DNA from: an uncultured Planctomycetia bacterium
GTDB taxonomy: Bacteria; Omnitrophota; Gorgyraeia; Tantalellales; Tantalellaceae
Assembly (NCBI GenBank): GCA_964409365.1
Contig: CAYPCX010000012.1
Coordinates: forward strand, 178-64,177
Length of the DNA stretch: 64,000 nucleotides
Direction: 5' to 3'
Shown here: positions 1-64,000 of the stretch, piece by piece
Position numbering within the stretch: the stretch's first letter is position 1
Layout: the number at the start of each line of letters is the position of its first letter
Made by a program: the position numbers and the translations under genes
Notes under the pieces: generated by a model
What the model was told of the DNA's origin: nothing
The model's database searches: none
The model's input: the letters and a program-made list of their open reading frames with translations, nothing else

Positions 1-129
1 CCTGAGAAAGGGCCTCGGTATGGCAAGCTCTTTCGCCAGATCGTTCACCGAAACGGCTCTCTTACCGGAAGCGGCTATACAGCTTAAGGCCCTGATGGCA
101 TAATCCGTGTCTCTTGTTATCAGTTTCAT
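1..129 (-). CDS. Rrf2-family transcriptional regulator, N-terminal fragment (runs off window start)
   Basis: Minus-strand translation from ATG at 129..127 gives MKLITRDTDYAIRALSCIAASGKRAVSVNDLAKELAIPRPFL, a typical Rrf2/IscR N-terminal wHTH; start overlaps upstream stop (ATGA). Confidence 0.55.
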   Translation of the reverse strand, partial: MKLITRDTDYAIRALSCIAASGKRAVSVNDLAKELAIPRPFLR

Positions 130-533
130 TTCCGCCTCTTGCCGTCGTCCTCGAGTATCTTCACTTTGGACATCTTCAGGCCTTCCTCTTCATCCTCGAC
201 GTAAAAACCCAGGAGAAGCCACTGGCCGGTATCCAGGTCCCTGAAGACGGCCGTGGCGACATAAAAGCCGCCTGACCTGTCTATTTTGTTGTTGAGAATC
301 TGAAATTCCAGTTTCCTCTGTCTTCCCGCGAGAGGGTCGTTTATCCTGAAGAACTTTTCCTTGACCGTCTGATCGTTTATATATTTCATCACCATCTGGT
401 AGACCTGCTGGTCCGTGGTCTCTTTTACAGGTTCCCCTGCCCACCACTGGGCGGCGGCGGCCTGCGCCAGGAACATGGCCGCGACGACTACCGTCAATAT
501 ATACCATGATCTTTTCACGATCCCTCCTGTCAT
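126..533 (-). CDS. secreted hypothetical protein (N-terminal signal peptide)
   Basis: 135 aa ORF; hydrophobic N-terminus ending AQAAAAQ; no recognisable catalytic motif. Confidence 0.45.
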   Translation of the reverse strand: MTGGIVKRSWYILTVVVAAMFLAQAAAAQWWAGEPVKETTDQQVYQMVMKYINDQTVKEKFFRINDPLAGRQRKLEFQILNNKIDRSGGFYVATAVFRDLDTGQWLLLGFYVEDEEEGLKMSKVKILEDDGKRRK

Positions 534-1175
534 TTATTTGAATACTTCACCCGTCTCGGACGACCAGAAAAGAAGATCCAATTCATCCATGGGGATGTTT
601 ATTTTCTTAGAGAACTTCCGCAGTTTATCCTCCAGGGCCAGATAACCTTTCCGGGAAAGACTGCCGGGCGCCTCCTTTATTACGCCGTACCTTACCATGT
701 TCTTCAGTATATGGACGTCAAGTATGGCAAGGCCCTTGCCGAGCCCGATATTCCTCAGGAAATGGCTGGCTTCCTTGAACCCCAGGCCTTTTACGTTGCG
801 CACAAGCCAGAGGCGCGTACCCTGCACATCCCGGGGCTCTATCCGGTCCTTTATCCTTATGGCGCCGCTTTTCGTGAAGAGCTTTCTGGCTCCTACTATA
901 TACCTGGCTTTGTTGTTGTGGAAACGGATAGCCTTGAGCCCCGTATTGATCTCCCGTAAACGGCCTTTGAAAAGAACACCGCTTTTTTCAAGGCCTGATA
1001 TGGCTTTATCGCACTGAATGGCTTTGGATTGGGGGGTACATATGCAAAAACACAGCTCGCTGAAGAGTCTCCTGTCCGGTTCGTCCCAGACTGCCTTAAA
1101 ATCCTTTAGCCTTTCCCTTATCTCGCGTTTCTTCTTCCCGTATTCCGCGGACAGATCAGCTGTCATGATACGCAT
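534..1175 (-). CDS. ogg: N-glycosylase/DNA lyase (8-oxoguanine DNA glycosylase, Ogg2/HhH-GPD type)
   Basis: 213 aa; HhH-GPD motif GLGFKEASHFLRNIG with downstream D; size and layout typical of archaeal-type Ogg. Confidence 0.65.
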   Translation of the reverse strand: MRIMTADLSAEYGKKKREIRERLKDFKAVWDEPDRRLFSELCFCICTPQSKAIQCDKAISGLEKSGVLFKGRLREINTGLKAIRFHNNKARYIVGARKLFTKSGAIRIKDRIEPRDVQGTRLWLVRNVKGLGFKEASHFLRNIGLGKGLAILDVHILKNMVRYGVIKEAPGSLSRKGYLALEDKLRKFSKKINIPMDELDLLFWSSETGEVFK

Positions 1176-1351
1176 TTGATGAGCGTCTTTGCTATCATTA
1201 TATGCAGCTTTTCGTCATTCCTGATGGATGTAAGTACCTTCTTCAGCTCCGCGTCATCCACCTGCTCTATATAATGATCGTAGAAGTTCCTGGCCCTTTC
1301 TTCGAGGGTCAGTATATCCTCGAACTCTTTTCTGAGCACGTCAGTATTCAT
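1163..1351 (-). CDS. small hypothetical protein (ferritin-like ExxH half?)
   Basis: 62 aa ORF with EKLHIMIA (ExxH-like); overlaps ORF 1341..1583 by 11 nt, possibly one split/frameshifted ferritin-like gene. Confidence 0.3.
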   Translation of the reverse strand: MNTDVLRKEFEDILTLEERARNFYDHYIEQVDDAELKKVLTSIRNDEKLHIMIAKTLIKCVS

Positions 1352-1583
1352 TTCTGTCGCTCTTTTCTATCTTTCTTATCAGTTCGTCGACCGTCTCCTT
1401 GTGCCTTGAAGAATCGCGGTAAAGTCTCGTGAGAAGTTTCTGCATCTCTTTCTTCTTTTCTCCATCCAGGCCTTCGGTCTCGCTTACCACGGCCTTGGAG
1501 AAGTTGGCGTAAAGGGTTATCATCCCTTCTTCCACGATTATGAGCTCGTGCAGCCCCGCGAGCAGTCTTTCTTTCGTTATCAT
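1341..1583 (-). CDS. small hypothetical protein
   Basis: 80 aa ORF, helical, immediately downstream of trxB on same strand. Confidence 0.3.
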   Translation of the reverse strand: MITKERLLAGLHELIIVEEGMITLYANFSKAVVSETEGLDGEKKKEMQKLLTRLYRDSSRHKETVDELIRKIEKSDRNEY

Positions 1584-1587
1584 CGTA

Positions 1588-2514
1588 TTATCCCCAGTCT
1601 TTTGTCGACATCCTTGAAATATACTTGAAAGCCCCCAACGCCGCCTTGGCGCCGTCCCCGGCGGCTATGATTATCTGCTTCTCCGGCACATCGGTGACGT
1701 CCCCCGCGGCAAAGATGCCCGGGATACTGGTCTCATTCAGGCAATTGACTTTGAGCTCACCGTGTTCGTTCTTCTCAACTTCCCCCGCAAAATCCGAATT
1801 AGGCTCGAGGCCTATTTCGACAAAAACGCCCTGGACGGGGACCTCTTCTTCTTTTTCTCCCTTTTTCACCCTGACCCCCGTCACGAAAGCATCACCAAGA
1901 ACGGCCGCTATCTCGGAGTCGTTCATCACCGTAACATTATCCGCGGCGACCACCTTCTCACGGATTATGGTATCTCCTCCCAAATCCGGCGTTATGTTCA
2001 CCATGTAGACTTTGTTGGCGATCTTGACCATCTGGAGCGCGGCTTCCAGGGCCGAATTTCCGCCGCCCACCACGACTACATCCTTGCCGGCGAAAAGAGG
2101 CCCGTCACACGTGGCGCAATACGTGACCCCTTTGTTCTTGAACTCTTTCTCGCCGGGAACCTCGAGCTCTTTGGCCCTTTTACCGGAGGCGACGACCACA
2201 GTCCTTGCCTTATAAGCCCCTTTCTCCGTCCCGACAACTATCAGGTTCTTCTGTTTAACGATATTCAGCACCCGTTCGCCGCGTTTCACCGGCACATCGT
2301 ACTGCTTGATATGCTCTTCGAACTTGGAGACCAGATCGGGCCCGGATATGAACTGAAAACCCGTGTAGTTCTCGATATCCGCGGTCCAGCCGGCCTGCCC
2401 GCCCACGTCCCCGGTCAGCACAAGGAAGTCCATGCGCTTACGCGCGGCGTAAACACTGGCCGTTATGCCCGCGGGCCCCGCACCCACAATTATCAAGTCA
2501 TATAATTTGTCCAT
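1588..2514 (-). CDS. trxB: thioredoxin-disulfide reductase
   Basis: 308 aa; FAD GxGxxG (IVGAGPAG), redox CATC (CxxC), NADPH GGGNSA motif. Confidence 0.9.
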   Translation of the reverse strand: MDKLYDLIIVGAGPAGITASVYAARKRMDFLVLTGDVGGQAGWTADIENYTGFQFISGPDLVSKFEEHIKQYDVPVKRGERVLNIVKQKNLIVVGTEKGAYKARTVVVASGKRAKELEVPGEKEFKNKGVTYCATCDGPLFAGKDVVVVGGGNSALEAALQMVKIANKVYMVNITPDLGGDTIIREKVVAADNVTVMNDSEIAAVLGDAFVTGVRVKKGEKEEEVPVQGVFVEIGLEPNSDFAGEVEKNEHGELKVNCLNETSIPGIFAAGDVTDVPEKQIIIAAGDGAKAALGAFKYISRMSTKDWG

Positions 2515-2523
2515 AACCCTAAA

Positions 2524-2561
2524 CTGTCTTCCGTCTTCCGTCTTCTGTCTTCCGTCTTCTG
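2524..2561. repeat. heptanucleotide tandem repeat (CYGTCTT x ~5) in trxB-grx spacer
   Basis: ctgtctt ccgtctt ccgtctt ctgtctt ccgtctt read directly. Confidence 0.85.
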
Positions 2562-2564
2562 TTA

Positions 2565-2801
2565 CTATAGCCCGAGGGCCTGCACGATCCTGTCCTGGTC
2601 GAAACCCACTATTATCTCTCCCTCGATATCCAGGACGGGAACACCCATCTGTCCCGACTTCTCGACCATTTCCTGGACTTTTTCCTGGTCCGCCGAGACG
2701 TCTATATCCTCGAATTCCACGTTGTTCCCCTTCAGGAACTGCTTGACCTTCAAACAGAACGGGCAGGTAGCCGTACTATACACCTTTACATTCTTCATCA
2801 C
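2565..2801 (-). CDS. glutaredoxin / NrdH-like thiol-disulfide protein
   Basis: 78 aa; CPFC active site near N-terminus, thioredoxin-fold spacing. Confidence 0.75.
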   Translation of the reverse strand: MMKNVKVYSTATCPFCLKVKQFLKGNNVEFEDIDVSADQEKVQEMVEKSGQMGVPVLDIEGEIIVGFDQDRIVQALGL

Positions 2802-3276
2802 TGCATTCCTTTCTCAGGTCCAGAAGTCTCTTAAGATGCCCTTTTTCCTCGTTAATAAGCCCCTCGACCAGGGGCCTGTCTTTTTCGGGAACGATCCTCA
2901 ATAACCCTTCGTAAAAAAGGATCGAATCTTTCTCGAACTTGATGCCGAGGTCCATGCCCTCCAGGTAGCCTCTGACATCACGGGCGATCCGGCTTCCTTT
3001 ATCCTTCTGCGTAAAGACATATTGCCGCGCGAGGGCGTTCATATAAGCAAAATACTCATCGGGGTAGGCGCCTTCGGGACTGTGTTCGCATGAAGAAGCG
3101 AATATCTTTTTGAAGATCCCGATGTGCTTTTCTTCTTCCCCGGCGAGATACCTGAAAGCTTCAGCGGCTTTTTTATTCTCGGCGCTCGCGGCAAGCTCTT
3201 TGTAAAAATCCCTGCCGTTCATCTCTATCTGGATCCCGAGCTCGACTATCTCGCATCCCGAATAATCACCGCTCAT
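2776..3276 (-). CDS. rubrerythrin-like ferritin-fold diiron protein
   Basis: 166 aa; two E...ExxH motifs (EEEKHIGIF and NEEKGHLKRL). Confidence 0.55.
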   Translation of the reverse strand: MSGDYSGCEIVELGIQIEMNGRDFYKELAASAENKKAAEAFRYLAGEEEKHIGIFKKIFASSCEHSPEGAYPDEYFAYMNALARQYVFTQKDKGSRIARDVRGYLEGMDLGIKFEKDSILFYEGLLRIVPEKDRPLVEGLINEEKGHLKRLLDLRKECSDEECKGV

Positions 3277-3297
3277 AGAACCTCCGATCCTTTGCGA

Positions 3298-3873
3298 TCA
3301 ATAGTTCTCCGCCATCACTTCATAATAGGCCCGGGGATGGGCGCATGCCGGGCATACTTCCGGGGCCTCCCGCCCCTCGTGCACATACCCGCAATTGCGG
3401 CATCTCCATTTGACGACAGCGTCCTTTTTGAACACTTTTCCTTCCTTGACGTTGGCCAGTAATTTCCGGTATCTTTTTTCGTGCTCTTCCTCTACTTCGG
3501 CTATTTCCCTGAAGACGTCAGCTATCTCGCCGAAACCCTCTTTCCTCGCCGTGCCTTCACAATCCTTGTAAATAGAGGACCATTCGAGTTTTTCGCCGTC
3601 GGCAGCATGCTCCAGGTTCTGGGCCGTGTCGCCTATGACCCCCGCCGGATACGTCGCGGTGATCTCGGCCTCCCCGCCCTCAAGGAATTTGAAGAACTTT
3701 TTCGCGTGTTCTTTTTCATTCTCAGCTGTCTCCAGAAATATGCCCGCTATCTGTTCATAACCGGATTTTTTCGCCACGCTGGCAAAATACGTATAGCGGT
3801 TCCTTGCCTGTGATTCACCCGCAAAAGAGGCAAGCAGGTTCTTTTCCGTCTGTGTGCCTTTGATACTTTTCAT
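3298..3873 (-). CDS. rbr: rubrerythrin (diiron ferritin-like domain plus C-terminal rubredoxin-like domain)
   Basis: 191 aa; ExxH pairs and C-terminal CRNCGY...CPAC. Confidence 0.9.
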   Translation of the reverse strand: MKSIKGTQTEKNLLASFAGESQARNRYTYFASVAKKSGYEQIAGIFLETAENEKEHAKKFFKFLEGGEAEITATYPAGVIGDTAQNLEHAADGEKLEWSSIYKDCEGTARKEGFGEIADVFREIAEVEEEHEKRYRKLLANVKEGKVFKKDAVVKWRCRNCGYVHEGREAPEVCPACAHPRAYYEVMAENY

Positions 3874-3889
3874 TTCCCTCCCTTTCCTT

Positions 3890-3966
3890 GATACTTGATA
3901 CTCGATACTTGATACTCTATACTCGATACTCTATACTCGATACTCGATACTTGATATTCTATACTC
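3890..3966. repeat. heptanucleotide tandem repeat GATACTY x11 between dfx and rbr (overlaps dfx stop)
   Basis: gatactt gatactc gatactt gatactc tatactc gatactc tatactc gatactc gatactt gatattc tatactc. Confidence 0.9.
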
Positions 3967-4336
3967 CCCAAAGCATATGTACATTACAAAATTCCCTTGC
4001 CTCTACGATATCTTTCTTTTCCACACAAAAGTGCGCTTCAGGTTTATCGCCCGGACGCAATTCGGCCCTTAGAACCTTTTCCTTTGTGAGTACCTCGATG
4101 AATTTGATAAAATGCTTTTCTTCCATGGGATGTTCCACACTGCCGACCTTTACCTTGACGCCGCCGGCGTCTTCCTCCACCACAGGAACATGTTTTTCCT
4201 GGCCCTGGTCCTCTGTTTTGGTTTCCAACTTGCCCATGGGCTGACCGCAGCATACGAGCGACGGCGCGCCCTCATGAGCGATTTCCACGACATTCCCGCA
4301 GATCTCACACCTGTAAAGTTCCCTTAACTGTGTCAT
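3959..4336 (-). CDS. dfx: desulfoferrodoxin (2Fe superoxide reductase)
   Basis: 125 aa; N-terminal desulforedoxin Cys motif CEICGNVV...CCGQPM, then SOR domain with H...H...C...H ligands. Confidence 0.85.
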   Translation of the reverse strand: MTQLRELYRCEICGNVVEIAHEGAPSLVCCGQPMGKLETKTEDQGQEKHVPVVEEDAGGVKVKVGSVEHPMEEKHFIKFIEVLTKEKVLRAELRPGDKPEAHFCVEKKDIVEAREFCNVHMLWGV

Positions 4337-4351
4337 GATAAGCCCCCTCTG

Positions 4352-4486
4352 TTAGACCGGCACGAACTGGTCTTTACCCACCCCGCACTCGGGGCAAACC
4401 CAGTCTTCCGCAAGATCCGCGAATTCCACACCGTCATTCTCGGCCGGATCATAGATATAACCGCAAACTTCACATTTGTACTTCAT
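4352..4486 (-). CDS. rubredoxin (not in ORF track, <60 aa)
   Basis: Hand translation: [44 protein letters not shown] (44 aa), canonical CxxCG...CPxCG. Confidence 0.8.
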
Positions 4487-4765
4487 GGCCCCTTCCTTTC
4501 TGTGACAGACAATATTTTAGGGCGGTAAGTCTTAATTATATTCCACTTCAAGCGGTGTTTCTATATTAAAGTTGGATTTTATGGGCAGTTTAACGTCATG
4601 CCCGGGACCAGGTACAGCAGCCTTCTTTACAATGCGCCACGGGGCGCAGCATATATCTGACAGTCACTTTCATCTTTCTCCTCCTTGTTTTTAATGAACA
4701 TCGATATGGCTTCAGTTATAATGATACCATTTTAGTATCATTTGTCAAGGAAAAATCATCTTTTT

Positions 4766-4797
4766 TAACCCCCGGGGGTTAACCCCCGGGGGTTAAA
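4766..4797. repeat. palindromic direct repeat ttaacccccgggggttaa x2 downstream of tlpA-like gene (hairpin, possible terminator)
   Basis: Self-complementary CCCCCGGGGG units duplicated; U-tract not ideally placed for minus strand. Confidence 0.5.
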
Positions 4798-4801
4798 CGG
4801 G

Positions 4802-5299
4802 TTAAATAAGGTCTCGGATGGCGTCCTCAAAAAATGCCTTATCGCGGTAACCTGTGGCTTTTTGTGTTATGATCCCCTTGCGGTCGATAATGAACGTGGT
4901 GGGAATGCCTCTGATGCCGCCGTAAGCGGACGTCACGTTCTGGTCCCCTATAAGCACCTTATAGTTTATACCGTTCGCGGCGGCGAAGGATTTCACCGCC
5001 GATACCCCGCCGCGGTCCAGCGCGACGCCTATAACCTGAAGTCCTCTCGAGCCGTATTCATCCTGCAGGGCTACGAAGTGAGGTATCTCCATCCTGCAGG
5101 GCGGGCACCACGTAGCCCAGAAATCCAGTATCACCACTTTCCCCCTGGTGTCAGCAAGACTGTAAGGATCACCGCTTAAGTCCCTGAGGGTAAAGTCCGG
5201 GGCCTTCGACCCCACCTCTCCCGAAGCGGTCTGGGCCTGGCACGATATCAGACTGATAAGAGCGAACGAACACAGAAGAACGAACAGGGTCTTTCTCAT
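4802..5299 (-). CDS. TlpA/ResA-like thiol-disulfide oxidoreductase lipoprotein
   Basis: WATWCPPC thioredoxin motif; signal peptide with lipobox LISC; start chosen at internal ATG (MRKTLFVLL) with cat at 5297..5299. Confidence 0.75.
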   Translation of the reverse strand: MRKTLFVLLCSFALISLISCQAQTASGEVGSKAPDFTLRDLSGDPYSLADTRGKVVILDFWATWCPPCRMEIPHFVALQDEYGSRGLQVIGVALDRGGVSAVKSFAAANGINYKVLIGDQNVTSAYGGIRGIPTTFIIDRKGIITQKATGYRDKAFFEDAIRDLI

Positions 5300-5312
5300 G
5301 ATCTCTCCTTTA

Positions 5313-6041
5313 TTATTTGGCGAATTTATAAAAAGACTGCGGCATGTACTGAAGCAGCACGCCAAGATTATCGGTAAATATGAGCACCCCTACGGCTATA
5401 AGGAAAAGGCCTGCTATGATCTCCCCCCACCTGATGAACTTCCTGTATCTTTCGAAAAACTTCATAAAGACGCCGACAGCGAACCCCGTGACAACAAAAG
5501 GTATACCCAGACCGAGAGAATATACTAAAAGGAGGAGCATCCCTTTGACCACCGTCTCCTGGGTGGCGGCCAGGGCCAGTATCCCGGCCAGGATAGGCCC
5601 GACGCAGGGCGTCCAGCCGAAAGCGAAAGCAAGGCCTATAATAAAAGCGCCAAAATATCCGGGTGAAAAATTCTTGACCTTTAGTTGCTTCTGATAATTC
5701 AGCCACCCTACCCTCAGCACCCCCAGAAGGTGCAGACCCAAGAGGACTATGACCACTCCGGCTATCTTTGTGAAAATGTGTATATGATCGATCAGGAGTT
5801 TCCCGATGAAAGAAGCCGAAGCCCCCAGAGCGACAAAGACCAGCGAGAAACCCAGGACGAAAAAAATGGAAGTGAAGCCCGCTTTCTTGACGGCGCTCTT
5901 AGGGGCGCCCCCCTGCCTAAGCTCTTCCAGCGATATCCCGGAAAGGAATGAAATATATCCGGGAACAAGGGGCAAAATACAGGGAGAAAGAAAAGAAAGT
6001 ACGCCGGCTAGAAACGCGACTCCAAAAGAAACCTGTTCCAT
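5313..6041 (-). CDS. ccdA: cytochrome c-type biogenesis / disulfide-relay membrane protein CcdA (DsbD family)
   Basis: 242 aa polytopic; conserved Cys in TM1 (LSPCILP) and TM4 (WTPCVGP). Confidence 0.85.
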   Translation of the reverse strand: MEQVSFGVAFLAGVLSFLSPCILPLVPGYISFLSGISLEELRQGGAPKSAVKKAGFTSIFFVLGFSLVFVALGASASFIGKLLIDHIHIFTKIAGVVIVLLGLHLLGVLRVGWLNYQKQLKVKNFSPGYFGAFIIGLAFAFGWTPCVGPILAGILALAATQETVVKGMLLLLVYSLGLGIPFVVTGFAVGVFMKFFERYRKFIRWGEIIAGLFLIAVGVLIFTDNLGVLLQYMPQSFYKFAK

Positions 6042-6081
6042 GAGCTAATTATAAGATAATCCGGCGATGTTTGCAAAAAAA

Positions 6082-6120
6082 GATACAAAAAAAGACCGCC
6101 CGGGGATAACCCCGGGCGAT
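6082..6120 (-). terminator. rho-independent terminator after gdhA
   Basis: Hairpin cgcccgggg ataa ccccgggcg followed on minus strand by U-run (plus A-run 6082-6093). Confidence 0.7.
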
Positions 6121-6145
6121 CTTCGCATTCTCCTGGACCAAAAGG

Positions 6146-7534
<1,389 letters not shown>

Positions 7535-7588
7535 CTATTTAAACATATTTCAGGCAAATGTCTACTGCTTTTTGGTCAAAAATCTATA

Positions 7589-7627
7589 TAAAAAAAGGCG
7601 TTCTCCCGTAAGGGGAAGAACGCCTTT
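7589..7627 (-). terminator. rho-independent terminator after Fe-ADH, sited just upstream of gdhA SD
   Basis: Hairpin aggcgttctcccc..ggggaagaacgcct then U-run on minus strand. Confidence 0.7.
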
Positions 7628-7704
7628 GTTCTTTGCCTTATTCGTATGACTTTTGCCCTGTAATTATCTACGATTTCACCGTATCCGTCAAGAAAAAATT
7701 GCGG

Positions 7705-8871
7705 CTACAGGGAGAAAGTAAGGACCTTGAGGATGTCGTCCGGGGTGAGCTGGGGGAAGTGCTCTACGGGACCTCTGTCCCACAGGACACCCTCTTTGAT
7801 GTTCTGGAAATACTTTTCGGAGAGACCGATCTCGCTGAGGGTAGAGGGAAGTCCCAGGGAATCGAAGAAACCCCTGGTTTTATCGATAGCTTCGGCGGCT
7901 GCCGTTTCATCGCCCGCGGCCTCTTCTATCCCCCATACGTTCCTGCCATATACGGCTATTTTCCCGGGACCATATTTTCCAGAGACGACCTTCATGAAAT
8001 TCGGCATAAGTATCGCCAGGCCCGCCCCGTGACTTACATCGGTCAAAGCGCTCACTTCATGCTCGATCGCATGGCACGTCCAATCGGTCACCCTTCCCCT
8101 TCCCACGACACCGCAAAGAGCGAGAGTGGAGGCCCACATGATGTTCGCCCTGGCATTATAGTCGTCGGGGTCCTTACATGCGACAGGTCCGTAATTCACG
8201 CATATTTTGAGCAATCCCTCCGCCAGGCGGTCCTGCACGTCGGTATCCGGGACGGGGCTTAAATAATACTCGAACACGTGCGCCATGATGTCCGATATAC
8301 CGGCCGCGGTGTGATAAGCGTTCACTGAGAACGTATAGACCGGGTCTAGAACCGAAAAGACCGGTCTGATCACGGGAGCGCTCAAAGCAAGCTTCTGCCG
8401 CGTCTCTTCGTTCGTGATCACTGAATTGGGGTTCATTTCGGACCCCGTGGCAGACACCGTGAGGACGCTTCCTACCGGCAAGGCCTCTCTCGGGCCGGCT
8501 TCGGTCACGAAAAAATCCCATACATCACCATCGTATTTGACGCCGGCAGCTATCGCCTTAGCCGCGTCTATGACGCTCCCCCCTCCCACGGCCAGGATAA
8601 AGTCGACATCTTCTTTCCTGCAAAGCTCTATCCCTTCACGCACGCTGCTGACCCTGGGATTCGGCTGCACGCCGGAAAACTCGATATAGCCCACCCCCGC
8701 TTTCTTGACCTGGTCCAACACTTCGTCAAAGATACCGTGCTTCTTGACGCTGCCCCTTCCCGTTACGACCAGGACCTTGTTCGCGCGCTTCTTCAGCTCT
8801 TCTTCAAGCGCCGCTATCTGACCCTTACCGAAATAGATCACAGTGGGATTGTGGAAGGTGAAGTTAAGCAT
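7705..8871 (-). CDS. iron-containing alcohol dehydrogenase (BdhA/YqhD-like)
   Basis: 388 aa; Fe-ADH fingerprints GGGSVIDAAK and His-rich metal site, NAD-binding GRGS. Confidence 0.85.
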   Translation of the reverse strand: MLNFTFHNPTVIYFGKGQIAALEEELKKRANKVLVVTGRGSVKKHGIFDEVLDQVKKAGVGYIEFSGVQPNPRVSSVREGIELCRKEDVDFILAVGGGSVIDAAKAIAAGVKYDGDVWDFFVTEAGPREALPVGSVLTVSATGSEMNPNSVITNEETRQKLALSAPVIRPVFSVLDPVYTFSVNAYHTAAGISDIMAHVFEYYLSPVPDTDVQDRLAEGLLKICVNYGPVACKDPDDYNARANIMWASTLALCGVVGRGRVTDWTCHAIEHEVSALTDVSHGAGLAILMPNFMKVVSGKYGPGKIAVYGRNVWGIEEAAGDETAAAEAIDKTRGFFDSLGLPSTLSEIGLSEKYFQNIKEGVLWDRGPVEHFPQLTPDDILKVLTFSL

Positions 8872-8890
8872 GGGGATTAGGGATCTTTTC

Positions 8891-9289
8891 TTATTCTTTC
8901 TTTTTGGCTTCGGCTTTTTTCCTGCGGATGGCTTCGATCTTCGGGGCTAAAAAGTCGTCCAGGAACTCCATCCTGAAGGGTTTCGGTATAAAGCCGTCGG
9001 CCCCCAGATGTTTGGCTTTCGTTATGTACTCTTCGCTGTCGTAACCGCTGAACATAAGGACCGTGGTCTCCGGCTTTTCCTTCTTTATCCTCTCCAGAAG
9101 AGGAAAACTTGTTTCGCTTTTCAGGGCTATATCGAGGATGACTATGTCGTATCCCGGGTCGTACTTTTCCATGCCATGCGGAAGGTCATAGGCGACGTCT
9201 ACCTTGAAACCTTTCTTTTCGAAAAAACGTACTACTATATCAGCGATCATCTTCTCATCTTCTACCAGAAGTATCTTTTCCATTGCCAC
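8891..9289 (-). CDS. single-domain response regulator (CheY-like receiver)
   Basis: 132 aa; LLVEDE acidic pocket, phospho-acceptor D in VILD, conserved K in IPKPF. Confidence 0.75.
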   Translation of the reverse strand: MAMEKILLVEDEKMIADIVVRFFEKKGFKVDVAYDLPHGMEKYDPGYDIVILDIALKSETSFPLLERIKKEKPETTVLMFSGYDSEEYITKAKHLGADGFIPKPFRMEFLDDFLAPKIEAIRRKKAEAKKKE

Positions 9290-9310
9290 TCCCCCTTTGA
9301 TACCTGAGAT

Positions 9311-9721
9311 CTACTTAACCAGATACTGCGATAGCGCCCTCGTGGTCTTAGGCCCGACCACGCCGTCCACCTTCAATCCGTGATCAGCCTGGAATTCCTT
9401 TATGGCTTTCTTGGACTGCGGGCCGATCTTACCGTCTATCTTTCCGCCGTAATATCCCGCGCTCCTTAAAGCTCTTTGAATATCTTTTTTGGACAGGGAC
9501 CTTACGGACGGAATGGTCTTTCTGCTTACCTCTTCGACCTCGACGGTCGAGACATAGCTGACGTCTTCCTTCTGCTGCAGGTCATTTTCTACGATCCCCT
9601 GCCGCCTTTCAAGGACATCCACACGGTCATCAAGATCATTGACTTTCCTTCTAAGCTCCTTGGTAGCGCAACCCGAAAGCAGTACGGCAAGACAAAGAAC
9701 GGACACTAATACCCTTTTCAT
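9311..9721 (-). CDS. lipoprotein with C-terminal peptidoglycan-binding (PG_binding_1-like) domain
   Basis: Lipobox LLSGC; coiled-coil middle; C-terminal ...YGGKIDGKIGPQSKKAIKEFQADHGLKVDGVVGPKT. Confidence 0.6.
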   Translation of the reverse strand: MKRVLVSVLCLAVLLSGCATKELRRKVNDLDDRVDVLERRQGIVENDLQQKEDVSYVSTVEVEEVSRKTIPSVRSLSKKDIQRALRSAGYYGGKIDGKIGPQSKKAIKEFQADHGLKVDGVVGPKTTRALSQYLVK

Positions 9722-9800
9722 GCTTCCTCCCGTAAATAGGTATTGAATGAAATGTCATTTTAAGCGGTTTTATATAATAATACGCTATGGTTTGCGATAT

Positions 9801-9821
9801 GGCAAGGGCAAAGGCGCAAGG
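9801..9821. repeat. heptanucleotide tandem repeat (GGCAAGG-like x3)
   Basis: ggcaagg gcaaagg cgcaagg immediately after PEP-synthase-like stop. Confidence 0.6.
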
Positions 9822-9824
9822 AGC

Positions 9825-12401
9825 TCAATCCGTAAAACAGATAAGCCGCTGTGAAACAACGTCCGATATGAGCTTGAGGCCCGCTTCATCAATGTCGAAG
9901 ACCTTTATTATACCTTTATAATCCGCCGCCTCAGGGACCAGTTCGGGAAATTTATCCTTGAAACGTTCCACCCACTCCCTGTTGAAGAACACGTCCTCTC
10001 TTTCAGGGAATATCGCGACATAAAAAATATTGGCCTCCACGAGGTCCTGAAAAAAGTGCGTGCCGAATGAAAGTTCCGGTATCAGGTTCCCGCCTTCAAA
10101 AGATATCTCCCCGAGAACGGCGATATTGTTTATCTCAGCGAATGTTACCGGTACTCCCAACGATGGCGTCGTCGTACCCCACCTGCCCGGACCTAAAAGG
10201 AGGACCGGTAACTCGTTCTTATCGCCGACCTGCTTGTTAAGTTTACCTACTATGCGAGCGACATCGTATTTGCGCCTGACCGGAAGGGCGCAATAATCTT
10301 CCGGGTCCACATATATGATCCTTTTTATGGGCTGCAACGTGTTCCCCCCGAAGAAATAACCCCCCGACTCCAGGAAGATCTTTCCCTTTTCGACGTGTCC
10401 GGGCATTTCAATCCTTTTTTCCTCGCCCTTGGTCTGGAGGGGCCTGCACTGCAAGAGGTTTATACGGAACGTGCCGTCCTTAGTATAATTCACGGTGAAC
10501 TCTATATCTATCGGATAGTTGTATTTGGCCTCCAGGGTCTTGAGTATCTTCCCGAACGTCTCCGTGAACAGGCCCTTTGAAAGAAGCTCGTCGAACGTCA
10601 ATATCCAGTAATCCACGTTCCTGCCGCTGCGCTCCTTGACCTCCCGGGACATCTCATAGTCGCGCACTGCTATGCGGTCCAGCACCTCGGGATCGGGTCC
10701 CTTCTCTATCATCTCCGGCAAAGACACCGTCCTGAACCTGTTCTCCTTCACGTCGATCAGGTCCACTTCATGCTGTGAATACTTCCGCACATCCTTCATG
10801 TCGGCGTGGGGCCTGAGAAGCGGCTTGTCGATCGCCGCTATCCTCGGGTAGTCCCCCTCGACCCTGTTAACGGCGCGCGTACCCAATCCGTATACAACGC
10901 GCAGCATCCCGGCTTCGGGATCCATCTCCTTTTTCCACACGTAAGTGTTGTAGGAAACACCGACACCGGCGAGGTCCGGATAAAAATAGTCTTCGTGCGG
11001 GGACCCGGATACTCTCTGAACTAACAGCGCCATCTGCTCGTCAAGGCGGTCCAGCCCCCTCTGTTGCCTGTAGGTCAGGGCATCCTCGTTCATCGTACTG
11101 GCATATATCCTCCTTACGGCTTCGGCGAATTGCACGTAACGCTGTTCCGGCGTACCCTGATTAGCGCAGAATATGCTCTCGTATTTCCCCGCGAAGGCAT
11201 TGCCGAACCCGTCCTCAAGAAGGCTGCTGGACCTCACTATTATGGGCGCCTGCCCGAAATACTCTATCATCTGCTGGAAATTCTCCATTATTTCTTCCGG
11301 GAAATTTCCATAGAGCATTTTCTCGCCCAACACGGCCGCGGCTTCGAAATACCCTTCACTGGTCTTCTGTTCCATGCGGAGCTTCCACCAACCGTTCTGC
11401 ACTATATAGGAATAGAAGACGTCCGAACCGATGTAAAAAGAGTCGTGCGGCTCGGATAGCTCATCCCACTTCAAAGAACCCTCTTTTGATATCATCTTCC
11501 TGGCAAGGAGCATGCCTACCGCCTTGCCGCCTATGACCCCCGTACCTATGAGCCGCGACTTTACCTCCAGGAGGTCCTCCAGCGTAAAGTGCTCCCTGGC
11601 CAGTTCCAGTATCCGTTTGTCCCTCGAGATCATGATAGCCGTTAATTTATCGATCATTTTCTTCTTTTCTGCCCGGGGCGCCGAAGAATTTACCATCTCT
11701 TCGGCCGCGAGGAACAGGCGGTCCCAGTAATCAAGGTATCTCGTCGCGCCTTCAGCTCCTTTCTTATGAATATGGGAGAGTATCCGTGCCGCGTCGATGC
11801 TGTCGGCCACGGAACTGAATTCCTCGCCTTTCCTGAGATGCGGCAGGAACATGGTCGGAGAATAACGGTTCCAGACCTTGAGAGGATGTACGTAACAGCT
11901 ACCCTCGTACTTGTAAACGTCTATCAGAAGCTGCGTCGTTTCACGGATGCGGGCTATGGTCTTGAATGAATGGCTGTTCCTGAGCAGCGAAAAATAGGCG
12001 ATCGTATCCAACTCATAAAGGAACGGGCATGTGACCATGAAGAAGTTGCCTATCATCAGATCCGTGGCCCATACCGTCAAAAGGTACGAAAGGCAGTCGA
12101 ACACATAGTAAGCTCCCACACCCTCGGCCGCTATTATCTTGTTAACCTGCGTGGTGAACGCTTCGAACCCGCCGGCCGCGTCCAACTGGTGTATCACGAC
12201 GTTCGGCCCCGGTTCCACGAGCGGCGCGTGGTCGGCGAACCTCATATAGACCGTCTTTTTCTCCGAATCCGCGGCCGTCTTAACGTAGGGCCGGACAAAC
12301 TCATGAAAATCCTCTATGTCGTCGACCTGCCATACCACATTGTCGCCGGCCCTCAATCCGGTCAGTATCCTATCAAGGCCTTTCAATCCCGTGCTTATCA
12401 T
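9825..12401 (-). CDS. PEP synthase / pyruvate-phosphate dikinase N-terminal (ATP-grasp) domain protein with degenerate RecA/KaiC-like N-terminus
   Basis: 858 aa; central region resembles the PPDK_N/PEP-utilising ATP-binding domain; N-terminal GLKGLDRILTGL...without P-loop. Confidence 0.45.
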   Translation of the reverse strand: MISTGLKGLDRILTGLRAGDNVVWQVDDIEDFHEFVRPYVKTAADSEKKTVYMRFADHAPLVEPGPNVVIHQLDAAGGFEAFTTQVNKIIAAEGVGAYYVFDCLSYLLTVWATDLMIGNFFMVTCPFLYELDTIAYFSLLRNSHSFKTIARIRETTQLLIDVYKYEGSCYVHPLKVWNRYSPTMFLPHLRKGEEFSSVADSIDAARILSHIHKKGAEGATRYLDYWDRLFLAAEEMVNSSAPRAEKKKMIDKLTAIMISRDKRILELAREHFTLEDLLEVKSRLIGTGVIGGKAVGMLLARKMISKEGSLKWDELSEPHDSFYIGSDVFYSYIVQNGWWKLRMEQKTSEGYFEAAAVLGEKMLYGNFPEEIMENFQQMIEYFGQAPIIVRSSSLLEDGFGNAFAGKYESIFCANQGTPEQRYVQFAEAVRRIYASTMNEDALTYRQQRGLDRLDEQMALLVQRVSGSPHEDYFYPDLAGVGVSYNTYVWKKEMDPEAGMLRVVYGLGTRAVNRVEGDYPRIAAIDKPLLRPHADMKDVRKYSQHEVDLIDVKENRFRTVSLPEMIEKGPDPEVLDRIAVRDYEMSREVKERSGRNVDYWILTFDELLSKGLFTETFGKILKTLEAKYNYPIDIEFTVNYTKDGTFRINLLQCRPLQTKGEEKRIEMPGHVEKGKIFLESGGYFFGGNTLQPIKRIIYVDPEDYCALPVRRKYDVARIVGKLNKQVGDKNELPVLLLGPGRWGTTTPSLGVPVTFAEINNIAVLGEISFEGGNLIPELSFGTHFFQDLVEANIFYVAIFPEREDVFFNREWVERFKDKFPELVPEAADYKGIIKVFDIDEAGLKLISDVVSQRLICFTD

Positions 12402-12452
12402 GTCCTATATCCTCCGCTTTTATTCCGTCCGTCCTGAATACTATATCACATT

Positions 12453-13904
12453 TCACATCTCCGGGAGGCCACTATCTCCCATGAGATAAATGTCCATATC
12501 GCGCGCCGCTCTACGGCCTTCCGAGATAGCCCATACAACGAGCGACTGGCCGCGGCGCATATCTCCCGCGGAAAAAATCTTGTCCGCCGAAGTCTTATAA
12601 TTATCGCCTGTACGGACGTTCCCTCTTTCATCCAGATCCACTCCGGCCTCTTCAAGAAGCCCATCGTGTTCGGGATGGATAAAACCCATTGCCAGAACGA
12701 CCAGGTCCGCTTCGACCTCAAAGGCGCTTCCCGGCACCTCTTTCATGACCGGACATGTTCTTTCATCCGTTTTCCCGAACTCGACCTGAACGCACTCCAG
12801 CTTCTTCACGTTCCCGCGCTTATCGCCCACGAACTTCTTCGTAAGAACAGCCCAGCGCCTTTCGGCGCCTTCCTCGTGGCTCGAAGAGGTCTTCAGCAGC
12901 ATGGGATAGGTCGGCCAAGGCTGGTCTTCCATACGGCACTCGGACGGCTGTTCAAGAAGCTCTATCTGGACCACGCACGAGGCACCCTGCCTGTTAGCGA
13001 TACCCACACAATCGGATCCGGTGTCCCCGCCCCCGATAACGACCACCTTTTTCCCGGAGGCGTCGATCAGCTCCTCCGCCGGTATGGACTCACCCGCCAC
13101 TCTTCTGTTCGACTGGACCAGGTAATCCATAGCGAAATGTATACCGTTAAATTTACGTCCTTTTATATCGAGGTCCCGCGGGACCCTTGAACCGCCCGCC
13201 AGACAAACCGCGTCGTATCCCTCCAACAGTTCTTTCATCTGCTTATCGACTCCTACGTTCACCCCCGTGAAGAATCTTATCCCGGCCTTTTCCATAAGCT
13301 TGACGCGGCGGTCGATGACCCACTTCTCCAGTTTGAAATCCGGTATGCCGTAGCGCAGTATCCCGCCCGGTTTATCGTCCCTTTCGAAAACATCCACTTC
13401 GTGCCCGGCAACGTTAAGCTGGTCCGCGCAAGACAAGCCCGCCGGACCCGAACCGATGATCGCTATTCTTTTTCCCGTCCGCAAAAGAGGCACCCTCGGT
13501 TTGATGACCCCCTCTTTAAAAGCGTGCTCTATTACGGCCAATTCGTTCTCCCTTATCGTAACGGGGTCGTCATTTATGCCGAGTACGCACGCGAACTCGC
13601 ACGTCGCCGGGCATACACGCCCGGTGATCTCCGGCAGATTGTTGGTCGCCTGGAGCATCTGGAAAGCCCGTTCCCAATGTCCCCTGAACATCAGGTCGTT
13701 CCATTCTGGTATATAATTGCCGACCGGGCATCCCCAGTGGCAGAAAGGCGTACCGCAATCCATGCAGCGCGACGCCTGGTCCACTGACTGGCGCTCACCG
13801 CGCATTATACTAACATCTTTATAGTCCTTAACGCGCTCACATACCGGCCGGCATGCCGATTCCTGTCTTGTTATCTTTAAAAACCCTTTGGGATCACCCA
13901 TCAT
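12453..13904 (-). CDS. gltD: glutamate synthase (NADPH) small subunit
   Basis: 483 aa; N-terminal Fe-S cysteines, two Rossmann GxGxxG sites (IIGSGPAGL; VIGGGDTG). Confidence 0.9.
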
Positions 13905-16900
13905 ACACCTCCAGGAGGCCCAGACGGGCCTGGGTGTCCTTGCCCCCGAGCACGCGTTTGTACTCGAACGGTATTACTTTAACGAACTTCCTGGCCGTTT
14001 CTTTGAAGTTCTTCATGACTTCTTTCGCGCGGGGGCTTCCCGTATACTTATGATGATTATGGAGAAGATCGTAAACAAGCGTCCTGTCATCGTCATCAAG
14101 ACGTTCCAGGTGTACCATCTTCTTGTTGCATCTTGATTCGAAACTGCCATCCTCGTCGTAAACATAGGCAATACCGCCGGACATGCCCGCCGCGAAGTTC
14201 TTGCCGGTTTTCCCCAAGACCACCACTCTTCCGCCGGTCATGTATTCACACCCATGGTCGCCTACTCCTTCGACGACCGCATAAAGCCCTGAATTTCTCA
14301 CACAGAACCTTTCGCCGGCCCTGCCGCGTATATACGCTTCCCCTGAAATAGCCCCGTAAAAAGTGGTATTCCCGATCAATATGTTCTCTTCCGCCTTAAA
14401 ACCCGCTTTCTTGTCGGGATAGATTATTATCTTACCGCCGGATATACCTTTACCCACGTAATCGTTCGCCAGGCCTTCCAACTCGAAAGTCACTCCCTTG
14501 GCGAGAAAAGCGCCGAAACTCTGGCCGGCTATGCCCTTGAATCTGCAACTTATTGAATCGGCTGGAAGTCCCATCTCCCCGTGCATCTTGCAGACCTCAC
14601 CGCTCATCATGGCCCCGGTCGCCCTGTCGGTATTATTGATGGGCATCTCTAACTTGACAGTGCCTGATCTTTTTATCACCTCGCCCGCCAGTTCCATAAG
14701 TTTCCGGTCAAGAACACGGTCGATACCATGATGCTGCCCGCAGGTGCAGCGCCTATGGTCCTCATCCTCGAGGTCCGGCTTATAGAGGAGGCGCGAGAAG
14801 TCCAGCCCTCTGGCCTTCTCCGGGATAATATCCTCGTTGATCTCCAACAGTTCCGTGCGACCCACAAGTTCGTCGATCTTTCTTACTCCAAGGGAGGCCA
14901 TTATCTCGCGCAGTTCCCTTGCCACGAAGAGCATGTAGTTCACCACATATTCCGGCCGTCCCTGGAACCTCTTTTCCAGCATCTCGTCCTGTGTGGCGAC
15001 ACCCACGGAACAGTTATTGAGGTGACAGTGCCTCAGCATCACGCATCCCAGCGTGATCAGTACCGCGGTACAAAAACCGAACTCTTCGGCGCCAAGTAAT
15101 GCGGCTATGGCGACGTCCCTTCCCGTACGCATCTGGCCGTCGGTCTGGAGGCGCACGCGGCTGCGGAGGCCGTTAAGGACAAGCGTCTGGTGCGTCTCGG
15201 AAAGTCCCAGTTCCCAGGGAAGGCCGGCATGCCTTATCGAACTTCTGGGCGATGCGCCCGTGCCCCCGTCCCCGCCGGATATCAGTATCATGTCGGCATG
15301 CCCTTTGGCCACGCCCGCCGCTATGGTACCCACGCCTATTTCGGAAACGAGTTTCACGCTGATACGTGCGCGCGGATTAGCGTTCTTCAGGTCGAAAATA
15401 AGCTGGGCCAGATCCTCTATAGAATAAATGTCATGATGCGGAGGCGGGGATATAAGTGTAACGCCCTGCGTTGTATACCGCGTCCGCGCTATTATCGCGC
15501 TTACCTTATGTCCCGGGAGCTGTCCCCCCTCTCCGGGCTTGGCTCCTTGGGCTATCTTGATCTGGAGCTCATCGGCATTGGTCAGGTAATTTATCGTGAC
15601 ACCGAACCTGCCGGAAGCCACCTGCTTTATCGCGCTCCGGACGGAATCGCCGTTGGGCAGGGTGCCGAAACGGGCCGGGTCCTCTCCTCCTTCCCCCGTG
15701 TTCGACTTTGCCCCGAGACGGTTCATGGCAATGGCGATCGCCTCATGCACGCTCCTTGATATGGACCCGAAGCTCATCGCGCCTGTCGCGAACCGTTTCA
15801 CGATCTCTTCTACCGGCTCGACCTCTTCAAGCGGGACCGGTGCGGTCTTTTTGAACTTCAAAAGACCTCTCAGCGTTGTCGGGTTCTTTGACTGGTCGTT
15901 TATCAATCCGGAGAATTCCTTGAAGACGGAATAATCGTTATTCCTCACCGAGTCCTGCAGCTTGGCTATGCTTTCCGGGTTCCACAAATGGAACTCGCCG
16001 TCCCTCTTCCACTGGTATACGCCTCCGGTGTCCAAGTACGGCGTTTCTTCTCCCCTTTCGGGGTACGCGCGCTTGTGCCGCCGGAGCGTTTCTCTGGCGA
16101 TATCATCTATTCCCACTCCCCCTATCCTGGAGACCGTGCCCGTAAAATACTTTTCTATCACATCATCGGCTATCCCCAGGGCCTCGAATATCTGCGCCCC
16201 TCGGTAGCTCCTCATAGTGGAGATACCCATCTTTGAAAGGATCTTAAGGAGCCCCTTACGCACCGCATTTATATAATTCTTTTGTCCCTCCTCCACTTTC
16301 ATGTCCAGGTCGCCTTCCTCCACAAGCCGGGCCACAGCTTCATACGCGAGATACGGGTTGACGCAGTCGGCACCGTATCCCATAAGAAGGGCGAAATGAT
16401 GCACTTCGCGTGGTTCTCCGCTCTCGACTATTATCCCTATCTCTGAGCGTATGGACCTCCTTACGAGATGCTGATGAACCGCGCTCGTCGCCAGAAGCGC
16501 CGGAAGCGCCACGTTATACCTGTCCGCGCCCCGGTCGCTCAGTATTAAAAAGGTGAACCCTTTTTCTACGGCGTACTCGGCCTCAAAACATACCCTTTCA
16601 GTCGCCTGGACAAAATCGTTCTCCGATCCGCTGAAATAAGTGTAGATCGTCTTTGTCTTGAACCCGGCCGTATTCATTTCCCTTATGAGCTCAAGTTCCT
16701 CATCGGTCAGAACAGGGTTTCGCACCTTCAGCTTCCGGCAGTGCTCCCTGCCTTCTTCAAGTATGTTCTTGCCCTTACCCATGTAACTATCGAGATTCAT
16801 CACTATCTCTTCCCTTATAGGGTCGATCGCGGGATTGGTGACCTGGGCGAACAGCTGCTTGAAGTAACTGTAAAGCATTTGCGGCTTTTTAGAAAGGACC

Positions 16901-18420
16901 GCGTGCGGGGTGTCGTTCCCCATCGAACCGACCGGTTCCTTACCCTCCTCCGCCATGGGTTTTATTATTTCTTTTATGTCCTCGCGGGTGTAGCCGAACG
17001 CTTTCATGGCGGAAAGAGCGTCTTCCGCGTTCTTTGTCCTTATTCCCGTTGCGGGCAGATCATCAAGCGAGACCAGGTTATCTTTCAACCATTCACCGTA
17101 AGGCCGGCGGTCCGAGAGTTCCTTCTTGATCTCGGAATCCCCTACTAAACGGCCGCGTGCGGTATCCACAAAAAGCATCTTGCCGGGTTCCAGGCGACCC
17201 GAAACAGCTATATCGGCGGGGTCAAAGTCAAGGACACCCACCTCGGACGCCATCGCGACCATGCCGTTTCTGGTCACGATGTAGCGCGCCGGGCGCAGAC
17301 CGTTCCTGTCCAAGACGGCGCCCACTTCGGTACCGTCCGTAAAAGCTATCGCCGCGGGGCCGTCCCAAGGCTCCATGAAACAGGCATTATACTCATAGAA
17401 ATCCCTTAATGACCCGGTCGTGAACGGGTCTTTTTCCCACGCGGCGGGTATAAGCATCATCATGACGTGCTCAAGCGGCCTTCCCGCCAGCGCGAGAAGC
17501 TCGAAAACATTATCTATGATGGCCGAATCGCTGCCGCCTTCGACGATGACCGGTTTTATCTTCTGTATATCCCGGCCGAAAAGTTCGCTCCCGAGAAGCC
17601 GCTCTTTCGCGCGGAACCAGTTCATATTGCCCCTGAGAGTGTTTATCTCACCGTTATGCGCAAGGAACCTGAACGGCTGCGCCAGGTCCCAGGTGGGAAA
17701 AGTATTAGTGCTGTACCTTGAATGGACAAGCGCTATGGCGCTTTCCACGTCGTTTTGCTTGAGGTCGGGATAAAAATCCCTGACCTGTCCCGGCATGAGA
17801 AGACCCTTGTAGCTGACGGTCCTTGAAGAAAGGTTGGTGATATAGAAAAATGTCTTTTGTTCTATTCCGGAAGACTTGACCGTATTCTCGATACGTTTTC
17901 TTATAACATAAAGTTTCCTTTCGAAAGCAAGCTGGTCGCCCGTCCCCGTCCCTTTTCCGATAAAGACCTGTTTTATCACCGGCTTGGTCTGGCGCGCGCC
18001 CCTGCCTATCAGGGAATCGTCCACGGGCACATCGCGCCATCCCAGGATATCCCCGCCTTCTTCTTTTATGACTTTTCTGAAAACATCCTCGCAGAAGATC
18101 CTTTCGCTCCCCTCGGTGGGAAGAAAGACAATGCCGGTACCGTAATCACCTGGATCCGGCAATTCTATGCCCGCGTCAGAGGAGACCCTGGAATAGAACC
18201 TGTGGGGGATCTGGATCAGGATCCCCGCGCCGTCACCTGTCTTAGGGTCGGCGCCGACCGCGCCGCGGTGGCTCATCCTTTCCAGTATTTCTGTACCCTT
18301 TTGTATGATGTCGTGCGACTTCTTGCCGTTCATCTCGCAGACGAACCCCACCCCGCAGCTGTCGCGTTCGAACCGCCGGTCATAAAGTCCCTGTTTTTCA
18401 GGCAAGCGTCCTTTTTTCAT
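13894..18420 (-). CDS. gltB: glutamate synthase large subunit
   Basis: 1508 aa; N-terminal CGVGF amidotransferase Cys, FMN/Fe-S central domain, C-terminal GXGXG domain. Confidence 0.95.
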   Translation of the reverse strand: MKKGRLPEKQGLYDRRFERDSCGVGFVCEMNGKKSHDIIQKGTEILERMSHRGAVGADPKTGDGAGILIQIPHRFYSRVSSDAGIELPDPGDYGTGIVFLPTEGSERIFCEDVFRKVIKEEGGDILGWRDVPVDDSLIGRGARQTKPVIKQVFIGKGTGTGDQLAFERKLYVIRKRIENTVKSSGIEQKTFFYITNLSSRTVSYKGLLMPGQVRDFYPDLKQNDVESAIALVHSRYSTNTFPTWDLAQPFRFLAHNGEINTLRGNMNWFRAKERLLGSELFGRDIQKIKPVIVEGGSDSAIIDNVFELLALAGRPLEHVMMMLIPAAWEKDPFTTGSLRDFYEYNACFMEPWDGPAAIAFTDGTEVGAVLDRNGLRPARYIVTRNGMVAMASEVGVLDFDPADIAVSGRLEPGKMLFVDTARGRLVGDSEIKKELSDRRPYGEWLKDNLVSLDDLPATGIRTKNAEDALSAMKAFGYTREDIKEIIKPMAEEGKEPVGSMGNDTPHAVLSKKPQMLYSYFKQLFAQVTNPAIDPIREEIVMNLDSYMGKGKNILEEGREHCRKLKVRNPVLTDEELELIREMNTAGFKTKTIYTYFSGSENDFVQATERVCFEAEYAVEKGFTFLILSDRGADRYNVALPALLATSAVHQHLVRRSIRSEIGIIVESGEPREVHHFALLMGYGADCVNPYLAYEAVARLVEEGDLDMKVEEGQKNYINAVRKGLLKILSKMGISTMRSYRGAQIFEALGIADDVIEKYFTGTVSRIGGVGIDDIARETLRRHKRAYPERGEETPYLDTGGVYQWKRDGEFHLWNPESIAKLQDSVRNNDYSVFKEFSGLINDQSKNPTTLRGLLKFKKTAPVPLEEVEPVEEIVKRFATGAMSFGSISRSVHEAIAIAMNRLGAKSNTGEGGEDPARFGTLPNGDSVRSAIKQVASGRFGVTINYLTNADELQIKIAQGAKPGEGGQLPGHKVSAIIARTRYTTQGVTLISPPPHHDIYSIEDLAQLIFDLKNANPRARISVKLVSEIGVGTIAAGVAKGHADMILISGGDGGTGASPRSSIRHAGLPWELGLSETHQTLVLNGLRSRVRLQTDGQMRTGRDVAIAALLGAEEFGFCTAVLITLGCVMLRHCHLNNCSVGVATQDEMLEKRFQGRPEYVVNYMLFVARELREIMASLGVRKIDELVGRTELLEINEDIIPEKARGLDFSRLLYKPDLEDEDHRRCTCGQHHGIDRVLDRKLMELAGEVIKRSGTVKLEMPINNTDRATGAMMSGEVCKMHGEMGLPADSISCRFKGIAGQSFGAFLAKGVTFELEGLANDYVGKGISGGKIIIYPDKKAGFKAEENILIGNTTFYGAISGEAYIRGRAGERFCVRNSGLYAVVEGVGDHGCEYMTGGRVVVLGKTGKNFAAGMSGGIAYVYDEDGSFESRCNKKMVHLERLDDDDRTLVYDLLHNHHKYTGSPRAKEVMKNFKETARKFVKVIPFEYKRVLGGKDTQARLGLLEVYDG

Positions 18421-18431
18421 GCTTCTTACCC

Positions 18432-18662
18432 CTATATTTTGTACCTTCTTACGTTGATGTCAAGCTTCCTTATCTTCACGCGCAGAGTATTCCGGTTTAT
18501 ACCCAGGATCTTCGCGGCAATGGACTGGTTGCCGTAAGACCTTTCGAGCGCCTTTTCGATAAGCGCCTTCTCAGTACCGCGTATGACTTTATCGTATACC
18601 TTACCTTTATCCTTTGTAAAAAACAAACTATCAATGCTTTTTGCTGCTTCCCTGAACATCAT
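18432..18662 (-). CDS. standalone Fis-family HTH DNA-binding protein
   Basis: 76 aa; C-terminus GNQSIAAKILGINRNTLRVKIRKL matches the Fis/NtrC HTH_8 pattern. Confidence 0.6.
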   Translation of the reverse strand: MMFREAAKSIDSLFFTKDKGKVYDKVIRGTEKALIEKALERSYGNQSIAAKILGINRNTLRVKIRKLDINVRRYKI

Positions 18663-18710
18663 CTCGCTACCTCCCGGCTAAAACTGCCCAGATATTGTGC
18701 ATGTAACAGT

Positions 18711-18769
18711 AAAAAAATACCCTTTCCGGAGGCGGGTCCTTCGACCTTTCCGAAAAGGGCATCTTTGCC
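18711..18769 (-). promoter_or_regulatory. leader attenuator upstream of fis-like/gltBD: ANTAR-type hexaloop hairpin overlapping an intrinsic terminator
   Basis: Minus strand: ggc-AAAGAU-gcc whose 3' arm is the 5' arm of terminator cccttttcgg/ccggaaaggg followed by UAUUUUUUU. Confidence 0.5.
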
Positions 18770-18867
18770 TTACTTACCGGTCCCTTCCGCGGGACCTATA
18801 TAAATAAAAAACCCCCGGAAACTTCGTCCCCAAGGGCCTCATTGCCGCTTAACTCCTTTGTTGAATT

Positions 18868-18897
18868 AATTGTAACACTTAGTGGTCTCATTGTCAA
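18868..18897 (-). promoter_or_regulatory. sigma70-type promoter (TTGACA-17-TACAAT) downstream of glnK stop, reading into fis-like/gltBD leader
   Basis: Minus strand reads ttgacaatgagaccactaagtgttacaat. Confidence 0.5.
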
Positions 18898-18945
18898 GTA
18901 AAAAATTGCCTAATAATTAAGCTATTATTGATTAAACCTTAAACA

Positions 18946-19287
18946 TCATCCTATCGCCACGCCTCCCTTCTCCCCCGTACGTATACGTATGCACTCGGGA
19001 AGGTCGAGAACGAAGATCTTACCGTCGCCTATGTTGCCGGTCCGTGCGCCTTTTATTATGGCGTCGATCGTAGGCTGGACGAAATTCTCATTTACCGCTA
19101 TTTCGAGACGCACTTTTTTCAGTAAATTTACGTCGTGCACTACGCCCCTGTAAGTTTCGGTATAGCCTTTCTGCTGGCCGCAGCCAAGGGCGTTAGTGAC
19201 CGTCATCTTGTAGACTTCCGCTTCATATAGCGCCTTTTTTACGTCCGGCAGCTTATGCGGCTGTATCATAGCAATTATAAGTTTCAT
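18946..19287 (-). CDS. glnK: nitrogen regulatory protein P-II
   Basis: 113 aa; T-loop ...[12 protein letters not shown]... with uridylylation Tyr; directly downstream of amtB. Confidence 0.9.
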
Positions 19288-19308
19288 GATCTCCCCTCCT
19301 TATATTTT

Positions 19309-20577
19309 CTACTTTGTGGTGAATATCTGGAAACCCGCGTAAGCCTCCATGCCGTGCTCGGTTATATCGAGCCCTTTGAGCTCTTCGTCCCTTGAGACCC
19401 TCAGGCCCATGATCATGTCGATCGCCTTGAAGATTATCGTCATACCCACCAGAACAAAAAGCACAACGGCACCCACGCCCAGGGCCTGGATACCCAGCTG
19501 GGTAAACCCGCCGCCGTGAAAAAGACCATCCCGGGCGAGGCCGAGCGCTTTGTGCCCGAAAAGGCCCACAGCCAGCGTGCCCCATACACCGTTCATCATG
19601 TGTACGGGAACAGCGCCTACGGGATCATCCACTCGGACCTTGTCCAGAAAAAGCGTTCCGAACACAACTAACACTCCCGCCACGAGGCCTATGATCATTG
19701 ATTCGAACGGAAGCACATAAGCGCACGGTGCCGTAATAGCGACAAGTCCCGCTAACGCACCGTTCATGGTCATTGAAAGATCGGGTTTACCGCAAATCTT
19801 CCAGGCAACGGCCATAGCCGTGAACCCGCCGACCGCCGCCGCGAGATTCGTGTTCATCGCGACTTTCGCCATGAGACTTCCGTTACCGACGCTTAAGGTA
19901 GACCCGGGATTGAACCCGAACCACGCGAACCAGAGTATAAGCGCGCCCAAAGAAGCCAGCGTCATGGAATGGCCCTCTATAGCGTTGGCCGACCCGTCCT
20001 TGTTGTATTTGCCTATCCGGGGACCCAGCATCATGGTCCCGACCAGTGCCGCCGTTCCTCCTACGGCGTGGACGACCGTGGACCCGGCAAAATCACCGAA
20101 ACCCAGGCCAGCCAGCCAACCGCCGCCCCATATCCAGTGTCCCACGAAAGGATAGATCGTGGCCGATATGAGAAAAGAGTATATAAGATAGCACTGGAAT
20201 TTCATCCTTTCGGCTATGCCCCCGGCGACTATAGTCGCGGCGGCCCCGCAAAAGACCGCATGGAAAAGCCACGCCGCCTCAAGAGGAATAGTCCCTTCAT
20301 GGGTGGCGTTCAACAGAAAGAACCCGTTGAACCCCATGAAACCGTTCCCTTTCCCGAACATGAACGCATAACCGAAAATGAAAAATCCCATGGACGCCAT
20401 ACAGAAATCCAGGAAGTTGTTCATAAGCACGTTACATGTGTTCTTTGTACGGATAAGACCGGCTTCAAGCATGCCAAACCCGGCCTGCATTATAAAGACC
20501 AGGAACGCGGCGATAAGTACCCATAAAGTGTCTATCCCCGCCGTACTTGCGAATTGTGTTGTCTCTGTGCCTGTCAT
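19309..20577 (-). CDS. amtB: ammonium transporter
   Basis: 422 aa, 11 TM; Amt family. Confidence 0.9.
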   Translation of the reverse strand: MTGTETTQFASTAGIDTLWVLIAAFLVFIMQAGFGMLEAGLIRTKNTCNVLMNNFLDFCMASMGFFIFGYAFMFGKGNGFMGFNGFFLLNATHEGTIPLEAAWLFHAVFCGAAATIVAGGIAERMKFQCYLIYSFLISATIYPFVGHWIWGGGWLAGLGFGDFAGSTVVHAVGGTAALVGTMMLGPRIGKYNKDGSANAIEGHSMTLASLGALILWFAWFGFNPGSTLSVGNGSLMAKVAMNTNLAAAVGGFTAMAVAWKICGKPDLSMTMNGALAGLVAITAPCAYVLPFESMIIGLVAGVLVVFGTLFLDKVRVDDPVGAVPVHMMNGVWGTLAVGLFGHKALGLARDGLFHGGGFTQLGIQALGVGAVVLFVLVGMTIIFKAIDMIMGLRVSRDEELKGLDITEHGMEAYAGFQIFTTK

Positions 20578-20601
20578 TGTTCCCCTCCTCTTTTATTGCT
20601 A

Positions 20602-21453
20602 TCAATAATCAAAACTTATCGTGATACCACCGTAAAATTCGCTCTCGGAGGCATCATTATATGTATCATGATCCAATATAAGTGAATAGGCCACGCTGGG
20701 CGTCACCGTGAAGTGGTTCAGGAAAGGTACGCTCACCTCTGCCGAGAACACCATATCGGCCCAGCCCGACTTATCCGTCCACTGTTCGTCGTTATACCCC
20801 GTGGTCATGGCCGCTGTCGCGGATATGCCGCTTCGGTCGAACTCGAACGTGTGGGATATCCCGAACAGGAAATACGACCCGTCCCCGCCGCCATCCGGGT
20901 TACCTTTGCCTCTTCCCACGTCCCAGTACCAGGTAAAGAACGGCTGGAGCATAATATCGTAGGATACGCCAAAATACACTTCATGCGTGTCGAAGAACTT
21001 GTCGTCCCAGTCGACGTTAGGAAAAGTGTAATAGATATAACCGACAGACGGCGTGAGCGGTTTCAGAAGATCAGGAATGTCGAAGTCCATCTTTTCCGAC
21101 ATCTCGCCCACATTAAAGGTGTAATCGACGGTGTAATCTATCTCGGTGAACTCCAGATATCGGCCGTTATCTTTTTCCTTGTCGCTGTTCAGCGTGTAGT
21201 TCGCCCACCAGTCGAACGTAAGGCCCCACTTGGACACCGAACCGTCGAGCTGCATTACCGGCTCGTCCCCAAGGTTCCACCCTCTCCATATATATTTGGT
21301 CATGAACGCCGTCGACAGTGAGACGTCCGGCATCCATCCCTCTTTTTCCGGAAGCCAGTCCTTGTCCGTGTCCAGGACCGCATACGCGTTCGCGGCAATA
21401 CCAAGGAACAACGCGACGGCTATCCAGATCAGCTTACCGTTCATTTTGGTCAT
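20602..21453 (-). CDS. putative outer-membrane beta-barrel (porin-like) protein co-oriented with amtB-glnK
   Basis: 283 aa; signal peptide (ANAYA), alternating amphipathic strands rich in Y/W/G/D, C-terminal aromatic ...SFDY. Confidence 0.45.
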   Translation of the reverse strand: MTKMNGKLIWIAVALFLGIAANAYAVLDTDKDWLPEKEGWMPDVSLSTAFMTKYIWRGWNLGDEPVMQLDGSVSKWGLTFDWWANYTLNSDKEKDNGRYLEFTEIDYTVDYTFNVGEMSEKMDFDIPDLLKPLTPSVGYIYYTFPNVDWDDKFFDTHEVYFGVSYDIMLQPFFTWYWDVGRGKGNPDGGGDGSYFLFGISHTFEFDRSGISATAAMTTGYNDEQWTDKSGWADMVFSAEVSVPFLNHFTVTPSVAYSLILDHDTYNDASESEFYGGITISFDY

Positions 21454-21537
21454 TTTTTTCCTCCTTTAAATAAAAAAGCCCTTTCTGATCTCTCCTAGAT
21501 CAAAAAGGGCTTCTATGCCTTGTAAACTTCTTTGTTT
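21454..21537 (-). promoter_or_regulatory. ANTAR-type dual-hairpin antiterminator element plus intrinsic terminator in leader of porin-amtB-glnK operon
   Basis: Minus strand: P1 aaac-AAAGAA-gttt (21524..21537), 4-nt linker, P2 ggc-AUAGAA-gcc (21508..21519) overlapping terminator aagcccttt...aaagggctt (21476..21512), U-tract, SD AGGAGG, ATG. Confidence 0.55.
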
Positions 21538-21569
21538 TTACACGCCTCGACTCCGCGGGGCGCGCCCTG

Positions 21570-22274
21570 CTACCACTTTCTTATCTCATGCGATATGATT
21601 ATGGCCTCCGCTATCTCCTTCATGCTCACGCGTTTGTTCATGCTGGATTTCCTTATAAGGTTGTAGGCCTCGTTCTCCGAAAGGTCCTGCTCCTTCATGA
21701 GGATCCCTTTCGCCTTTTCCACCTTCTTCCTGGTATCCAGCTCTTCCTGTATGACCTTCGTCTTGACCATGAGCTCGGTATTCTCGATGGCTACCGCCGC
21801 CTGGTTGGCCACAGCGCTCAACATGTTCACGTCGCTTTTCGTATACTCGTATGACTCCACGGTATAGACGTTGATCACACCGACGACCCTGTCCTTTACC
21901 ATCATCGGCACGCTCAGCATCGAGACAAGGCCTTCTTCCTTCGCCAGTTTTTTCTCTTTATATCTTTTGTCCTTCGCTACATCCTTGATCATAATGGGCT
22001 TTTTATCCTTGGCCACGAGGCCCACGATACCCTCGCCCACCTTGAGCGACCTTTCCTTGAGGTACTTTTGGCTCATCGACTGGGTCGCCCTGATCTTGAG
22101 CTCCCGCGTATCGGCATCGAGAAGCCACAGCGAGCATATCTTGGCGCTCATCACGTTAGCCGTGAGGTTCACCACGAGCTTGAGGATATCCTCAAGGTAC
22201 AGGTCGCTCGTTATGGCCTTGCTGATCTTGTTCAATGTCGCAAGGTAATCCTTCTCCGATGACTTCTTCATCAT
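21570..22274 (-). CDS. GAF-ANTAR RNA-binding antiterminator regulator
   Basis: 234 aa; N-terminal GAF-like domain; C-terminal ANTAR helices ...AKGILMKEQDLSENEAYNLIRKSSMNKRVSMKEIAEAII... Confidence 0.8.
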   Translation of the reverse strand: MMKKSSEKDYLATLNKISKAITSDLYLEDILKLVVNLTANVMSAKICSLWLLDADTRELKIRATQSMSQKYLKERSLKVGEGIVGLVAKDKKPIMIKDVAKDKRYKEKKLAKEEGLVSMLSVPMMVKDRVVGVINVYTVESYEYTKSDVNMLSAVANQAAVAIENTELMVKTKVIQEELDTRKKVEKAKGILMKEQDLSENEAYNLIRKSSMNKRVSMKEIAEAIIISHEIRKW

Positions 22275-22280
22275 ACGCTC

Positions 22281-24431
22281 CTACATAAGGAACAGCATCT
22301 CCGCGTAAGACGGCAGCGGCCAGACATTTTCCGGGATGAGGCCTTCGAGTGCGTCCACTATCTTACGCAGCTCGTTCATATCCGAGATCATCCCGGATGT
22401 CGAGTCCTTTTCTATGCTTTTTTCCAGCTCCTTGACGCCTTTCAGCGCGTCCTCGGTAAGTGAACATATCCCTTTCAAAAGCACCTGGGCCTCGGGGTTC
22501 TTGCAACCGCACCCCTGTACGTCCTCGATCGTGCCCGCGAGGTCGCTCTGGTATTCAAGCGCCGCCGGGATGATCATCGTATTGGCCATTGTTAGAGCTA
22601 TTCCCGCCTCGATCGTTATCGCCTTCTCGTACTGTTCCATGTATATCTCGCCGCGGGACAAAAGCTCCGACTTGGAGAGCACCTCGTGCCTTTCGAAAAG
22701 GTCCACTATCCTTTTATCCTTCACGACCTTGAGCGCTTCGGGAGTCGTTTTCAGGTTAGGCAGACCTCTCTTCTTGGCCTCTTTGTGCCACTTCTCGGTG
22801 TAATTGTCGCCGTCGAAGAGTATCCTTTTATGCTTCTTGACGATGTCCCGCAATATGGCCTGCAATGACTTGTTGAAATTCTTTCCGGCTTCTTTGTCGG
22901 CTTCCAGTTTCGTGCATATCTCATCCAGGGCGTCCGCCACTATGGTGTTAAGGACCACGTTGGAGCCCGCGCAGCTCTGGTTCGATCCCACCATGCGGAA
23001 CTCGAACTTGTTGCCCGTAAAAGCAAAGGGCGAGGTCCTGTTCCTGTCGGTCACGTCCCTGGGAAGGGTCGGGATCGAGGTAACACCCAGTTCTATAGTT
23101 TTAGCTTTTTTAGATGCCTTTGTTTTCCCTTTGCCGCCGATCTGTTCTATTATCTCCGTCAGCTGGTCCCCCAGAAATATCGACAGTATGGCCGGCGGGG
23201 CCTCATTCGCGCCGAGCCGGTGGTCGTTACCCGCCGTGGCGACGCTTGCCCTCAGCATATCGGCATAGGTATCGATGGCCTTCATCAGGGCACACACCAT
23301 GGTAAGGAATTTCGCGTTCTCCCTCGGATTATCCCCGGGGGCAAGCCAGTTCTTCCCGTCGGGCCCGCAGATCGACCAGTTGTTGTGCTTGCCCGAGCCG
23401 TTCACGCCGGCGTAGGGCTTTTCATGAAGAAGGCACACAAGTCCGTATTTCTCGGCCGTCTTCTTGAGGACTTCCATGGTCACCATGTTGTGGTCCACCG
23501 AAAGGTTCTGCTCCTCGAAAACGGGAGCTATCTCGAACTGCGCCGGGCATACCTCGTTGTGGCGGGTCTTAGCCGGGATACCCAGCCTCCAGAGTTCGCG
23601 GTCCAGGTCGTCCATGAACGACAGTACCCTTGTCTTGATGGCCCCAAAGTAATGGTCTTCCAGCTGCTGGTGTTTGGCCGGGGCCCTGCCGAAAAGCGTC
23701 CTGCCGGTCTGTATCAGGTCGAGCCGCTTTTCATAATGCGCCTTGTCGATGAGGAAATATTCCTGTTCCGGCCCCAGCGTGGAGTACGCCCTCTTATTTT
23801 TCACGTCTATCCCGAACAGCTTCGCCAGACGGCAGACCTGCCTGGAAAGGGCGTTCACCGACCTTAAAAGAGGCGTCTTTTTATCGAGGGCCTCACCGTG
23901 ATAAGAATAAAACGCCGTCGGTATACAAAGGGTGGCGCCGTTCTCCCCTTCTTTTATAAAGGCGGGAGATGTGGGGTCCCATGCCGTGTAACCGCGCGCC
24001 TCAAAAGTAGCCCTTAAGCCCCCGGACGGAAAACTTGACGCGTCAGGCTCGCCTTTTATAAGCTCTTTTCCGGAAAAGGATAGCATTACACCCCCTTCGT
24101 CGTCAGGGTTGATGAACGCGTCATGCTTCTCGGCTGTAGCTCCGGTAAGCGGCTGGAACCAATGGGTAAAGTGGGTCGCCCCTTTCGAAACAGCCCAGGT
24201 CTTCATGGCGTCGGCTACCTCGTCCGCGATCTTCGGGTCCAGGGAACGGCCCTCCCTTATCGTCGATATGAGCGACTTATAAGCTGTATCCGACAGGTAG
24301 TTCCTCATATTCTTGATGCTGAACACGTTCTCACCGTAGAACTCCGGAACGTTATCGATATTCAACATTCTTTCTCTTTTTGCCATGGTCTTTTCTCCTT
24401 CTTTTACCTTCAAAGCTGTTGTTCTTAACAT
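22281..24431 (-). CDS. glnN: glutamine synthetase type III
   Basis: ~717-733 aa, GSIII size; ORF-track start at 24482 is GTG; ATG at 24431 (MLRTT) or 24386 (MAKRER) with SD more plausible. Confidence 0.8.
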
Positions 24432-24549
24432 TTTAACACCCTTCCGTTTAAAATCAACATATAAAAAAACGTCCCATTCCACCGCCAGCTTTGCGGCTGA
24501 AATAGGACGTCTTCATCCTGCCTGTCTTGTCCGGGACCGCGGTGCCCGG

Positions 24550-24581
24550 AAATAAAAAAGGCGTTCTTCCCAGAACGCCTC
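24550..24581 (-). promoter_or_regulatory. intrinsic terminator/attenuator hairpin inside the glnN 5' leader
   Basis: aggcgttc-ugggaa-gaacgccu then UUUUUAUUU on minus strand, downstream of the 24615..24642 promoter and upstream of glnN start. Confidence 0.55.
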
Positions 24582-24614
24582 ATCGCAATTTGTGCACCAT
24601 CTTCGTGCAATTCT

Positions 24615-24642
24615 ATTTTACATGTTTTGCTGTTTTTGTCAA
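24615..24642 (-). promoter_or_regulatory. sigma70-type promoter (TTGACA-17-TAAAAT) for glnN
   Basis: Minus strand reads ttgacaaaaacagcaaaacatgtaaaat just after the hydrolase stop codon. Confidence 0.5.
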
Positions 24643-24648
24643 TACCTT

Positions 24649-26844
24649 TTATCTCACTTTTTTCACTTTACAGGCCGTGTCTTGTGAAAACTCCCGGATA
24701 TTTAACCGCAAAACCCCGCTCTTTGTGGATACCTTTTCCCTGGATATGACATCTCCCTTGAACGTGTCCCACCATTCCACCTTGTAAGCGCCTTCTTCGA
24801 GGTCAAAGACATCCAGGTAAGCGTTTTTGATAGGGGCCGGTTCTTTTGAATAGTAGGTGTTCTTCCAGTTATAGCTCTTATTCTGTATCCAGAAAAGGAT
24901 CTCATCCCCCACCACAAGACCGAGACACCTCGCGTTGGCGTATATTTCGCTGACGTAATCCGTCAGTGTGATCTCTTTTATGCCTATCCAGTCCTTCCCG
25001 GAGTTCTCGATACGGATAGCATGCTTCCCGGCGGGCACGCGTATTTCCAGGAACTGGTCATATACACACTGATATACCTTTTTATCCCTGCGGTAAAGAC
25101 TTCTTTTCCAGGGACCTTCCTTGCCCGGCCCGGTAGTGAACTCCCGGTCCAGCACTTTTTTATCGTCAAGATAGACCAAAAGCCGCGCCTGGTGCGCGAC
25201 CATGCCGACCTTTATCCTGAAGTTCCCTTCGGACGGAAAATCCACGTGATAGACCTGCTTCCCGTCTAACTTCGCGCCTTTCTCTCCCTGGAGATATTTA
25301 GTCGGTGTTCCGCCGATCAGGTCCCCGTTCTTCAGAACGGTGAATTCCTTTGCGTAGACCTTGCCCCATTTATCTGCCGGTTTGATCGTAAGATCTTTCA
25401 GGGCCGGTTTCTTCTTAGGGGCCTTCTTCGAAATGACCTGGCTCGTCACGGGGACTTTAACTATTTCCGAATCCCAGTTCACCCCCCGGAGAAACGCGTT
25501 CAGGCCCTTATAATGAAAATAAAGGTTCTTCGGCCTGATATAAGTATCCCACCACCAGCCCATAGCTGAACCGAAATACCTGCTCAGCGCGGTAGCCCAT
25601 ATACTGTTGTGAAGCAGTGTTCCTTTTCCGCCCGGATCATAGACCTTGTCGTCCTTGCCGGCATCCATCCCTATCTCGGCTATGAGGAACGGCTTATCAT
25701 ATACGGCCGCGAGCTCATAAGACTTCTGTATGCTCTCACTCACCACGTCCTTCACGGTCCTGTTCCCGTACAGGTGGATAGTTATGACGTCAATGTCTTT
25801 CACCGACCAGACCTTGCCCTTGTCAAAGATCTCTCCCCAGGGATATCCCATGCTGGTGGTCAAAAACTGTCCGTGCGGGTTGATCTCTTTTACGAAGGCA
25901 GACATCTCCTCTATCCATTCTCTTGGCGCATTAAGCTCGTTCCAGAACTCGAACGCCAGGATATTAGGCGAATAGCTCCACCTGGAGATAATGTATCTCA
26001 ACTTGTTCTTGTACCAGCGTTTCGCTTCGGGATCGGTAAAAAGATCCTCCGGCCGCGTACAGGGCCCTCCGTTCTTCCTGTTATAGGGATTCATCCCCCA
26101 CCTGTCTTCTGACCAGGATCCCTTTTCGATCATCAGGTCTCCGTACGTCCCAAGGCAGAGTATTATATATATGCCCCTTTTCTTCGCAAGATCGAGAAGC
26201 TTATCCAGATCCAGGGAAGCGTCCCTGTCATACCTGCCCATTTTTTCCCACTCGATCTGGAACGACCACTCCGAAAGCCAAACCCTTGTAAGATTACACC
26301 CGTTCTTTTCCAGCTCAGTGAAATACCTGTCAAAAACGGAAAGGCTGTTCTCATACGCCCAGGCTATGTTATGCCCTATACCGAAAAATGGCTCTCCTGA
26401 ATCGAATACCAGGTAATACGGATTGTTCCTGCTGCGCCGCAGGAATCCCCTGTTTTCGCTTTTTCTTACGTCAAAATGGCGGGTCCCGGTATTTTCATCC
26501 AGGGTTTTCGCAGCCGCATGCAGGGAATAATCGTACCTGCCCGGAACAACAGGGGTAAACCTGACCTCCCACAAGGAGATACCAGTACCCTTCTTATTGT
26601 AAAGACAGAAAGCCGGGATGGTCACTCGTCCTCCGTCGGGCAGGGTTATCCTGGCCTCGACCTTCACGTTGCCGGGATCGTTGGGATTTCCGTTGAAATA
26701 AGGCAGGGTGAACTCTAATATGAACGGCTCATATTGCCTGACCTTTTGCGGGCCGCTTACTTCCAAAGCCGCAGCTGACGCCGCAAGAAAGCAAAGAAAC
26801 ACCGCGAAAGCGGTGATCGCGCGCCTGCAAAAACGGGTATTCAT
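24649..26844 (-). CDS. secreted TIM-barrel glycoside hydrolase (GH5/GH140-like) with N-terminal Ig-like domain
   Basis: 731 aa; signal peptide; FEFWNE (NE catalytic acid/base as in GH5 clan A); N-terminal beta-sandwich resembling DUF5060. Confidence 0.45.
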   Translation of the reverse strand: MNTRFCRRAITAFAVFLCFLAASAAALEVSGPQKVRQYEPFILEFTLPYFNGNPNDPGNVKVEARITLPDGGRVTIPAFCLYNKKGTGISLWEVRFTPVVPGRYDYSLHAAAKTLDENTGTRHFDVRKSENRGFLRRSRNNPYYLVFDSGEPFFGIGHNIAWAYENSLSVFDRYFTELEKNGCNLTRVWLSEWSFQIEWEKMGRYDRDASLDLDKLLDLAKKRGIYIILCLGTYGDLMIEKGSWSEDRWGMNPYNRKNGGPCTRPEDLFTDPEAKRWYKNKLRYIISRWSYSPNILAFEFWNELNAPREWIEEMSAFVKEINPHGQFLTTSMGYPWGEIFDKGKVWSVKDIDVITIHLYGNRTVKDVVSESIQKSYELAAVYDKPFLIAEIGMDAGKDDKVYDPGGKGTLLHNSIWATALSRYFGSAMGWWWDTYIRPKNLYFHYKGLNAFLRGVNWDSEIVKVPVTSQVISKKAPKKKPALKDLTIKPADKWGKVYAKEFTVLKNGDLIGGTPTKYLQGEKGAKLDGKQVYHVDFPSEGNFRIKVGMVAHQARLLVYLDDKKVLDREFTTGPGKEGPWKRSLYRRDKKVYQCVYDQFLEIRVPAGKHAIRIENSGKDWIGIKEITLTDYVSEIYANARCLGLVVGDEILFWIQNKSYNWKNTYYSKEPAPIKNAYLDVFDLEEGAYKVEWWDTFKGDVISREKVSTKSGVLRLNIREFSQDTACKVKKVR

Positions 26845-26853
26845 TACGCTTTT

Positions 26854-27117
26854 TTACACCCGTTGCACTCTTTGTGAGACTCTTCCGGTCAACCTCCAAC
26901 CCACGAAAATAGCCGCTGTTATGGTCACTCCGAGCATCAGGTCTTTAGCCACATTACCCGAGATGAGCAATAGCTCACCATTCCAAAGATGGTCCACCAC
27001 GCCGAATATCGCGGCGCCGTAAAGCATCAGGTTGAGCTGCCATAGCCGGGCGGTCCTTTTTTTCGCCCAGATGACCGTCGTAACCGCTGAAGTCACTAGT
27101 GGAACTGTGTAACACAT
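26854..27117 (-). CDS. small membrane protein, hypothetical
   Basis: 87 aa, two or three predicted TM helices. Confidence 0.3.
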   Translation of the reverse strand: MCYTVPLVTSAVTTVIWAKKRTARLWQLNLMLYGAAIFGVVDHLWNGELLLISGNVAKDLMLGVTITAAIFVGWRLTGRVSQRVQRV

Positions 27118-27142
27118 GGTCTTTCCTCCTTTTTATCTTTTC

Positions 27143-28558
27143 TTAAAAGTCAAGGTGCGCTCTTGCGCCGTACACAAATATGGTCTGGTGGTCGCCCTGT
27201 GGTGAGGACTTTCCTATACCGTTCGGGTTCCAGATAACCTGAAAGTCAGGGCTTATGCCGAGATACGGGTTCAACTGACACCTGTAATATGCCTCAAAAT
27301 GGCCTTCGGCAAAACCGGCATCAGCGGCTCTTTTATATTCTTCACTCGGGAAAAGCTGTCCCACCGCGACCGCGATCACATCTTCTTCCCTGTTCCAGTA
27401 CTTGCCGGTCATCTGTGCGCCCGCCGACCACATCCATTCTACGGTCGGCCCCCCGTCGGCGGGGATAAGATCCGGCCTCTGCCACCCGCACCGCGTGAAG
27501 AAACCGAAGACATCTGTCACCATCTGATCCCAGGTCAACCCGAACCCGTAATTGATCTCCTTGTTGTCACTGCTCTCCGCTTGGCCCAGTTCCGTCAGCT
27601 TCGTATGGAACCTGTCGTTGACCCATCCGTAGAACCTGTAATTGCCTTCATACTGTTCGGGATCCGCCCCGAAAAGGGTCGCAGGTCTCAGGTTGACCTG
27701 CCCTATATAAACGCCGCCTTCGAATACGTCTTCCCAGTTAGCGTCACCTTCAAAAAAACCCGCGCTGAGGACCAGGAATTCGGCCGACTTGGGGCTCACT
27801 TCCGCCCGTAACCCGAAAGCGTTATCGGACGGCCATTCAAGCACGGGAGAATTATTAAAGAGCCCACCGAGGAACTGCGAAGTGTCATCGTTGGCATATT
27901 TGTTATCATCGAAATAATCCGTCGGGTCCAGCTTGCCAGCGGTTACCGTGAACTGTTTATCGAAAAGGTATTGTTCGTAATAGAACTTGTTCCCGATAAC
28001 GTCCGCTCCGGTGTCGTTGGCATTGTTATTTACGATGCTGAAAAGGGCCATCTCACCGTTGAGCGTGTCTCCCTGCCCTATTTCCAGCTCGATAAAAGCG
28101 CGCCCCCAATCCGCGAACCTGTGCTCTATGTCTATATCCCCTTTCCACGAACCATCGAAACGGCTGTCCTCGTCAGCCCCGGCATTATTGGCGTTCGGCG
28201 TACCCTGGACGATCGCCGTTACGTTGGCTCCTATCCTGAAACCCTCCCACTCTAGGACCTCGCTGATCTGTCTCTTGTGATCCACGTGTATGCCGCCTTT
28301 TTCGATCGGGACTTCTCTTTCATGGAACTTTTTGATAATCGGCCCTTCCGGCTTACCTTGCTGCGCCCCCTCGGCGGCAGTACCCTTTGGGGGCATACTT
28401 TGTTCGGAGACTTTCGCTTCAAGTTCGGCTACCCTCGCTTTCAGGGACCGGATCTCTTCCATGAGCTCTTTCACCGTAGGTTCGCCCCCTCCCGCCCGGG
28501 CGGGAACACAGTAAAGGATGAATACGAGGAACATAAAAATCAACATAACCCTTTTCAT
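27143..28558 (-). CDS. OprB-like carbohydrate-selective porin with N-terminal coiled coil
   Basis: 471 aa; signal peptide, coiled-coil KELMEEIRSLKARVAELEAKV, beta-barrel periodicity, terminal ...AHLDF. Confidence 0.45.
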   Translation of the reverse strand: MKRVMLIFMFLVFILYCVPARAGGGEPTVKELMEEIRSLKARVAELEAKVSEQSMPPKGTAAEGAQQGKPEGPIIKKFHEREVPIEKGGIHVDHKRQISEVLEWEGFRIGANVTAIVQGTPNANNAGADEDSRFDGSWKGDIDIEHRFADWGRAFIELEIGQGDTLNGEMALFSIVNNNANDTGADVIGNKFYYEQYLFDKQFTVTAGKLDPTDYFDDNKYANDDTSQFLGGLFNNSPVLEWPSDNAFGLRAEVSPKSAEFLVLSAGFFEGDANWEDVFEGGVYIGQVNLRPATLFGADPEQYEGNYRFYGWVNDRFHTKLTELGQAESSDNKEINYGFGLTWDQMVTDVFGFFTRCGWQRPDLIPADGGPTVEWMWSAGAQMTGKYWNREEDVIAVAVGQLFPSEEYKRAADAGFAEGHFEAYYRCQLNPYLGISPDFQVIWNPNGIGKSSPQGDHQTIFVYGARAHLDF

Positions 28559-28573
28559 GGCACACCGCCCCCT

Positions 28574-28990
28574 TTAGACAAGGTCTTTACCGGTCGTCGC
28601 CGCAGTAAGCTGACCGTGCTTCACGCCCTTTGTTGCCCTCAATTTATTAGCAAGGTCCTGGACTTCCCGAGGTTTCCCCTTCACGACTATAATTTCCAGA
28701 CAATTATGATGGTCCAGATGGATATGCTGGTTGGCTATGATAAGGTGGTGGAAATCATGCTGCACATCGACAAGCGAGTTCAGGAGATCCCTCTTGTGGT
28801 GGTCATAGACAATGGTGATCGTCCCCGCCACTTCTTCCTTCCCGAACCATTCTTTTTTGACGAGCTTTTCCCGTATGAGGTCCCTGAAGGCCTCCGAACG
28901 GTTGACATACTTTTCTTCTTTTATCAGTCCGTCGAATTTATCAAGAAGCCCTTTATCAAGCGAGACCCCGAAACGGATCAGGTCTGACAT
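28574..28990 (-). CDS. nikR: nickel-responsive transcriptional regulator NikR
   Basis: 138 aa from ATG at 28990 (SD GGGAGG); N-terminal RHH (IRFGVSLDKGLLDKFD), C-terminal ACT-like domain with H..H..C metal site (DHHNCLE). Confidence 0.85.
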   Translation of the reverse strand: MSDLIRFGVSLDKGLLDKFDGLIKEEKYVNRSEAFRDLIREKLVKKEWFGKEEVAGTITIVYDHHKRDLLNSLVDVQHDFHHLIIANQHIHLDHHNCLEIIVVKGKPREVQDLANKLRATKGVKHGQLTAATTGKDLV

Positions 28991-29000
28991 CTTGCCTCCC

Positions 29001-29027
29001 GTGTTACGATTTATCAAATAGTAACAC
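29001..29027. promoter_or_regulatory. NikR operator-like dyad GTGTTAC-N13-GTAACAC overlapping nikR promoter/RBS
   Basis: Perfect 7-bp inverted repeat with 13-bp spacer read directly; matches a described non-enterobacterial NikR box type. Confidence 0.55.
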
Positions 29028-29064
29028 GTAAGGGGTCTTGCGTCAAGCGCCTGAGGATCTTTTT

Positions 29065-30081
29065 TTAGCAGATACGGGGAAGCTGGTCAGATTCGAGCAT
29101 AGGAAGGATACGGGTCGATCCGATGCGGGTTCGGAGGCGGACTTCGCCTTTGTGGCGGGTGGTGGTACGGCCTATCAGACGGGCGCCGGGCCCCATGGCC
29201 TTTTTAACCCTGGATGCGTCTTCTTCGCTGACAAAGCAGACAAATTTCCCTTCATTCGCAACATACAGCGGATCAAAGCCCAGGACGTCGCAGAGTTTCC
29301 CGACGGCGGGCTTCACGGGGATATCCTTTTCAGATATTTCAATACCGATGTTCGATGACCGGGCTATCTCATTAAGCGTAGTGGCGAGTCCCCCTCTTGT
29401 GGGATCGCGCATAACGCTGATCTTTTCCGACGCCTTAAGACATTTTTGTGCTTCAAAATTCACATTTGCGCAGTCGCTTTTTATGGGGGGTTTAAACCCG
29501 AGGTCCTCTCTCGCGTTCAATATTGCCATACCATGCTCGGCTATACCGCCGTTTATAAGCACAAGGTCGCCGCTTTTCGGTTTGACGCCAACGCCCTTTC
29601 CTTTCTCTATCACACCTATGCCTGAAGTGTTGATGAACATCCCGTCACAGGCGCCTTGTTCGACGACCTTGATGTCACCTGTCACGACCTTAACATTTGC
29701 TTCCCGAGCGGCCTGCTTTATCGAGGAAGCGACCCTTCCAAGCACGGAGAACTCAAGCCCTTCTTCCAGGATGAACGCAAGCGACAAATAAAGAGGACGC
29801 GCGCCTTTCATGGATATATCGTTCACGGTCCCGCAAACGGCAAGTTTGCCTATGTCGCCGCCGGGAAAGAAAAGCGGTTTCACCACGTAGGAATCGGTAC
29901 TGAAAGCGAGGCGCTCCGCGTCCACCCTCAGTTCTGCGGCATCCGCCATCTCGTCGAGGATCCTGTTAGAGAACTTCAGACGCATATCCTCGACCAGCTC
30001 ATGCATGAGCTTCCCGCCGTTCCCATGCGCAAGAGTTATTGTCTTCCCTGAGACCTGAGACCTGAGACCTGAGACCTTCAT
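29065..30081 (-). CDS. hypE: hydrogenase maturation protein HypE
   Basis: 338 aa; PurM-like fold motifs, C-terminal conserved ...PRIC; coding N-terminus carries GGTCTCA heptamer repeats. Confidence 0.9.
   Translation of the reverse strand: MKVSGLRSQVSGKTITLAHGNGGKLMHELVEDMRLKFSNRILDEMADAAELRVDAERLAFSTDSYVVKPLFFPGGDIGKLAVCGTVNDISMKGARPLYLSLAFILEEGLEFSVLGRVASSIKQAAREANVKVVTGDIKVVEQGACDGMFINTSGIGVIEKGKGVGVKPKSGDLVLINGGIAEHGMAILNAREDLGFKPPIKSDCANVNFEAQKCLKASEKISVMRDPTRGGLATTLNEIARSSNIGIEISEKDIPVKPAVGKLCDVLGFDPLYVANEGKFVCFVSEEDASRVKKAMGPGARLIGRTTTRHKGEVRLRTRIGSTRILPMLESDQLPRIC
30050..30077. repeat. heptanucleotide tandem repeat GAGACCT x4 inside the first codons of hypE
   Basis: gagacct x4 directly after the ATG; encodes VSGLRSQVSG. 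Confidence 0.85.
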
Positions 30082-31116
30082 TTAACTCCCGTACCTAAAA
30101 TACGCCGCGCACGTGCCTTCGGACGATACCATGCACGGCCCCACCGGATGGCGCGGAGTGCATTTCTTTCCGAAAAGCTTACATTCACGGGGCGTCTTTA
30201 TCCCTTGAAGGACTTTCCCGCACACACATCCTTTCGGCAGAACACTTTTCTTTACTTTGACATTGAACTCTTTCTCCGCGTCAAGATCCTCGTACTTCTT
30301 TTTGATCTTTAGCCCGCTTCTTTCGATCTTTCCTATACCGCGCCAGACGGAATCAGCCTGTTCAAAAACCTTTTTGATAAGTTTTTTGGCTTTTGCGTTC
30401 CCGCTCCTTTTTACGGCTCTTTTGTATTCTACCTCGACACAGGCATAGCCTCTTTTTATCTGTCTTACCAGCCGTGTAACGCCTTTTATGATATCATTGT
30501 CCTCAAAACCCGTTATAACACAAGGTATTACATACTTTTTTACCACGGGCTCATAAGGAGCGCTCCCGGTTATCACGCTCACGTGTCCCGGACAGATAAA
30601 ACCGTTGACCTTGAGTTCCTTTGAGCCGGCTATCGCTTCAAGCGCCGGAAAGATGACCTTGAAACCGGAAAGCACAAAAAAGTTCTTCACTCCACGTTTT
30701 TTGGCTTCGATTATCGTCGCCGCCACCGTAGGAGAAGTGGTCTCAAAACCCACTCCCATGAAGACAACCCTTTTCGAAGGGTTCTTCTCGGCTATTTCCA
30801 AAGCATCCGCCGAGGAATACACCACACGCACATCCGCGCCTTCGGTTTTCATCCGGTCCAAACTTCCCGAACTTCCGGGCACGCGCATCATATCACCGAA
30901 GGTCGTCATGATGACGTTCTCCTCCCCGGCTATCTTCAGGGCCTTGTCTATATCTTCCTGGGAGGTCACGCACACGGGACAACCCGGGCCGGATATAAGC
31001 TCGACTTCTTTGGGTAGGAGCTTTTTTATGCCCGACCTGGCGATAGCCATCGTATGCGTCCCGCAGACCTCCATCAGCTTGATCGTCTTCATAATAGAAA
31101 TATATTCTGGGGACAT
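30082..31116 (-). CDS. hypD: hydrogenase maturation protein HypD
   Basis: 344 aa; CGTHT...GPGCPVC motifs. Confidence 0.9.
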   Translation of the reverse strand: MSPEYISIMKTIKLMEVCGTHTMAIARSGIKKLLPKEVELISGPGCPVCVTSQEDIDKALKIAGEENVIMTTFGDMMRVPGSSGSLDRMKTEGADVRVVYSSADALEIAEKNPSKRVVFMGVGFETTSPTVAATIIEAKKRGVKNFFVLSGFKVIFPALEAIAGSKELKVNGFICPGHVSVITGSAPYEPVVKKYVIPCVITGFEDNDIIKGVTRLVRQIKRGYACVEVEYKRAVKRSGNAKAKKLIKKVFEQADSVWRGIGKIERSGLKIKKKYEDLDAEKEFNVKVKKSVLPKGCVCGKVLQGIKTPRECKLFGKKCTPRHPVGPCMVSSEGTCAAYFRYGS

Positions 31117-31137
31117 TTTTGCGCGCCTACATACCGC

Positions 31138-31398
31138 CTACACAAAAGTGTCCCCAGAACCTCCGTTTACACTCTCGGCGTTTATCACCGCTCTTAATTC
31201 GCCCAGGACCTTCTCCGTGTCTTCCGCCTCTTCCTTTGTGACTTTCCCGATCGCAAAACCGGCGTGCACGAGGACATGGTCGCCCTTCTTTACGCCGGCC
31301 AGGACGCCGAGCGATATCTCCCTTTTCACGCCGCCGAAATCAACGACGGCTTTTTCTCCCAAAATTTTAGTAATCCTCGCTGGAACTGCCAAACACAT
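31138..31398 (-). CDS. hypC: hydrogenase maturation chaperone HypC
   Basis: 86 aa beginning MCLAVP (Cys2). Confidence 0.85.
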   Translation of the reverse strand: MCLAVPARITKILGEKAVVDFGGVKREISLGVLAGVKKGDHVLVHAGFAIGKVTKEEAEDTEKVLGELRAVINAESVNGGSGDTFV

Positions 31399-31482
31399 AG
31401 TATTACCTCATAGTATTATAAACACCCGCCATAAAGAGGTATCTTAATTGCCTTGAGCGGGGCGTCAATGACCGAGCGAGCA

Positions 31483-31572
31483 TGGTGTCCGCGCGAAGCG
31501 CGGACGAGCGAGGGAATTGTCGAGACCGATTCCCTCGCTGGGGAAATCGGTCGTCCCTGCGAGAGGCAGTTA
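31483..31572. repeat. ~90 bp palindromic repeat element, copy 1 (hairpin gtccgcgcgaagcgcggac + gagcgagggaat..attccctcgctgggg + atcggtcgtccctgcgag)
   Basis: ~85% identical to 32684..32771; internal inverted repeats. Confidence 0.8.
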
Positions 31573-32637
31573 AGATACCCAGTGACAAGCCACGAAATAC
31601 TGCCCCATCGCGATATTCAGGTCGTTCACCGGATTTGACCTGTTAATGAAAGTTTGATATCCCGCTCCTATCAAATCCCTGAGCGCTCTTTCCTTCAGGT
31701 ACCCGTTCTGGAACACGCCTCCGCTGAGCGCGATATCCCTTACGCCCGTCTTCTTTGACAATTTCTTCACGACCTCCACGATAATATTCCCCATGGAATT
31801 ATGGAACCTGGCCGCTATGATCTTCTTACTTTTTCCCCTACCCATATCCCGTACCATACCGCGAAAAAGGCCGTCTGTCCCGATCACGCACATACCGTTC
31901 TCCCTGGATATGTCAAAGGGATATGAACCCTCTTCTTTCTTATCGCACATCGCCTCGAGCTTTATCGGACCTTCTGATTCACGTGAAGCATGCGTACAGA
32001 TCCCTAAAAGAGCCGCGGCGGCGTCAAAGAGGCGTCCCGCGCTCGATGTGAGCGGCGAGTTGATCTCTTTTGACATCATTTCTAACACAAGACCTTTTTG
32101 TTTTCTACTGACGCCCTTGACCATCTTCGCCCCGCCGGGACCCAGCACGCTGAGCACCATTCTCCAGGGCTCGGATACTGCTTTATCTCCGCCGGGCATC
32201 ATGCGGTATTTCAGGTGAGCGAGCCGCTTAAAACCCTTTTTGTCCACAAGAAGGAACTCCCCTCCCCATATGTTGCCGTCAGTGCCATAACCGGTACCAT
32301 CGAAGGAAACACCTATAACGGGACCTTTAAGGGAGTATTCCTCCATCACGCTTGCAATATGAGCGTGGTGATGCTGCACGGGAAGTATCGAGTATCGGGT
32401 ATCGAGTATCGAGAGTTCCTTGGCAAACCGTGTGGAAAAATAAGCGGGGTGCAGGTCACATGCTATAACACCGGGGCTTACCTTTCCGGCCGCCTTGCGG
32501 ACTTGGCGCCTAAAGCGCTCATAGTTCTCCGCATCGCCCAGGTCCCCCATCTCGGGGCCGGCTTTAAAGCTCTTCCCCTCCGCGAGAAGAAACCTGTTCT
32601 TTATATCCGCTCCTAATGCGAGTATTGTCTTACTCAT
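31570..32637 (-). CDS. hypF: HypF C-terminal (Kae1/YgjD-like carbamoyltransferase) domain protein; acylphosphatase, Zn-finger and YrdC domains absent
   Basis: 355 aa from ATG 32637; ACDLHPAYFST...VQHHHAHIASV metal-binding motif; ORF-track N-terminal extension is translation of the repeat element. Confidence 0.7.
   Translation of the reverse strand: MSKTILALGADIKNRFLLAEGKSFKAGPEMGDLGDAENYERFRRQVRKAAGKVSPGVIACDLHPAYFSTRFAKELSILDTRYSILPVQHHHAHIASVMEEYSLKGPVIGVSFDGTGYGTDGNIWGGEFLLVDKKGFKRLAHLKYRMMPGGDKAVSEPWRMVLSVLGPGGAKMVKGVSRKQKGLVLEMMSKEINSPLTSSAGRLFDAAAALLGICTHASRESEGPIKLEAMCDKKEEGSYPFDISRENGMCVIGTDGLFRGMVRDMGRGKSKKIIAARFHNSMGNIIVEVVKKLSKKTGVRDIALSGGVFQNGYLKERALRDLIGAGYQTFINRSNPVNDLNIAMGQYFVACHWVS
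32385..32412. repeat. heptanucleotide tandem repeat (GATACTC, minus orientation) x4 embedded in hypF coding sequence
   Basis: gtatcga gtatcgg gtatcga gtatcga; encodes SILDTRYSIL just upstream of the HHHAH motif. Confidence 0.85.
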
Positions 32638-32683
32638 GACTGGTCTACTGGAAATGTTCGAACTGTTCCGAGCGGGCACGGTC

Positions 32684-32771
32684 CCCGAGGGCCAAAGGCC
32701 CGAGGGGGAGCGAGGGAATGACAGAGGCCGATTCCCTCGCTGGGGGGATCGGCCGTCCCTGCGAGGACAGC
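32684..32771. repeat. ~90 bp palindromic repeat element, copy 2 (between truncated hypA and hypF fragment)
   Basis: gagcgagggaatgacagaggccgattccctcgctggggggatcggccgtccctgcgag; preceded by gggccaaaggccc hairpin. Confidence 0.8.
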
Positions 32772-32789
32772 TCAAACATTTGTTGTACA

Positions 32790-33032
32790 TCATTCTATAT
32801 CAAATGACAATACCTGGATTATCGTTCCCGGGAACATGGTTATCTCGAGGTCCGCCCCTTCAAGAAGAGTTCCCTTAGCCAGGACGGAAAAGGTTTCTTT
32901 GAAAGAATCCTCTTTCACACCTGTTAATTCCCCGACCTTGAGTTTCACGTTGGTGACCTTCTTGCCGCCTTCTTTCTCCGTATGCTCGGCTATACCCTTT
33001 ATGATAGGCTCTATAAGATGTGTCTCATGCAT
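32790..33032 (-). CDS. hypA: HypA-like N-terminal fragment (MHE Ni-site retained, Zn-finger CxxC...CxxC missing); probably truncated
   Basis: 80 aa MHETHLIEPI...LEGADLEI aligns to the HypA N-terminal half; no cysteines, stop 18 bp before repeat copy 2; no Zn finger in any downstream frame. Confidence 0.5.
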   Translation of the reverse strand: MHETHLIEPIIKGIAEHTEKEGGKKVTNVKLKVGELTGVKEDSFKETFSVLAKGTLLEGADLEITMFPGTIIQVLSFDIE

Positions 33033-33054
33033 TTTTTGCCTCCTTAAAAATTAA

Positions 33055-33162
33055 ATGGTACGACAAACAGTAACCAGAAACCAGTTTCCAGTCCAGTTAC
33101 TGGTTACCGGTTACTGGTCACTTGTTACTCTATCCTTTTTCCTTTATCCTTGTTACTGTTCA
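33055..33162. repeat. heptamer-periodic repeat block (AACCAGW / GTTACYG / TATCCTT units) between protease gene and hypA, overlapping protease stop
   Basis: gttactg gttaccg gttactg gtcactt gttactc tatcctt tttcctt tatcctt gttactg ttcactg gttactt; includes palindromes aaaccagttt and ccagttactgg. Confidence 0.8.
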
Positions 33163-33617
33163 CTGGTTACTTTTTTAATCGCCGCCACGATCTCTCCAAG
33201 CGCCTTTTTCACGCTATCCGACATCTCTTCCCCGAATGCCACGTTACCCGGCTGCACCGCGAGCATGTAGATATCGGCTTTTGTTTCTTGCTCAAGGTAT
33301 TCAATGGCCATGACCGGTGAAAGGTCATGCGTGGTAAAACCCGACCTCACTATTTCGTCCTTATGCAGTATATCGTATGTCCCCGGGGCGGCATCCATAT
33401 GGACCGCATCGGCTATTATCACGGTATCCGGCTTCTCCCTGGCTATCTTGCCCAGGTAATTTTCCGGGGCGCTGCCGGCATCGATGCATATAAGGTGTCC
33501 TTCACCGGCAAGTATTTCCGCCAGCCGGGGGCCGAAGGCATCATCCCCCTTAAGGATGTTGCCTACACCCAGAAGAACGGTCTTCCCTTTAATAATCTTA
33601 TTAAAGATATTATCCAT
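33153..33617 (-). CDS. hydrogenase maturation endopeptidase (HycI/HybD family)
   Basis: 154 aa; GVGNILKGDDAFG metal-binding motif and conserved downstream H. Confidence 0.85.
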   Translation of the reverse strand: MDNIFNKIIKGKTVLLGVGNILKGDDAFGPRLAEILAGEGHLICIDAGSAPENYLGKIAREKPDTVIIADAVHMDAAPGTYDILHKDEIVRSGFTTHDLSPVMAIEYLEQETKADIYMLAVQPGNVAFGEEMSDSVKKALGEIVAAIKKVTSEQ

Positions 33618-33653
33618 AAAGCAAAGGTGGCGTTTGGAGGTGGCGTTCGCGCT

Positions 33654-34286
33654 CTACTTCTTCGCCGGTTCTTCTTTAGTAGTAAGGGTGGACTCCCGCC
33701 TGCAACGTGCGCATACTATCTTCACCCTGTCGGACCTCCCGTAATCCTTCATAGCGGAAATAATATTTTCATCTACAATACCAAGTTCCTTGAGACGGGT
33801 AAGATACAGGGTGGGGTTGGAGAACGTCAGTTCTCCCAGTCTTTCCGCTATCCATTTCAGGTGGTCCTTGCATGCGATGGGGTCGCCGCAGCATTCACAG
33901 AGCTGGAGTTCTTTTTCTATCGATTCCTCGGCCTCTTTCCTCTCGAAGAAAGAAAGCTCCCAGTCGGTCGAAAGTTTTATGCCTTCCTTGTCGGCCAGGC
34001 AGTTGGCTTCGCACTGGCCGCAAAATATGCATGTATCCGTATAATGTATCATTTTTCTTTTCGGGTCGGCCGGGTCGGTAGAATCCTCAAAAGCCAGGGC
34101 CTCGACCGGGCACACGCTCACGCAAGCCAGGCACCCCACGCACTTTTCTTCGTTATATTTCGGCTGACCCCGAAAGTTCTTATGGGCTACGTGCTCGGCC
34201 TTGGGGAACTTCGAAGTGTATGGCCCTTTAATAAGCGCCTTCACCGCTTCTATGATCTCTCTTATCTTCGGCTTGGGGATCCTCAT
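33654..34286 (-). CDS. NuoI-like 2x[4Fe-4S] ferredoxin subunit of membrane-bound hydrogenase (MbhN/EchF-like)
   Basis: 210 aa; CVGCLACVSVCP and CIFCGQCEANCL, plus extra C-terminal Cys-rich tail. Confidence 0.7.
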   Translation of the reverse strand: MRIPKPKIREIIEAVKALIKGPYTSKFPKAEHVAHKNFRGQPKYNEEKCVGCLACVSVCPVEALAFEDSTDPADPKRKMIHYTDTCIFCGQCEANCLADKEGIKLSTDWELSFFERKEAEESIEKELQLCECCGDPIACKDHLKWIAERLGELTFSNPTLYLTRLKELGIVDENIISAMKDYGRSDRVKIVCARCRRESTLTTKEEPAKK

Positions 34287-34622
34287 CTATTTTTCACCCT
34301 CTTTATCCTCGGCATACCTGTCGATGACGCTTTTCTCCCACAGCTTCACGCCGGCCCTGTGCGCGCCCCTTGCCACCGCATGCGCCGCCACGGGCGCCGT
34401 GAGTAGAATGAATATAATACAGAGAAGCGACTTAAGCCCGGCCGCGGTGAACCCCACGATCATGAACACACCGAAAAGTATGCTGCACGTGCCCAGGGTA
34501 ACGCTCTTCGTGGCGGCCTGCAAGCGGTTATACACATCCGGCAGGCGCACAAGACCTAAGCATCCGAGGAGGTCGAATGCCAGGCCTATGCTCACGAATG
34601 CCAGACCTATGATATCACTCAT
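34287..34622 (-). CDS. Mrp/Mnh antiporter subunit G-like
   Basis: 111 aa, 3 TM; MnhG-like. Confidence 0.65.
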   Translation of the reverse strand: MSDIIGLAFVSIGLAFDLLGCLGLVRLPDVYNRLQAATKSVTLGTCSILFGVFMIVGFTAAGLKSLLCIIFILLTAPVAAHAVARGAHRAGVKLWEKSVIDRYAEDKEGEK

Positions 34623-34983
34623 CGAAATCCTTCCCTTCGAGATATTTCGAAAGCGCCAGCGTACCTATGAAGCTCTGTAGCGCCCAGGCAATGCCTATGT
34701 CTATGTACCACATCCTGCCCGTGGAAATGCTCAGGATGGCGCAAAAACCTATGATCATGATACCGAAAATATCAATAGCAACGATACGGTCCGCCCCAGT
34801 CGGGCCCCTGAATATCCTGAAGAGGCACAGACAGCATGAGAGGACCAATATATAGATCGCCCTTCCCATGAAACCCGTGTAAGGCAGGTCGGGATAGAAA
34901 AGATATGCGAACGGCCTGAAGAGTATTATGAATATTATGACTCCCAGTATCGCCGCCCCTATGATCCACCTTATTATTTTCAT
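34615..34983 (-). CDS. Mrp/Mnh antiporter subunit F-like
   Basis: 122 aa, 3 TM; conserved RGPTxxDR. Confidence 0.65.
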   Translation of the reverse strand: MKIIRWIIGAAILGVIIFIILFRPFAYLFYPDLPYTGFMGRAIYILVLSCCLCLFRIFRGPTGADRIVAIDIFGIMIIGFCAILSISTGRMWYIDIGIAWALQSFIGTLALSKYLEGKDFDE

Positions 34984-34995
34984 CTATCTTGTCCT

Positions 34996-35496
34996 CTATT
35001 CAAATATCTTTTCGAGTATGTGCTCGAACTTGTCCACAATGATCTTAGTGGCTTTCTCAACGTCCTTGTCCTGCACATTGATCCAGTGGATGTAAAGCAC
35101 CCCGTTGTCGGCGTCTATATCCACGCTCATGGTCCCGGGCGTCAAGGTTATAGAATTGGCCAGGAACGTCAACCCCGTATCGGATCTTAATTTAGTTTTC
35201 ACTTTCACTATACCGGGATTTATAGGGAGCGCCGGATGTAGCACGCGGTAAGCCACGTCGATGTTCGCCTTGATACACTCCCACAGGAACTTCGGGAGAT
35301 AATGGGCCACAAAATACCAGTACCTGTGCGGATGACTGAGCATCTGCGTCCTTTTCACGAACATGTCCCCCGTCAGGAGCGCCACGAGAAGCGCCACCGG
35401 GATACCGACCAGAAGGTCCTGCCAGTCCGGCACCCAGTTCAGGAAACACCAGATAATGAAGCCCAGAATGAAGAGGATCGCCCTGCTTTTCATCAT
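34996..35496 (-). CDS. Mrp/Mnh antiporter subunit E-like
   Basis: 166 aa; MnhE-like membrane N-terminus plus soluble C-domain. Confidence 0.65.
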   Translation of the reverse strand: MMKSRAILFILGFIIWCFLNWVPDWQDLLVGIPVALLVALLTGDMFVKRTQMLSHPHRYWYFVAHYLPKFLWECIKANIDVAYRVLHPALPINPGIVKVKTKLRSDTGLTFLANSITLTPGTMSVDIDADNGVLYIHWINVQDKDVEKATKIIVDKFEHILEKIFE

Positions 35497-36998
35497 CCTA
35501 TCTCCTTAAAAACGACCGCGGCGTACTTTACCCCTTCCAGCAGGGTGTCAGCCGCCTTGCTCAGGAACATCTCGTCTATCTTTCCGTAAGCGAGTATGCC
35601 GCCGGCCAAACAAACCAGGGCAAGCGTCGCCATCGAGATCTTCATGAAAAGCGGCACTTCCCTGATCCCGGCCCATTTCTCTTTGAGTTTGTCGAAAAAG
35701 GCATATTTCATGACCTTCATGAAGGACGCCAGAGTGAGCACGCTCGCCACCACGGCCCAGAACGCATATCCGTACCGGCCTGCCTGCACACACGCGATTA
35801 TTATTATCAGCTTGCTCCAGAAACCGTTAAAGGGCGGTATGCCGGCGATCGCCATGGATGCGAAAAGACTGGTCGTCCCCGTAACCGGCATCTTTTGTAT
35901 CAGCCCTCCCATTTCCTTCAGGTCACGCGTATCCGTGGAATATTCTACCGCTCCTGAATTCAAGAAAAGAAGCGATTTAAAGACGGAGTGGTTAAAAAGA
36001 TGGAAAAGCCCCCCCAGTATCCCGAGCGGGGTCCCCAAGCCTATACCGAGTATCACGTACCCTATCTGGCTGATCGAGTGGTACGCTAAAAGACGTTTGA
36101 AATCCCACTGCCCGATAGCCAAAAAGACGCCTATGACCATTGAAAGCGCCCCCAGAAAGAGAAGTATATTGGATACCTCAGGCGTGAACCCCAGTACATT
36201 AAAGAATATCCTGCAGATCGCATAGACACCGAGCGATTTGATAAGCACTCCTGAAAGCATGGCCGATATGGGCGCCGGTGCCGAGGGATGCGCATCAGGC
36301 AGCCATGCATGGAACGGAACGAGCGCCGCCTTGAGGCCGAAACCCATCAGGAAAAGAACCGTCGTCATTATAACTATATCCGCTCCACCCTTCTGGGCCA
36401 GGACCTGGGCCATGTCGGCCATATTCAGCGTAGAAGTATAGCCGTACAGAAATACTATCCCGAGAAGCACGAAAAGCGACCCCACCGAGCTCATTATCGC
36501 ATATTTGAAAGCCGCTTCAAGTTCATGTTTTTCCGTCCCGTACGCGACAAGGGCGTAACTGGCGACCGAAGCGATCTCAAGAAATACGAACAGGTTGAAC
36601 ATGTCGCCGGATATCACTACCCCGTTCATACCCGCGAGCATCAGGAGGAACAGGCAGTAGAACTTCCACTTGGATGTGAACTTCTCCATGTAGTTTATAG
36701 AGAACACCGCTATGGCGAATGCCATAAGGTTCACGGTGACCAGCATGAACGAGGTCATGCCGTCCATCACCATGGCTATACCTATGGGAGGTTTCCACCC
36801 GCCGACCGCGTACACTAAAGTCCCGTAGTCGTTCACCAGTTTGACGGAAAAGATCGAAAGCGCAAAAAGTGTCAGGGTCAGGACGCTTCCCAGGATGTCC
36901 GGTACACCTTTTATCTTCTTGCCGAGAATGGGCATCAAAAAGGCGCCGGCCAGCGGGACGGCCACAAAAAGCGGTATTATATTCTCGGCCGGTATCAT
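35493..36998 (-). CDS. MrpD/NuoM-like proton-conducting antiporter subunit
   Basis: 501 aa, ~14 TM; proton-pumping TM7/TM12 signature region. Confidence 0.8.
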   Translation of the reverse strand: MIPAENIIPLFVAVPLAGAFLMPILGKKIKGVPDILGSVLTLTLFALSIFSVKLVNDYGTLVYAVGGWKPPIGIAMVMDGMTSFMLVTVNLMAFAIAVFSINYMEKFTSKWKFYCLFLLMLAGMNGVVISGDMFNLFVFLEIASVASYALVAYGTEKHELEAAFKYAIMSSVGSLFVLLGIVFLYGYTSTLNMADMAQVLAQKGGADIVIMTTVLFLMGFGLKAALVPFHAWLPDAHPSAPAPISAMLSGVLIKSLGVYAICRIFFNVLGFTPEVSNILLFLGALSMVIGVFLAIGQWDFKRLLAYHSISQIGYVILGIGLGTPLGILGGLFHLFNHSVFKSLLFLNSGAVEYSTDTRDLKEMGGLIQKMPVTGTTSLFASMAIAGIPPFNGFWSKLIIIIACVQAGRYGYAFWAVVASVLTLASFMKVMKYAFFDKLKEKWAGIREVPLFMKISMATLALVCLAGGILAYGKIDEMFLSKAADTLLEGVKYAAVVFKEIG

Positions 36999-37333
36999 CC
37001 TCTTAACTCCCTGATCTTCGTTATATCGAAAGTGCCGTATTTTTCATAAATTCTCATAGCTATACCTACGAGTAAAGCGGTGGTCGCAAGACCGATGACT
37101 ATCGCGGTCAGAACGAGCGCGTGCGGCAGCGGATCGACCATATTAGCGACGTCCTGTGTCTTCGAAAAGATAGGCGCGCGGCCTTCCACCCTGTATGCGG
37201 TCAGGATAAAGAAGAGGTTCACCGCATACTCTATGATGATGACCCCTATGATCAGCTTTATGACGTTGCGCTTCCTCACGACACAGTAGATGCCCACACA
37301 AAAAAGCGCCAGAGTAAGAAGGTAAACTATCAT
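36995..37333 (-). CDS. MrpC/NuoK-like subunit
   Basis: 112 aa, 3 TM with conserved Glu in TM2/TM3 (IIEYAVNLFF). Confidence 0.7.
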   Translation of the reverse strand: MIVYLLTLALFCVGIYCVVRKRNVIKLIIGVIIIEYAVNLFFILTAYRVEGRAPIFSKTQDVANMVDPLPHALVLTAIVIGLATTALLVGIAMRIYEKYGTFDITKIRELRG

Positions 37334-37335
37334 GT

Positions 37336-37785
37336 CTATTTCTTCCCCGTGTCAAATTTTACAAGGACCAGCGCGACGAATATGGCGAAGATACCCGCGC
37401 CGACCTTAAAAGATATCGCTATATTACAGAGCGGTATGATACCCGCGCTGAAAAGATGAAAAGGCTCTCCCTTGTGCAGGAAGTTCAGGAAAAAATACCC
37501 TCCCGTGAGCCCGAGAAGCGATATTGTCAGGAACATGATCGCACCCGTACTCTCCCAGACGGACGCCGCTGACCTTGACAACTTCTTGAAAGCGGCCTCT
37601 TTTCCGTATGCCAGCATGAGATGTATGAAGGAAAGCGCTATGATAACACCCCCTGCGAACCCCCCGCCGGGCGTAAGGTGTCCATGGAGCACTATATACA
37701 TGCCGTAAAGGAAGATGGCCCCGACCGTGAGGCGGGTTATCGTCTTCACTATCAGCGACATGCCTTTACCGTGTTCGTGGCTCAT
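37336..37785 (-). CDS. MrpB (MnhB)-like subunit
   Basis: 149 aa; HLTPGGGFAGG MnhB signature. Confidence 0.7.
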   Translation of the reverse strand: MSHEHGKGMSLIVKTITRLTVGAIFLYGMYIVLHGHLTPGGGFAGGVIIALSFIHLMLAYGKEAAFKKLSRSAASVWESTGAIMFLTISLLGLTGGYFFLNFLHKGEPFHLFSAGIIPLCNIAISFKVGAGIFAIFVALVLVKFDTGKK

Positions 37786-38327
37786 TCTTCTTCCTCTACC
37801 TTTTCACCGACTTTTTTCCTGCCTATACGCCGCACCACGGCCAGTACGCCTATAACGGCCGTAAAAAGTATTGTCGCCTCCCCCAGCGTGTCATAAGCCC
37901 TGAAATCCAGTATCACCGACCCGACCAGGTTGGTCGCGCCCGTCCTTGAAAGCCCTTCCTGTATATATGTCTTAGAGACCCTCATTATGGGATACCCGAA
38001 TTCCGGGAGGTCCTTGAAACACCTCAGCGCTACAAGGAAAAAGATAGCGATAAAACATATGGTGATCACCGTATTTAACAGCCACCTGCCCGTCGTCGAA
38101 AAAGGCAGGTCCTTTTTCAGGGTGGCCCTTATCAGGATTATGAGCGCCAATATCTCGACCACCAGCTGCGTAATGGCCACGTCAGGCGCCTTGAGCTGCA
38201 AAAATACTATCGAGAGCGCGAGGCCCACCGCTCCTACCGCTATGACGGAAGAAAGCAGGTCCTTCAGCTCAACCGCTATTATCGCGCCTATGATCATCAG
38301 GACCATCAGTATTAAAAGTTCTACCAT
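37782..38327 (-). CDS. MbhD/MrpA C-terminal-like membrane subunit (DUF4040-like)
   Basis: 181 aa, 4 TM; position and size match MbhD/E-type subunits. Confidence 0.45.
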   Translation of the reverse strand: MVELLILMVLMIIGAIIAVELKDLLSSVIAVGAVGLALSIVFLQLKAPDVAITQLVVEILALIILIRATLKKDLPFSTTGRWLLNTVITICFIAIFFLVALRCFKDLPEFGYPIMRVSKTYIQEGLSRTGATNLVGSVILDFRAYDTLGEATILFTAVIGVLAVVRRIGRKKVGEKVEEEE

Positions 38328-38330
38328 AAG

Positions 38331-39986
38331 TTATCGCCTCAATAAATAAAAGAAAAGCACGCCCATCCCGAGCAGGCACCACGCCAGGTACGTAAGAAGA
38401 ACCCCGTTGTGGATAAAACGCAGCACCCTGTTGAACCCGAGCGTGAATTTCACGCCTACTTCGTACACGTCAAAGAATTTCTTCTCCGCCCACCTGTATA
38501 TGATCCTCAATATGCCAATATCCTTTATCGTCTCGTAGAATTCGACGCCGGAGACCCGCATATCCGGGTATTGCTTTACGGTCTCGCCGCCTATAAAGAT
38601 ATCCGTGGTCCTGGTCCTGACCGCCGTCCCCGCAAGATATATGAGAAAACCTATTATGATACCTATAACGATCAGGGCCGTGGCAAGACCCGAATCCCAT
38701 ATGCCCGTAAATCCGGGGATCCCGCCCATGGACGGGAATATCAGCATCTTGAGCGGTATGGCCACGGCGAACACGCCGAAAACCACGCAAAGGGCGGCCA
38801 GGATAACGGACGGTATCCACATGGTCGCGCCCGTCTCTTTTCTCTCGCCCACCAGGTCCTTCATTTCCGCGGAAGGCTGGCCGAGGAATATAGCGTGAAG
38901 AAGCTTCATGAAGCTGGCCAGGGTAAGAGCGCTGCCGAACATGGCGGCGACAAGCCACAATATCCACAGCTTACTGCCGCCGGCGGTATTTATTATGCCC
39001 TGGTATATCATCCATTTCGACGCGAACCCGTTAAAGGGCGGCACGCCGGATATGGCCAGCGAGGCTATAAGAAAGGCCCCGAACGTGACCGGCATCACTT
39101 TGGCTAACCCGCCCAGCTTGCTGAGATCGGTCGTGCCTGTCCTCTTTTCCACCGCCCCGCCCGAGAGGAACAGGCCCGACTTGTATATGGCATTATTCAG
39201 CATATGAAAAAGACCGCCCGCTATGCCTACCGGGTTACCCGTTCCGATGCCGAGTATCATGTACCCCACCTGGCTGACGGCATGGTAACCAAGAAGCCGT
39301 TTGAGATCATGCTGGACAAGCGCCATCATGACCGCGGCCACTATGGTGAAACTCCCGAGGGCCATCAGGAAAATATTCATTCCCTTCGTCATCACGAAAA
39401 TATCCAGCGTCAGACGCACGAGAAAATAAATGCCAAGCAGCTTATCAAGTGCTGCCGGCAGATACGCGGCTACCGGGATCGGCGCGTCTTCGGCGGTGTC
39501 GGGTACCCACGTGTGGAAGGGCATGGCCCCCGCCTTCGCGAAGGCGCCTGAAGCCAGGCACAGGTAAGCCACAATGGCCGTCTTCGAGGTCAGGGCCACG
39601 CTCAGATCGTTCATCTGGAGAGTCCCGGCAAGGTGCCAGAGAAAACCAAGACCCAGGATCATGAACGCGTCGGTCCCGCCTATTATGATGAACGTCTTCT
39701 TTGCCGTGTACGCGGTGCTCTTTTTCTCGCCGAACCCTATCAAGAGATAAAGAAGCAGCCCGAGAAAACCCCAGAATACGATGAAGAGCACCAGGTTATC
39801 GGAAAAGACCGCCCCTATGGAAGCAGCCATCGTCAGGAGGATATAGATGTAATAGCGCAAGAGGCCCTTCTTCCCCTTCATAAAACCGAAGGAGTAAAAG
39901 ATGATCAGCGCGGAGAATACCATCACGAATATCGCGACGAACATCGACAGGTGGTCTACCCTGAAAAGCTGCGTATCGAACATCAT
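38331..39986 (-). CDS. NuoL/MrpA-like antiporter subunit (MbhH/HyfB-like)
   Basis: 551 aa, ~16 TM. Confidence 0.8.
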   Translation of the reverse strand: MMFDTQLFRVDHLSMFVAIFVMVFSALIIFYSFGFMKGKKGLLRYYIYILLTMAASIGAVFSDNLVLFIVFWGFLGLLLYLLIGFGEKKSTAYTAKKTFIIIGGTDAFMILGLGFLWHLAGTLQMNDLSVALTSKTAIVAYLCLASGAFAKAGAMPFHTWVPDTAEDAPIPVAAYLPAALDKLLGIYFLVRLTLDIFVMTKGMNIFLMALGSFTIVAAVMMALVQHDLKRLLGYHAVSQVGYMILGIGTGNPVGIAGGLFHMLNNAIYKSGLFLSGGAVEKRTGTTDLSKLGGLAKVMPVTFGAFLIASLAISGVPPFNGFASKWMIYQGIINTAGGSKLWILWLVAAMFGSALTLASFMKLLHAIFLGQPSAEMKDLVGERKETGATMWIPSVILAALCVVFGVFAVAIPLKMLIFPSMGGIPGFTGIWDSGLATALIVIGIIIGFLIYLAGTAVRTRTTDIFIGGETVKQYPDMRVSGVEFYETIKDIGILRIIYRWAEKKFFDVYEVGVKFTLGFNRVLRFIHNGVLLTYLAWCLLGMGVLFFYLLRR

Positions 39987-41158
39987 ATCTTCTTCCTGAT
40001 ATCCTCTGTCTTTTTCTGGGAGAGCTTTACGAGATCCTCTCCACCGTAAAGTTTTTTGCCCTTCGAGTCACGGACGGCCACCCTCTCGGTGCAACAATAG
40101 CACGGGTCTATGGCTGCCAGGATTATGGTCGCGTCCGATATCGTCTCACCGACCACGGTCGCTTTATAGGTCGGGAGGTTCATGAAGGTCGGGGCCCTTA
40201 CCTTATGCCTCGCGGGGCTGTTGGTGCCGTCGCTCTTCACATAATGGAACGTTTCACCTCTGGGCGCTTCGATATGCCCTATGCCTTCTCCCGGAGGCAC
40301 GTTCTTGAGATTAAGGTCTATATCCCCCGCCGGGAGGTTCTCAAGGCAATATTTCATTATCTTGTGCGATTCCAGCATCTCAAGCACCCTCACGATGACC
40401 TTGTCATAGACGTCACCGTTCTCGGCCACTATCATGTCCCATTCTACCCGGTCATAGACCCCATAAGGAGAATCCTTCCTGACGTCCCTGGCAACGCCTG
40501 AGGCACGCGACGTCGGCCCGAGTGCGCAATAATCGATAGCTTCTTCCTTAGTAAGTATACCCACGCCCTTGGTCCTGGCATGCAGCACAGGATCGTCCGT
40601 TACCGCCTTTCTGAGCATATCCAGCGTCGGGACTATGGAATCGATCTTCTTCACACACACCGGTATATCCTCTTCCTTGAAGTCCCTTCTTACTCCGCCC
40701 GGCTTGAACATCGCATAGTTGTTCCTGTTACCGGAAAGTATCTCCATGACATCCAGGATCTCTTCGCGGAGCTTCCATGCCCACATGTAGACGGTGTTAT
40801 ATCCAAGGAAATGTCCCGCCAGGCCCAGCCACAAAAGGTGCGAGTGGATCCTTTCCCCCTCGGCTATAACTGTTCTGATGAACTTCGCCCGATCCGGCAC
40901 TTCAACGGGGAATATATCCTCGACCGCCCTCGTGTACGCGAAAGGATGGCTCGTCGAACATATGCCGCAGATCCTTTCTATAACGAACGTTGACTGGTCA
41001 AAGCTTTTCATCTCGGAAAGCTTCTCTATACCCCTGTGGTTATATCCCACCTGCATGTCTATATCGACGACCTTCTCACCTTCCACCGTGAGGGTGAAAA
41101 ACTCCGGCTCTTCCTGGAGCGGATGGTACGGTCCTATTGGTACTATTGTCTTAGCCAT
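39983..41158 (-). CDS. group-4 (energy-converting) [NiFe] hydrogenase large subunit, NuoD-like
   Basis: 391 aa; N-terminal RICGICSTSH (L1), C-terminal DPCYCCTER (L2), then 31-aa C-terminal extension for protease cleavage. Confidence 0.9.
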   Translation of the reverse strand: MAKTIVPIGPYHPLQEEPEFFTLTVEGEKVVDIDMQVGYNHRGIEKLSEMKSFDQSTFVIERICGICSTSHPFAYTRAVEDIFPVEVPDRAKFIRTVIAEGERIHSHLLWLGLAGHFLGYNTVYMWAWKLREEILDVMEILSGNRNNYAMFKPGGVRRDFKEEDIPVCVKKIDSIVPTLDMLRKAVTDDPVLHARTKGVGILTKEEAIDYCALGPTSRASGVARDVRKDSPYGVYDRVEWDMIVAENGDVYDKVIVRVLEMLESHKIMKYCLENLPAGDIDLNLKNVPPGEGIGHIEAPRGETFHYVKSDGTNSPARHKVRAPTFMNLPTYKATVVGETISDATIILAAIDPCYCCTERVAVRDSKGKKLYGGEDLVKLSQKKTEDIRKKI

Positions 41159-41163
41159 GTCAG

Positions 41164-41191
41164 TTCTTAGTTCTTAGTTATTAGTTCAGAG
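41164..41191. repeat. heptanucleotide tandem repeat TTCTTAG x4 between nuoC-like and large-subunit genes
   Basis: ttcttag ttcttag ttattag ttcagag. Confidence 0.85.
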
Positions 41192-41206
41192 TCAAATATT
41201 TCAAAA

Positions 41207-41677
41207 TCATATTCCGCGATCTCTTATCGCTTTCTTGTCCCACTCTTCGTAATCACACCTCAAAGGATACACCCCTTCCGGCCATTCATCCGAAAGCAGC
41301 AGCCTCCTCTTATCCGGGTGACCTTTGAAATCGATACCTAAAAGCTCACTCATCTCCCTTTCTATCCAGTTCGCCCCTTCAAAAACGGGGGCGAGAGAAT
41401 CTATTTCAAGTTTATCGACAGGCAATTTCACCCTGAACGAGATGAGAAGGTTTATATCTTCTACCGTAAAATGGTAAAGTATCTCGAAATGATGCCTGCA
41501 ATCCACGCCGGAAGCGATGTTGAACCTCGCCTTGATCTGGCGAAGAGCATACGTCGCTATCTTGACCAGCGCTTCCTTCCTGATCTCGATGTACACTCTC
41601 GAGGGCGACTTGTCGAAGACATCGACTATGTCGTCCTTGAATCTTCCCGTAATATCTTTAAGTATCTCTTCTCTCAT
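41207..41677 (-). CDS. NuoC-like 30 kDa subunit of group-4 hydrogenase
   Basis: 156 aa from ATG 41677 (MREEILKD), overlapping small-subunit stop (ATGA); ORF-track N-terminal extension is GC-rich out-of-frame sequence. Confidence 0.75.
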   Translation of the reverse strand: MREEILKDITGRFKDDIVDVFDKSPSRVYIEIRKEALVKIATYALRQIKARFNIASGVDCRHHFEILYHFTVEDINLLISFRVKLPVDKLEIDSLAPVFEGANWIEREMSELLGIDFKGHPDKRRLLLSDEWPEGVYPLRCDYEEWDKKAIRDRGI

Positions 41678-42111
41678 TTTTTCTCGGCTGCCTGCGCCTT
41701 CACCTTCTCTATCAGCTTCACGACACCGGCTATTATCGCCTCGGGTTTCGGGGGACATCCCGGGATATACACATCGACCGGTATGATCTTGTCCAGCGGC
41801 TGTGGACAGTTGTAACTGTGCACGAACATGCCCCGGGACATCGAACATTCCCCGATAGCCACTACAAGACAGGGCTTAGGCGCCTGTTCATAAAGCCTCT
41901 TGAGCCTCTCGGCCGATTTCCTGTTGCAGGAACCCGTAATGAGAAGCACATCGGCATGTTTTATGCTCGGCGCCAGAAGCATCCCGAACCTTTCGATGTC
42001 GAACCTGGGCGTGAGACAGTCCAGCACCTCGATATCACAGTTGTTGCAACTGCCCGTGGACAGGTGGAACACCCACGGTGACCTCAAAAGCGCATTAAGT
42101 TTAAAGCTCAT
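41674..42111 (-). CDS. NuoB-like [NiFe] hydrogenase small subunit (proximal 4Fe-4S)
   Basis: 145 aa; CxxC...GxC...GCPP cysteines (GSCNNCD, IGECS, PGCPP). Confidence 0.85.
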   Translation of the reverse strand: MSFKLNALLRSPWVFHLSTGSCNNCDIEVLDCLTPRFDIERFGMLLAPSIKHADVLLITGSCNRKSAERLKRLYEQAPKPCLVVAIGECSMSRGMFVHSYNCPQPLDKIIPVDVYIPGCPPKPEAIIAGVVKLIEKVKAQAAEKK

Positions 42112-42123
42112 ATCCTCAATTCC

Positions 42124-43047
42124 CTATTTTCCAAAATAAGCCAAGACTACCGCCCCGACAGCCAGGACCGTCATCGGTCCCCAGAAGAATTTTACGGCCT
42201 GGTCTATCCTGAGACGCGGGTTAGTATTGCGTATTACCGTTATCAACGCCACAAGCAGCACATATTTAAGGATGCCGTACAAGAGATGTATACCGTCAAA
42301 CCGCAAGCCTCCCATGTAAAGTATCATCAGGAAAAAAGGCAGCGTGAAAAGGAGCATGTTCTTGGTCAGTCGGAACATGGCGAGGGCCGTTCCCGAATAT
42401 TCTATCAGCGCGCCGCCCGAGATCTCGGTCTCCGCCTCCGGTATATCGAACGGCACCAACGCGAGTTTCGCCTGGACGCTCATGAGCGCCACGACCAGGG
42501 CTATGAACCCCGACAGGCTCCCTACCACTACTCCATTCTGCGCCTGCGCGCCGAGTATCTCGCCTATCCTTATGGAATACCCCGACTTGATCACTGGCAC
42601 CATCACCGCGAACACGAAAGGCAGTTCGTACGCTAATATCAGTTTCATCTCGCGCGAGGCGCCGATACTCGCCAGGGGGTTGGCCGAAGCGAAACCGCCC
42701 ATTATTATGCTCATAGAAGGTATCGTCAAAAGATAGATGGCCACTATTATATCGCCCACAAACCCCTGGCCTAACCTGATATCGTTGATCCAGAGCAGGG
42801 TCGAGACCAGGACCACACTGCTAAAGCCCACTACCGGCGCCATTAAAAAGGTCGTCCTGGAAGCCCCCGCGGGCACAAGCGTTTCCTTTCCGAGAAGTTT
42901 TATTATATCGATCAACGGCTGAAGGAGCGGAGGTCCCACCCTGTACTGCACGCGGGCCGTGACCTTCCGGTCTATCCAGCTCGCCAGAAGTCCTATGACC
43001 GCGGTCAGGAAAAACCCGAAAAATATAAGGTAAAAAATATATATCAT
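42124..43047 (-). CDS. NuoH-like membrane subunit (MbhM/EchB/HycD-like)
   Basis: ~307 aa from ATG 43047 (MIYIFYL); 8 TM; ORF-track extension MGYGPWTVDEK is translation of heptamer repeats. Confidence 0.8.
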   Translation of the reverse strand: MIYIFYLIFFGFFLTAVIGLLASWIDRKVTARVQYRVGPPLLQPLIDIIKLLGKETLVPAGASRTTFLMAPVVGFSSVVLVSTLLWINDIRLGQGFVGDIIVAIYLLTIPSMSIIMGGFASANPLASIGASREMKLILAYELPFVFAVMVPVIKSGYSIRIGEILGAQAQNGVVVGSLSGFIALVVALMSVQAKLALVPFDIPEAETEISGGALIEYSGTALAMFRLTKNMLLFTLPFFLMILYMGGLRFDGIHLLYGILKYVLLVALITVIRNTNPRLRIDQAVKFFWGPMTVLAVGAVVLAYFGK

Positions 43048-43053
43048 CTTCTC

Positions 43054-43109
43054 GTCCACGGTCCACGGTCCATAGCCCACGGTTGACAGTGGACTATGGT
43101 CTGTGGACT
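43054..43109. repeat. heptamer-periodic tandem repeat (GTCCACG-like x8) upstream of nuoH-like start
   Basis: gtccacg gtccacg gtccata gcccacg gttgaca gtggact atggtct gtggact. Confidence 0.8.
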
Positions 43110-43135
43110 GAACTCCGTACCCGTTAATTTCATTC

Positions 43136-43705
43136 TCATGCCTTTTCCCACTCCCAGTGCGTGGAATGGACTATAATATTATTTCCTACTAAAAAGGTAT
43201 TCTCGCCTAGTTCTTCGTCAGCCCCCACCAGCTTAAGCGCGCCGTAAGGGCATGTCTTTATGCACAGAGGTTCGTCCTTCTCGGTCCTTCTGTCCAGGCA
43301 AAAATCGCAGTTATGCACAAGATATGGTACGGTCTCCGGATATATGGTGCCGTAAGGACACGCGTGCGAACATGACCTGCAGCTCACGCAGCGCATGTTA
43401 TGCCTTATGAGCATCTTGTCCTTTTTTTCGTCCTCCTGCTGCTCGAGGGCCTCGAACGGACAGGAAGCGACACAATGGGGTTCTTCGCACCTGCGGCAGA
43501 CAAGCGCATATGTCGCCAGTTCGACGACCGACATAATGCCGTTGTTGTTCGTCTGGCGGTGATAGAGATAGCTGCATTTAACAACGCAGTCCTCACACTC
43601 ACCGGAGGCGCAGGCATCGAGGTCGATAAAAAGGCGCTTATCTTTGCCCTTTTCCGGCTCTGTATTAAATCTTCCCTGATGTATCTGTTCGGCGCTCGAG
43701 TCCAT
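43136..43705 (-). CDS. polyferredoxin, ~4x[4Fe-4S] (HycB/HydN-like electron-transfer subunit)
   Basis: 189 aa; four CxxCxxC(xxx)CP-like groups. Confidence 0.7.
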   Translation of the reverse strand: MDSSAEQIHQGRFNTEPEKGKDKRLFIDLDACASGECEDCVVKCSYLYHRQTNNNGIMSVVELATYALVCRRCEEPHCVASCPFEALEQQEDEKKDKMLIRHNMRCVSCRSCSHACPYGTIYPETVPYLVHNCDFCLDRRTEKDEPLCIKTCPYGALKLVGADEELGENTFLVGNNIIVHSTHWEWEKA

Positions 43706-43706
43706 G

Positions 43707-44537
43707 TTAATCCCAGATCCCGTGGAAACCCTTTATCTTTGAATACTGAAAGACCGGGCCGTCTTTGCACGCGTAATAAGTGCCCAGCCGGCAGTGCCCG
43801 CATTTGCCTATACCGCAGGACATGTTCTTTTCCATAGAAAGATATATATTATCTTCCTGAAAACCCATATCGAGAAGTTTAAGTGTGGCGAACTTCATCA
43901 TGATCGGGGGGCCGCAAACCACGGCAATGGCTTCTTTACAGTCTACTCTTATATCGTCAAATATCGTCGTCACGACACCGACATTGCCCTTCCATTTATC
44001 GTCACCGTGATCGACCGTAAGACGCAAGTCAAGGTCGTCCCGCTTTGCCCATTCATCGGTCTCGCTCCTGTAGACCATTTCTTTGGGCGTCTTACACCCG
44101 CCCCTGAAATAGAGTTTCTTGAACTTCCCGCTCCTGTTGAAGAACTCGTACATAAGGCTGCGAAGGGGGGCGAAACCGCATCCGCCGCCTATTACCACCA
44201 CTTCCCTGCCCTCGAACTCATCTATTGGGTATGCCGTGCCCAACGGGCCTCTTACACCTATAACATCACCCTTTTTAAGGTCGTGCACTTTATCCGTGAC
44301 CTTGCCCACCTTCATGATGGTCACTTCCATTATGTCCTTCTGGGCGGGATTCGACGACGGCGTAAAGGGCGCCTCACCCACCCCGGGCACCGTTATCTCC
44401 ACGAACTGCCCGGAAAGGAATTCGATAGGCTCCTCGGGTTTGAAGCGGATCGTCTTTATGGTAGGGGTCTCCGGGATGACCTCTATGACTTCCGCTTTGA
44501 CCGGCCTGTATGGATTGGTTATCTTTTTCTCAGCCAC
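43707..44537 (-). CDS. FAD/NAD(P)H-binding 2Fe-2S oxidoreductase subunit (HydG/AsrB/PyrK-like)
   Basis: 276 aa; ferredoxin-NADP reductase-like fold and C-terminal CGIGKCGHC cluster. Confidence 0.75.
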   Translation of the reverse strand: MAEKKITNPYRPVKAEVIEVIPETPTIKTIRFKPEEPIEFLSGQFVEITVPGVGEAPFTPSSNPAQKDIMEVTIMKVGKVTDKVHDLKKGDVIGVRGPLGTAYPIDEFEGREVVVIGGGCGFAPLRSLMYEFFNRSGKFKKLYFRGGCKTPKEMVYRSETDEWAKRDDLDLRLTVDHGDDKWKGNVGVVTTIFDDIRVDCKEAIAVVCGPPIMMKFATLKLLDMGFQEDNIYLSMEKNMSCGIGKCGHCRLGTYYACKDGPVFQYSKIKGFHGIWD

Positions 44538-45564
44538 TTTCCACCAGCTTTTTCAGGACTTCCCTTATGTCTATCTTGGCGGGACACGCCGAGACGCACC
44601 TGCCGCACCCCGTGCACGCGTACACATCCGCTACTTTCGGGAAAAAGTCGAACTTTTTCTCGAACCTGTTCCTGAGGCGCATCCAGAGGTGCGGCCGCGG
44701 GTTCGCCCCGCCGGCCACCCTGGCGTAATCCTTGATCATGCAGGAATCCCACACGCGAAGGCGCGCCATTTTCTCTTCGCTCTTCTGGTCATAAAGGAGG
44801 AAGCAATGACAGGTCGGGCAGATTATCGTGCACGCCCCGCACTCCACGCACGTCTTCGCTTCTTCCTCCCATATCTCGGACTCGAAATTCCTCTCTATTA
44901 TGCCTTTATATTTTTTCTGGTCGGGTATGCCGTTCTCCTTGATATTGCGCTTGACCTCATCAACGACCTTCTTCCTGGCTTTTTCCTGTCGCGAAACCAG
45001 GCGTTCGTTGGCTTCCTGGAACAGCGAAGTGTTGCTCTCCAGTATCTCCTCACCCTTGTCGGAACCGGCTTCCACCAGGAAACCGTGGTCCACCTCGGTA
45101 AGGTTGATGTCGAAGTCCTTTTCCGGATAGGGCTTTATCCCCACGGCCATGCAGAAACATGTCTCTATCGCACAGGTGCAGTCGGAAGATATGATAAGGT
45201 TCTCGTCGCGGTTCTTGATGTAGATGGGGTCTTTATAGTCGTGGTCAAGGAACACATGGTCCTGGATCTTGAACCCCTTCAGGTCGCATGCTTTCACGCC
45301 GACTATGGCGAAGGGCTTGTCCTCGGAATGCGGTATCTTGGGGCTGAAGTCCTCCGCCACTACTTCGCGGGCCCTCGTGAAGAAAGCTTTAAGCGGTTCG
45401 AACGGCCTTACCTCTCCTATTGTAACGTCATCCGTGAATTTTTCGTATCTGGCGTAAAAACGCTGTTCACCCTTTTTCACGGGCACGAAAACGTTATAGC
45501 CCTTCCTGAGCGAATTCAGGAATTTCACGAAATTTTCATGGGTGATGTATCTCATCTTCTTCAT
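44530..45564 (-). CDS. 4Fe-4S dicluster subunit (HydB/AsrA-like)
   Basis: 344 aa; CVECGACTIICPTC and CTGCGRCVSACP ferredoxin motifs plus extra Cys cluster (SSDCTCAIETCFC). Confidence 0.7.
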   Translation of the reverse strand: MKKMRYITHENFVKFLNSLRKGYNVFVPVKKGEQRFYARYEKFTDDVTIGEVRPFEPLKAFFTRAREVVAEDFSPKIPHSEDKPFAIVGVKACDLKGFKIQDHVFLDHDYKDPIYIKNRDENLIISSDCTCAIETCFCMAVGIKPYPEKDFDINLTEVDHGFLVEAGSDKGEEILESNTSLFQEANERLVSRQEKARKKVVDEVKRNIKENGIPDQKKYKGIIERNFESEIWEEEAKTCVECGACTIICPTCHCFLLYDQKSEEKMARLRVWDSCMIKDYARVAGGANPRPHLWMRLRNRFEKKFDFFPKVADVYACTGCGRCVSACPAKIDIREVLKKLVESG

Positions 45565-46190
45565 TTTTTCGCGACCATGAAATAGGTCAGGGTCTCCAGC
45601 TCGCGCGAAAGATCGACGTTCTTTACTTTCACGTCCTCCGGGACGTTCAGGCTTACCGGCGCGAAATTAAGTACGCATTTGACACCGGCTTCCACCAGCT
45701 TGTCAGCCACTTCCTGCGCGTTCCCGGCCGGAACAGCCACTATCCCGATGCTTATCTTTTTTTCCGCTATCGTCTTTTTAAGCTCGGTGATCGGCCGGAC
45801 CTCTATATCCCCGAGTTTCGTACCGATCTTGTCGACGTGGGCGTCGAACGCGGCGACCACTTCAAGCCCGTGCCTTTTAAAACCCGGGTAGTTCAAAAGC
45901 GCTGAACCCAGATGCCCGGCTCCCACTACGGCAACGCTCCAGGTCTTATCCTTACCGAGTATTTTTTCCAGGGCTTTTTTCAGTTCGGCGGTGTCATAAC
46001 CCGAACCGCTGACCCCGAACTGGCCGAAATACCCGAGGTCTTTTCTTACCTGCGCGTCGCTGAGGTTCGTCCTCTCACCCAGCTCGGCAGACGATATCGT
46101 CCTTATGTTCATCCCGGCGAGTTCCGTGACTTCTCTCAGATAGACGAAAAGCCGTGATATCGTACCTTCTGGCACCTTTTTACCGTTCAT
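45561..46190 (-). CDS. rex: redox-sensing transcriptional repressor Rex
   Basis: 209 aa; N-terminal wHTH (RLFVYLR...), Rossmann NADH-binding VAVVGAGHLG. Confidence 0.85.
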   Translation of the reverse strand: MNGKKVPEGTISRLFVYLREVTELAGMNIRTISSAELGERTNLSDAQVRKDLGYFGQFGVSGSGYDTAELKKALEKILGKDKTWSVAVVGAGHLGSALLNYPGFKRHGLEVVAAFDAHVDKIGTKLGDIEVRPITELKKTIAEKKISIGIVAVPAGNAQEVADKLVEAGVKCVLNFAPVSLNVPEDVKVKNVDLSRELETLTYFMVAKK

Positions 46191-46215
46191 GGGACCTCAA
46201 ACCGCATTCGGGACT

Positions 46216-46254
46216 TTGTGACAATATTCACAGACTTTGTTATTAAGTTCACAA
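46216..46254. promoter_or_regulatory. two tandem Rex operator-like palindromes (TTGTGAcaataTTCACAg and TTGTtAttaagTTCACAA) upstream of rex
   Basis: Both match TTGTGAA-N4-TTCACAA at 16/18 positions; 3 bp apart in the rex promoter region. Confidence 0.6.
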
Positions 46255-46313
46255 ATATAATATGTTTCCTTTATAAAGTCAAGGGGTTTTTTAAAGAAAG
46301 GGTAGGGAAAAAG

Positions 46314-48158
46314 TTATTTATTGCGTTCCCGTTTTCCGAGAAGGACGATGTCCCTCAGGGCCTCTTTATCCTTGGCCTGCATCCACCTTTTTTCGAAAAG
46401 CGGATCCTGGACGATCTGGGCTATGGCCGAAAGGGCCCGGAGGTGGAAATTCCTCTCGTCCCTCGTGCCTGCTATAACGAAAACGGTATGGACCTTTCGC
46501 TCTTTCCCGGGGAATATGATGCCTTCTTTGCTGCGCGCCAAAAGTATGGTGAAAATATTATTCCCGTCGACCACTATATGCGGAATGGCCAAGCCGGGGC
46601 TTAAGACCGTACTGCTCTGCTCCTCCCTGTCCAGAAGAAGCGTCAACATGACCGCGGATTCCACACCCGTTCTCTCGGAAAGCTTCTCCGCCGCCAGCTT
46701 AAAAAAATCACCGGCTGTCATGAAACCAGTTATATCAAGAACGATGCCCTCCTCTACGATGCGATCGAACCTGTCCTTTATTATGTCATCCCTCTCCCGG
46801 ATGATCTCCTTGAGCTCCGCTTCGAGAGAAACGTCGGCGAATTCCCGTGCCGCGACGCGTTCAATGAGATGCAAAAGCGCGAAATCCCTCTTTGCCCTCT
46901 CCCTGCCATAGAACCAGAAAACCGCCAGACCCGCGGCAAAAAGCAGGGATCCCGCAAAAAGAGCCTGTTTGCCCATATTCACTACCAGCAGCCAGCAGCC
47001 AAAAATACCGATGACCTGCACCCAGGGATAGAAAGGTGACCTGAACTGCGGCCTGTAATTAAGGACGCCGCTCTGCCTCATGATGATCACGCAAAGACAG
47101 GAGAACATAAAGGTCATTATCAGGACCGTCGACGCCACTTCAACAAGGACATAAAGGTCAAGGAAAAGCGCCAGGATCATTATGCCGCCGGTGAACAGTA
47201 TCGCTACGGCGGGCGTCTTGAACTTTTTATGTACATTGCCGAAAAGATCCGGCAGCAGGCGGTCACGGCTCAAAGCAAAGGGATATCTCGAGGCGGCCAT
47301 GATGCCGGCGTTAGCCGTTGAAATAAAAGCTAAAATAGCCGCGATACTCATAGCTATCACGCCCCAGTTCCCCATGAAAACGGCCGCGCCGTCGGAAATG
47401 GGAGTAAGGGAACTATCCAGTTGTCTTGCCCCCAGAACACCCGTAGTGACAAAAACCGTCAATGTGTATAAGATCGTAACAGCGACAAGTGACAGTATCA
47501 TGCCCAGCGGCACTGTCTTGGACGGGTCCTTCACTTCCTCGGCTATACTGGCCACTTTTATAAGACCGCCGTAAGATATGAACACAAATCCGGCGGTAAA
47601 GAATACAGCCGGCGCCCCGCGGGGCGCGAAAGGCTCAAAGTGCACCGCGCTCATAGCGGGCAGGCCGCGTGCTATATAGACCACAAGGAGGGCGACGAGC
47701 GTTACGACTATAGCTACCTGGACCTTGCCCGCCTCCTTGATGCCGATATAATTGAGAGCGACAAAAATAATGCAAAAAGCGAGAGCTATAAGCCGCGGGT
47801 CAACATTGACGAGGATCCTTGTGAACGCGGCCATACCCACCAGCGCGAAAGAGCTCTTAAGGGATATGGACATCCACGTGAGAAGCCCGTCTATCGTGCC
47901 GACAGCGGGTCCCATGCTCCTGGTCACGTAGAAATAAGTGCCTCCTGCCCTGGGCATGGCGGAAACGAGCTCCGCCTGGCTAAGCATGCCGGTCATGGCC
48001 AGAAAACCAGCCAGAAGATACGAGATCACCACGGCCGGTCCCGCCTGCGCGTGGGCAAGTCCCGGGAGGATAAAAAGCCCCGAACTGATCATCGCTCCCG
48101 AAGCGATGCAGAAAACGTCCAGAAGCCCCAGTTCTTTTTTTAACTTTGCGTCTTCCAT
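46314..48158 (-). CDS. APC-family amino acid permease fused to C-terminal PTS EIIA(Ntr/fructose-type) regulatory domain
   Basis: 614 aa; ~430-aa 12-TM APC core; C-terminal ~150 aa with LSPGLAIPH active-site His motif of PtsN-type EIIA. Confidence 0.65.
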   Translation of the reverse strand: MEDAKLKKELGLLDVFCIASGAMISSGLFILPGLAHAQAGPAVVISYLLAGFLAMTGMLSQAELVSAMPRAGGTYFYVTRSMGPAVGTIDGLLTWMSISLKSSFALVGMAAFTRILVNVDPRLIALAFCIIFVALNYIGIKEAGKVQVAIVVTLVALLVVYIARGLPAMSAVHFEPFAPRGAPAVFFTAGFVFISYGGLIKVASIAEEVKDPSKTVPLGMILSLVAVTILYTLTVFVTTGVLGARQLDSSLTPISDGAAVFMGNWGVIAMSIAAILAFISTANAGIMAASRYPFALSRDRLLPDLFGNVHKKFKTPAVAILFTGGIMILALFLDLYVLVEVASTVLIMTFMFSCLCVIIMRQSGVLNYRPQFRSPFYPWVQVIGIFGCWLLVVNMGKQALFAGSLLFAAGLAVFWFYGRERAKRDFALLHLIERVAAREFADVSLEAELKEIIRERDDIIKDRFDRIVEEGIVLDITGFMTAGDFFKLAAEKLSERTGVESAVMLTLLLDREEQSSTVLSPGLAIPHIVVDGNNIFTILLARSKEGIIFPGKERKVHTVFVIAGTRDERNFHLRALSAIAQIVQDPLFEKRWMQAKDKEALRDIVLLGKRERNK

Positions 48159-48284
48159 GAAAGGATCGCTTGCAGCTACAGAAGTCCCTTATTACTAAAT
48201 ATAATAGATAAAATTGCTTTTGCAAATTTGGGGCTAATTAATTCAGATCAGAAAGGGGAAAAAAGAAGGGTTTGACCCGCTTTA

Positions 48285-51017
48285 TTATTCCATGACCAAT
48301 TCCCCGCCCTGGGACCAGGTACCGCCGCCGACACCGTGGAAAGTGCCGTTGTCGTCGTTATACGTGCCCCCCGCTTCCCCGGAGATATTCACGTTCTCGC
48401 TGGGCATGTTACCGCTCACGAGGGCGTGCCACTGACCGTCCGACCACTGGTCACCGGAAAGGGTGACGTTATGGCCGCTCGCGTTGTCGATCGTGAGGGA
48501 CCACGTGTCGGTGATCGCGCCTGAGTGCGTGCCGTGGATATAGCCTGCCCATATATTGTTCAGGGAGTTGCTGTAAAGATTGATGCCCATGCTGGCGGAC
48601 ATATTGGCGTTGGCGCCGGACAGCACCGAAGAGTAGGCTTCGGTGATGGGGACCGAGACAAAACTCTCGAACTCGGATATCGTGAAACCCAGGTTCGCTT
48701 CCGTGAGGAGGTCGGTGACATCGAACCATTCGCCGCCGCCGACGGCTTCCCACGTGAATGACAGTTCGCAATAATCGCCGACCACGTCCCCGTGAAAGAT
48801 GTGACCCGCGTGGACGACGCCTTCACCGTCATCATCAAAAAAATAACCGAGCATCGTACCGCTCATGCCTCCCAAATTCCACTCGTTACCGTTGATAGTG
48901 CCTAACCAGGGAGAACTGCCTCCTTCTCCCGGATCCTGATGCATACCTCCTATGGCAAGCTTCCAGTCATCGTCAGTCACCGGCGTGAACGAGCCCACCC
49001 CGTTCATGAACCATATACCCCACCGTTCTCCCTGAAGGCTCAGGGTCTCACCACTGAGATCAGTGCAAACGACCGAACCGCCGAGGCCACCCGCGAAACC
49101 GCCCATGCCCGATCCGCCGTAGAGATCGCCTGTCTCCTTAGGCGCGGAATCAAGCTGGTCCGGGGTTATGCCTACCATACTCCTCGGTGAGAACCAGACA
49201 GGGAAGTTGCCTACGCTGTTGAAGTGCCCCGGACTGACATCTCCTTCATAAAGGGCCGAGAAAGTGCCGCCATGGCCCGTGGTATCCACGTATATCCCGA
49301 GCGCTTTACCCTTAAGACGGGTACCTATCATCGTCCCGCCGGTACGCCCTATCATCCTGCCGCCGTCCGAAGCGGTGTAGGCGATGTTATCACATCCCCA
49401 TAGACGGTCAAGCCCTTTACCGATAAACAACCCGTGCACGTCGTTCCCGCTCGGGGAAAACCCCGCCCACATGCCGCCCGCCCCGGGGACCGAAAAAGCG
49501 AGACTCCCCACAACGTGGCTGTCGGAATTCATGACAAAATTTAAGTCGCTTTCGCCTTCATACCCTATATACCCGAAATGTCCGGTAAAATTAGCGGCTT
49601 CTTCCGGCGGTGGCGGTGGCGGGAGAAGGCCGCCTAAAATAGTAGCGATAGGTACGCCGACAATAGTACCACCGGGAAGGTCCTCCGGAAGTAAGTTGCC
49701 TATAGGAGGAAGTACACCCGGCGGCAGAGGACGCGTAGCCAGAGGGCTCCGAAGACCGGTCCCGCTACTGTAATTGGTCATAGCGACACCCTGGCTCCAG
49801 AATTCCTCGAGGGTTATTCTGTCCTTGACGGTGGTATAAACGGGCGTTCCGAGGTTACCCGCGGAATTGGCCGTGGAATTCTGTCCGGGATCCAGCACCA
49901 CCATATCGCCGGAGACGAGGCTTGTCATATCCCCCTGCCCGCCTTCATACCAGGCCTGTGTCCACCCCTCGGTTATATCAAGGTACATCACTGTCCCTCT
50001 CACGCCGCATACGGCGGACGGGGTCTTCACACGGAACGTGGACTTCTTGCCGAGCCTTTCCACTATGGCCCTTATCTTTCCCCTGTCCGCCTCGAATGAA
50101 TTCTCATATTCCCCGGTCTTCGGGTCGTGGCGTATGCGCTTCATGAATATCTCGGAATTCGCCTGGAGCGAAAGCATATTGCCGTTCTCCATGGTTATTT
50201 CCACGCCGCCGTCGGGGCCGGTCATCACTTTGTCGCCTTCCGTGAGGACCTCATCTATCTTCGCCAGACGGAACTTTTTATTACCGTGCTTGTAAACGCG
50301 TACCTCTCCCTGGACCGAGGTTATGAGGCCCTTCATCTTCCTTACACCCTTGCCCTCGAGCGTGTCCCTGGACATCTGGCTCGGCTTGGTGTCCTTTTCA
50401 TGCGCCGAGAACTCCGCGTCGACGTACGGGCGCGGTTTATCCGGAATGTCGCTTAAGGGTATCGTGACAAAATCGCCTTTGCTTAATTTCGTCACGTCAT
50501 CGGGATAGGCCGGGTTATACACCGATATCTGGCCGTCCTTCACAAAGACGCCGGTCTTGTCCGCCTGGTGGAAAGCCACGATATCGGTGCCCTTTACCGT
50601 GCCTTTGGCGCTGGGGGTCACGATGTGGAAGTTGGAAGTGCCTCCGTTCTTGGAAACGATCGCCCGCATCTTCCCGCGGTATAACCTTACGGTCGCGTTC
50701 TGTCTTTTGTTCCCGTCCTTGATGTCATATTCTTCGATGGCGACACGGGAATTCGGGGCGAGCCGGAGAACCGTACCGTCCTTAAAGGTGACCTCTGCCC
50801 TGGAATTGCTCTTTGTCCTTATGACGTCACGGAGAAAGACCGGTTCCTCTTTTTTGACGCGGGAAGCCGTGTCCTCTTCCAAACGGGTAACGTCTATCCT
50901 TCCCTCCAGGGACGTATATGTCCCCACTTCCGTTCCATCCGCGAAACAAACGGCGGAAAGAAAGACGGACATTATCAACAGAAATAGTATCTTCTTCATT
51001 ATTATTTTAGTCCTCAA
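48285..51017 (-). CDS. large secreted protein with two FecR-like domains and a Gly-rich C-terminal region
   Basis: 910 aa; signal peptide; FecR-like beta segments (AEVTFKDGTVLRLAPNSRVAI and GEVRVYKHG...TGPDGGVEITMENGNMLSLQANS). Confidence 0.45.
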   Translation of the reverse strand: MRTKIIMKKILFLLIMSVFLSAVCFADGTEVGTYTSLEGRIDVTRLEEDTASRVKKEEPVFLRDVIRTKSNSRAEVTFKDGTVLRLAPNSRVAIEEYDIKDGNKRQNATVRLYRGKMRAIVSKNGGTSNFHIVTPSAKGTVKGTDIVAFHQADKTGVFVKDGQISVYNPAYPDDVTKLSKGDFVTIPLSDIPDKPRPYVDAEFSAHEKDTKPSQMSRDTLEGKGVRKMKGLITSVQGEVRVYKHGNKKFRLAKIDEVLTEGDKVMTGPDGGVEITMENGNMLSLQANSEIFMKRIRHDPKTGEYENSFEADRGKIRAIVERLGKKSTFRVKTPSAVCGVRGTVMYLDITEGWTQAWYEGGQGDMTSLVSGDMVVLDPGQNSTANSAGNLGTPVYTTVKDRITLEEFWSQGVAMTNYSSGTGLRSPLATRPLPPGVLPPIGNLLPEDLPGGTIVGVPIATILGGLLPPPPPPEEAANFTGHFGYIGYEGESDLNFVMNSDSHVVGSLAFSVPGAGGMWAGFSPSGNDVHGLFIGKGLDRLWGCDNIAYTASDGGRMIGRTGGTMIGTRLKGKALGIYVDTTGHGGTFSALYEGDVSPGHFNSVGNFPVWFSPRSMVGITPDQLDSAPKETGDLYGGSGMGGFAGGLGGSVVCTDLSGETLSLQGERWGIWFMNGVGSFTPVTDDDWKLAIGGMHQDPGEGGSSPWLGTINGNEWNLGGMSGTMLGYFFDDDGEGVVHAGHIFHGDVVGDYCELSFTWEAVGGGEWFDVTDLLTEANLGFTISEFESFVSVPITEAYSSVLSGANANMSASMGINLYSNSLNNIWAGYIHGTHSGAITDTWSLTIDNASGHNVTLSGDQWSDGQWHALVSGNMPSENVNISGEAGGTYNDDNGTFHGVGGGTWSQGGELVME

Positions 51018-51022
51018 GACCG

Positions 51023-52549
51023 TTAAAACTTATACTTCATCCCTACGCTATAAACGTTCCGTTTATAGTTATACACTTTAATATTGCAAGAGTCGTATAC
51101 GTGTATATAGTTTAGCATAATTTCAACATTTTTTACAATATCAAAAGCGAGAAAAGTGGACAAAGTCAGAATGTCGTCCCTGCGTTGCTGCTTAAAGATA
51201 AAATTGGTCTCCGTGAACCTCTGAAAAAAAAGGTCCAGCGTACCCCCTATCCTCATTTTTTCCATGATCGGCACGGTAGCACCCAGTGTGATCTTGTTAC
51301 CTATATATCTCCAATTGTCTTCTTCGGTATCGTCGTAATTCAGGGCATATTTCAGGTAAGCGATACCCTTACCCTCGCCGAAAAAGTAGAACCATGCAAG
51401 ATGCCCCGTATACTCGTCGGAATCCCTGTCTTCCTCGGGGCCGTTGGGAGACCACAGGAATTTATCTTTATTATAGAACATGCCGAGCTGGCCCATCACA
51501 TTCCTGCCCAGTTTGATATTATCCAGGTTGCCTATACTGACAGTGGAAAGGTATCCCTTATCATTGACGGTGACAAAGTTGTAATAGATCGGGAAGCTGA
51601 TAGCCGCGTTCTCGAGATAAAAAGCCGGCTGTGTAGTGAAATTGTGGGACGTCATGTCATAGAAACCCAGGTCGAACTGCTTGGCCAGGTAGAACGAATA
51701 CCCGAATTTCGCGCCGAAGTTCTCCCAGGGCTTCAGGTTATATTCACCGTTGAAGGTGTAAACCTGCCGCCAATCACCTTTGTCCCCGATGGCCGACACC
51801 AGGACATCGCTCCCCGGCGACAGGACGACGTTATCGTCATACTGCAGGGCGAAACCGACATTCCCGCGGAAGGGTCTTGTGGCTTCCTCTTTCTTGTCTA
51901 TGGCGGCGATATATTCATCGGCGAAACCGGCAAGATCGCTGTGCGGAGCCTCTTTCACGACGTCGCCGAAGATCTTCTTCGCCTCTTTCAGCCTTTCGTT
52001 CTTCACGTACGCCAGGCCGATATAATACTCAAGCGTCTGGTACGGCGCCCCGTCTATCCCCTTCGCTTCCTCGAAGGACTCTATCGCCGTATCAAGGTCC
52101 TCCCCCTCTTTCAGATAGACCATGCCTTTGAAAAAAGAGGTCTGGGCCGGGTTTATCCCTTCGTCTTCCGCCAGCTTGATCCACTTTTTTGCCTCGTCCA
52201 GCTCGCCCTTCTTGTAAAGAAGGTCTATGAGTTCCGTAAGCGCGTTCTTTATCCTTGGCTTCATCATCACGGCGGCTTCCAGATAAGACCTGGCCTCATC
52301 ATAGTTCTGCATTTGTTTGCAGGTAACACCGAGATAATAGGCGACGAGGGTCGACTGGGGCCTTTCCTTCCATAGCCTCTTCAAAAGGTCATAGGCCTCT
52401 TCGTAATCCTCGTGCTTGTAAAGCCATATGGCCTTCGTCAGCTGTTCGTCCCCTTTGGCATCGAGTTCGTCGGAAAAGACCTGCGGCACGCAGAAAATAC
52501 CCGCGAACAGTGAGAGAACCGTGAAAATGATAATTACTTTGGTTTTCAT
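51023..52549 (-). CDS. TPR-repeat protein with C-terminal beta-barrel-like domain (outer membrane?)
   Basis: 508 aa; signal peptide; N-terminal TPR helices; C-terminal alternating strands ending ...GMKYKF. Confidence 0.4.
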   Translation of the reverse strand: MKTKVIIIFTVLSLFAGIFCVPQVFSDELDAKGDEQLTKAIWLYKHEDYEEAYDLLKRLWKERPQSTLVAYYLGVTCKQMQNYDEARSYLEAAVMMKPRIKNALTELIDLLYKKGELDEAKKWIKLAEDEGINPAQTSFFKGMVYLKEGEDLDTAIESFEEAKGIDGAPYQTLEYYIGLAYVKNERLKEAKKIFGDVVKEAPHSDLAGFADEYIAAIDKKEEATRPFRGNVGFALQYDDNVVLSPGSDVLVSAIGDKGDWRQVYTFNGEYNLKPWENFGAKFGYSFYLAKQFDLGFYDMTSHNFTTQPAFYLENAAISFPIYYNFVTVNDKGYLSTVSIGNLDNIKLGRNVMGQLGMFYNKDKFLWSPNGPEEDRDSDEYTGHLAWFYFFGEGKGIAYLKYALNYDDTEEDNWRYIGNKITLGATVPIMEKMRIGGTLDLFFQRFTETNFIFKQQRRDDILTLSTFLAFDIVKNVEIMLNYIHVYDSCNIKVYNYKRNVYSVGMKYKF

Positions 52550-52644
52550 GATTTATAACTTATAATACAAAACCCCACACGTGTCAAGAATATTTCCCCC
52601 TGTACAACCCCGGGGGTTGAACCCTTGCCAAACCCCACCGTATT

Positions 52645-52677
52645 TATACATCGGGTGTATTATACACCCGATGTATA
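52645..52677. repeat. 30-bp perfect palindrome tatacatcgggtgtattatacacccgatgtata (copy 1)
   Basis: Identical core at 56239..56270. Confidence 0.85.
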
Positions 52678-53748
52678 TGCGGTGAGGCGTTTGAAGGCTT
52701 TAAGCTTTTCGGAGCGGCCGATCTTTGCCCTGGAGACGGCGTCATTGAGGAAAGAGATGGTACCGTCATAAACAGAACGGTTTACGGGATATGGGTGGCC
52801 GTCCTTTCCGCCATGGGCGAAACTGAACCTTGCCGGGTCGCGTAAGCTCGGTTTTTCGCCGTAGACAAGCTCGGATATGAGGGCCAGAGCCCTTATCGTC
52901 CTGGGGCCGACGCCCTGTATGCCCAGGAGCTCTTCGAAGTTCCCGGGTCTTTTTTCATACGTGGAAAGCAGTATCTTTTTCAGGTTCTCCGGCCTTATTT
53001 CCTTGCCGCGGATATCATGATGAGCGGGGAGCGATAATTTTTCAACGCGCCTGTACTCTTCCAGGACCTTTTCCGGGTTCACGCGGGAGATCTCAACGCT
53101 GACTTCCCTCGCCTTTTCGCTTTCCCGGGCGACCATATTGAGGACCTCTCCCTTGTGGTCACAGCATACCGCGTTATGCGGCTCGCACACGAAATCATTC
53201 ACGCTTTCGCCGAGCCAGTGGTAACGCCTCGCCCACCGGGTCCGGTCGTTCATACCCTGCTGGACCACGGCCCAGCGGCCGCTTTTGTCGACGATGAAAG
53301 TATGATGATATAACTGGTACCCGTCCTGGACGGCGGTATTATCCACTTTCGCCGACATGCGGCTCGCGTAGACCAAACCGGCAGGATCGCGATCTATGAA
53401 CCGTTTCTCGGCGAGTTCTTCTATCTCCGAGGGGGTTTTTCTCGATGTTCCGCCCTTCCCGCCGCAGACGAACACACCCATGTCCCGGCCCGCATTCTTA
53501 AGCCCGGCCTTGAGCGCGCCGCAGACCGTAGTAGTGAGTCCCGATGAATGCCAGTCAAAACCCAGGACACACCCGAATGCCTGGAACCAGAAAGGATCCG
53601 CCATCCTTCTCAAGTACTCTTCGGACCCTAATTCACCGCACAGGATCATGCTTATCTCTCTCGCGAGAAGCGTCATCCTGTCGAAAAGCCACCTCGGGGC
53701 TTTCCCGCCGTGAAGGGGTAAATGCGCAGTGCCTGTTTTTCTGGACAT
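52660..53748 (-). CDS. conserved hypothetical protein (DUF763-like, with HhH motif)
   Basis: 362 aa; N-terminal TGxAHLPLHGGKAPRWLF pattern typical of archaeal/bacterial DUF763; GIQGVGPRTIRAL HhH. Confidence 0.4.
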   Translation of the reverse strand: MSRKTGTAHLPLHGGKAPRWLFDRMTLLAREISMILCGELGSEEYLRRMADPFWFQAFGCVLGFDWHSSGLTTTVCGALKAGLKNAGRDMGVFVCGGKGGTSRKTPSEIEELAEKRFIDRDPAGLVYASRMSAKVDNTAVQDGYQLYHHTFIVDKSGRWAVVQQGMNDRTRWARRYHWLGESVNDFVCEPHNAVCCDHKGEVLNMVARESEKAREVSVEISRVNPEKVLEEYRRVEKLSLPAHHDIRGKEIRPENLKKILLSTYEKRPGNFEELLGIQGVGPRTIRALALISELVYGEKPSLRDPARFSFAHGGKDGHPYPVNRSVYDGTISFLNDAVSRAKIGRSEKLKAFKRLTAYTSGV

Positions 53749-53762
53749 ATGACAGGTATTAC

Positions 53763-53935
53763 AGTTACTGGTTACTCCAAAAGTAACCCGTTTCAGATAA
53801 GTCTGGTTACTGTTTACTGGCTACTGGTTACGACACTTGATACTTGCTATTTTTCCTTGTTACTTTTTCCTTTTTCCTTGATACTTCTTCCTTTTTCCTT
53901 GATACTTGTCACTTGTTGCTACTTACTGGTTACTC
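53763..53935. repeat. heptamer-periodic repeat block (GTTACTG, CCTTGAT/ACTTCTT/CCTTTTT units) between DUF763 gene and sufBD
   Basis: gttactg gttactc ... gttactg tttactg gctactg gttacga; 21-mer ttcctttttccttgatacttc x2. Confidence 0.8.
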
Positions 53936-53944
53936 CCCCCTCAG

Positions 53945-55048
53945 CTATAATCCGCCCTGGAGGGTCTGATCCTCTAACTGCTTGATCTCGTCTTTAAGGA
54001 GTTCCGGAAGGGCGAGGATATCCACGTCCATGAACCCCCTGATGATCACCGACTGGGCCTGGTCAGGCGTCATCCCGCGGGAACACAGGTACTCTATCTC
54101 TTCCTTGCTGATCCTGCCGATAGCCGCTTCATGCGAAAGGTCCACGTCACGCAGGTCTGTTTCAAGTTCGGGGATGGCGTGGATCGTGCCTTCCTCCGAA
54201 AGGACAAGGCCCCTGCACTCAAGATGAGCCCTTACGCCGGGGTTCTCAGCTTTAAGATGCCCGCGCGCCACGACCTTACCGCCCAGGCTTACGGCCCTTG
54301 AGACTATTTCCGCATAAGTTTCGGATGACTTGAAGATGACCCGCGCGCCTATATCCTGTAAAGTGTCCGGATGGGAAAGAATGAGCGAATTGAAGCTAGC
54401 CCTGGCCCCGTGGCCCATGAGAACGGCCGTCGGGTACATCGTGATATCCCTGACGGGCTTAAGGCAGACATAGTTCGATATGAAACTCCCCCCTTCTTCC
54501 ACTACAGCGACACTCATGGGCCTTACTGATACGTCCTCCCGCCATGAATGGATCATCGTAAAGTTCAGGTAGGCCCCCTTTTGCACAAAGAACTCGGAGA
54601 TGCCGAGATGGAAGGATCCCCGGGCGGCCTCTGAGGCGGAACACCCGGTAATAAGATAGACCCTGGCGCCCTCTTCTATGATGATCATGTTGTGGACCTT
54701 CTGCTCGAACGCCTGCTTCTTGAGAAAAAGACAGGCCTGGATGGGCAGGCTTACTTCGGCACCTTTCATGACCCTGATAAAATAACCGCCGGCCGTATCG
54801 GCGGGGTATTCCTTGTTCAGCATCTTGAAGGATTTTCCGTAATAATTCCTTACCCCGGGATACCTTTCAAGGGCTTCTTCCATCTTTACGATGTCCACCC
54901 CCTCGAACAGGCTCTTGGAAAAGAGTATGTCATCGTCCTGCTGCAGAAAAGAAGCCGAACGTGTCTTCTCGGAAAGGTCCATCCCCGAAGAAGTCACCTT
55001 GTCGCCGTCCTCTTTATTTAACACGTTCCTGAGATCAGGGTCTGCCAT
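53945..55048 (-). CDS. Fe-S cluster assembly scaffold SufB/SufD-family protein
   Basis: 367 aa; C-terminal beta-helix region; adjacent sufC. Confidence 0.75.
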   Translation of the reverse strand: MADPDLRNVLNKEDGDKVTSSGMDLSEKTRSASFLQQDDDILFSKSLFEGVDIVKMEEALERYPGVRNYYGKSFKMLNKEYPADTAGGYFIRVMKGAEVSLPIQACLFLKKQAFEQKVHNMIIIEEGARVYLITGCSASEAARGSFHLGISEFFVQKGAYLNFTMIHSWREDVSVRPMSVAVVEEGGSFISNYVCLKPVRDITMYPTAVLMGHGARASFNSLILSHPDTLQDIGARVIFKSSETYAEIVSRAVSLGGKVVARGHLKAENPGVRAHLECRGLVLSEEGTIHAIPELETDLRDVDLSHEAAIGRISKEEIEYLCSRGMTPDQAQSVIIRGFMDVDILALPELLKDEIKQLEDQTLQGGL

Positions 55049-55751
55049 GGCACTTCCTACAGTATCCGTACCCTTTTTCCTTTATCTCTTCGAACATCTC
55101 GGCGGGCTTGTGCCCCGTGCACCACAGCTGACCGTCTATCATGAGACAGCCTTTTTCCGCCTTCACATAATCCAGGATATAACCGGTGTGCGTAATAATA
55201 AGCGCTGACTTGCCCTCGCCTTTAAGATAATCGTCAAGTACCTTTCCCATTATAGAGATATTCTCGATGTCCACGCCCGACTCGGGCTCATCCAGAAGGA
55301 CCATGTCGGGATCCTGAAGTACGAGCTGGTAAAGCTCGGAACGCTTCATCTCGCCGCCGGAGAAGTCCAGGTTTATCTCGCGCTCAAGAAGTTCCTCAAG
55401 CGAAAGTCTTTCCGCCATGGAAGCTACCTTTTTTTCGTCACTGCAAAGGTAGCGGGATATCTGGTCAAGCTTCACCCCTCTTATTTTCGGAGGGTGCTGG
55501 TACATTATGCCGAGGCCGAGTTTCACCCTTTCATCCGTCCCGAGCCCGTTCAGGCCCTTACCCTTGTAGCTTATCTCGCCCTTTTCGACGGAATATCCGC
55601 CGAAACCCATAACGGTCTTTATGAGCGTGGACTTCCCGCTGCCGTTAGGCCCGAAAAGCACCATGACCTCGCCCTTGCCTATGGTCAGGTTTATGTTCTT
55701 GAGAACCGGCTTGCCCGCAACATCCACGGAAAGATCTTTTATCTCCAGCAT
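55035..55751 (-). CDS. sufC: Fe-S cluster assembly ATPase SufC
   Basis: 238 aa from ATG 55751 (MLEIKDL); Walker A GPNGSGKST, ABC signature LSGGEMKR, Walker B LLDEPESG. Confidence 0.85.
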   Translation of the reverse strand: MLEIKDLSVDVAGKPVLKNINLTIGKGEVMVLFGPNGSGKSTLIKTVMGFGGYSVEKGEISYKGKGLNGLGTDERVKLGLGIMYQHPPKIRGVKLDQISRYLCSDEKKVASMAERLSLEELLEREINLDFSGGEMKRSELYQLVLQDPDMVLLDEPESGVDIENISIMGKVLDDYLKGEGKSALIITHTGYILDYVKAEKGCLMIDGQLWCTGHKPAEMFEEIKEKGYGYCRKCHGRP

Positions 55752-55791
55752 CCCGTCACCTCGTCCGACATCCAATATCCAACATCTAACA

Positions 55792-56223
55792 TCAGTTTCT
55801 TTTATACAAACCCACAAGCTCCGCCTGGTCGAGTATGTGTCCTTCCATGGCCTTTTCCAGTTCTCCTTTGCTGATGCCATCGTCCAGTTCGAGCTCGCGG
55901 TCCAGGGCATACGCCTTGAAAAAATACCTGTGGGTCCCGGACGGGGGGCACGGCCCTCCGTAACTCAGCCTGCCGAAATCGTTCATGCCCTGCTTACCCG
56001 GAACGGTACCCTCACCGATACGCTCCGTGACCGGCATATCGTAGACCACCCAGTGGACCCATGTCCCCATGGGAGCGTCCGGGTCGTCGACGATGACGGC
56101 CATGCTTTTGGTCTGGTCGGGTATCTCCTCGATATTGAGCTCGGGGTTCACGTCCTGTCCCTGGCACGTGAACTTTGAAGGAATGTAGCTGTTGTTGCTG
56201 AATTCCGGACTCTTTATTTTCAT
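55792..56223 (-). CDS. YbhB/YbcL-family PEBP (Raf kinase inhibitor-like) protein
   Basis: 143 aa; DPDAP...H...GPxPP....HRY PEBP signature. Confidence 0.75.
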   Translation of the reverse strand: MKIKSPEFSNNSYIPSKFTCQGQDVNPELNIEEIPDQTKSMAVIVDDPDAPMGTWVHWVVYDMPVTERIGEGTVPGKQGMNDFGRLSYGGPCPPSGTHRYFFKAYALDRELELDDGISKGELEKAMEGHILDQAELVGLYKRN

Positions 56224-56238
56224 CTTTCCCCCCTCGTT

Positions 56239-56270
56239 CTATACATCGGGTGTATTATACACCCGATGTG
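56239..56270. repeat. 30-bp perfect palindrome (copy 2) directly after nrdJ stop
   Basis: ctatacatcgggtgtattatacacccgatgtg. Confidence 0.85.
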
Positions 56271-58400
56271 TCAAAATGGGCATGTGCCCGTTGTACATCC
56301 TCCCGAATACTCGGGTCCCGTCGTAAGAAGTTCCGTTTTCCCGGACGAACGTCCCCTGGTGCCGTAATCAAAGGTAAGCACCTGGTCTTCCTTGCTGCCG
56401 TACCTGTATACCGTGATACCTTTACACTTCAGCTTATGCGCCATCATATAGATCGTCCTTACATCCTCGACCGAAGCGTCGGGCGGCAGGTTTATCGTCT
56501 TGGAAACCGAATTGTCGGTATACTTCTGGAAAGCCGCCTGGACGGCAAGGTGTTTTTCGGGTGTCACGTCAAAAGCCGTAACGAATACCTTCTTGACGTC
56601 CTCCGGTATGTTCTTGATCCCCTTCAACGAACCTTGCCGGGCTATTTCCGCGAGTGTCGCTTTTTTTAAAAACCCCCTCTGTCCGGCTACTTTTTCGAAC
56701 AGAGGATTTATCTCCAAAAGCTTCGTTCCCGAGAGAACGTTCCTGACGAAACTTATAGCGAACAAAGGCTCTATCCCGCTGGAACACCCCGCTATTATGC
56801 TTATGGAACCGGTCGGCGCTATGGTGTTAACCGTAGCGTTACGCAACCTCATGCCTTTTTTGACATATAACGACCTCCTGTAGTCCGGAAAAACACCCCT
56901 CTCGCCCGCCAGAAAAGTGGATGCTTTAAGCGATTCGGCGCGTATGAACCGCATCAGTTTTTCCGCGAGGTCCACCGACCGCTTCGACCCGTACGGTACG
57001 CCCAGTTTTATCAGCATGTCGGCGAACCCCATAACGCCGAGGCCTATCTTCCTGTTGGCCAGTGTCGCCTTTTTGATGGCCGGGAGGGGGAATTTGTTAA
57101 CTTCGATAACGTCGTCGAGGAACCTTACGGCGAAATGCACGCTTTTCTTCAATTTGTTCCAGTCGGGACGCGCACCTGTCACCATCTTAGCAAGATTTAC
57201 CGAAGCGAGGTTACAGCTTTCATGAGGAAGAAGCGGAAGCTCTCCGCAGGGATTGGTCGCTTCTATCCTTCCGGCCCGGGGCACGGTATTTTTCCTGTTT
57301 ATCGCGTCGAGAAAGACCAGTCCGGGGTCCCCGGTACGCCACGAGGCGTTGACCATAAGATCGAATACCGCCCTTGCCTTGACCTTCTTTATCCTCTTCC
57401 CGTTCCTGGGATTGACAAGCGGGAATTCCCCGTTCTTTTTTACCGCCTCCATGAAAGAATCGGTCACGCCGACGGAAAGGTTGAAATTAGTGAAAGCGTT
57501 CTTCTCGATTTTCGCCCCGATGAACTCTACGATATCCGGGTGATCGCACCGCAGTACCCCCATGTTGGCGCCGCGCCTCCTCCCGCCCTGGACTATAACG
57601 CCGGTCGCTTCGTCGAAAATGCTCATGAACGAAACAGGACCCGACGCCTCGCCTTTTGTAGAGCTGACAAGGTCCCCCTTGGGCCTCAACTTCGAAAAAT
57701 TGAACCCCGTGCCGCCGCCGGTCTGGTGGATCTTGGCCATGTCTTTCAGGGCCGAGAATATCCCGTCCATCGAATCCTCGACCGGTATGACGAAACACGC
57801 GGAAAGCTGCCCGAGCAAAGTGCCCGCGTTCATGAGCGTGGGAGAGTTCGGCAAGAATTCCAGTTCGCGCATCATGTGATAGAACGTTTCTTCCACCTCC
57901 CGCGCTTTTTTGGCGGGAACATATTTCTTCTCGGCTTTCGCCACGGCGGAAGCCACCCTCCTGAAAAGTTCGCTCGGCGTCTCTATCACGGTCCTCTTAT
58001 CATCCTTCAGAAGATACCTTCTCCTAAGCACTTCCATGGTGTTCAGCGGGAGCTTGAGATCGTCCTTCAGCCCGAGCGCGGATTTGGCCGTCCGCACCTC
58101 CGCGTGTTTTTCCCTGTGCAAAATATAGCTTTTCGCTACATGGCTGTAACCCTCGCTCATCAAGGTGATCTCGACGATATCCTGGATAGATTCGACGGCA
58201 GGAGCTTTAACTTTGTATAAAGCCGCCAATCTTTCCACGATTATGTCAGAGACATAAACCGCGATCGAGCGGGCCCGTGCCCTGCTCCCCAGCACCTCGA
58301 ACGCGGCCCCTTCAATAGCGTGTGTGATCTTTTCTTTCCTGAACTTTACTTCGGAACCATCCCTTTTTCTCACCTTTTTCGGTGAACCTGTTTTTGCCAT
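56271..58400 (-). CDS. nrdJ: class II (adenosylcobalamin-dependent) ribonucleotide reductase with N-terminal ATP-cone
   Basis: 709 aa; ATP-cone VRKRDGSEVKF; catalytic NPCGE loop; C-terminal CxxC redox tail (GGCTTGTCPF). Confidence 0.8.
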   Translation of the reverse strand: MAKTGSPKKVRKRDGSEVKFRKEKITHAIEGAAFEVLGSRARARSIAVYVSDIIVERLAALYKVKAPAVESIQDIVEITLMSEGYSHVAKSYILHREKHAEVRTAKSALGLKDDLKLPLNTMEVLRRRYLLKDDKRTVIETPSELFRRVASAVAKAEKKYVPAKKAREVEETFYHMMRELEFLPNSPTLMNAGTLLGQLSACFVIPVEDSMDGIFSALKDMAKIHQTGGGTGFNFSKLRPKGDLVSSTKGEASGPVSFMSIFDEATGVIVQGGRRRGANMGVLRCDHPDIVEFIGAKIEKNAFTNFNLSVGVTDSFMEAVKKNGEFPLVNPRNGKRIKKVKARAVFDLMVNASWRTGDPGLVFLDAINRKNTVPRAGRIEATNPCGELPLLPHESCNLASVNLAKMVTGARPDWNKLKKSVHFAVRFLDDVIEVNKFPLPAIKKATLANRKIGLGVMGFADMLIKLGVPYGSKRSVDLAEKLMRFIRAESLKASTFLAGERGVFPDYRRSLYVKKGMRLRNATVNTIAPTGSISIIAGCSSGIEPLFAISFVRNVLSGTKLLEINPLFEKVAGQRGFLKKATLAEIARQGSLKGIKNIPEDVKKVFVTAFDVTPEKHLAVQAAFQKYTDNSVSKTINLPPDASVEDVRTIYMMAHKLKCKGITVYRYGSKEDQVLTFDYGTRGRSSGKTELLTTGPEYSGGCTTGTCPF

Positions 58401-58413
58401 AACCTTCTCCGAT

Positions 58414-59949
58414 CTATTTTTCGCGCCGCCTCCTGCCGGATATGGCAGGCGTGGCCCTCATTTTTAATTCCCCTATTACCATTTTCTGATATTCTCCCAG
58501 CGTCGAACCGAACCTCGGGCTTATCTCAAAACGACGGTCGGGGTATTTTCGCATCCTGTCTATGGCCAGCCGGGCCATATCGGCCATGCTCGATACGGGC
58601 TCTATATCGATCACCTTATTGAGCTCTTCGTACGCGCGGGAACGGTTATGTTTATAATCATAATAGCACACCCCCAGAAGATAGTGGGCATGCTGTTCGT
58701 CAGGACCCAGTTCTATTATTTTCCTGTACCCGTCCATGGCCTCGTCGTATTCATCGTGGTCGAGATATATCCCGCTTATGTAATAAAGCGCTTCTATATA
58801 GAATTCCTTTGTATCCTTATCCATCTTCGGCAAAAGCTCCATCTTTTCCCTGAAAAGGTCGAACTCGGCAAACCCTTTTTCCGGTTTCCTCTCGAGGATA
58901 TATGCCCTTCCCAAATAAAGATGCGTGATGGGATAATCGGGAACGCGCTTTATCACTTTCCTGAAAAGCTTTATCGCCGCACGTTTATTTCCTTTCAGCC
59001 AGTAAATATTGCCCAGCTGAGTGATAGCCGCGTAATCACCGGGATTAAGTGATATCCTCTTCCGGCATGTCTCTTCGGCCTCGTCCAGCCGGTCGGCCTC
59101 CATGAGATCGGAGATGTCTTTATATTTTTTAGGCAGCGCCATCCTGACCTTCCTGAGCCGTCGTATCTCCCCGGCGCTGTCTTTCAGGCCCAGGTCCTTG
59201 TAAAGCTCTATAGCCCTGTCATAATATTCCTGGGCGTTGTCAAAATCGCCTATCGCTACATGACACTCGGCGAGCGTCCGGACGAGCCGCGCGTCCTGCG
59301 GATCGTCCTCGATCGCTTTCTTGTAGCCTTCGATCGCCTTATCATAGAACATGGCCGAATAATACACATCCGCCGAGAATTTATCGAGGCCCGGGAAGTC
59401 CGCCACGTTCTCCTTAAGCCAGATGATGTGCGGCATGACGACGGAAGCGTAATAATACTTTTCCTCCAACAGTGAAGTAAGCACGACGAAATGCCAGGTG
59501 GCTACCTTTTCCCTGAGGTCCGTGACCACCGGCCCTTCCCCTTTTTCCAAAAGGGGGTACGCTTCTTCCATGGCACGCAGCGTTTCCTTGTTCTTTTCCA
59601 TGCCGGAGATCGCGTATTCCAAAGCGTCCTCGTATTGCCAGTCAACTCCCATTTCCTCCGCTCTTTTGAAATACTCATAAGCGTCGGAATACCTCATGAG
59701 GCCGTAATACGCCGTGCCGAGGTCCATGTGGATACGGGGATTATCCGGGTAAGTTTCGAGAAGCGAGTTCAGCTTCTTTACGGCTTCGGTGTAATTCCCA
59801 TCAGTGATCATCTCCCGTTCTATTTTCTCCGTTTTTTCGCGAAGGCCGGTATCTTCTCCAGACCCCTCGGAAGAAAAGACCACCGTTAAGAACACCGCTG
59901 TCATCAACGATCGGTATATTTTTCTTTTTAAACGCATACCCGCCTTCAA
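58414..59949 (-). CDS. secreted TPR-repeat protein
   Basis: 511 aa; signal peptide; multiple 34-aa TPR-like helical repeats. Confidence 0.55.
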   Translation of the reverse strand: MKAGMRLKRKIYRSLMTAVFLTVVFSSEGSGEDTGLREKTEKIEREMITDGNYTEAVKKLNSLLETYPDNPRIHMDLGTAYYGLMRYSDAYEYFKRAEEMGVDWQYEDALEYAISGMEKNKETLRAMEEAYPLLEKGEGPVVTDLREKVATWHFVVLTSLLEEKYYYASVVMPHIIWLKENVADFPGLDKFSADVYYSAMFYDKAIEGYKKAIEDDPQDARLVRTLAECHVAIGDFDNAQEYYDRAIELYKDLGLKDSAGEIRRLRKVRMALPKKYKDISDLMEADRLDEAEETCRKRISLNPGDYAAITQLGNIYWLKGNKRAAIKLFRKVIKRVPDYPITHLYLGRAYILERKPEKGFAEFDLFREKMELLPKMDKDTKEFYIEALYYISGIYLDHDEYDEAMDGYRKIIELGPDEQHAHYLLGVCYYDYKHNRSRAYEELNKVIDIEPVSSMADMARLAIDRMRKYPDRRFEISPRFGSTLGEYQKMVIGELKMRATPAISGRRRREK

Positions 59950-60761
59950 TATCTTACGATAGCATAATTGACGAACCCTATCCCTATCGAGACCAGATTG
60001 TATAAAAAGTGCATCTTGATGGCAAGATAAGTCGAACCGGTCCTTGCCTTAGCGTATGTGATCATCAGGCTGAGCGCGAATATCACGGCCATAAAAACGA
60101 TATCCTCTTTTATCTGAGGATAATGCGCAAGGGTAAAAAGCAAAGAAGTGATAAACACGGCGGGGTGGATACCCAGGTGCCTGTTCAGGCCCGGATAAAG
60201 AAACCCCCTGAACAATACCTCCTCGACGAACGGGGCCACAAGAAGCACGGAAAATATCGTGACCGCGTTCCCTACGACCAGCGCCTCCGTGAACAATGAA
60301 TTGAACGGGATATTCGGGACAAGGGGGTTCATGATACTCACCAGACGCATGACCACGCAGGCTATGATATACAGCGGGAGCCACACCTCCCATGAAGGCG
60401 GGACCCTACCCGGCGACAGGACCGACCGCCGGAAAGATATACCCCGGAGTTTCACGAGCGCCGCAAGAAGGACCAGGCTTACGCATTTGAATATTATCGA
60501 GCCGATATATATGCTGAGATAATAGAGAAGTTTCGGTTCTTTGGTGAAGATGAAAAAATGAAGACGCAGATACCTGATAATATGCGCGCCTAGATGGAAA
60601 GGATCTTTAAAGGCGAATACCGCGATGAGCACGGAAAAAGCGAGCACATCCACAAGCGACCACTGGCAGGCCTCCGGGTCCCGGCCGCCGAAGATCACCG
60701 ACAGAATTTCATTTTTGATACGCTCAATATTCGTCAAGGTGGTTGAACTCCGCGTTCTCAA
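59946..60761 (-). CDS. CPBP-family (CAAX/Abi) intramembrane metalloprotease
   Basis: EEVLFRG...FxxxH (FTLAHY) motifs; listed start is TTG and overlaps upstream gene, so true start probably internal. Confidence 0.65.
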   Translation of the reverse strand: MRTRSSTTLTNIERIKNEILSVIFGGRDPEACQWSLVDVLAFSVLIAVFAFKDPFHLGAHIIRYLRLHFFIFTKEPKLLYYLSIYIGSIIFKCVSLVLLAALVKLRGISFRRSVLSPGRVPPSWEVWLPLYIIACVVMRLVSIMNPLVPNIPFNSLFTEALVVGNAVTIFSVLLVAPFVEEVLFRGFLYPGLNRHLGIHPAVFITSLLFTLAHYPQIKEDIVFMAVIFALSLMITYAKARTGSTYLAIKMHFLYNLVSIGIGFVNYAIVRY

Positions 60762-61209
60762 GCCATGCTTCCGGACGCGATAGGAACTCTATTATATTGT
60801 CGATAAGGAAATAATGTTTTTTTTCCTCTTCGGCGACCTTATTGAACATATCCCTTTGATAAGAGAGTTTAACTTCTTTCGCCTTCTGGAGATAATACTC
60901 CTCGCTCGCTTTCTCTATCTCCTGGGCCTTCCGGTAGAGGGCAAGCTGCGAGACCTGAAGGTCGAATTTCTCACTCTTGCCGGCCATCTTCGAGAAGATA
61001 TCCTTAGCCCCGGGCAGGAGAACCGATTCTCTCAGTTCGGGGCTGGCTCCCTCTTTCATCTTTTCGAACAGGCCATAATGCCTTACCTCTTCATCCGCCA
61101 GCCATTCCAGTATGCTCTTAAGCCCTTCACTGCCGCACTTGCCCGCCAGCTCCCTGTAATAGGTCTCACCTTCTTTTTCCAGCTGCATGGCATGATCGAA
61201 AATATCCAT
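60724..61209 (-). CDS. rubrerythrin-family ferritin-like diiron protein (no rubredoxin domain)
   Basis: 161 aa; E...ExxH twice (ADEEVRHY; EEEKKHYF). Confidence 0.55.
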   Translation of the reverse strand: MDIFDHAMQLEKEGETYYRELAGKCGSEGLKSILEWLADEEVRHYGLFEKMKEGASPELRESVLLPGAKDIFSKMAGKSEKFDLQVSQLALYRKAQEIEKASEEYYLQKAKEVKLSYQRDMFNKVAEEEKKHYFLIDNIIEFLSRPEAWLENAEFNHLDEY

Positions 61210-61368
61210 TTCGCCCCCCGGTCGACTAGAATGAAAGGTCGGTAAGTATATATGTTGTATATATATTATAGGATAATGCGCCGAAATTCAAAGCAAATAG
61301 TGGTTCCCCGGGCGCGATATGAAAAGCCTGCTATCACTTGATCAGACAGGTCCGGCCAGGATTGGATC

Positions 61369-62415
61369 CTAAAAAATACGCTCATCACTTAAACTTACAA
61401 TAAAATCCCCGTTCGGCAAGGACCTGCACCTTGTTAAATGCCATTCAACCTTACCAAGCAGCCACTCTCCCGATCCATTCTGTCCCAATTCCACTTTCAG
61501 CACGATACCGTATTGATATTTTTTTGTTGTCAAGGCCCCGGAAAAATCTCCCAGGGAATATGCCACGACTTTATTGATCCCATTTACGGATTCGGCGCTC
61601 ACCGGTTGCGGACAATGGGAATGGTGCCCTATTATAGCGCCGAATTTCCGGATCAGATGTCGCGCCAGCGCGACTATCTCCGGCCTGGGATAAAGTTCAA
61701 ATTCGTATCCAAAATGAGGATAAAGAAAATTGAACGCGCCGGGTCTCATTTGATGTTCGGCGTCCTTCAGCATGAACACGTAATCACGGTCCCGGTTTGA
61801 CCACATCGTGCCGGAAACGATCCTGATATCGTCATTAATATCGAAATAAGGACGCTCGTTCCAGCCGAACACGTTAAAGTTCCGCGATTCCAGGACCTTG
61901 ACCGACTTGAGGAATTCCTCCTTACCGAAATCTCCCGCGTGATTATTGGAGACGGAGAGATAGGTTCTTTCCGGCGGGAAAAGATCAATAAGTGTTTCGA
62001 TATTTTTCTTATTATGTCGCAGATCGGACAGCAATATCAGTGCATTTTTCCGAGATCCGGTGATCGTGCCTTCAAAATTCCCGATAAGATAATCGCTGTC
62101 ACTAAAAAATTCTTTGACCCCGGGGCTGATATTTACGGACCTGTTCTTGGCCGGCAGTATGTCCCCTACAAAGCCCAGTTTATATCTCGATCTGACGTTC
62201 CTGTTCAAGATGCAAGAATTCGGGATGTTTTCGACGATCCCGGAATTATTCCTGATGGTGCCTGACACATTCTTTGCCAGCCAGTATATACTTTCGGTCA
62301 CGTTATAGGGAGATGCCAGGGTGGAAAGGATGTTCCGGATCATGAATCCTGTTCTGATGAACAGGACTACTACCAGGATCACAAAAATGAATTTAATAAG
62401 GGATCTGAACTTCAT
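61369..62415 (-). CDS. CapA/PGA_cap-family metallophosphatase-like protein
   Basis: 348 aa; N-terminal TM helix; GD...GNFE...NNHAGDFG...GHHSH motif series; lower GC than flanks. Confidence 0.6.
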   Translation of the reverse strand: MKFRSLIKFIFVILVVVLFIRTGFMIRNILSTLASPYNVTESIYWLAKNVSGTIRNNSGIVENIPNSCILNRNVRSRYKLGFVGDILPAKNRSVNISPGVKEFFSDSDYLIGNFEGTITGSRKNALILLSDLRHNKKNIETLIDLFPPERTYLSVSNNHAGDFGKEEFLKSVKVLESRNFNVFGWNERPYFDINDDIRIVSGTMWSNRDRDYVFMLKDAEHQMRPGAFNFLYPHFGYEFELYPRPEIVALARHLIRKFGAIIGHHSHCPQPVSAESVNGINKVVAYSLGDFSGALTTKKYQYGIVLKVELGQNGSGEWLLGKVEWHLTRCRSLPNGDFIVSLSDERIF

Positions 62416-62521
62416 TTATCGGTTTTTGGTGTGGGATAACTAGAAATTCGACATTCGTAAGTCGACCGCATTCCCGATCCTCTGAACACTTCTAATTTCG
62501 ACTTTCGAATCTCGAATGCTC

Positions 62522-62562
62522 TAAAAAATTAAACCCTTTCAAAAGAAGGGTTTAATTTTTTG
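62522..62562. terminator. bidirectional intrinsic-terminator-like hairpin (A-run, aattaaaccctt..aagggtttaatt, T-run)
   Basis: Perfect 12-bp stem with A/T runs on both sides. Confidence 0.55.
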
Positions 62563-62629
62563 GCTCCCCACTACGGACTCGGAACACTACAGGGGGCGCT
62601 TCTCTAAGTATAAGGAAATACACATACTT

Positions 62630-63004
62630 GTGAAGATGTACCGCCGCCGCGGCAAGGGCACATCTATCAGTTTGTACGCTCCATTGCCTAGTTTACCCCA
62701 AAAACCGGCCCCAGTCTACAAAAATATTGTAGCCATGGCAGTTAAGGTTAATGAATACCTTGTTCAAAACCCTCAAAGAACATATACCTCAGCGGGCAAC
62801 CACTTCGGTGTCACCCGGGCCCGCATATCCCAGCTCATGACCATCCACGAGAAGCTCCCGGACGACTTCATTGAGATGATGGGGCAGTGCGATGACCAGG
62901 CTCTCATCAAACGCTTCTCCGGGAAGACCCTGCTAAAAATAGCCGCTAAAGAAAGCCCCAAACAACGCCAATTATATATAAAAAATCTCTGCGATCAAAT
63001 TTGA
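62630..63004 (+). CDS. small HTH DNA-binding protein (only plus-strand gene); alternative ATG at 62735
   Basis: HTH-like TYTSAGNHFGVTRARISQLM; low-GC region. Confidence 0.4.
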   Translation: MKMYRRRGKGTSISLYAPLPSLPQKPAPVYKNIVAMAVKVNEYLVQNPQRTYTSAGNHFGVTRARISQLMTIHEKLPDDFIEMMGQCDDQALIKRFSGKTLLKIAAKESPKQRQLYIKNLCDQI

Positions 63005-63018
63005 GTATCGCTCAGAAC

Positions 63019-63977
63019 CTACCAGACTGATTTCAGGCAAATCTCATAATCTCCGATATTAAAAGATTCTTCATCCGGCTTTTGCTGTCTCTCGGATAAT
63101 GAAAGATACTCACGATACAATAAGTTATGTAACACTTCCAGTTTATTAGGAACATTTCGTGGGATCTGACTAAATACTTTCACCATCTGCCATATTGAGG
63201 ACCATGTTGCCCGTTTATCCGGCTCATGGCCTGTGAAAAAAGTACCGTAACGACACACTACAAAAAAGAGGACTTTTACAGGCTCCTCACCGGAATAACC
63301 TATACCAAATTTTCGCATACCGTTCCTGGGATTTGATTCTTTGATCCAGGTTTCAACTTTATCTATCCACTCTTTCGTTTTCGGATATAAATTGGATATG
63401 CGGCTGTATCTTTCCTTGAGTGAAGCGCCGAATCTTTCCTGCCATTTAAGTTGAAACAGGCCAAGCACATTGGTATTTTTATCGTATACACGGCATCTAT
63501 ATCACTTGCGCCCCTGCTACTGTCAAAACTGATATTTCTGTCGACTTTAATATAGTTGCCTTCCTCAAAGAAAGTATACAATTGATCTCTGAAAGTCTTC
63601 TCCCGGGCATTAACCGCATTAAAATAATCTTTTTCATACCTGCGTCTAATTTCGCAATTAAGGAAATCATAAGGGTTTACCTGTGAACCAACTACCGAAT
63701 GGAGAAGCGAGTTATCCGCAATTTTAATATAGGGCGGCGGAGCGCTTCTCATCCGGTCAGAGTGATATTCGATATTCTCAGGTGATAACGTTATCGTATC
63801 CAGTATCTGCTCCGCATTATTTTCACTGATATCAAGATAACGTGACATTGAGTTAACAAGATCCATTCTGCCCCTGGTTATTGTTATTATATCCGGGAAA
63901 CTAACTTCATCCTTATATTTTTCATACAACTCAAGACAAAAGAAATAATGCTTCAAAGCGACCCCGCATGTAACCAT
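63019..63977 (-). pseudogene. hypothetical protein split into two overlapping ORFs (apparent frameshift near 63440-63475) in AT-rich island; may extend past window end
   Basis: ORFs 63363..63977 and 63019..63468 overlap by ~105 nt in different frames; T5 run at ~63475; ~40% GC versus ~57% elsewhere. Confidence 0.3.
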
Positions 63978-64000
63978 GACGAATTCGCAATATTTATGAT

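Follow-up and report, generated by a model that had tools for sequence, protein, structure and literature searches.

Heptanucleotide tandem repeats between co-directional genes of a bacterium assigned to Candidatus Omnitrophota

Repeat arrays and their genomic environment

The stretch of DNA analysed here (64,000 nt, hereafter the window) carries a series of 7-nt tandem repeat arrays, all of them given below as minus-strand features, and the genes that flank them are housekeeping genes with Pfam assignments to oxidative stress, hydrogenase and hydrogenase maturation, and Suf functions. The nearest HypE loci belong to Candidatus Omnitrophota MAGs and are at most 76% identical; the host is an uncultivated Candidatus Omnitrophota bacterium, in agreement with the view of an earlier note on this DNA that the host is not cyanobacterial.

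Most arrays lie between co-directional genes and abut start or stop codons. A direct array of about five copies of mRNA-sense GGAAGAC/AGAAGAC (2524..2561; TRF row 2526-2559, 4.9 copies, 92% matches) occupies 38 of the 50 nt from the glutaredoxin stop to the ATG of a thioredoxin-reductase-like gene at 2514, which has no SD. The array at 3890..3966 consists of 11 direct GAGTATC/AAGTATC/GAGTATA copies with a 21-nt super-period (TRF, 11.0 copies; score 105 at period 7 and 118 at period 21); the desulfoferrodoxin stop (3959-3961) lies inside its first units, and downstream come the SD GGAGG and the rubrerythrin ATG at 3873. Between hycI and hypA there is a composite block (33055..33171; TRF rows 33096-33129 and 33131-33151), in which direct units of the types CAGTAAC/AAGTGAC and AAGGAWA run over the hycI stop (33153-33155); next come an inverted CAGTAAC/GTTACTG pair forming a hairpin, the SD AGGAGG, and the hypA ATG at 33032. 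About four direct copies of AAGAACT/CTAAGAA (41162..41191; TRF row 41162-41187, 3.7 copies) stop 3 nt short of the hydrogenase large-subunit ATG at 41158, again with no SD. The feature at 43054..43109 (TRF row 43054-43083, 4.3 copies), previously described as eight direct copies, is instead an inverted array pair, with three to four AGTCCAC-type units and then three to four inverted CGTGGAC units in a hairpin that stops 6 nt short of a NuoH-like ATG at 43047; the same direct-plus-inverted layout is found at 62416-62530 and in part of 33033-33152.

The largest block, of about 24 units, lies between sufD and a DUF763 gene (53763..53935; TRF) and is built of CAGTAAC, AAGTATC, AAGTGAC and AAGGAAA/AAGGAAG units with a 21-nt super-period (TRF rows 53803-53831 and 53850-53900, with super-periods of 14, 21 and 28 nt over 53836-53914). 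A direct GGATGTT-type array (55764..55793; TRF, 4.3 copies), absent from the ten sites listed in the earlier note, has the stop of a PBP-family gene within its first unit, with GAGG and the sufC ATG (55751) downstream. A weak TTCGAAT-type array with an inverted arm, again forming a hairpin (62440..62517; TRF score 35; TRF row 62490-62517, 4.0 copies), is located in the 5′ region of a PGA_cap-family gene with its ATG at 62415.

Two arrays that had been counted as spacer repeats (30050..30077 and 32385..32412) are located in coding sequence. The first is a perfect array of 4.4 AGGTCTC copies in the hypE reading frame (30047..30077; TRF, 100% matches), beginning one base past the ATG at 30081. 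The hypD-hypE junction was compared across 29 Omnitrophota loci, and relative to these the array adds seven N-terminal residues (+21 nt), as one ancestral-looking copy plus three more copies in frame. The second (32384..32413; TRF, 4.3 copies) lies in frame in the Kae1-like half of HypF, its unit matches the GAGTATC unit at 3890 in reverse complement, and the array encodes LSILDTRYSIL in a loop ahead of VQHHHAH. Both coding arrays keep the reading frame. This HypF loop carries arrays repeatedly, in three or more independent lineages of Omnitrophota as well as in Anaerolineae, and the Omnitrophota loop has 12 residues whether it is heptamer-periodic or not.

Enrichment of the 7-nt period

TRF returned 13 period-7 arrays in the window, with further rows at 14, 21 and 28 nt, and a strict lag scan yielded five arrays at period 7 and one at period 21; the remaining periods between 2 and 20 were empty, and so were 20 dinucleotide shuffles of the window. 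Among the non-overlapping arrays, 11 of 13 have a period of 7, 14 or 21 nt. The arrays total about 600 nt, and 87% of their bases fall in non-coding DNA, which makes up roughly 6% of the window and of which the arrays constitute about 15%. The earlier note had proposed TRF with a period-7 enrichment test as a check; run on the window, it left period 7 as the only strongly enriched period. The heptamer arrays are a real, non-random feature of this DNA.

Nine of the ten sites listed earlier are real arrays according to TRF, while the tenth (9801-9821) consists of three imperfect units with a score below 30, the threshold for reporting arrays, and is not established as one. The constant 7-nt period with varying units was likewise confirmed by TRF and the lag scan. 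The units are not all different, however: GAGTATC/AAGTATC, CAGTAAC and AAGGAAA recur among the arrays at 3890, 32384 (on the opposite strand), 33055-33162 and 53763-53935, and CAGTAAC occurs together with AAGGAAA at two window loci. Single-linkage clustering chained all units together and gave no usable grouping.

Spacer layout and RNA structure

For dfx, hycI and the PBP-family gene, the stop codon falls within the first repeat unit of the adjoining array, and the 3′ ends of arrays lie 3-16 nt ahead of start codons or SD sequences. Where an SD is present the array is upstream of it, and copy number therefore leaves the SD-to-start spacing unchanged. Four of the nine array-preceded genes have an SD and four to five do not, and the spacer table for the window gives about equal SD frequencies for genes with and without a preceding array. 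Spacers of 40-196 nt shrink to 8-32 nt when the array is subtracted.

Direct arrays yield unstructured RNA and inverted pairs yield strong hairpins. The fold of 2524..2561 has -2.5 kcal/mol, that of 41162..41191 has 0 kcal/mol, 3890..3966 has a z of +0.5, and 53800-53944 is extremely unstructured, with -3.7 kcal/mol versus -14.4 for shuffles (z +3.9). On the hairpin side are the hycI-hypA block at 33055..33171 (-36 kcal/mol, z -4.1), 43054..43109 (-34.4 kcal/mol, z -3.7) and 62416-62530 (-30.4 kcal/mol, z -2.6), as well as the inverted array pairs of loci L021 and L057 (z -5.4 and -8.5). The arms of the hairpin arrays mirror unit variants, unit by unit. Thirty arrays have more A than T on the sense strand and ten have more T than A, and this bias, together with the low structure of the longest direct array, could reflect selection at the RNA level. 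An Rfam scan of the whole window at the gathering threshold gave no match, and in promoter and terminator consensus scans the array hairpins were not called as intrinsic terminators and the counts stayed near shuffle expectation. We also considered REP/MITE-like palindromic elements and rejected them, as the hairpin arrays at 33033-33152, 43040-43135 and 62416-62530 are unrelated in sequence.

Arrays in relatives and other lineages

Of the 64 arrays in the 29 Omnitrophota loci, 35 have period 7, as do 45 of 79 in Chloroflexota and 61 of 135 in a set of 80 metagenome loci that were collected as relatives and whose lineage is presumed; in the other sampled phyla the figures are 6 of 35 and 5 of 32. 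In these loci the excess is lineage-specific, extending to Omnitrophota and Chloroflexota and not to the other sampled phyla.

In the closest relatives (about 80% amino-acid identity) the orthologous spacers measure about 2-18 nt, and arrays are missing from the equivalent spacers despite conservation of the operon. The hycI-hypA spacer is about 7 nt long there, and the spacer before the hydrogenase large-subunit gene is 2-11 nt long in relatives, with an AAAAAAC array present at that position in L089. Relative to these genomes, the arrays are insertions, or expansions within compact spacers. Units at an equivalent spacer differ between genomes, and at the mnhG|fer4, c30|hydL and hypD|hypE spacers the arrays of separate lineages are built from different units; the GAGTATC unit is also present in L115, L124 and L017. 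After removal of duplicates, five of the eight informative intergenic arrays differed in length between relatives at a flank identity of 89-99%, the changes being deletions between repeat units and one whole-array gain or loss, in which a degenerate 4.6-copy array of L124 corresponds to a single T in L094 (flank identity 89%). Pooled orthologues had raised the notion that arrays are more conserved than their flanks; it was dropped, as duplicate pairs had produced the signal together with T-rich coding "arrays", the NuoH N-terminus for example.

Comparison with known heptanucleotide repeats

Heptanucleotides are the most abundant class of long simple sequence repeats (LSSR) of many prokaryotes, with an excess that is patchy among them, according to Mrazek et al. 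2007 as cited in PMC4679880 and PMC4692102, and the lineage-specific period-7 excess seen here matches the patchiness attributed to that study. As far as the LSSR are described through these two papers, they share with our arrays varied tandem 7-nt units, heptamer dominance, a patchy distribution, an intergenic bias of units that are not multiples of 3, and a proposed slippage origin; the host lineage (Omnitrophota, plus Anaerolineae by side-survey), the many inverted hairpin pairs and the several in-frame coding arrays set ours apart. In the window, the head-to-tail 7-nt units, within the 5-11 nt range that defines LSSR, form arrays longer than expected by chance (TRF; five versus none in shuffles), these units of a length not divisible by 3 gather in non-coding DNA (87% of array bases), and in the window, the Omnitrophota loci and the presumed-relative loci alike period 7 predominates over other long periods. 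The arrays fall within a class of bacterial heptanucleotide repeats that had been described before, and it is the lineage that is new.

The earlier note had likened the arrays to STRRs of heterocystous cyanobacteria. Heptamers are indeed known from cyanobacteria, but they are not peculiar to the heterocystous ones, intergenic heptamer arrays being known from Beggiatoaceae, Bacteroidetes, Xanthomonas and Nostoc (PMC4679880, PMC4692102). The TAACTGA repeats of marine Beggiatoaceae, some cyanobacteria and Bacteroidetes (MacGregor 2015, PMC4679880) resemble ours in being mostly intergenic and ending a few nt before starts, with 2-6 copies, frequent overlap with the upstream stop, frequent absence of an SD, and few, peripheral occurrences inside ORFs. 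That system, however, has one dominant unit in forward orientation, whereas here units are many and hairpin pairs common, and the 64 kb contain one single copy of TAACTGA and none in tandem. Here the SD is present in four of nine array-preceded genes, about the same share as in array-free ones. With the STRR and GGGAATC/GGGGAYT repeats (PMC4692102) they share over-representation between co-directional ORFs, distances of up to about 50 nt from starts and stops, and transcription with the operon. Those units are G-rich, form G-quadruplexes and prefer four units (PMC4692102), while the units found here have no G-tracts, unlike the GGGAATC/GGGGAYT repeats of Xanthomonas and Nostoc. The STRR1-3 consensus sequences CCCCAGT, TTGGTCA and CAACAGT do not occur in tandem in the window and their single copies are at chance level, GGGAATC is not found there in tandem, and the nearest loci come from Candidatus Omnitrophota MAGs and not from a cyanobacterial host. 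G-quadruplex and STRR identity were ruled out by unit sequence. Finally, the (ATCTTTC)n repeat of H. influenzae hmw1A/hmw2A (PMC12721329) is also a heptamer in a transcribed 5′ leader with a long hairpin; it has at least 11 hypervariable copies, serves a surface adhesin and is RNase III-dependent, unlike the arrays described here, which adjoin housekeeping genes and show no copy-number variation in five near-clonal assemblies.

Our literature search returned no report of a 7-nt repeat excess in Omnitrophota or Anaerolineae, to which this long-noted and unexplained excess now extends. The junctions of the conserved group-4 hydrogenase and hyp operon, and one HypF loop, have repeatedly gained heptamer arrays, and the operon could serve as a clean comparative system for array origin, inversion, decay and effect on operon expression.

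Possible origin of the arrays

A slippage origin, like any effect on expression, is our inference. The arrays are heptanucleotide LSSR of microsatellite-like character, probably produced by slippage and kept where the site permits it. Short direct repeats with a 7-nt spacing would provide the seed through slipped-strand mispairing, and expansion, point mutations and, now and then, an inverted duplication would come later. Arrays would survive only where extra sequence is tolerated, that is, between a stop codon and the ribosome-binding site or start of the next gene, or, inside proteins, in 21-nt steps in surface loops and N-termini. Effects on expression would probably be side effects: lengthening of spacers from 8-32 to 40-196 nt should weaken stop-start translational coupling, direct arrays would add an unstructured, A-rich leader, and inverted pairs would contribute a stable hairpin, with a possible role in protecting or punctuating the mRNA. 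Recurrence of arrays at one HypF loop is unexplained by slippage, which also gives no account of why the unit is 7 nt long. Some units recur at several window loci and in other genomes, which speaks against local seeding alone.

It seems unlikely, on present evidence, that the arrays are cis-acting RNA elements setting how strongly neighbouring cistrons are expressed relative to one another, a role proposed for the Beggiatoaceae TAACTGA repeats. Direct arrays would then offer ribosomes or an RNA-binding protein (S1, Csp, CsrA-like) an unstructured, A-rich platform, and hairpin arrays would be stabilisers or processing sites. The layout does parallel that in PMC4679880, with array ends 3-16 nt before starts or SDs and four to five of nine downstream genes lacking an SD, although SD use is the same with or without arrays. 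The excess of A over T on the sense strand (30 versus 10 arrays), the exceptional lack of structure in direct arrays (z +3.9) and the strong hairpins of inverted pairs (z -3.7 to -4.1; -5.4 in L021 and -8.5 in L057) are also consistent with such a role, but no Rfam family was matched in the window and arrays are present in coding sequence and on the antisense strand (32384) as well. Unit families are common to several loci and genomes; still, no single sequence-specific binder fits the wide variation of units, and the closest relatives have the same spacers without arrays in a conserved operon.

A broader alternative, namely that the heptamer arrays of Omnitrophota and Anaerolineae, and perhaps also those of cyanobacteria and Beggiatoaceae, are laid down, copied or homogenised by a specific process or selected as tunable RNA spacers and hairpins, strikes us as improbable. 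It would explain why arrays with different units occupy the same permissive sites across lineages, among them the HypF loop at its constant length, why GAGTATC recurs across loci and genomes, and why hairpin arms are mirrored unit by unit. A mechanism, dedicated or peculiar to the lineage, by which arrays would be written, copied or homogenised in place of ordinary local slippage, through templated insertion, array transposition or gene conversion, is also quite doubtful. Identical units at unlinked loci and in different genomes would fit, from a small sample of shared units, as would the mirroring of unit variants between hairpin arms and a HypF loop that is constant in length yet heptamer-periodic in several lineages. 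The whole-array gain or loss (4.6 copies in L124 versus a single T in L094) argues in the same direction, whereas the observed length changes are explained by deletions between repeat units, proto-repeats such as AGGTCTCAGG suffice to seed slippage, and no candidate enzyme, terminal repeats or target duplications were seen around the arrays.

Copy-number stability

Five independent assemblies, each from a different sample, were compared (ENA ERZ27256770, JGI 3300017987, JGI 3300029258, Logan SRR14699967 and Logan SRR6963311), which are nearly clonal, being 1 or 2 substitutions per 10-20 kb apart outside one recombined segment; one contig is essentially identical to the window, with one mismatch in 21 kb. 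Across these nearly clonal assemblies, every array covered was free of indels, so that the copy-number comparison suggested in the earlier note revealed no polymorphism. HypF variants of plus or minus seven residues at the array were absent from a 15-billion-protein collection, a contig look-up for further alleles of the gene at 534-1175 gave no match, and a variable-gap pattern search of JGI metagenome contigs for other hypE-array alleles also gave none, a negative without weight, since the near-identical contig itself was likewise unrecovered and appears to be missing from that collection.

The earlier note had suggested a contingency mechanism or a change in SD spacing, and we find no support for either and no sign that the arrays act as a fast genetic switch. 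Contingency loci or rheostats, in which 7-nt units would come and go often enough to switch hypE on and off by frameshift or to tune expression through 5′-UTR length as in hmw1A (ATCTTTC)n, are very unlikely, despite the precedent for a heptameric 5′-UTR rheostat (PMC12721329), since the five near-clonal assemblies show no array indels, the HypF protein cluster is uniform in length at the array, slippage is lowered by the short and imperfect make-up of most arrays, the flanking genes are housekeeping and not surface or restriction genes, and arrays lie upstream of the SD and not between SD and start. Only the hypE array is placed as a contingency locus would be, in the 5′ coding region and with a unit that is not a multiple of 3; it is a perfect array of 4.4 AGGTCTC copies within the first codons, and it is the only one in which gain or loss of one copy would shift the reading frame. 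Two Logan contigs terminate exactly at arrays (2526 and 30048), as a de Bruijn assembler would behave if a minority of reads carried a longer allele. More generally, array positions coincide with breaks in short-read assemblies, and gene callers are misled by the arrays, with hypE called 25 residues short and spurious ORFs running through arrays.

Heptanucleotide arrays in the window

Tandem Repeats Finder (TRF) returned 13 period-7 rows in the 64-kb window (GC 0.52), together with overlapping rows at periods 14, 21 and 28; rows at the remaining periods were nearly all two- to three-copy repeats at chance level. A stricter lag scan yielded five period-7 arrays and a single one at period 21; the rest of periods 2 to 20 gave none, nor did 20 dinucleotide-preserving shuffles. 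The heptamer arrays are real and non-random, and an earlier note had described them largely correctly: TRF found most of the sites it listed, with 9801-9821 consisting of three imperfect units under the lowest TRF threshold, and an array at 55764-55793 had been overlooked.

Units were read on the minus strand, the coding strand of nearly all window genes, and genes are named by Pfam. GGAAGAC units lie at the glutaredoxin/thioredoxin-reductase-like junction (2524-2561), 11 copies of GAGTATC/AAGTATC between desulfoferrodoxin (dfx) and rubrerythrin (3890-3966), CAGTAAC and AAGGAWA units between HycI and HypA (33055-33171), AAGAACT between Complex1_30kDa and the [NiFe]-hydrogenase large subunit (41162-41191), AGTCCAC and CGTGGAC between ferredoxin and a NuoH-like gene (43054-43109), a block of about 24 CAGTAAC, AAGTATC and AAGGAAA units between SufBD and DUF763 (53763-53935), and GGATGTT between a PBP-family gene and SufC (55764-55793). 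The AGGTCTC array at HypD/HypE (30047-30077) and the GATACTC array (the reverse complement of GAGTATC) in the HypF Kae1-like half (32384-32413) are coding; a TTCGAAT array (62490-62517) is weak. Array DNA sums to about 600 nt, of which 87% is non-coding, and makes up about 15% of the non-coding DNA of the window.

Apart from their arrays, the spacers measure 8-32 nt, as is usual in this operon-dense window, and dfx, hycI and the PBP-family gene each have their stop codon within the first units of the array. Shine-Dalgarno (SD) motifs follow the array in 4 of 9 genes, a frequency similar to that elsewhere in the window; the array is upstream of the SD wherever one exists, contrary to the proposal that copy number changes the SD/start spacing. 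Since the orthologous spacers of the nearest relatives, at an amino-acid identity of about 80%, are only 2-18 nt long and mostly array-free, the window arrays are lineage-specific expansions. Arrays of differing units occupy the mnhG/fer4, Complex1_30kDa/hydL, hypC/hypD and hypD/hypE junctions in other Omnitrophota.

Distribution and known systems

HypE-based retrieval from GTDB genomes gave Candidatus Omnitrophota MAGs as the nearest relatives, at no more than 76% identity. Period 7 accounts for 35 of the 64 arrays from 29 Omnitrophota loci, 45 of 79 from 12 Chloroflexota loci (mostly Anaerolineae) and 61 of 135 from another 80 metagenome loci, obtained as relatives of one window protein and of presumed lineage; the shares are 6/35 in Ignavibacteria/Bacteroidota and 5/32 in other phyla. 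Period-8 arrays form a second excess (9, 11 and 16 arrays) in the three period-7-rich sets (L001-L058, L089-L168), and the hypE start of locus L006 carries three copies of an 8-nt unit in frame.

According to two papers (PMC4679880, PMC4692102), heptanucleotides are the commonest class of long simple sequence repeats in many prokaryotes, patchily distributed and with polymerase slippage offered as explanation (Mrazek et al. 2007); cyanobacterial exclusivity finds no support. TAACTGA arrays lie directly upstream of start codons and overlap stop codons, often without an SD and sometimes within ORFs (MacGregor 2015; PMC4679880), and GGGAATC and GGGGAYT arrays lie between co-directional ORFs (Rehm 2015; PMC4692102). 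The heptameric 5'-UTR repeat of H. influenzae hmw1A is a true rheostat (PMC12721329). Tandem units of none of these kinds occur in the window, and our literature search returned no report of such heptamer repeats in Omnitrophota. We consider it probable that the window arrays belong to the heptanucleotide long simple sequence repeats, here in a lineage new for them.

Coding arrays

The hypE array starts one base past the only start codon that keeps the conserved ITLAHGNGG N-terminus, and subtraction of three copies (21 nt) leaves an N-terminus equal in length to that of 29 related loci. For hypE (29065-30081), public gene calls begin at an internal Met and give 313 aa, losing this N-terminus; the repeat appears to be the cause. 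Other arrays are crossed by spurious ORFs on the plus strand, at 3888-4244, 33055-33270 and 53722-53985.

The array at 32384 encodes LSILDTRYSIL in the HypF loop that separates the DLHP..YFST motif from VQHHHAH. This loop is heptamer-periodic in the window and five other loci (L006, L007, L008, L014, L016), decayed in L018, and periodic with different units in six Anaerolineae (L029, L037, L052, L055, L057, L058). At lag 7, the only lag that stands out, the loop has a mean self-identity of 0.36 in Omnitrophota, 0.59 in Chloroflexota and 0.25 in other phyla; all other lags give about 0.2-0.3. Array-bearing Omnitrophota occupy at least three separate positions in the HypF neighbour-joining tree. 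The loop has 12 residues in most Omnitrophota, periodic or not, a constancy for which a simple 21-nt expansion does not account.

The 821-aa HypF of Anaerolineae locus L057 (5467-7932) carries four or more heptamer or hairpin arrays in frame within one conserved protein, at the N-terminus, past the zinc fingers, in the pre-VQHHHAH loop and near the C-terminus; its VSGFKFQ-type insertions are shared with the related L029 and L052. Window HypA (32790-33032), at just 80 residues, is missing the zinc-binding insert, and window HypF (31570-32637) is the Kae1-like C-terminal half only. Counted from its ATG at 32637, this HypF has 355 aa; the 407-aa ORF call is longer by 52 residues that look out of frame. 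Both short proteins have full-length-spanning matches throughout the Omnitrophota loci.

RNA structure and recurring units

An RNA-level cis-function is unlikely, if the best placed of the alternatives. Direct arrays are predicted to be unstructured: 53800-53944 (145 nt) folds at -3.7 kcal/mol vs -14.4 for shuffles (z +3.9), and 41159-41206 at 0 kcal/mol. Inverted array pairs form strong predicted hairpins at 33033-33152 (-36 kcal/mol, z -4.1), 43040-43135 (-34.4 kcal/mol, z -3.7) and 62416-62530 (-30.4 kcal/mol, z -2.6), a design also present in L057 (z -8.5) and in Omnitrophota locus L021 (z -5.4), where the two arms mirror each other's unit variants.

GAGTATC units recur at two loci of the window and also in L115, L124 and L017, CAGTAAC accompanies AAGGAAA at two window loci, and A exceeds T on the sense strand in 30 arrays vs 10 with the opposite bias. 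The HypF-loop regularity, the recurring units and the A>T bias, all from small samples, leave room for a functional or mechanistic reading; that the arrays are the product of a dedicated array-making process is quite improbable.

Copy-number dynamics

By exact-protein look-up, this genome is present in five public data sets (ENA ERZ27256770, JGI 3300017987, JGI 3300029258, Logan SRR14699967, Logan SRR6963311). Their contigs differ from the window by 0-2 substitutions each, leaving aside a recombined segment at 62860-62929, and are therefore close to clonal; aligned to the window, they show no gaps in any covered array. The HypF protein cluster contains no members of different length at the array. 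Two contigs of SRR14699967 (L082, L084) end exactly at arrays, at 2526 and 30048, which may reflect a subset of reads with a longer allele; the break at 30048 lies where a de Bruijn node would acquire another predecessor, given reads carrying five or more copies, or it may be an assembler artefact.

In other lineages, with duplicate comparisons removed, length differences were seen in 5 of 8 informative intergenic arrays whose flanks are 89-99% identical (-15, -1, -1, a complex +3, and presence/absence of a whole 31-nt array), so the arrays are moderately dynamic over evolutionary time. They behave unlike hypermutable switches, and the contingency switching raised by the earlier note is, with gap-free arrays in five near-clonal data sets and no HypF length variants, very improbable.

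The JGI 3300029258 contig and the window are identical over 11.4 kb; nine clustered substitutions (62860-62937 and beyond) follow, and upstream the contig has another gene content, with a DUF190 gene; this strain-level recombination breakpoint adjoins a plus-strand ORF (62630-63004).

Other repeats and palindromes

A 65-nt GC-rich dispersed repeat with internal palindromes (31499-31563 and 32701-32765, 83% identical) flanks the hypF-C gene on both sides, in the hypF/hypC and hypA/hypF spacers; it looks REP/MITE-like and is unrelated to the heptamers. The same 40-nt near-perfect palindrome, TATACATCGGGTGTA-TTA-TACACCCGATGTATA, occurs at 52638-52677 and 56240-56279, bracketing the PBP-sufC-sufD-DUF763 block, and could be an operator or terminator hairpin; one Logan contig ends exactly at 56240. 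GC palindromes of the type TTAACCCCCGGGGG lie at 4765-4796 (2.3 tandem copies at 4765) and recur inverted at 52591-52624.

Follow-up and report, generated by a model that had tools for sequence, protein, structure and literature searches.

Two serial ANTAR-type attenuators behind a promoter in the fis-like/gltB/gltD leader of an Omnitrophota genome, with a GAF-ANTAR protein as their probable reader

In ANTAR antitermination as it has been described, a dimeric protein binds two hexaloop hairpins in nascent RNA, with G at loop position 4 (G4) and usually A at position 1 (A1) being required, while the second hairpin and the 5' arm of a terminator are competing folds (PMC3369931). The structure of EutV with its RNA has identified G4 as the sole base-specific contact and one hexaloop as the minimal site (PMC8934654). 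In the Enterococcus faecalis eut system, linkers of 5-12 nt between the hairpins work, and linkers of 3 and 14 nt impaired eutP. The leader considered here, which precedes genes for a Fis-like protein and both subunits of glutamate synthase in a member of the Omnitrophota, shares with EutV/eutP of E. faecalis (PMC3369931, PMC8934654) the paired hexaloop hairpins (P1 and P2), the G4 and the overlap of P2 with a terminator; A1 is present in three of its four loops, and the ANTAR domain of its candidate regulator is about 55% identical. It differs from that system in several respects: the sensor is a GAF domain rather than a phospho-receiver, and no kinase would be needed; linkers of 4 nt are found in two of three sites, with a fixed 3-bp GGC/GCC P2; the targets belong to ammonium assimilation rather than ethanolamine use; and two attenuators stand in series within one leader.

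Nitrogen genes are already known as targets of ANTAR proteins. According to the accessible part of the report on GnfK/GnfR of Geobacter sulfurreducens (PMC2995071), an ANTAR protein there binds leader RNA within a nitrogen regulon, and its conserved site, CAGGCAANGGCGCC, is located at the 5' base of premature terminators and forms the GGC-hexaloop-GCC hairpin (loop AANGGC) that is also found here. In that same part of the report (PMC2995071), however, GnfR is a kinase-activated response regulator under sigma-54/GnfM control and the named targets are nifH and nifEN, whereas the elements described below follow sigma-70-like promoters and precede glnA, amtB-glnK, gltBD and gdhA. NasR, acting on nasF in Klebsiella, and NasT (PMC7496416, PMC3795266) offer a further parallel as one-component or sensor-coupled ANTAR proteins that relieve a terminator in the leader of an operon for nitrogen assimilation and require A1 and G4 of the hexaloop; their signal is nitrate/nitrite, received through a NIT domain or NasS, and a single attenuator serves a single operon. 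For Desulfotomaculum, Pelobacter and others, a 2012 study by Ramesh et al. (PMC3369931) predicted sites upstream of PII, amtB and glutamate and glutamine synthases, with several covariance-model matches per genome and per transcription unit, as in the present case. Those regulons lie in other phyla, their regulators were not assigned to GAF-ANTAR proteins, and, as that paper notes, GAF-ANTAR proteins had until then no characterised example (PMC3369931).

The mechanism at issue is thus known ANTAR antitermination, predicted for nitrogen genes in 2012. Its occurrence in Omnitrophota, its association with a one-component GAF-ANTAR protein and the regular tandem arrangement appear to be undescribed in the literature searched: no tandem ANTAR attenuators described as such were found, the combination of Omnitrophota and ANTAR returned nothing relevant, and the accessible part of a 2025 review (PMC12591593) mentions GAF-ANTAR solely as a domain architecture. 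Omnitrophota, an uncultivated phylum, would be added to the lineages in which ANTAR antitermination controls nitrogen assimilation, and a very well conserved GAF-ANTAR protein would gain a defined RNA site and a regulon of GS, GOGAT, GDH, AmtB and PII.

The locus and its leader

Every gene in the neighbourhood of the leader lies on the minus strand of the 64-kb stretch of DNA that was analysed (the window). In order of transcription, a GH5-like gene comes first in the cluster, followed by glnA for a type III glutamine synthetase (22281-24482 as listed), the gene for a 234-aa GAF-ANTAR protein (21570-22274; Pfam GAF_2 5e-23, ANTAR 5.3e-20), a gene for a 283-aa protein without Pfam match (20602-21453), amtB (19309-20577) and glnK (18946-19287). 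A 283-nt spacer, which carries the leader under study, separates glnK from the first gene past the leader; this encodes a 76-aa Fis-type HTH protein (18432-18662; Pfam HTH_8 2.5e-14), and gltB (13894-18420) and gltD (12453-13904), for the large and small subunits of glutamate synthase, follow. The three genes downstream of the leader are taken as the regulated set, and the GAF-ANTAR gene lies 2.7 kb upstream of the leader within the same cluster.

The near-consensus promoter that a sequence-only reading of this DNA had placed in the spacer is present: a sigma-70-type TTGACA (18897-18892) stands 17 nt from TACAAT (18874-18869), matching 11 of 12 consensus positions, with an additional TG extended -10. 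It recurs as TTGACA-17/18-TAnnAT at the equivalent place in seven of eight orthologous leaders, where P1 begins 6-7 nt past the -10. Judged from the promoter position, the transcript is predicted to start at about 18863-18861, on the first base of the first hairpin.

The same reading had described a single ANTAR-like attenuator whose P2 overlaps a terminator. That characterisation was right for the downstream element (attenuator 2 below), but the leader has two such units in tandem, and the upstream one (attenuator 1, 18862-18798), which lies between the promoter and attenuator 2 and 70 nt upstream of the latter, had been missed. Attenuator 1 has every part of a dual-hexaloop unit, both loops carrying A1 and G4, and stands nearer to the consensus than attenuator 2. 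Its P1, AAC-AAAGGA-GUU (18862-18851; 3-bp stem, hexaloop A1/G4), is joined by a 4-nt linker, AAGC, to a P2 of GGC-AAUGAG-GCC (18846-18835; 3-bp stem), and GAGGCC is common to this P2 and to the 5' arm of the terminator that follows. Terminator 1, GAGGCCCUUGGGGAC-GAA-GUUUCCGGGGGUUUU, forms 15 pairs (hairpin 18840-18808; -16 kcal/mol) followed by UUUUUUAUUU; the hairpin leads into UUAUUU, and with its U-rich tail the terminator spans 18840-18798. Enforcing P2 leaves a residual stem of 9 bp only 2 nt from the U run, so that steric exclusion by a bound protein must be assumed for this unit.

Attenuator 2 is made of the hairpins already named in the sequence-only reading, all of which are found on the minus strand together with their overlapping U-tract terminator. 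P1 is GGUCCC-GCGGAA-GGGACC (18796-18779), with a 6-bp stem and a G1/G4 hexaloop; a 9-nt linker, GGUAAGUAA, separates it from P2, GGC-AAAGAU-GCC (18769-18758; 3-bp stem). Terminator 2 (18762-18717; -26.3 kcal/mol) has a 14-bp outer stem, AUGCCCUUUUCGGA/UCCGGAAAGGGUAU, around a small inner hairpin and runs into a U7 tract at 18717-18711. AUGCC is common to P2 and the 5' arm of terminator 2, which makes the two folds mutually exclusive; enforcing P2 costs 10.4 kcal/mol (6-13 kcal/mol over six elements of the window) and truncates the stem so that it stops 5 nt short of the U tract. Aligned with the amtB leader (21521-21502), as had been suggested, the P2 region is identical at 17 of 20 positions (AAGGCAAAGAUGCCCUUUUC versus AAGGCAUAGAAGCCCUUUUU).

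All four hexaloops of the leader have G4, and position 1 is G in P1 of attenuator 2 and A in the other three. The 9-nt linker of attenuator 2 falls inside the 5-12 nt working range of the E. faecalis eut system. Attenuator 1 and the amtB leader, at 4 nt each, fall short of it; 3-5 nt is the most frequent spacing in the clade, so the working range may differ for the GAF-ANTAR protein.

A candidate regulator and its proposed action

We read the spacer as a promoter followed by two serial ANTAR attenuators, which the GAF-ANTAR protein encoded at 21570-22274 would open for fis-like-gltBD, and we put the probability of this reading at roughly 0.78. Its homologues number more than 7000, and an identity of 75-84% with proteins from many Candidatus Omnitrophota MAGs places the window in that phylum. 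Its ANTAR domain aligns with EutV (6wsh; E 2.2e-12, about 55% identity over 56 residues) and also with Rv1626 and NasR, and it keeps the AY...SMNKR stretch, including the Tyr and Met implicated in hexaloop binding by EutV if a 2-residue numbering offset is assumed. The nearest solved relatives of the GAF domain are 3e0y, the GAF domain of PtsP/EI-Ntr (3ci6, 2.5e-16; 3trc) and NifA-like Nlh1.

Each attenuator would present P1 and then P2 (GGC-hexaloop-GCC), the 3' part of which also serves as the base of the terminator 5' arm. By default both terminators would fold and transcripts would stop at about 18806 or 18711, whether they began at the leader promoter or arrived by read-through from amtB-glnK; since no terminator intervenes between glnK and the promoter, the leader terminators would also end the amtB-glnK transcripts. 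On induction, an active dimer of the GAF-ANTAR protein would bind the hexaloops as they emerge from polymerase, with the invariant loop G4 as the expected base-specific contact. Binding would keep P2 closed and so remove the lowest 5-6 pairs of each terminator, and RNA polymerase would then continue into fis-like, gltB and gltD. We infer these events (binding by the protein of 21570-22274, termination and antitermination) from sequence. A minimal site of one hexaloop with G4 as sole contact, as in EutV, would fit the invariant G4, the variable position 1 and the single hairpin found ahead of gdhA.

The same protein would co-control ammonium uptake, GS, GOGAT and GDH. Because its gene is co-transcribed with glnA, it would itself stand behind its own type of attenuator and feed back positively on its own synthesis. 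In tandem riboswitches and attenuators, such as those of the TPP and T-box classes, two serial terminator switches are expected to act multiplicatively and to give a more digital response. Those units sense a ligand or tRNA, whereas both units here would be protein-dependent ANTAR sites. The requirement to pass both checkpoints would again lower the output in the off state and steepen the response relative to a single site, in that the two units should multiply their read-through probabilities. With its short RNA sites, a 234-aa protein and the candidate ligand to which the PtsP-like GAF domain points, the locus offers a clean test system, and its tandem layout could be used to ask whether a response becomes sharper when protein-dependent attenuators stand in series.

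Glutamine is proposed as the signal because the GAF domain resembles that of EI-Ntr, which binds glutamine (PMC4848567). Our guess is that the protein becomes active when its PtsP-like GAF domain senses low glutamine, high 2-oxoglutarate or both. That the protein is a one-component nitrogen sensor, its GAF domain binding glutamine and/or 2-oxoglutarate and directly switching RNA binding, is a tentative proposal that we rate as possible rather than probable. If it holds, Omnitrophota and some Desulfobacterota-like lineages would run nearly the whole ammonium-assimilation network (glnA, amtB-glnK, gltBD, gdhA and the regulator itself) by attenuation alone, with tandem attenuators as a multiplicative gate in place of transcription factors of the NtrBC, GlnR or NtcA type.

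The elements could be of ANTAR type and yet be read by another ANTAR protein, for example a REC-ANTAR like GnfR, while the GAF-ANTAR protein has other targets. Genome coverage here amounts to 64 kb, related loci exist in which two ANTAR paralogues are encoded (L059, L069, L074, L079 and L080), and among 73 loci there are only 32 in which a strict hairpin-plus-terminator descriptor places a site within 300 nt past the GAF-ANTAR gene. We nevertheless consider a different reader unlikely, since the GAF-ANTAR gene is part of the regulated cluster and stands immediately ahead of an attenuator both in the window and in many loci, the conservation of the protein across Omnitrophota (75-84% identity) is accompanied by that of the P2 consensus features, and no second ANTAR gene was noticed in passing in the 64-kb window. 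The GAF-ANTAR protein of 21570-22274 thus probably reads the switches of the gltBD leader, as judged from these comparisons.

Specificity and conservation of the elements

A covariance model (R1) was built from 30 sites in other genomes, taken from 80 loci that encode relatives of the GAF-ANTAR protein, with the window sequence excluded; it comprises P1, linker, P2 and 2 further nt, and no terminator. Run with filters off over both strands of the window (128 kb searched), it gave exactly three matches at E < 0.01, all on the minus strand: the amtB leader (21537-21506; 34.5 bits, E 7e-6), attenuator 1 (18863-18833; 28.7 bits, E 1.5e-4) and attenuator 2 (18794-18756; 24.2 bits, E 1.7e-3). The next best match had E = 0.21; these E-values are rough because calibration was shortened. 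All three matches run straight into a strong terminator, a feature absent from the model. The notion that one regulator is common to the amtB and gltBD leaders, raised in the sequence-only reading, gains support from these sites, from the GAF-ANTAR gene in the cluster and from the orthologous leaders.

Simpler descriptors proved less selective. The motif GGCAHWGAHGCC, whose frequency had been put forward as a check, is present in three copies where 0.14 would be expected, although one of these copies is a chance match. The criterion of P2 plus terminator is noisy by itself (13 matches in the window, about half of which look like chance), and a permissive dual-hexaloop descriptor without terminator was abandoned as too unspecific, with more than 100 matches in the window. 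The chance copy of the motif, rejected as such, is the match to GGCAAAGATGCC at 1708-1719 on the plus strand; it lies antisense inside a trxB-like coding sequence (GIFAAGDV).

The seed sites of R1 had been chosen by requiring pairing, and a covariation test on them would be circular; strand bias, shuffled controls for P1 and untrained orthologues were therefore used. Across the 80 GAF-ANTAR loci, about 125 hairpin-plus-terminator sites (core stems GGC/GCC, GAC/GUC, AAC/GUU and GAU/GUC) share the strand of the ANTAR gene, compared with 3 on the opposite strand. Among 48 GGC/GCC sites, 25 are accompanied by a canonical P1, where shuffled sequences give 2.7 +/- 1.6, and in each of the untrained loci L081 and L084 the model finds two matches ahead of the fis-like gene. 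A 30-sequence alignment (alignment A1) shows G4 without exception in both loops, and position 1 of the P1 loop in related loci is A in 20 cases and G in 5. Downstream of the sites in the 80 loci lie glnA3, gltB, amtB and glnK; previously unmapped downstream ORFs encode glutamate dehydrogenase (11), small glutamate synthases (7) and GS type I (5), along with amidotransferases, AmtB, PII and the small chain of carbamoyl-phosphate synthase.

The gene order glnA3-ANTAR-(OMP)-amtB-glnK-(fis)-gltB-gltD recurs among Omnitrophota MAGs. A fis/gltB leader with two attenuators is found in six independent genomes (the window, L015, L030 = L082, L081, L084 and L020), in which terminator stems and linkers have diverged, unlike the GGC/GCC (or AGC/GCU) stems and the loop G4; only a single unit is found in the leaders of L008, L002 and L026. 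Tandem attenuator pairs in general occur in 18 of the 80 related loci. In a separate set of 80 metagenome loci with Fis-like homologues, most of which encode the homologue directly upstream of gltB, the majority have no upstream ANTAR element, the tandem leader is confined to L081, L082 (= L030) and L084, and R1 with default filters gives four matches. Since more distant Fis-like/gltB loci mostly lack the element, the tandem leader is, as far as these loci indicate, clade-limited.

These patterns bear on whether the leader could hold plain tandem intrinsic terminators of amtB-glnK, with an incidental GGC-hexaloop-GCC and a leaky or non-functional promoter. Between the glnK stop (18946) and the promoter there is indeed no other terminator, so the leader hairpins must also end glnK transcripts. 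We give it little credence all the same: the promoter is kept upstream of the terminators in seven of eight orthologous leaders, which would be senseless for mere terminators; a model built from other genomes picks out the hexaloop hairpins; the same layout is found downstream of the glnA and gdhA promoters; and the sites are strongly biased to one strand and to nitrogen genes.

A metabolite riboswitch, for glutamine for example, or another protein-independent RNA switch deserves still less credence. Glutamine riboswitches serve nitrogen genes in other phyla, and the 208-nt leader is highly structured (z = -5.4 against shuffles), but in the 64-kb window no Rfam family, glutamine riboswitches included, reached its gathering score, and a search of 18400-24800 at E up to 5 yielded over the hairpins only miRNA/sRNA matches at noise level, far below threshold. 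Conservation is confined to two hairpins of 12-18 nt without a conserved pocket-forming junction, and terminator stems and linkers vary freely.

The sequence-only reading had also pointed to a 22-codon ORF, MRPLGTKFPGVFYLYRSRGRDR, with a Shine-Dalgarno sequence. The string exists, and it amounts to attenuator 1 read as coding: its AUG is made of loop positions 2-4 of the attenuator 1 P2, and the supposed Shine-Dalgarno AAGGAG is formed by the P1 loop together with the base that opens the 3' arm of P1. As a gene it was rejected, its length not being conserved (13, 57, 34 or 6 codons in orthologous leaders, or no ORF), and orthologues have AAAGAUG or AAAGUUG in place of AAGGAG. Leader-peptide attenuation, with translation of this ORF governing terminator folding, is accordingly the least credible of the alternatives: the ORF exists with AAGGAG 9 nt upstream, but neither its length nor that AAGGAG is conserved, the only part common to orthologues, M-[RMK]-P-[LP], follows from the RNA motif AUGANGCCC, runs of any regulatory amino acid are absent, and the ORF extends across terminator 1.

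Other elements and annotation

The window holds further elements of the putative regulon, so that glnA has two, amtB-glnK one, gdhA one (the single hairpin) and the gltBD leader two, all on the minus strand. The attenuator of the OMP-amtB-glnK leader (21468-21537) consists of AAAC-AAAGAA-GUUU, the linker ACAA and GGC-AUAGAA-GCC, followed by an 18-bp terminator and U6. Ahead of gdhA (6146-7525, minus strand), a leader at 7590-7691 combines the promoter TTGACG-17-GATAAT (7691-7663) with a single hexaloop hairpin, AAGAAC-AAAGGC-GUUCUU, that overlaps a terminator; this single-hexaloop class also precedes gdh in 11 other loci. Positive control of gdhA in common with GS-GOGAT would be physiologically unusual, and sits awkwardly with the glutamine hypothesis.

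The glnA leader (24462-24642) has a promoter, TTGACA-16-TAAAAT (24642-24615), and two attenuators. Unit 1 comprises UGCAC-GAAGAUG-GUGCA and UGC-GAUGAG-GCG with a terminator at 24581-24558, and unit 2 has GGAU-GAAGAC-GUCC with a terminator at 24510-24469; a GAU-AAAGAC-GUC class is found upstream of glnA3 in many loci.

Three consequences for annotation follow from these leaders. The 22-codon ORF should not be called. The leaders themselves should be entered as regulatory RNA. The listed GTG start of glnA, at 24482, falls within the second terminator of the glnA leader; the true start is probably the ATG at 24386, the listed one having been mis-set by longest-ORF rules.

Predicted attenuators in the glnA and gdhA leaders

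The glnA leader (24462-24642, minus strand) comprises a promoter and two ANTAR-like attenuators. The glnA start given by the longest ORF, GTG 24482, falls within the second terminator of this leader, and ATG 24386 is probably the true start. Since the ANTAR gene sits downstream of these predicted attenuators, its position implies positive autoregulation.

A further leader (7590-7691, minus strand) lies upstream of gdhA (6146-7525), which encodes glutamate dehydrogenase (GDH) and has its own promoter, TTGACG-17-GATAAT. Here, a terminator is overlapped by a single hexaloop hairpin, AAGAAC-AAAGGC-GUUCUU; hairpins of the AAC-AAAGGC-GUU class are also found upstream of gdh genes in 11 related loci. 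Joint control of GDH with GS-GOGAT would be physiologically odd.

Serial attenuators and motif background

Of 80 related loci, 18 have tandem pairs of ANTAR-type attenuators, and a single leader can carry up to three in series; examples among loci with GAF-ANTAR relatives include L050 (1146-1297), L001 (10773-10893) and L064 (2855-2973), and there are others. An exact copy of GGCAAAGATGCC at 1708-1719 (plus strand) was rejected as an attenuator: it is a chance match lying antisense within a thioredoxin-reductase-like coding sequence (motif GIFAAGDV), and serves as a reminder that the motif has a background rate.

The ANTAR protein and its gene neighborhood

Among domains of solved structure, the GAF domain of the ANTAR protein (21574-22247, minus strand) comes closest to those of the glutamine sensor PtsP/EI-Ntr and the NifA-like protein Nlh1; homologues carry the JGI annotation "GAF and PtsI domain." Directly 3′ of the ANTAR stop codon, and immediately 5′ of P1 in the amtB-leader attenuator, is a GC-rich hairpin, GCGCGCC...GGCGUGU (21540-21565, minus strand).

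The gene between ANTAR and amtB (20602-21453, minus strand) encodes a 283-aa protein for which no Pfam match was found. At least 12 Omnitrophota loci encode this protein at the same place, with 41-71% identity, and it is a candidate outer-membrane channel for ammonium.

The ORF for the 76-aa Fis-type HTH protein (18432-18662, minus strand) is a real, conserved gene. Among 80 metagenome loci with homologues (L081-L160), most place it immediately 5′ of gltB; in certain loci it adjoins the ANTAR gene rather than gltB. Certain distant homologues may carry an N-terminal extension, although the start-codon extension rule used may overshoot.

Beyond gltD, after a gap of 51 nt, lies a gene (9825-12401, minus strand) that probably shares the gltD operon; its 858-aa product contains a PPDK_N (ATP-binding) domain. 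In two deltaproteobacterial-type loci (L074 and L080), its homologues are encoded immediately 5′ of the ANTAR gene.

Follow-up and report, generated by a model that had tools for sequence, protein, structure and literature searches.

What controls transcription between a gene for a GAF-ANTAR regulator and the ammonium transport genes that follow it? The window, the whole 64-kb stretch of DNA that we analysed, comes from an uncultivated Omnitrophota MAG lineage. Between these genes, an earlier reading made from the letters of the DNA alone (the sequence-only reading) had described two small ANTAR-type hexaloop hairpins overlapping an intrinsic terminator. The ANTAR-target interpretation is supported by the comparative evidence below, and we consider it probable that these hairpins and the terminator make up a transcription attenuator of the ANTAR type, dependent on a protein, nitrogen-responsive and controlled by the GAF-ANTAR protein. 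The parts of the locus, in the order of transcription, are:

22281..24386, minus strand: glnN, type III glutamine synthetase (start revised to ATG 24386, with an AAGGAG RBS)
21570..22274, minus strand: GAF-ANTAR one-component regulator, 234 aa (Pfam GAF_2, 5e-23; ANTAR PF03861, 5.3e-20)
21537..21524, minus strand: P1 hairpin AAAC-AAAGAA-GUUU, 4 bp, hexaloop with A1 and G4
21519..21508, minus strand: P2 hairpin GGC-AUAGAA-GCC, 3 bp, hexaloop with A1 and G4
21514..21474, minus strand: intrinsic terminator AGAAGCCCUUUUUGAUCU-AGGAG-AGAUCAGAAAGGGCUUUU, 18-bp stem, about -21 to -25 kcal/mol
21477..21468, minus strand: U-tract UUUUUUAUUU, 3' of the terminator
21465..21460, minus strand: RBS AGGAGG of the 283-aa beta-barrel gene
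21453..21451, minus strand: ATG of the 283-aa beta-barrel gene
20602..21453, minus strand: 283-aa outer-membrane beta-barrel, the first gene under the predicted control, "porin" by fold alone
19309..20577, minus strand: amtB, ammonium transporter
18946..19287, minus strand: glnK, P-II protein

The start of glnN listed with the open reading frames (GTG 24482) was replaced, since that gene would run over its own leader.

The minus-strand sequence of the hairpins, linker, terminator, AGGAGG and ATG is exactly as first described. Every sequence feature by which ANTAR targets have been defined (Ramesh et al. 2012, PMC3369931) is present: two short hexaloop stems, a short linker (ACAA, 4 nt), A1 and G4 in both loops (AAAGAA and AUAGAA), a P2 that excludes the terminator, and a neighboring ANTAR gene. 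The exclusion is visible in the overlap of P2 with 21514..21474: the 3' arm of P2 and the 3' half of its loop are also part of the terminator's 5' arm. The GAF-ANTAR gene is directly upstream, starting 6 nt past the stop codon of glnN, and P1 begins 33 nt after its end. The sequence-only reading had placed the element in the leader of a porin-amtB-glnK operon. It does precede those genes, but no promoter-like site was seen between the ANTAR stop codon and P1, and the element is thus intercistronic and not a 5' leader. We conclude that it is an intercistronic attenuator inside a glnN-ANTAR-porin-amtB-glnK unit. The dual hairpin alone reaches -4.6 kcal/mol, no better than shuffled sequences, and its weakness relative to the terminator implies that a stabilizing protein is required.

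The name "porin" held at the level of the fold and not at the level of the family. An AF2 (AlphaFold) model of the 283-aa protein, built on a 39-sequence alignment, has a pLDDT of 88 and shows an N-terminal helix followed by about 14 strands. Foldseek matched the model to Tsx, FapF, NanC, OmpG and OmpF in the PDB (probability 1.0, TM about 0.5). The modeled protein therefore has a signal peptide and a closed beta-barrel resembling solved outer-membrane channels, of the Tsx/NanC/OmpG type, but the sequence matches no family in Pfam or NCBIfam and so falls in no described porin family. Its homologs are all from Omnitrophota, and 62 of 62 are annotated "hypothetical protein."

The observation itself is confirmed: defined specifically, the motif is far above chance. 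Defined loosely, as two ANNGNN hexaloop hairpins with stems of at least 3 bp, it is not (28 instances in the window versus about 20 in shuffled sequence), and this naive scan was dropped as stand-alone evidence. There are 7 copies of the P2 core GGCANNGNNGCC, where 2.1 are expected. The sequence-only reading had proposed a covariance-model search. With a model trained solely on other genomes and without sequences from the window, the element scores 39.1 bits (E = 4.8e-7), and E falls below 0.01 at just two further sites in the 64 kb, both of them in the gltB leader. Weak matches at 25828..25783 (inside a GH5 ORF), 33596..33656, 29224..29186 and 1203..1179 (the end of a coding region beside an Ogg glycosylase gene) were attributed to chance; each has E of at least 0.2, no terminator and no nitrogen gene close by. 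Chance was also taken to explain a hairpin at 35562..35514 that resembles a terminator, has an agc-AAGGCG-gct hexaloop and falls inside the 3' end of an NADH-dehydrogenase/antiporter ORF. Rfam 15 holds no ANTAR-target family and gave nothing relevant in the whole window at gathering thresholds; at permissive thresholds, the region 18300..24800 gave only chance-level matches, for example to mir-5681 and the PyrG leader.

The motif is conserved in related genomes. Among 80 related loci there are 65 matches, 62 of them on the strand of the ANTAR gene. The sequence-only reading had named the absence of the motif from orthologous leaders as one result that would refute it; the motif does recur, with covariation, at orthologous positions: in 30 of the 80 species-level loci, spanning two phyla, it lies at most 120 nt after the ANTAR gene. 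In the family, G4 is present in 98-100% of loops, A1 in 78-85% (G is the minor variant) and A2 in about 90%, and the other positions are free. Six-nucleotide loops predominate (50 of 65 matches for L1 and 62 of 65 for L2), and the linker is most often 4 nt and measures 2-7 nt in 57 of 65 matches. In EutV, lengthening the linker between the hairpins abolishes antitermination (PMC8934654). In the family alignment, which was fitted to our own model and has stems of just 3-4 bp in highly conserved sequence, 94.7% of cells are paired, versus 81% after shuffling and at most 50% after sliding. In that same fitted alignment, compensatory changes occur at 5 of 7 pairs, and none of 500 shuffles reaches the covariation score. 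Examples from Thermodesulfobacteriota are AAC/GUU to AUAC/GUAU and GGC/GCC to GAC/GUC; the closing C-G pairs never vary. Overlap with a terminator, a feature outside the covariance model, is found for 52 of 62 matches (84%) versus 13% of random positions. The target set across the related loci is coherent: amtB/glnK/beta-barrel, fis-gltB, glnN or glnA with the ANTAR gene, and gdh, with carA, pyrG and a Glu_synthase-like gene as further targets in relatives. A metagenome scan with the exact consensus motif returned two contigs only, too few for an independent test of co-occurrence with ANTAR genes.

The window appears to contain about seven related attenuators, the amtB-glnK element included. 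The others, among which the gdh leader is a tentative member, are listed here with the genes that they precede:

24558..24642, minus strand: glnN leader unit 1, with promoter TTGACA-16-TAAAAT at 24642..24615
24609..24593, minus strand: P1 of glnN unit 1, UGCAC-GAAGAUG-GUGCA, a heptaloop that retains G4
24587..24576, minus strand: P2 of glnN unit 1, UGC-GAUGAG-GCG
24581..24558, minus strand: terminator of glnN unit 1, with U6
24463..24547, minus strand: glnN leader unit 2
24547..24534, minus strand: P1' of glnN unit 2, GGGC-ACCGCG-GUCC
24518..24505, minus strand: P2' of glnN unit 2, GGAU-GAAGAC-GUCC, with a U.G closing pair
24509..24470, minus strand: terminator of glnN unit 2, with U7
18808..18897, minus strand: gltB leader unit B, with promoter TTGACA-17-TACAAT at 18897..18869
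18862..18851, minus strand: P1 of gltB unit B, AAC-AAAGGA-GUU
18846..18835, minus strand: P2 of gltB unit B, GGC-AAUGAG-GCC
18840..18808, minus strand: terminator of gltB unit B, with U6AUUU
18711..18796, minus strand: gltB leader unit C
18796..18779, minus strand: P1' of gltB unit C, GGUCCC-GCGGAA-GGGACC
18769..18758, minus strand: P2' of gltB unit C, GGC-AAAGAU-GCC
18764..18715, minus strand: terminator of gltB unit C, with U7
12453..18662, minus strand: fis-gltB-gltD operon, predicted to be regulated
18662..18432, minus strand: Fis-type HTH protein, 76 aa
18420..13894, minus strand: gltB
13904..12453, minus strand: gltD-like gene
7594..7691, minus strand: gdh leader, with promoter TTGACG-17-GATAAT at 7691..7663
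7633..7616, minus strand: single hexaloop hairpin of the gdh leader, AAGAAC-AAAGGC-GUUCUU, within the terminator's 5' arm
7627..7594, minus strand: terminator of the gdh leader
6146..7525, minus strand: gdh, glutamate dehydrogenase

P2 of the first glnN unit had been drawn as gcg-AUGAGG-cgu, which lacks G4; aligning the orthologous leaders replaced that pairing with UGC-GAUGAG-GCG. We looked for a convincing P1 in the gdh leader of the window and found none. There is also a 49-nt hexaloop repeat array (in L025), which, if transcribed, might act as a decoy for the regulator.

The protein encoded next to the element has the features expected of a reader of such RNA. Its ANTAR match exceeds the family cutoff, and in phmmer comparisons the domain matches EutV (6wsh, 2.8e-12), Rv1626 (5e-9) and NasR (1.6e-6). 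Of the 11 residues through which EutV contacts RNA, 10 are identical (R142, K143, K147, K149, E160, Y164, R168, M172, N173 and R175), including the G4-binding R142, K149, E160 and Y164 and the M172 plug; the sole change is R177 to S. A heptad-like stretch at about residues 165-182 aligns with the EutV linker. The GAF domain is closest in the PDB to an unannotated Geobacter GAF protein (3e0y, 1e-17), followed by the GAF domains of PtsP (3ci6, 2.5e-16; 3trc, 5.7e-16). Its best NCBIfam matches are PtsP (3.4e-22) and NifA (2.4e-20), both far below the full-length equivalog cutoffs. In NifA, the GAF domain takes 2-oxoglutarate as a nitrogen signal. In EI-Ntr, glutamine binds the GAF domain (PMC4848567). 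The likeness to these nitrogen-sensing domains makes nitrogen status the likely signal and suggests, at the level of the domain, that the ligand may be glutamine or 2-oxoglutarate. The GAF-ANTAR protein is the probable trans-acting antiterminator of the element.

We infer that the protein binds these RNAs and that nitrogen limitation turns binding on, as follows. Polymerase starting at the glnN promoter would pass through glnN and the GAF-ANTAR gene before reaching the strong intrinsic terminator, which by default would form and stop transcription. When GAF-ANTAR is in its RNA-binding state, a dimer could bind the P1 hexaloop as it emerges and then the P2 hexaloop, recognizing the flipped-out G4. 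P2 would be held closed, its GCC and loop bases would be withheld from the 5' arm of the terminator, and transcription could read through into amtB-glnK. The two tandem units before glnN-ANTAR could follow identical logic and give positive autoregulation; the two before fis-gltB-gltD would work likewise, and the single-hairpin unit before gdh probably does too. GAF-ANTAR would thereby regulate an ammonium-assimilation regulon at the RNA level, with low glutamine and/or high 2-oxoglutarate switching binding on. Geobacter represses gdhA under nitrogen limitation (PMC2995071), which makes the presence of gdh in one positive regulon with GS, GOGAT and AmtB physiologically odd.

Could a genuine ANTAR-type attenuator at this site answer to a different protein? 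A GnfR-like REC-ANTAR protein, for example, might be encoded elsewhere in the genome, of which 64 kb is visible here, and the adjacent GAF-ANTAR protein would then have other targets or just some of these. ANTAR domains recognize the loops and backbone generically (PMC8934654), so that any ANTAR protein could bind, and the Geobacter P2 consensus, served by a REC-ANTAR protein, is identical. However, the motif directly follows the GAF-ANTAR gene in those 30 of 80 species-level loci from two phyla, the glnN/glnA-ANTAR operon itself bears the motif, and the 64-kb window contains no second ANTAR gene or ORF. We regard a different partner as unlikely. A riboswitch or other attenuator that works without a protein, such as a glutamine-sensing RNA, is extremely unlikely. 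Known glutamine riboswitches do control nitrogen genes, and the element is a terminator/antiterminator alternative, but it has no Rfam match, glnA-type motifs included. It consists of two 3-4-bp hairpins that are unstable alone and have no ligand pocket, and the conserved G4, A1 and closing C-G pair form the protein-contact pattern of ANTAR targets.

The terminator could also be a plain Rho-independent one that ends the glnN-ANTAR operon, with the small hairpins fortuitous. Its position 60-100 nt past the ANTAR stop codon fits this, as do the thermodynamic insignificance of the small hairpins alone and the ease with which loose dual-hexaloop motifs arise by chance. The comparative data leave this explanation disfavored, and we think it very improbable: the hairpins are conserved, G4 is invariant and the stems covary, and the same hairpin-terminator unit stands directly after the strong gltB, glnN and gdh promoters, where no upstream operon ends. 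In addition, no promoter lies between the terminator and the downstream genes, the RBS follows the U-tract after just 17 nt, and ordinary end-of-gene terminators in the window (6121 and 62555) have no hexaloops. There is similarly little likelihood that AAC-N6-GTT and GGC-N6-GCC act at the DNA level, as operators of a dimeric factor such as the Fis-type HTH protein encoded before gltB, even though both elements are palindromes in DNA and that conserved 76-aa protein belongs to the regulon. Pairing survives through G-U wobbles, which are asymmetric in DNA (about 15 cells, at 4 of 7 pairs), and the loops lack symmetry and are specific to one strand (A1, A2 and G4, with 62 of 65 matches on the coding strand). 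The sites are also part of the transcribed sequence beyond the -10 box, and there they overlap a terminator.

Starting from the attenuator controlled by GAF-ANTAR, a wider role can be imagined for the protein. Our tentative suggestion, which we hold to be possible but somewhat doubtful, is that GAF-ANTAR is a one-component glutamine/2-oxoglutarate sensor and the master regulator of ammonium assimilation, acting purely through RNA antitermination, in Omnitrophota and part of Thermodesulfobacteriota. If so, its regulon would comprise GS, GOGAT, GDH and AmtB-GlnK, joined in relatives by CarA, PyrG and an ECF-like sigma factor. GAF-ANTAR would occupy the role held elsewhere by NtrBC, GlnR/TnrA or NtcA, and for the first time both the signal and the regulon of a GAF-ANTAR protein would be defined. 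GAF-ANTAR is among the most frequent ANTAR domain combinations, and the ANTAR papers of 2012, 2020 and 2025 that were consulted contain no characterized example; the element supplies a concrete candidate regulon and RNA target. The resemblance between the sensor and the GAF domains of PtsP and NifA provides candidate ligands for direct screening, and the tandem attenuators with predicted positive autoregulation make a small circuit suited to reconstruction in a heterologous host. The locus also offers a first view of possible nitrogen-assimilation control in Omnitrophota, a phylum without cultured representatives.

ANTAR proteins have been linked to nitrogen genes before, and the mechanism itself is not new: control of amt, P-II, GS and GOGAT genes was already predicted broadly in 2012. 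New here are the phylum, the uncharacterized GAF sensor, the intercistronic position and the number of attenuators in one window. The predicted Firmicutes regulons of Desulfotomaculum acetoxidans, Ca. Desulforudis, Alkaliphilus and C. thermocellum (Ramesh et al. 2012, Table S2, PMC3369931) likewise span several operons, with many attenuators before amt, P-II, GS and GOGAT genes and an ANTAR gene beside GS with an RNA match adjacent. They differ in phylum, their partners are of the response-regulator type where stated, GAF is unmentioned, and they too are predictions. Klebsiella NasR (NIT-ANTAR) and Nakamurella PAL (PAS-LOV-ANTAR) are also one-component proteins in which a helical linker joins a sensing domain to ANTAR, but their sensors are NIT and LOV and their signals nitrate and light. 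By sequence, the sensor domain is most closely related to the GAF domains of PtsP/EI-Ntr and NifA, both of which report nitrogen status; in place of ANTAR, those proteins have a PEP phosphotransferase and a sigma54 AAA+ activator, respectively, as output domains, and the likeness is at the level of the domain only.

The eut attenuators of Enterococcus faecalis, read by EutV/EutW, share the P1/P2 A1/G4 hexaloops, the short linker and a P2 that excludes the terminator (PMC3369931; PMC8934654), and there too a gene cluster has several attenuators, some of them intercistronic. EutV has a REC sensor and responds to ethanolamine in a catabolic pathway, whereas the sensor here is GAF and the genes serve nitrogen assimilation; in addition, A is conserved here at loop position 2, and a C-G pair closes the loop in almost every case. 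A close and independent precedent is GnfR of Geobacter, which the sequence-only reading had cited accurately, including the contrast of REC with GAF. GnfR is a REC-ANTAR response regulator that overrides leader terminators of nitrogen genes, and its experimentally supported site CAGGCAANGGCGCC, upstream of a hypothetical-glnK-amtB operon, has the identical P2 consensus: a GGC stem, an A1-A2-N-G4 loop and GCC, overlapping a terminator (PMC2995071). GnfR acts when phosphorylated, is governed by a sigma54/GnfLM cascade and serves nitrogen fixation. In contrast, the Omnitrophota system has a one-component GAF-ANTAR protein encoded within one of the operons that it is predicted to regulate, sigma70-like promoters, and ammonium-assimilation genes (GS III, GOGAT, GDH and AmtB) as its putative targets.

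The evidence supports reading the RNA between the GAF-ANTAR gene and the genes for a 283-aa beta-barrel protein, AmtB and GlnK as a putative ANTAR target of nitrogen genes. Two hairpins (P1 and P2), each with a hexaloop carrying A at position 1 (A1) and G at position 4 (G4), lie on the minus strand, and P2 shares positions with a long terminator. The sequence-only reading had proposed this arrangement, and it was confirmed by sequence, covariance score and conservation. Pfam bears out the gene order as well, with the GAF-ANTAR gene immediately upstream and amtB and glnK downstream. The features, all on the minus strand, are:

6 nt upstream of the ANTAR-gene start codon, minus: glnN, type III glutamine synthetase (Pfam match)
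22274..21570, minus: GAF + ANTAR regulator (Pfam GAF_2 5e-23, ANTAR 5e-20)
21572..21570, minus: UAG stop of the regulator gene, then a 32-nt spacer and the motif
21537..21524, minus: P1, AAAC-AAAGAA-GUUU, then the linker ACAA
21519..21508, minus: P2, GGC-AUAGAA-GCC
21514..21474, minus: terminator hairpin, AGAAGCCCUUUUUGAUCU-AGGAG-AGAUCAGAAAGGGCUUUU
3' of the terminator hairpin, minus: UUUUUUAUUU, then AGGAGG, then ATG at 21453
20577..19309, minus: AmtB (Pfam match)
19287..18946, minus: P-II (GlnK) (Pfam match)

The minimum-free-energy structure of the intergenic RNA contains an 18-bp terminator and P1 (RNAfold; z = -4.4 versus shuffles). Folding energies are about -21 to -25 kcal/mol for the terminator but only -4.6 kcal/mol for the dual hairpin folded alone, not better than shuffled sequence. 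Because the terminator is far more stable, termination would be the default and P2 would be unable to compete unaided.

The specific motif at this site is above chance. Loosely defined dual ANNGNN hexaloop hairpins (>=3 bp) are not (28 in the window versus ~20 in shuffles). A covariance model (R1) built on 23 hand-picked instances collected 65 hits across 80 related loci, and a second model (R2) was rebuilt on those locus hits alone, with window sequences excluded. The check that the sequence-only reading had suggested, a covariance-model search, was run with R2 over the entire window with filters off and gave the reported site 39.1 bits (E 4.8e-7), followed by two gltB-leader sites at 18866..18832 (29.1 bits, E 1e-4) and 18806..18755 (22.1 bits, E 5e-3); all other window sites scored lower (E >= 0.2). 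The P2 core GGCANNGNNGCC, generalised from the Geobacter GnfR site, occurs 7 times in the window against 2.1 expected, a count reached in 0 of 100 shuffles; the three matches that are intergenic and on the minus strand coincide with the reported site and the two gltB-leader sites. Among 73 terminator-like hairpins on both strands, a C-G-closed R-N-N-G hexaloop over the terminator 5' arm was found at four nitrogen sites and one weak intragenic site; gltB unit B and glnN unit 2, described below, miss only the strict filters of this test. The end-of-gene terminators at 6121 and 62555 have no such hexaloop. A perfect bidirectional terminator occupies 62529..62555 on both strands (uuaaacccuu-cuuuuga-aaggguuuaa, with U-runs on each strand and no hexaloops).

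Homologs of the regulator form >100 clusters at 75-84% identity, Candidatus Omnitrophota wherever named; the 80 species-level loci are from Omnitrophota and, at 62-68% identity, Thermodesulfobacteriota. Absence of the motif from orthologous leaders, which would have spoken against the reading, was looked for; the motif is present <=120 nt past the ANTAR stop codon in 30 of the 80 loci, and 62 of the 65 model hits share the strand of the ANTAR gene. The second loop is a hexaloop in 62/65 hits. At loop position 4, G accounts for 98-100% of hits; A accounts for 78-85% at position 1, with G as the usual alternative, and for ~90% at position 2. Positions 3, 5 and 6 have no base preference. Stem cells are paired in 94.7% of cases, versus 81% in column shuffles and <=50% with slid partners, and 5 of 7 stem pairs have double (compensatory) changes; fitting the alignment to the covariance model biases these counts to structure. 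The C-G pairs closing the loops are almost invariant; in Thermodesulfobacteriota, AAC/GUU becomes AUAC/GUAU and GGC/GCC becomes GAC/GUC. Overlap with a terminator is not part of the model, and in 52 of the 62 same-strand hits the P2 loop or 3' arm shares positions with a terminator 5' arm, versus 13% at random positions.

Conservation also bears on what kind of element this is. A plain operon-end terminator is disfavoured, since the hairpins are conserved, the hairpin-terminator unit also sits right behind promoters, and the gap from U-tract to RBS at the reported site is only 17 nt and promoter-free. Inverted repeats could mark a DNA operator, a reading disfavoured by the G-U pairs in the stems, the asymmetric, strand-specific loops and the location of the sites in transcribed sequence. 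The hairpins are too tiny and unstable to favour a protein-free riboswitch, and an Rfam search returned nothing meaningful, just chance-level hits to unrelated families (the ANTAR-target family is absent from Rfam). The most serious rival is that the true partner is another ANTAR protein, encoded beyond the 64 kb. The GAF-ANTAR protein is the sole ANTAR ORF within the window, and synteny in 30 species favours this adjacent gene.

The sequence-only reading placed the element in a porin-amtB-glnK leader. It does precede those genes, but it is intercistronic here: the stretch from the ANTAR stop codon to P1 holds no promoter-like site, and the nearest weak match (9/12) falls within the ANTAR coding region. 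Thus, in this genome the element would gate read-through from glnN-ANTAR into beta-barrel-amtB-glnK. In some relatives (loci L035 and L044 and metagenome contig L082) a promoter lies directly 5' of P1. The "porin" is, by its predicted fold, an outer-membrane channel, but it belongs to no Pfam or NCBIfam family. It is a member of an Omnitrophota-only family, all named "hypothetical protein", and its alignment-based AlphaFold model (pLDDT 88) has a signal helix followed by ~14 strands, with Tsx, FapF, NanC, OmpG and OmpF as best PDB matches.

The reported site is one member of a set of putative attenuators in the window. The others, all on the minus strand, are:

24642..24615, minus: glnN-leader promoter TTGACA-16-TAAAAT
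24581..24558, minus: terminator of glnN unit 1 (UGCAC-GAAGAUG-GUGCA, a heptaloop; UGC-GAUGAG-GCG)
24509..24470, minus: terminator, with U7, of glnN unit 2 (GGGC-ACCGCG-GUCC; GGAU-GAAGAC-GUCC)
18897..18869, minus: near-consensus gltB-leader promoter TTGACA-17-TACAAT, two units directly 3'
18840..18808, minus: terminator of gltB unit B (AAC-AAAGGA-GUU; GGC-AAUGAG-GCC)
18764..18715, minus: terminator of gltB unit C (GGUCCC-GCGGAA-GGGACC; GGC-AAAGAU-GCC)
3' of unit C, minus: 76-aa Fis-type HTH ORF, gltB and a gltD-like gene
7691..7663, minus: gdh-leader promoter
7633..7616, minus: single gdh hairpin AAGAAC-AAAGGC-GUUCUU, within the 5' arm of terminator 7627..7594

Thirteen aligned orthologous glnN leaders conserve an (A/U)GC-RANGAR-GC hairpin entering the terminator GGCGUUC...GAACGCC, and the 4-bp hairpin ahead of it covaries (GCAC/GUGC, GUAU/GUAC, ACAC/GUGU) with G4 kept; the GGAU-RANGAY-GUCC element is likewise kept. 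The listed glnN start, GTG 24482, overlaps unit 2 and its terminator, and the true start is most likely ATG 24386, with an AAGGAG RBS 8 nt upstream. Automatic gene calls may therefore conceal this leader. After glnK (18900..18945, minus) there is no strong terminator, just an AT-rich hairpin and a U7 run before the gltB-leader promoter, so amtB-glnK transcripts may extend into attenuator B. The 76-aa protein between the tandem attenuators and gltB (18432..18662, minus) is a stand-alone Fis/NtrC-type HTH_8 protein, and a small HTH_8 gene is also 5' of gltB in several related loci (L015, L020, L030 and others). Neighbours unrelated to the finding are a GH5/DUF5060 glycoside hydrolase (24649..26844), an OprB-family porin (27143..28558) and hydrogenase maturation genes (29065..32793; HypE-like AIR synthase family, HypD, HypF C-terminal part), all on the minus strand.

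gdh is a probable member of the set, with one hairpin only at its site. Geobacter represses gdhA under nitrogen limitation (PMC2995071), which makes gdh an unusual member of a positive GS/GOGAT regulon. P1 was sought in the window's gdh leader and not found; L007, L009 and L055 keep GAAC-AAAGRC-GUUC ahead of gdh, and their gdh leaders have P1 (GAUAC...GUAUC). Directly 5' of the gdh hairpin (7629..7637, minus), GGCAAAGAA matches the P2-consensus 5' arm and loop with the 3' arm missing, perhaps a second motif that is either decayed or overlapping.

Further genes behind the motif in relatives are type-I glnA (as part of glnA-ANTAR operons), carA, pyrG, a Glu_synthase-like gene and a small sigma70-like ORF. 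A 174-179-aa sigma70-like protein, with weak Pfam region 2 and region 4 hits, is the first gene after attenuators in L035, L036, L040, L049, L059 and L082 (1013..1250), which suggests an antiterminator-to-sigma-factor cascade in those relatives that is absent from the window. Locus L025 (1910..2231, strand opposite the ANTAR gene) has 6.5 copies of a 49-nt tandem repeat, largely intergenic between two plus-strand ORFs and covering the final 68 nt of the first. Its unit, ...GGC-AYAGGU-GCC-auacauccgucauugguauuuauuuuu, holds a P2-type hexaloop (A1, G4), then a small hairpin and U-run; the array could serve as a decoy or sponge RNA for ANTAR proteins in the manner of EutX/Rli55, or else have nothing to do with them.

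The regulator's ANTAR domain aligns to EutV (6wsh, 2.8e-12), Rv1626 and NasR. Among RNA contacts mapped from EutV (PMC8934654; chain index = paper numbering + 2), R142, K143, K147, K149, E160, Y164, R168, M172, N173 and R175 are identical, including all residues that bind the flipped G4 and the Met plug; the sole change is R177, a backbone contact in EutV, to Ser. In a mechanism like that of the revised EutV model (PMC8934654), a dimer would first bind P1 through its hexaloop as the RNA emerges, then move to P2, keeping the GCC arm and loop bases from the terminator until polymerase clears the U-tract. Serial attenuators, as for glnN and gltB, would multiply the stringency of the off state and sharpen the response. 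Since two attenuators also stand ahead of the glnN-ANTAR operon, we predict that the regulator autoactivates. For a regulator, the protein shows unusually high conservation, and one close homolog is labelled Margulisiibacteriota; the high identity is compatible with strong constraint or lateral transfer.

Among solved structures, the GAF domain is nearest to an unannotated Geobacter GAF protein (3e0y), followed by PtsP/EI-Ntr GAF domains (3ci6, 3trc; ~1e-16), and its best NCBIfam matches are PtsP (3.4e-22) and NifA (2.4e-20), both far below full-length cutoffs. The NifA GAF domain binds 2-oxoglutarate. That of EI-Ntr binds glutamine, which inhibits autophosphorylation (PMC4848567). By analogy with both, we infer that the GAF sensor responds to nitrogen status. 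Nitrogen limitation normally induces the target genes, so RNA binding would turn on when glutamine is low and/or 2-oxoglutarate is high.

The value of the finding lies in linking a common but uncharacterised regulator architecture to a defined regulon and to a candidate for its signal, in a phylum with no known cultured members. Our literature search found no description for Omnitrophota, nor for GAF-type nitrogen antiterminators, and GAF-ANTAR is given just as an uncharacterised architecture in the ANTAR papers from 2012, 2020 and 2025 that were consulted. The reported RNA fits all sequence-level criteria of the ANTAR target family of Ramesh 2012 (PMC3369931). That study had already predicted ANTAR regulons spanning several operons, with sites 5' of amt, P-II, GS and GOGAT genes and with GS-ANTAR gene pairs among them, and it listed 13 or more attenuators in Desulfotomaculum acetoxidans. 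Of the characterised systems, Geobacter GnfR (PMC2995071) comes nearest, a precedent that the sequence-only reading had cited accurately. The GnfR site CAGGCAANGGCGCC has the same P2 as the reported site, and GnfR targets include a hypothetical-glnK-amtB operon; the GnfR sensor is a phosphorylated REC domain, whereas here the sensor is GAF.
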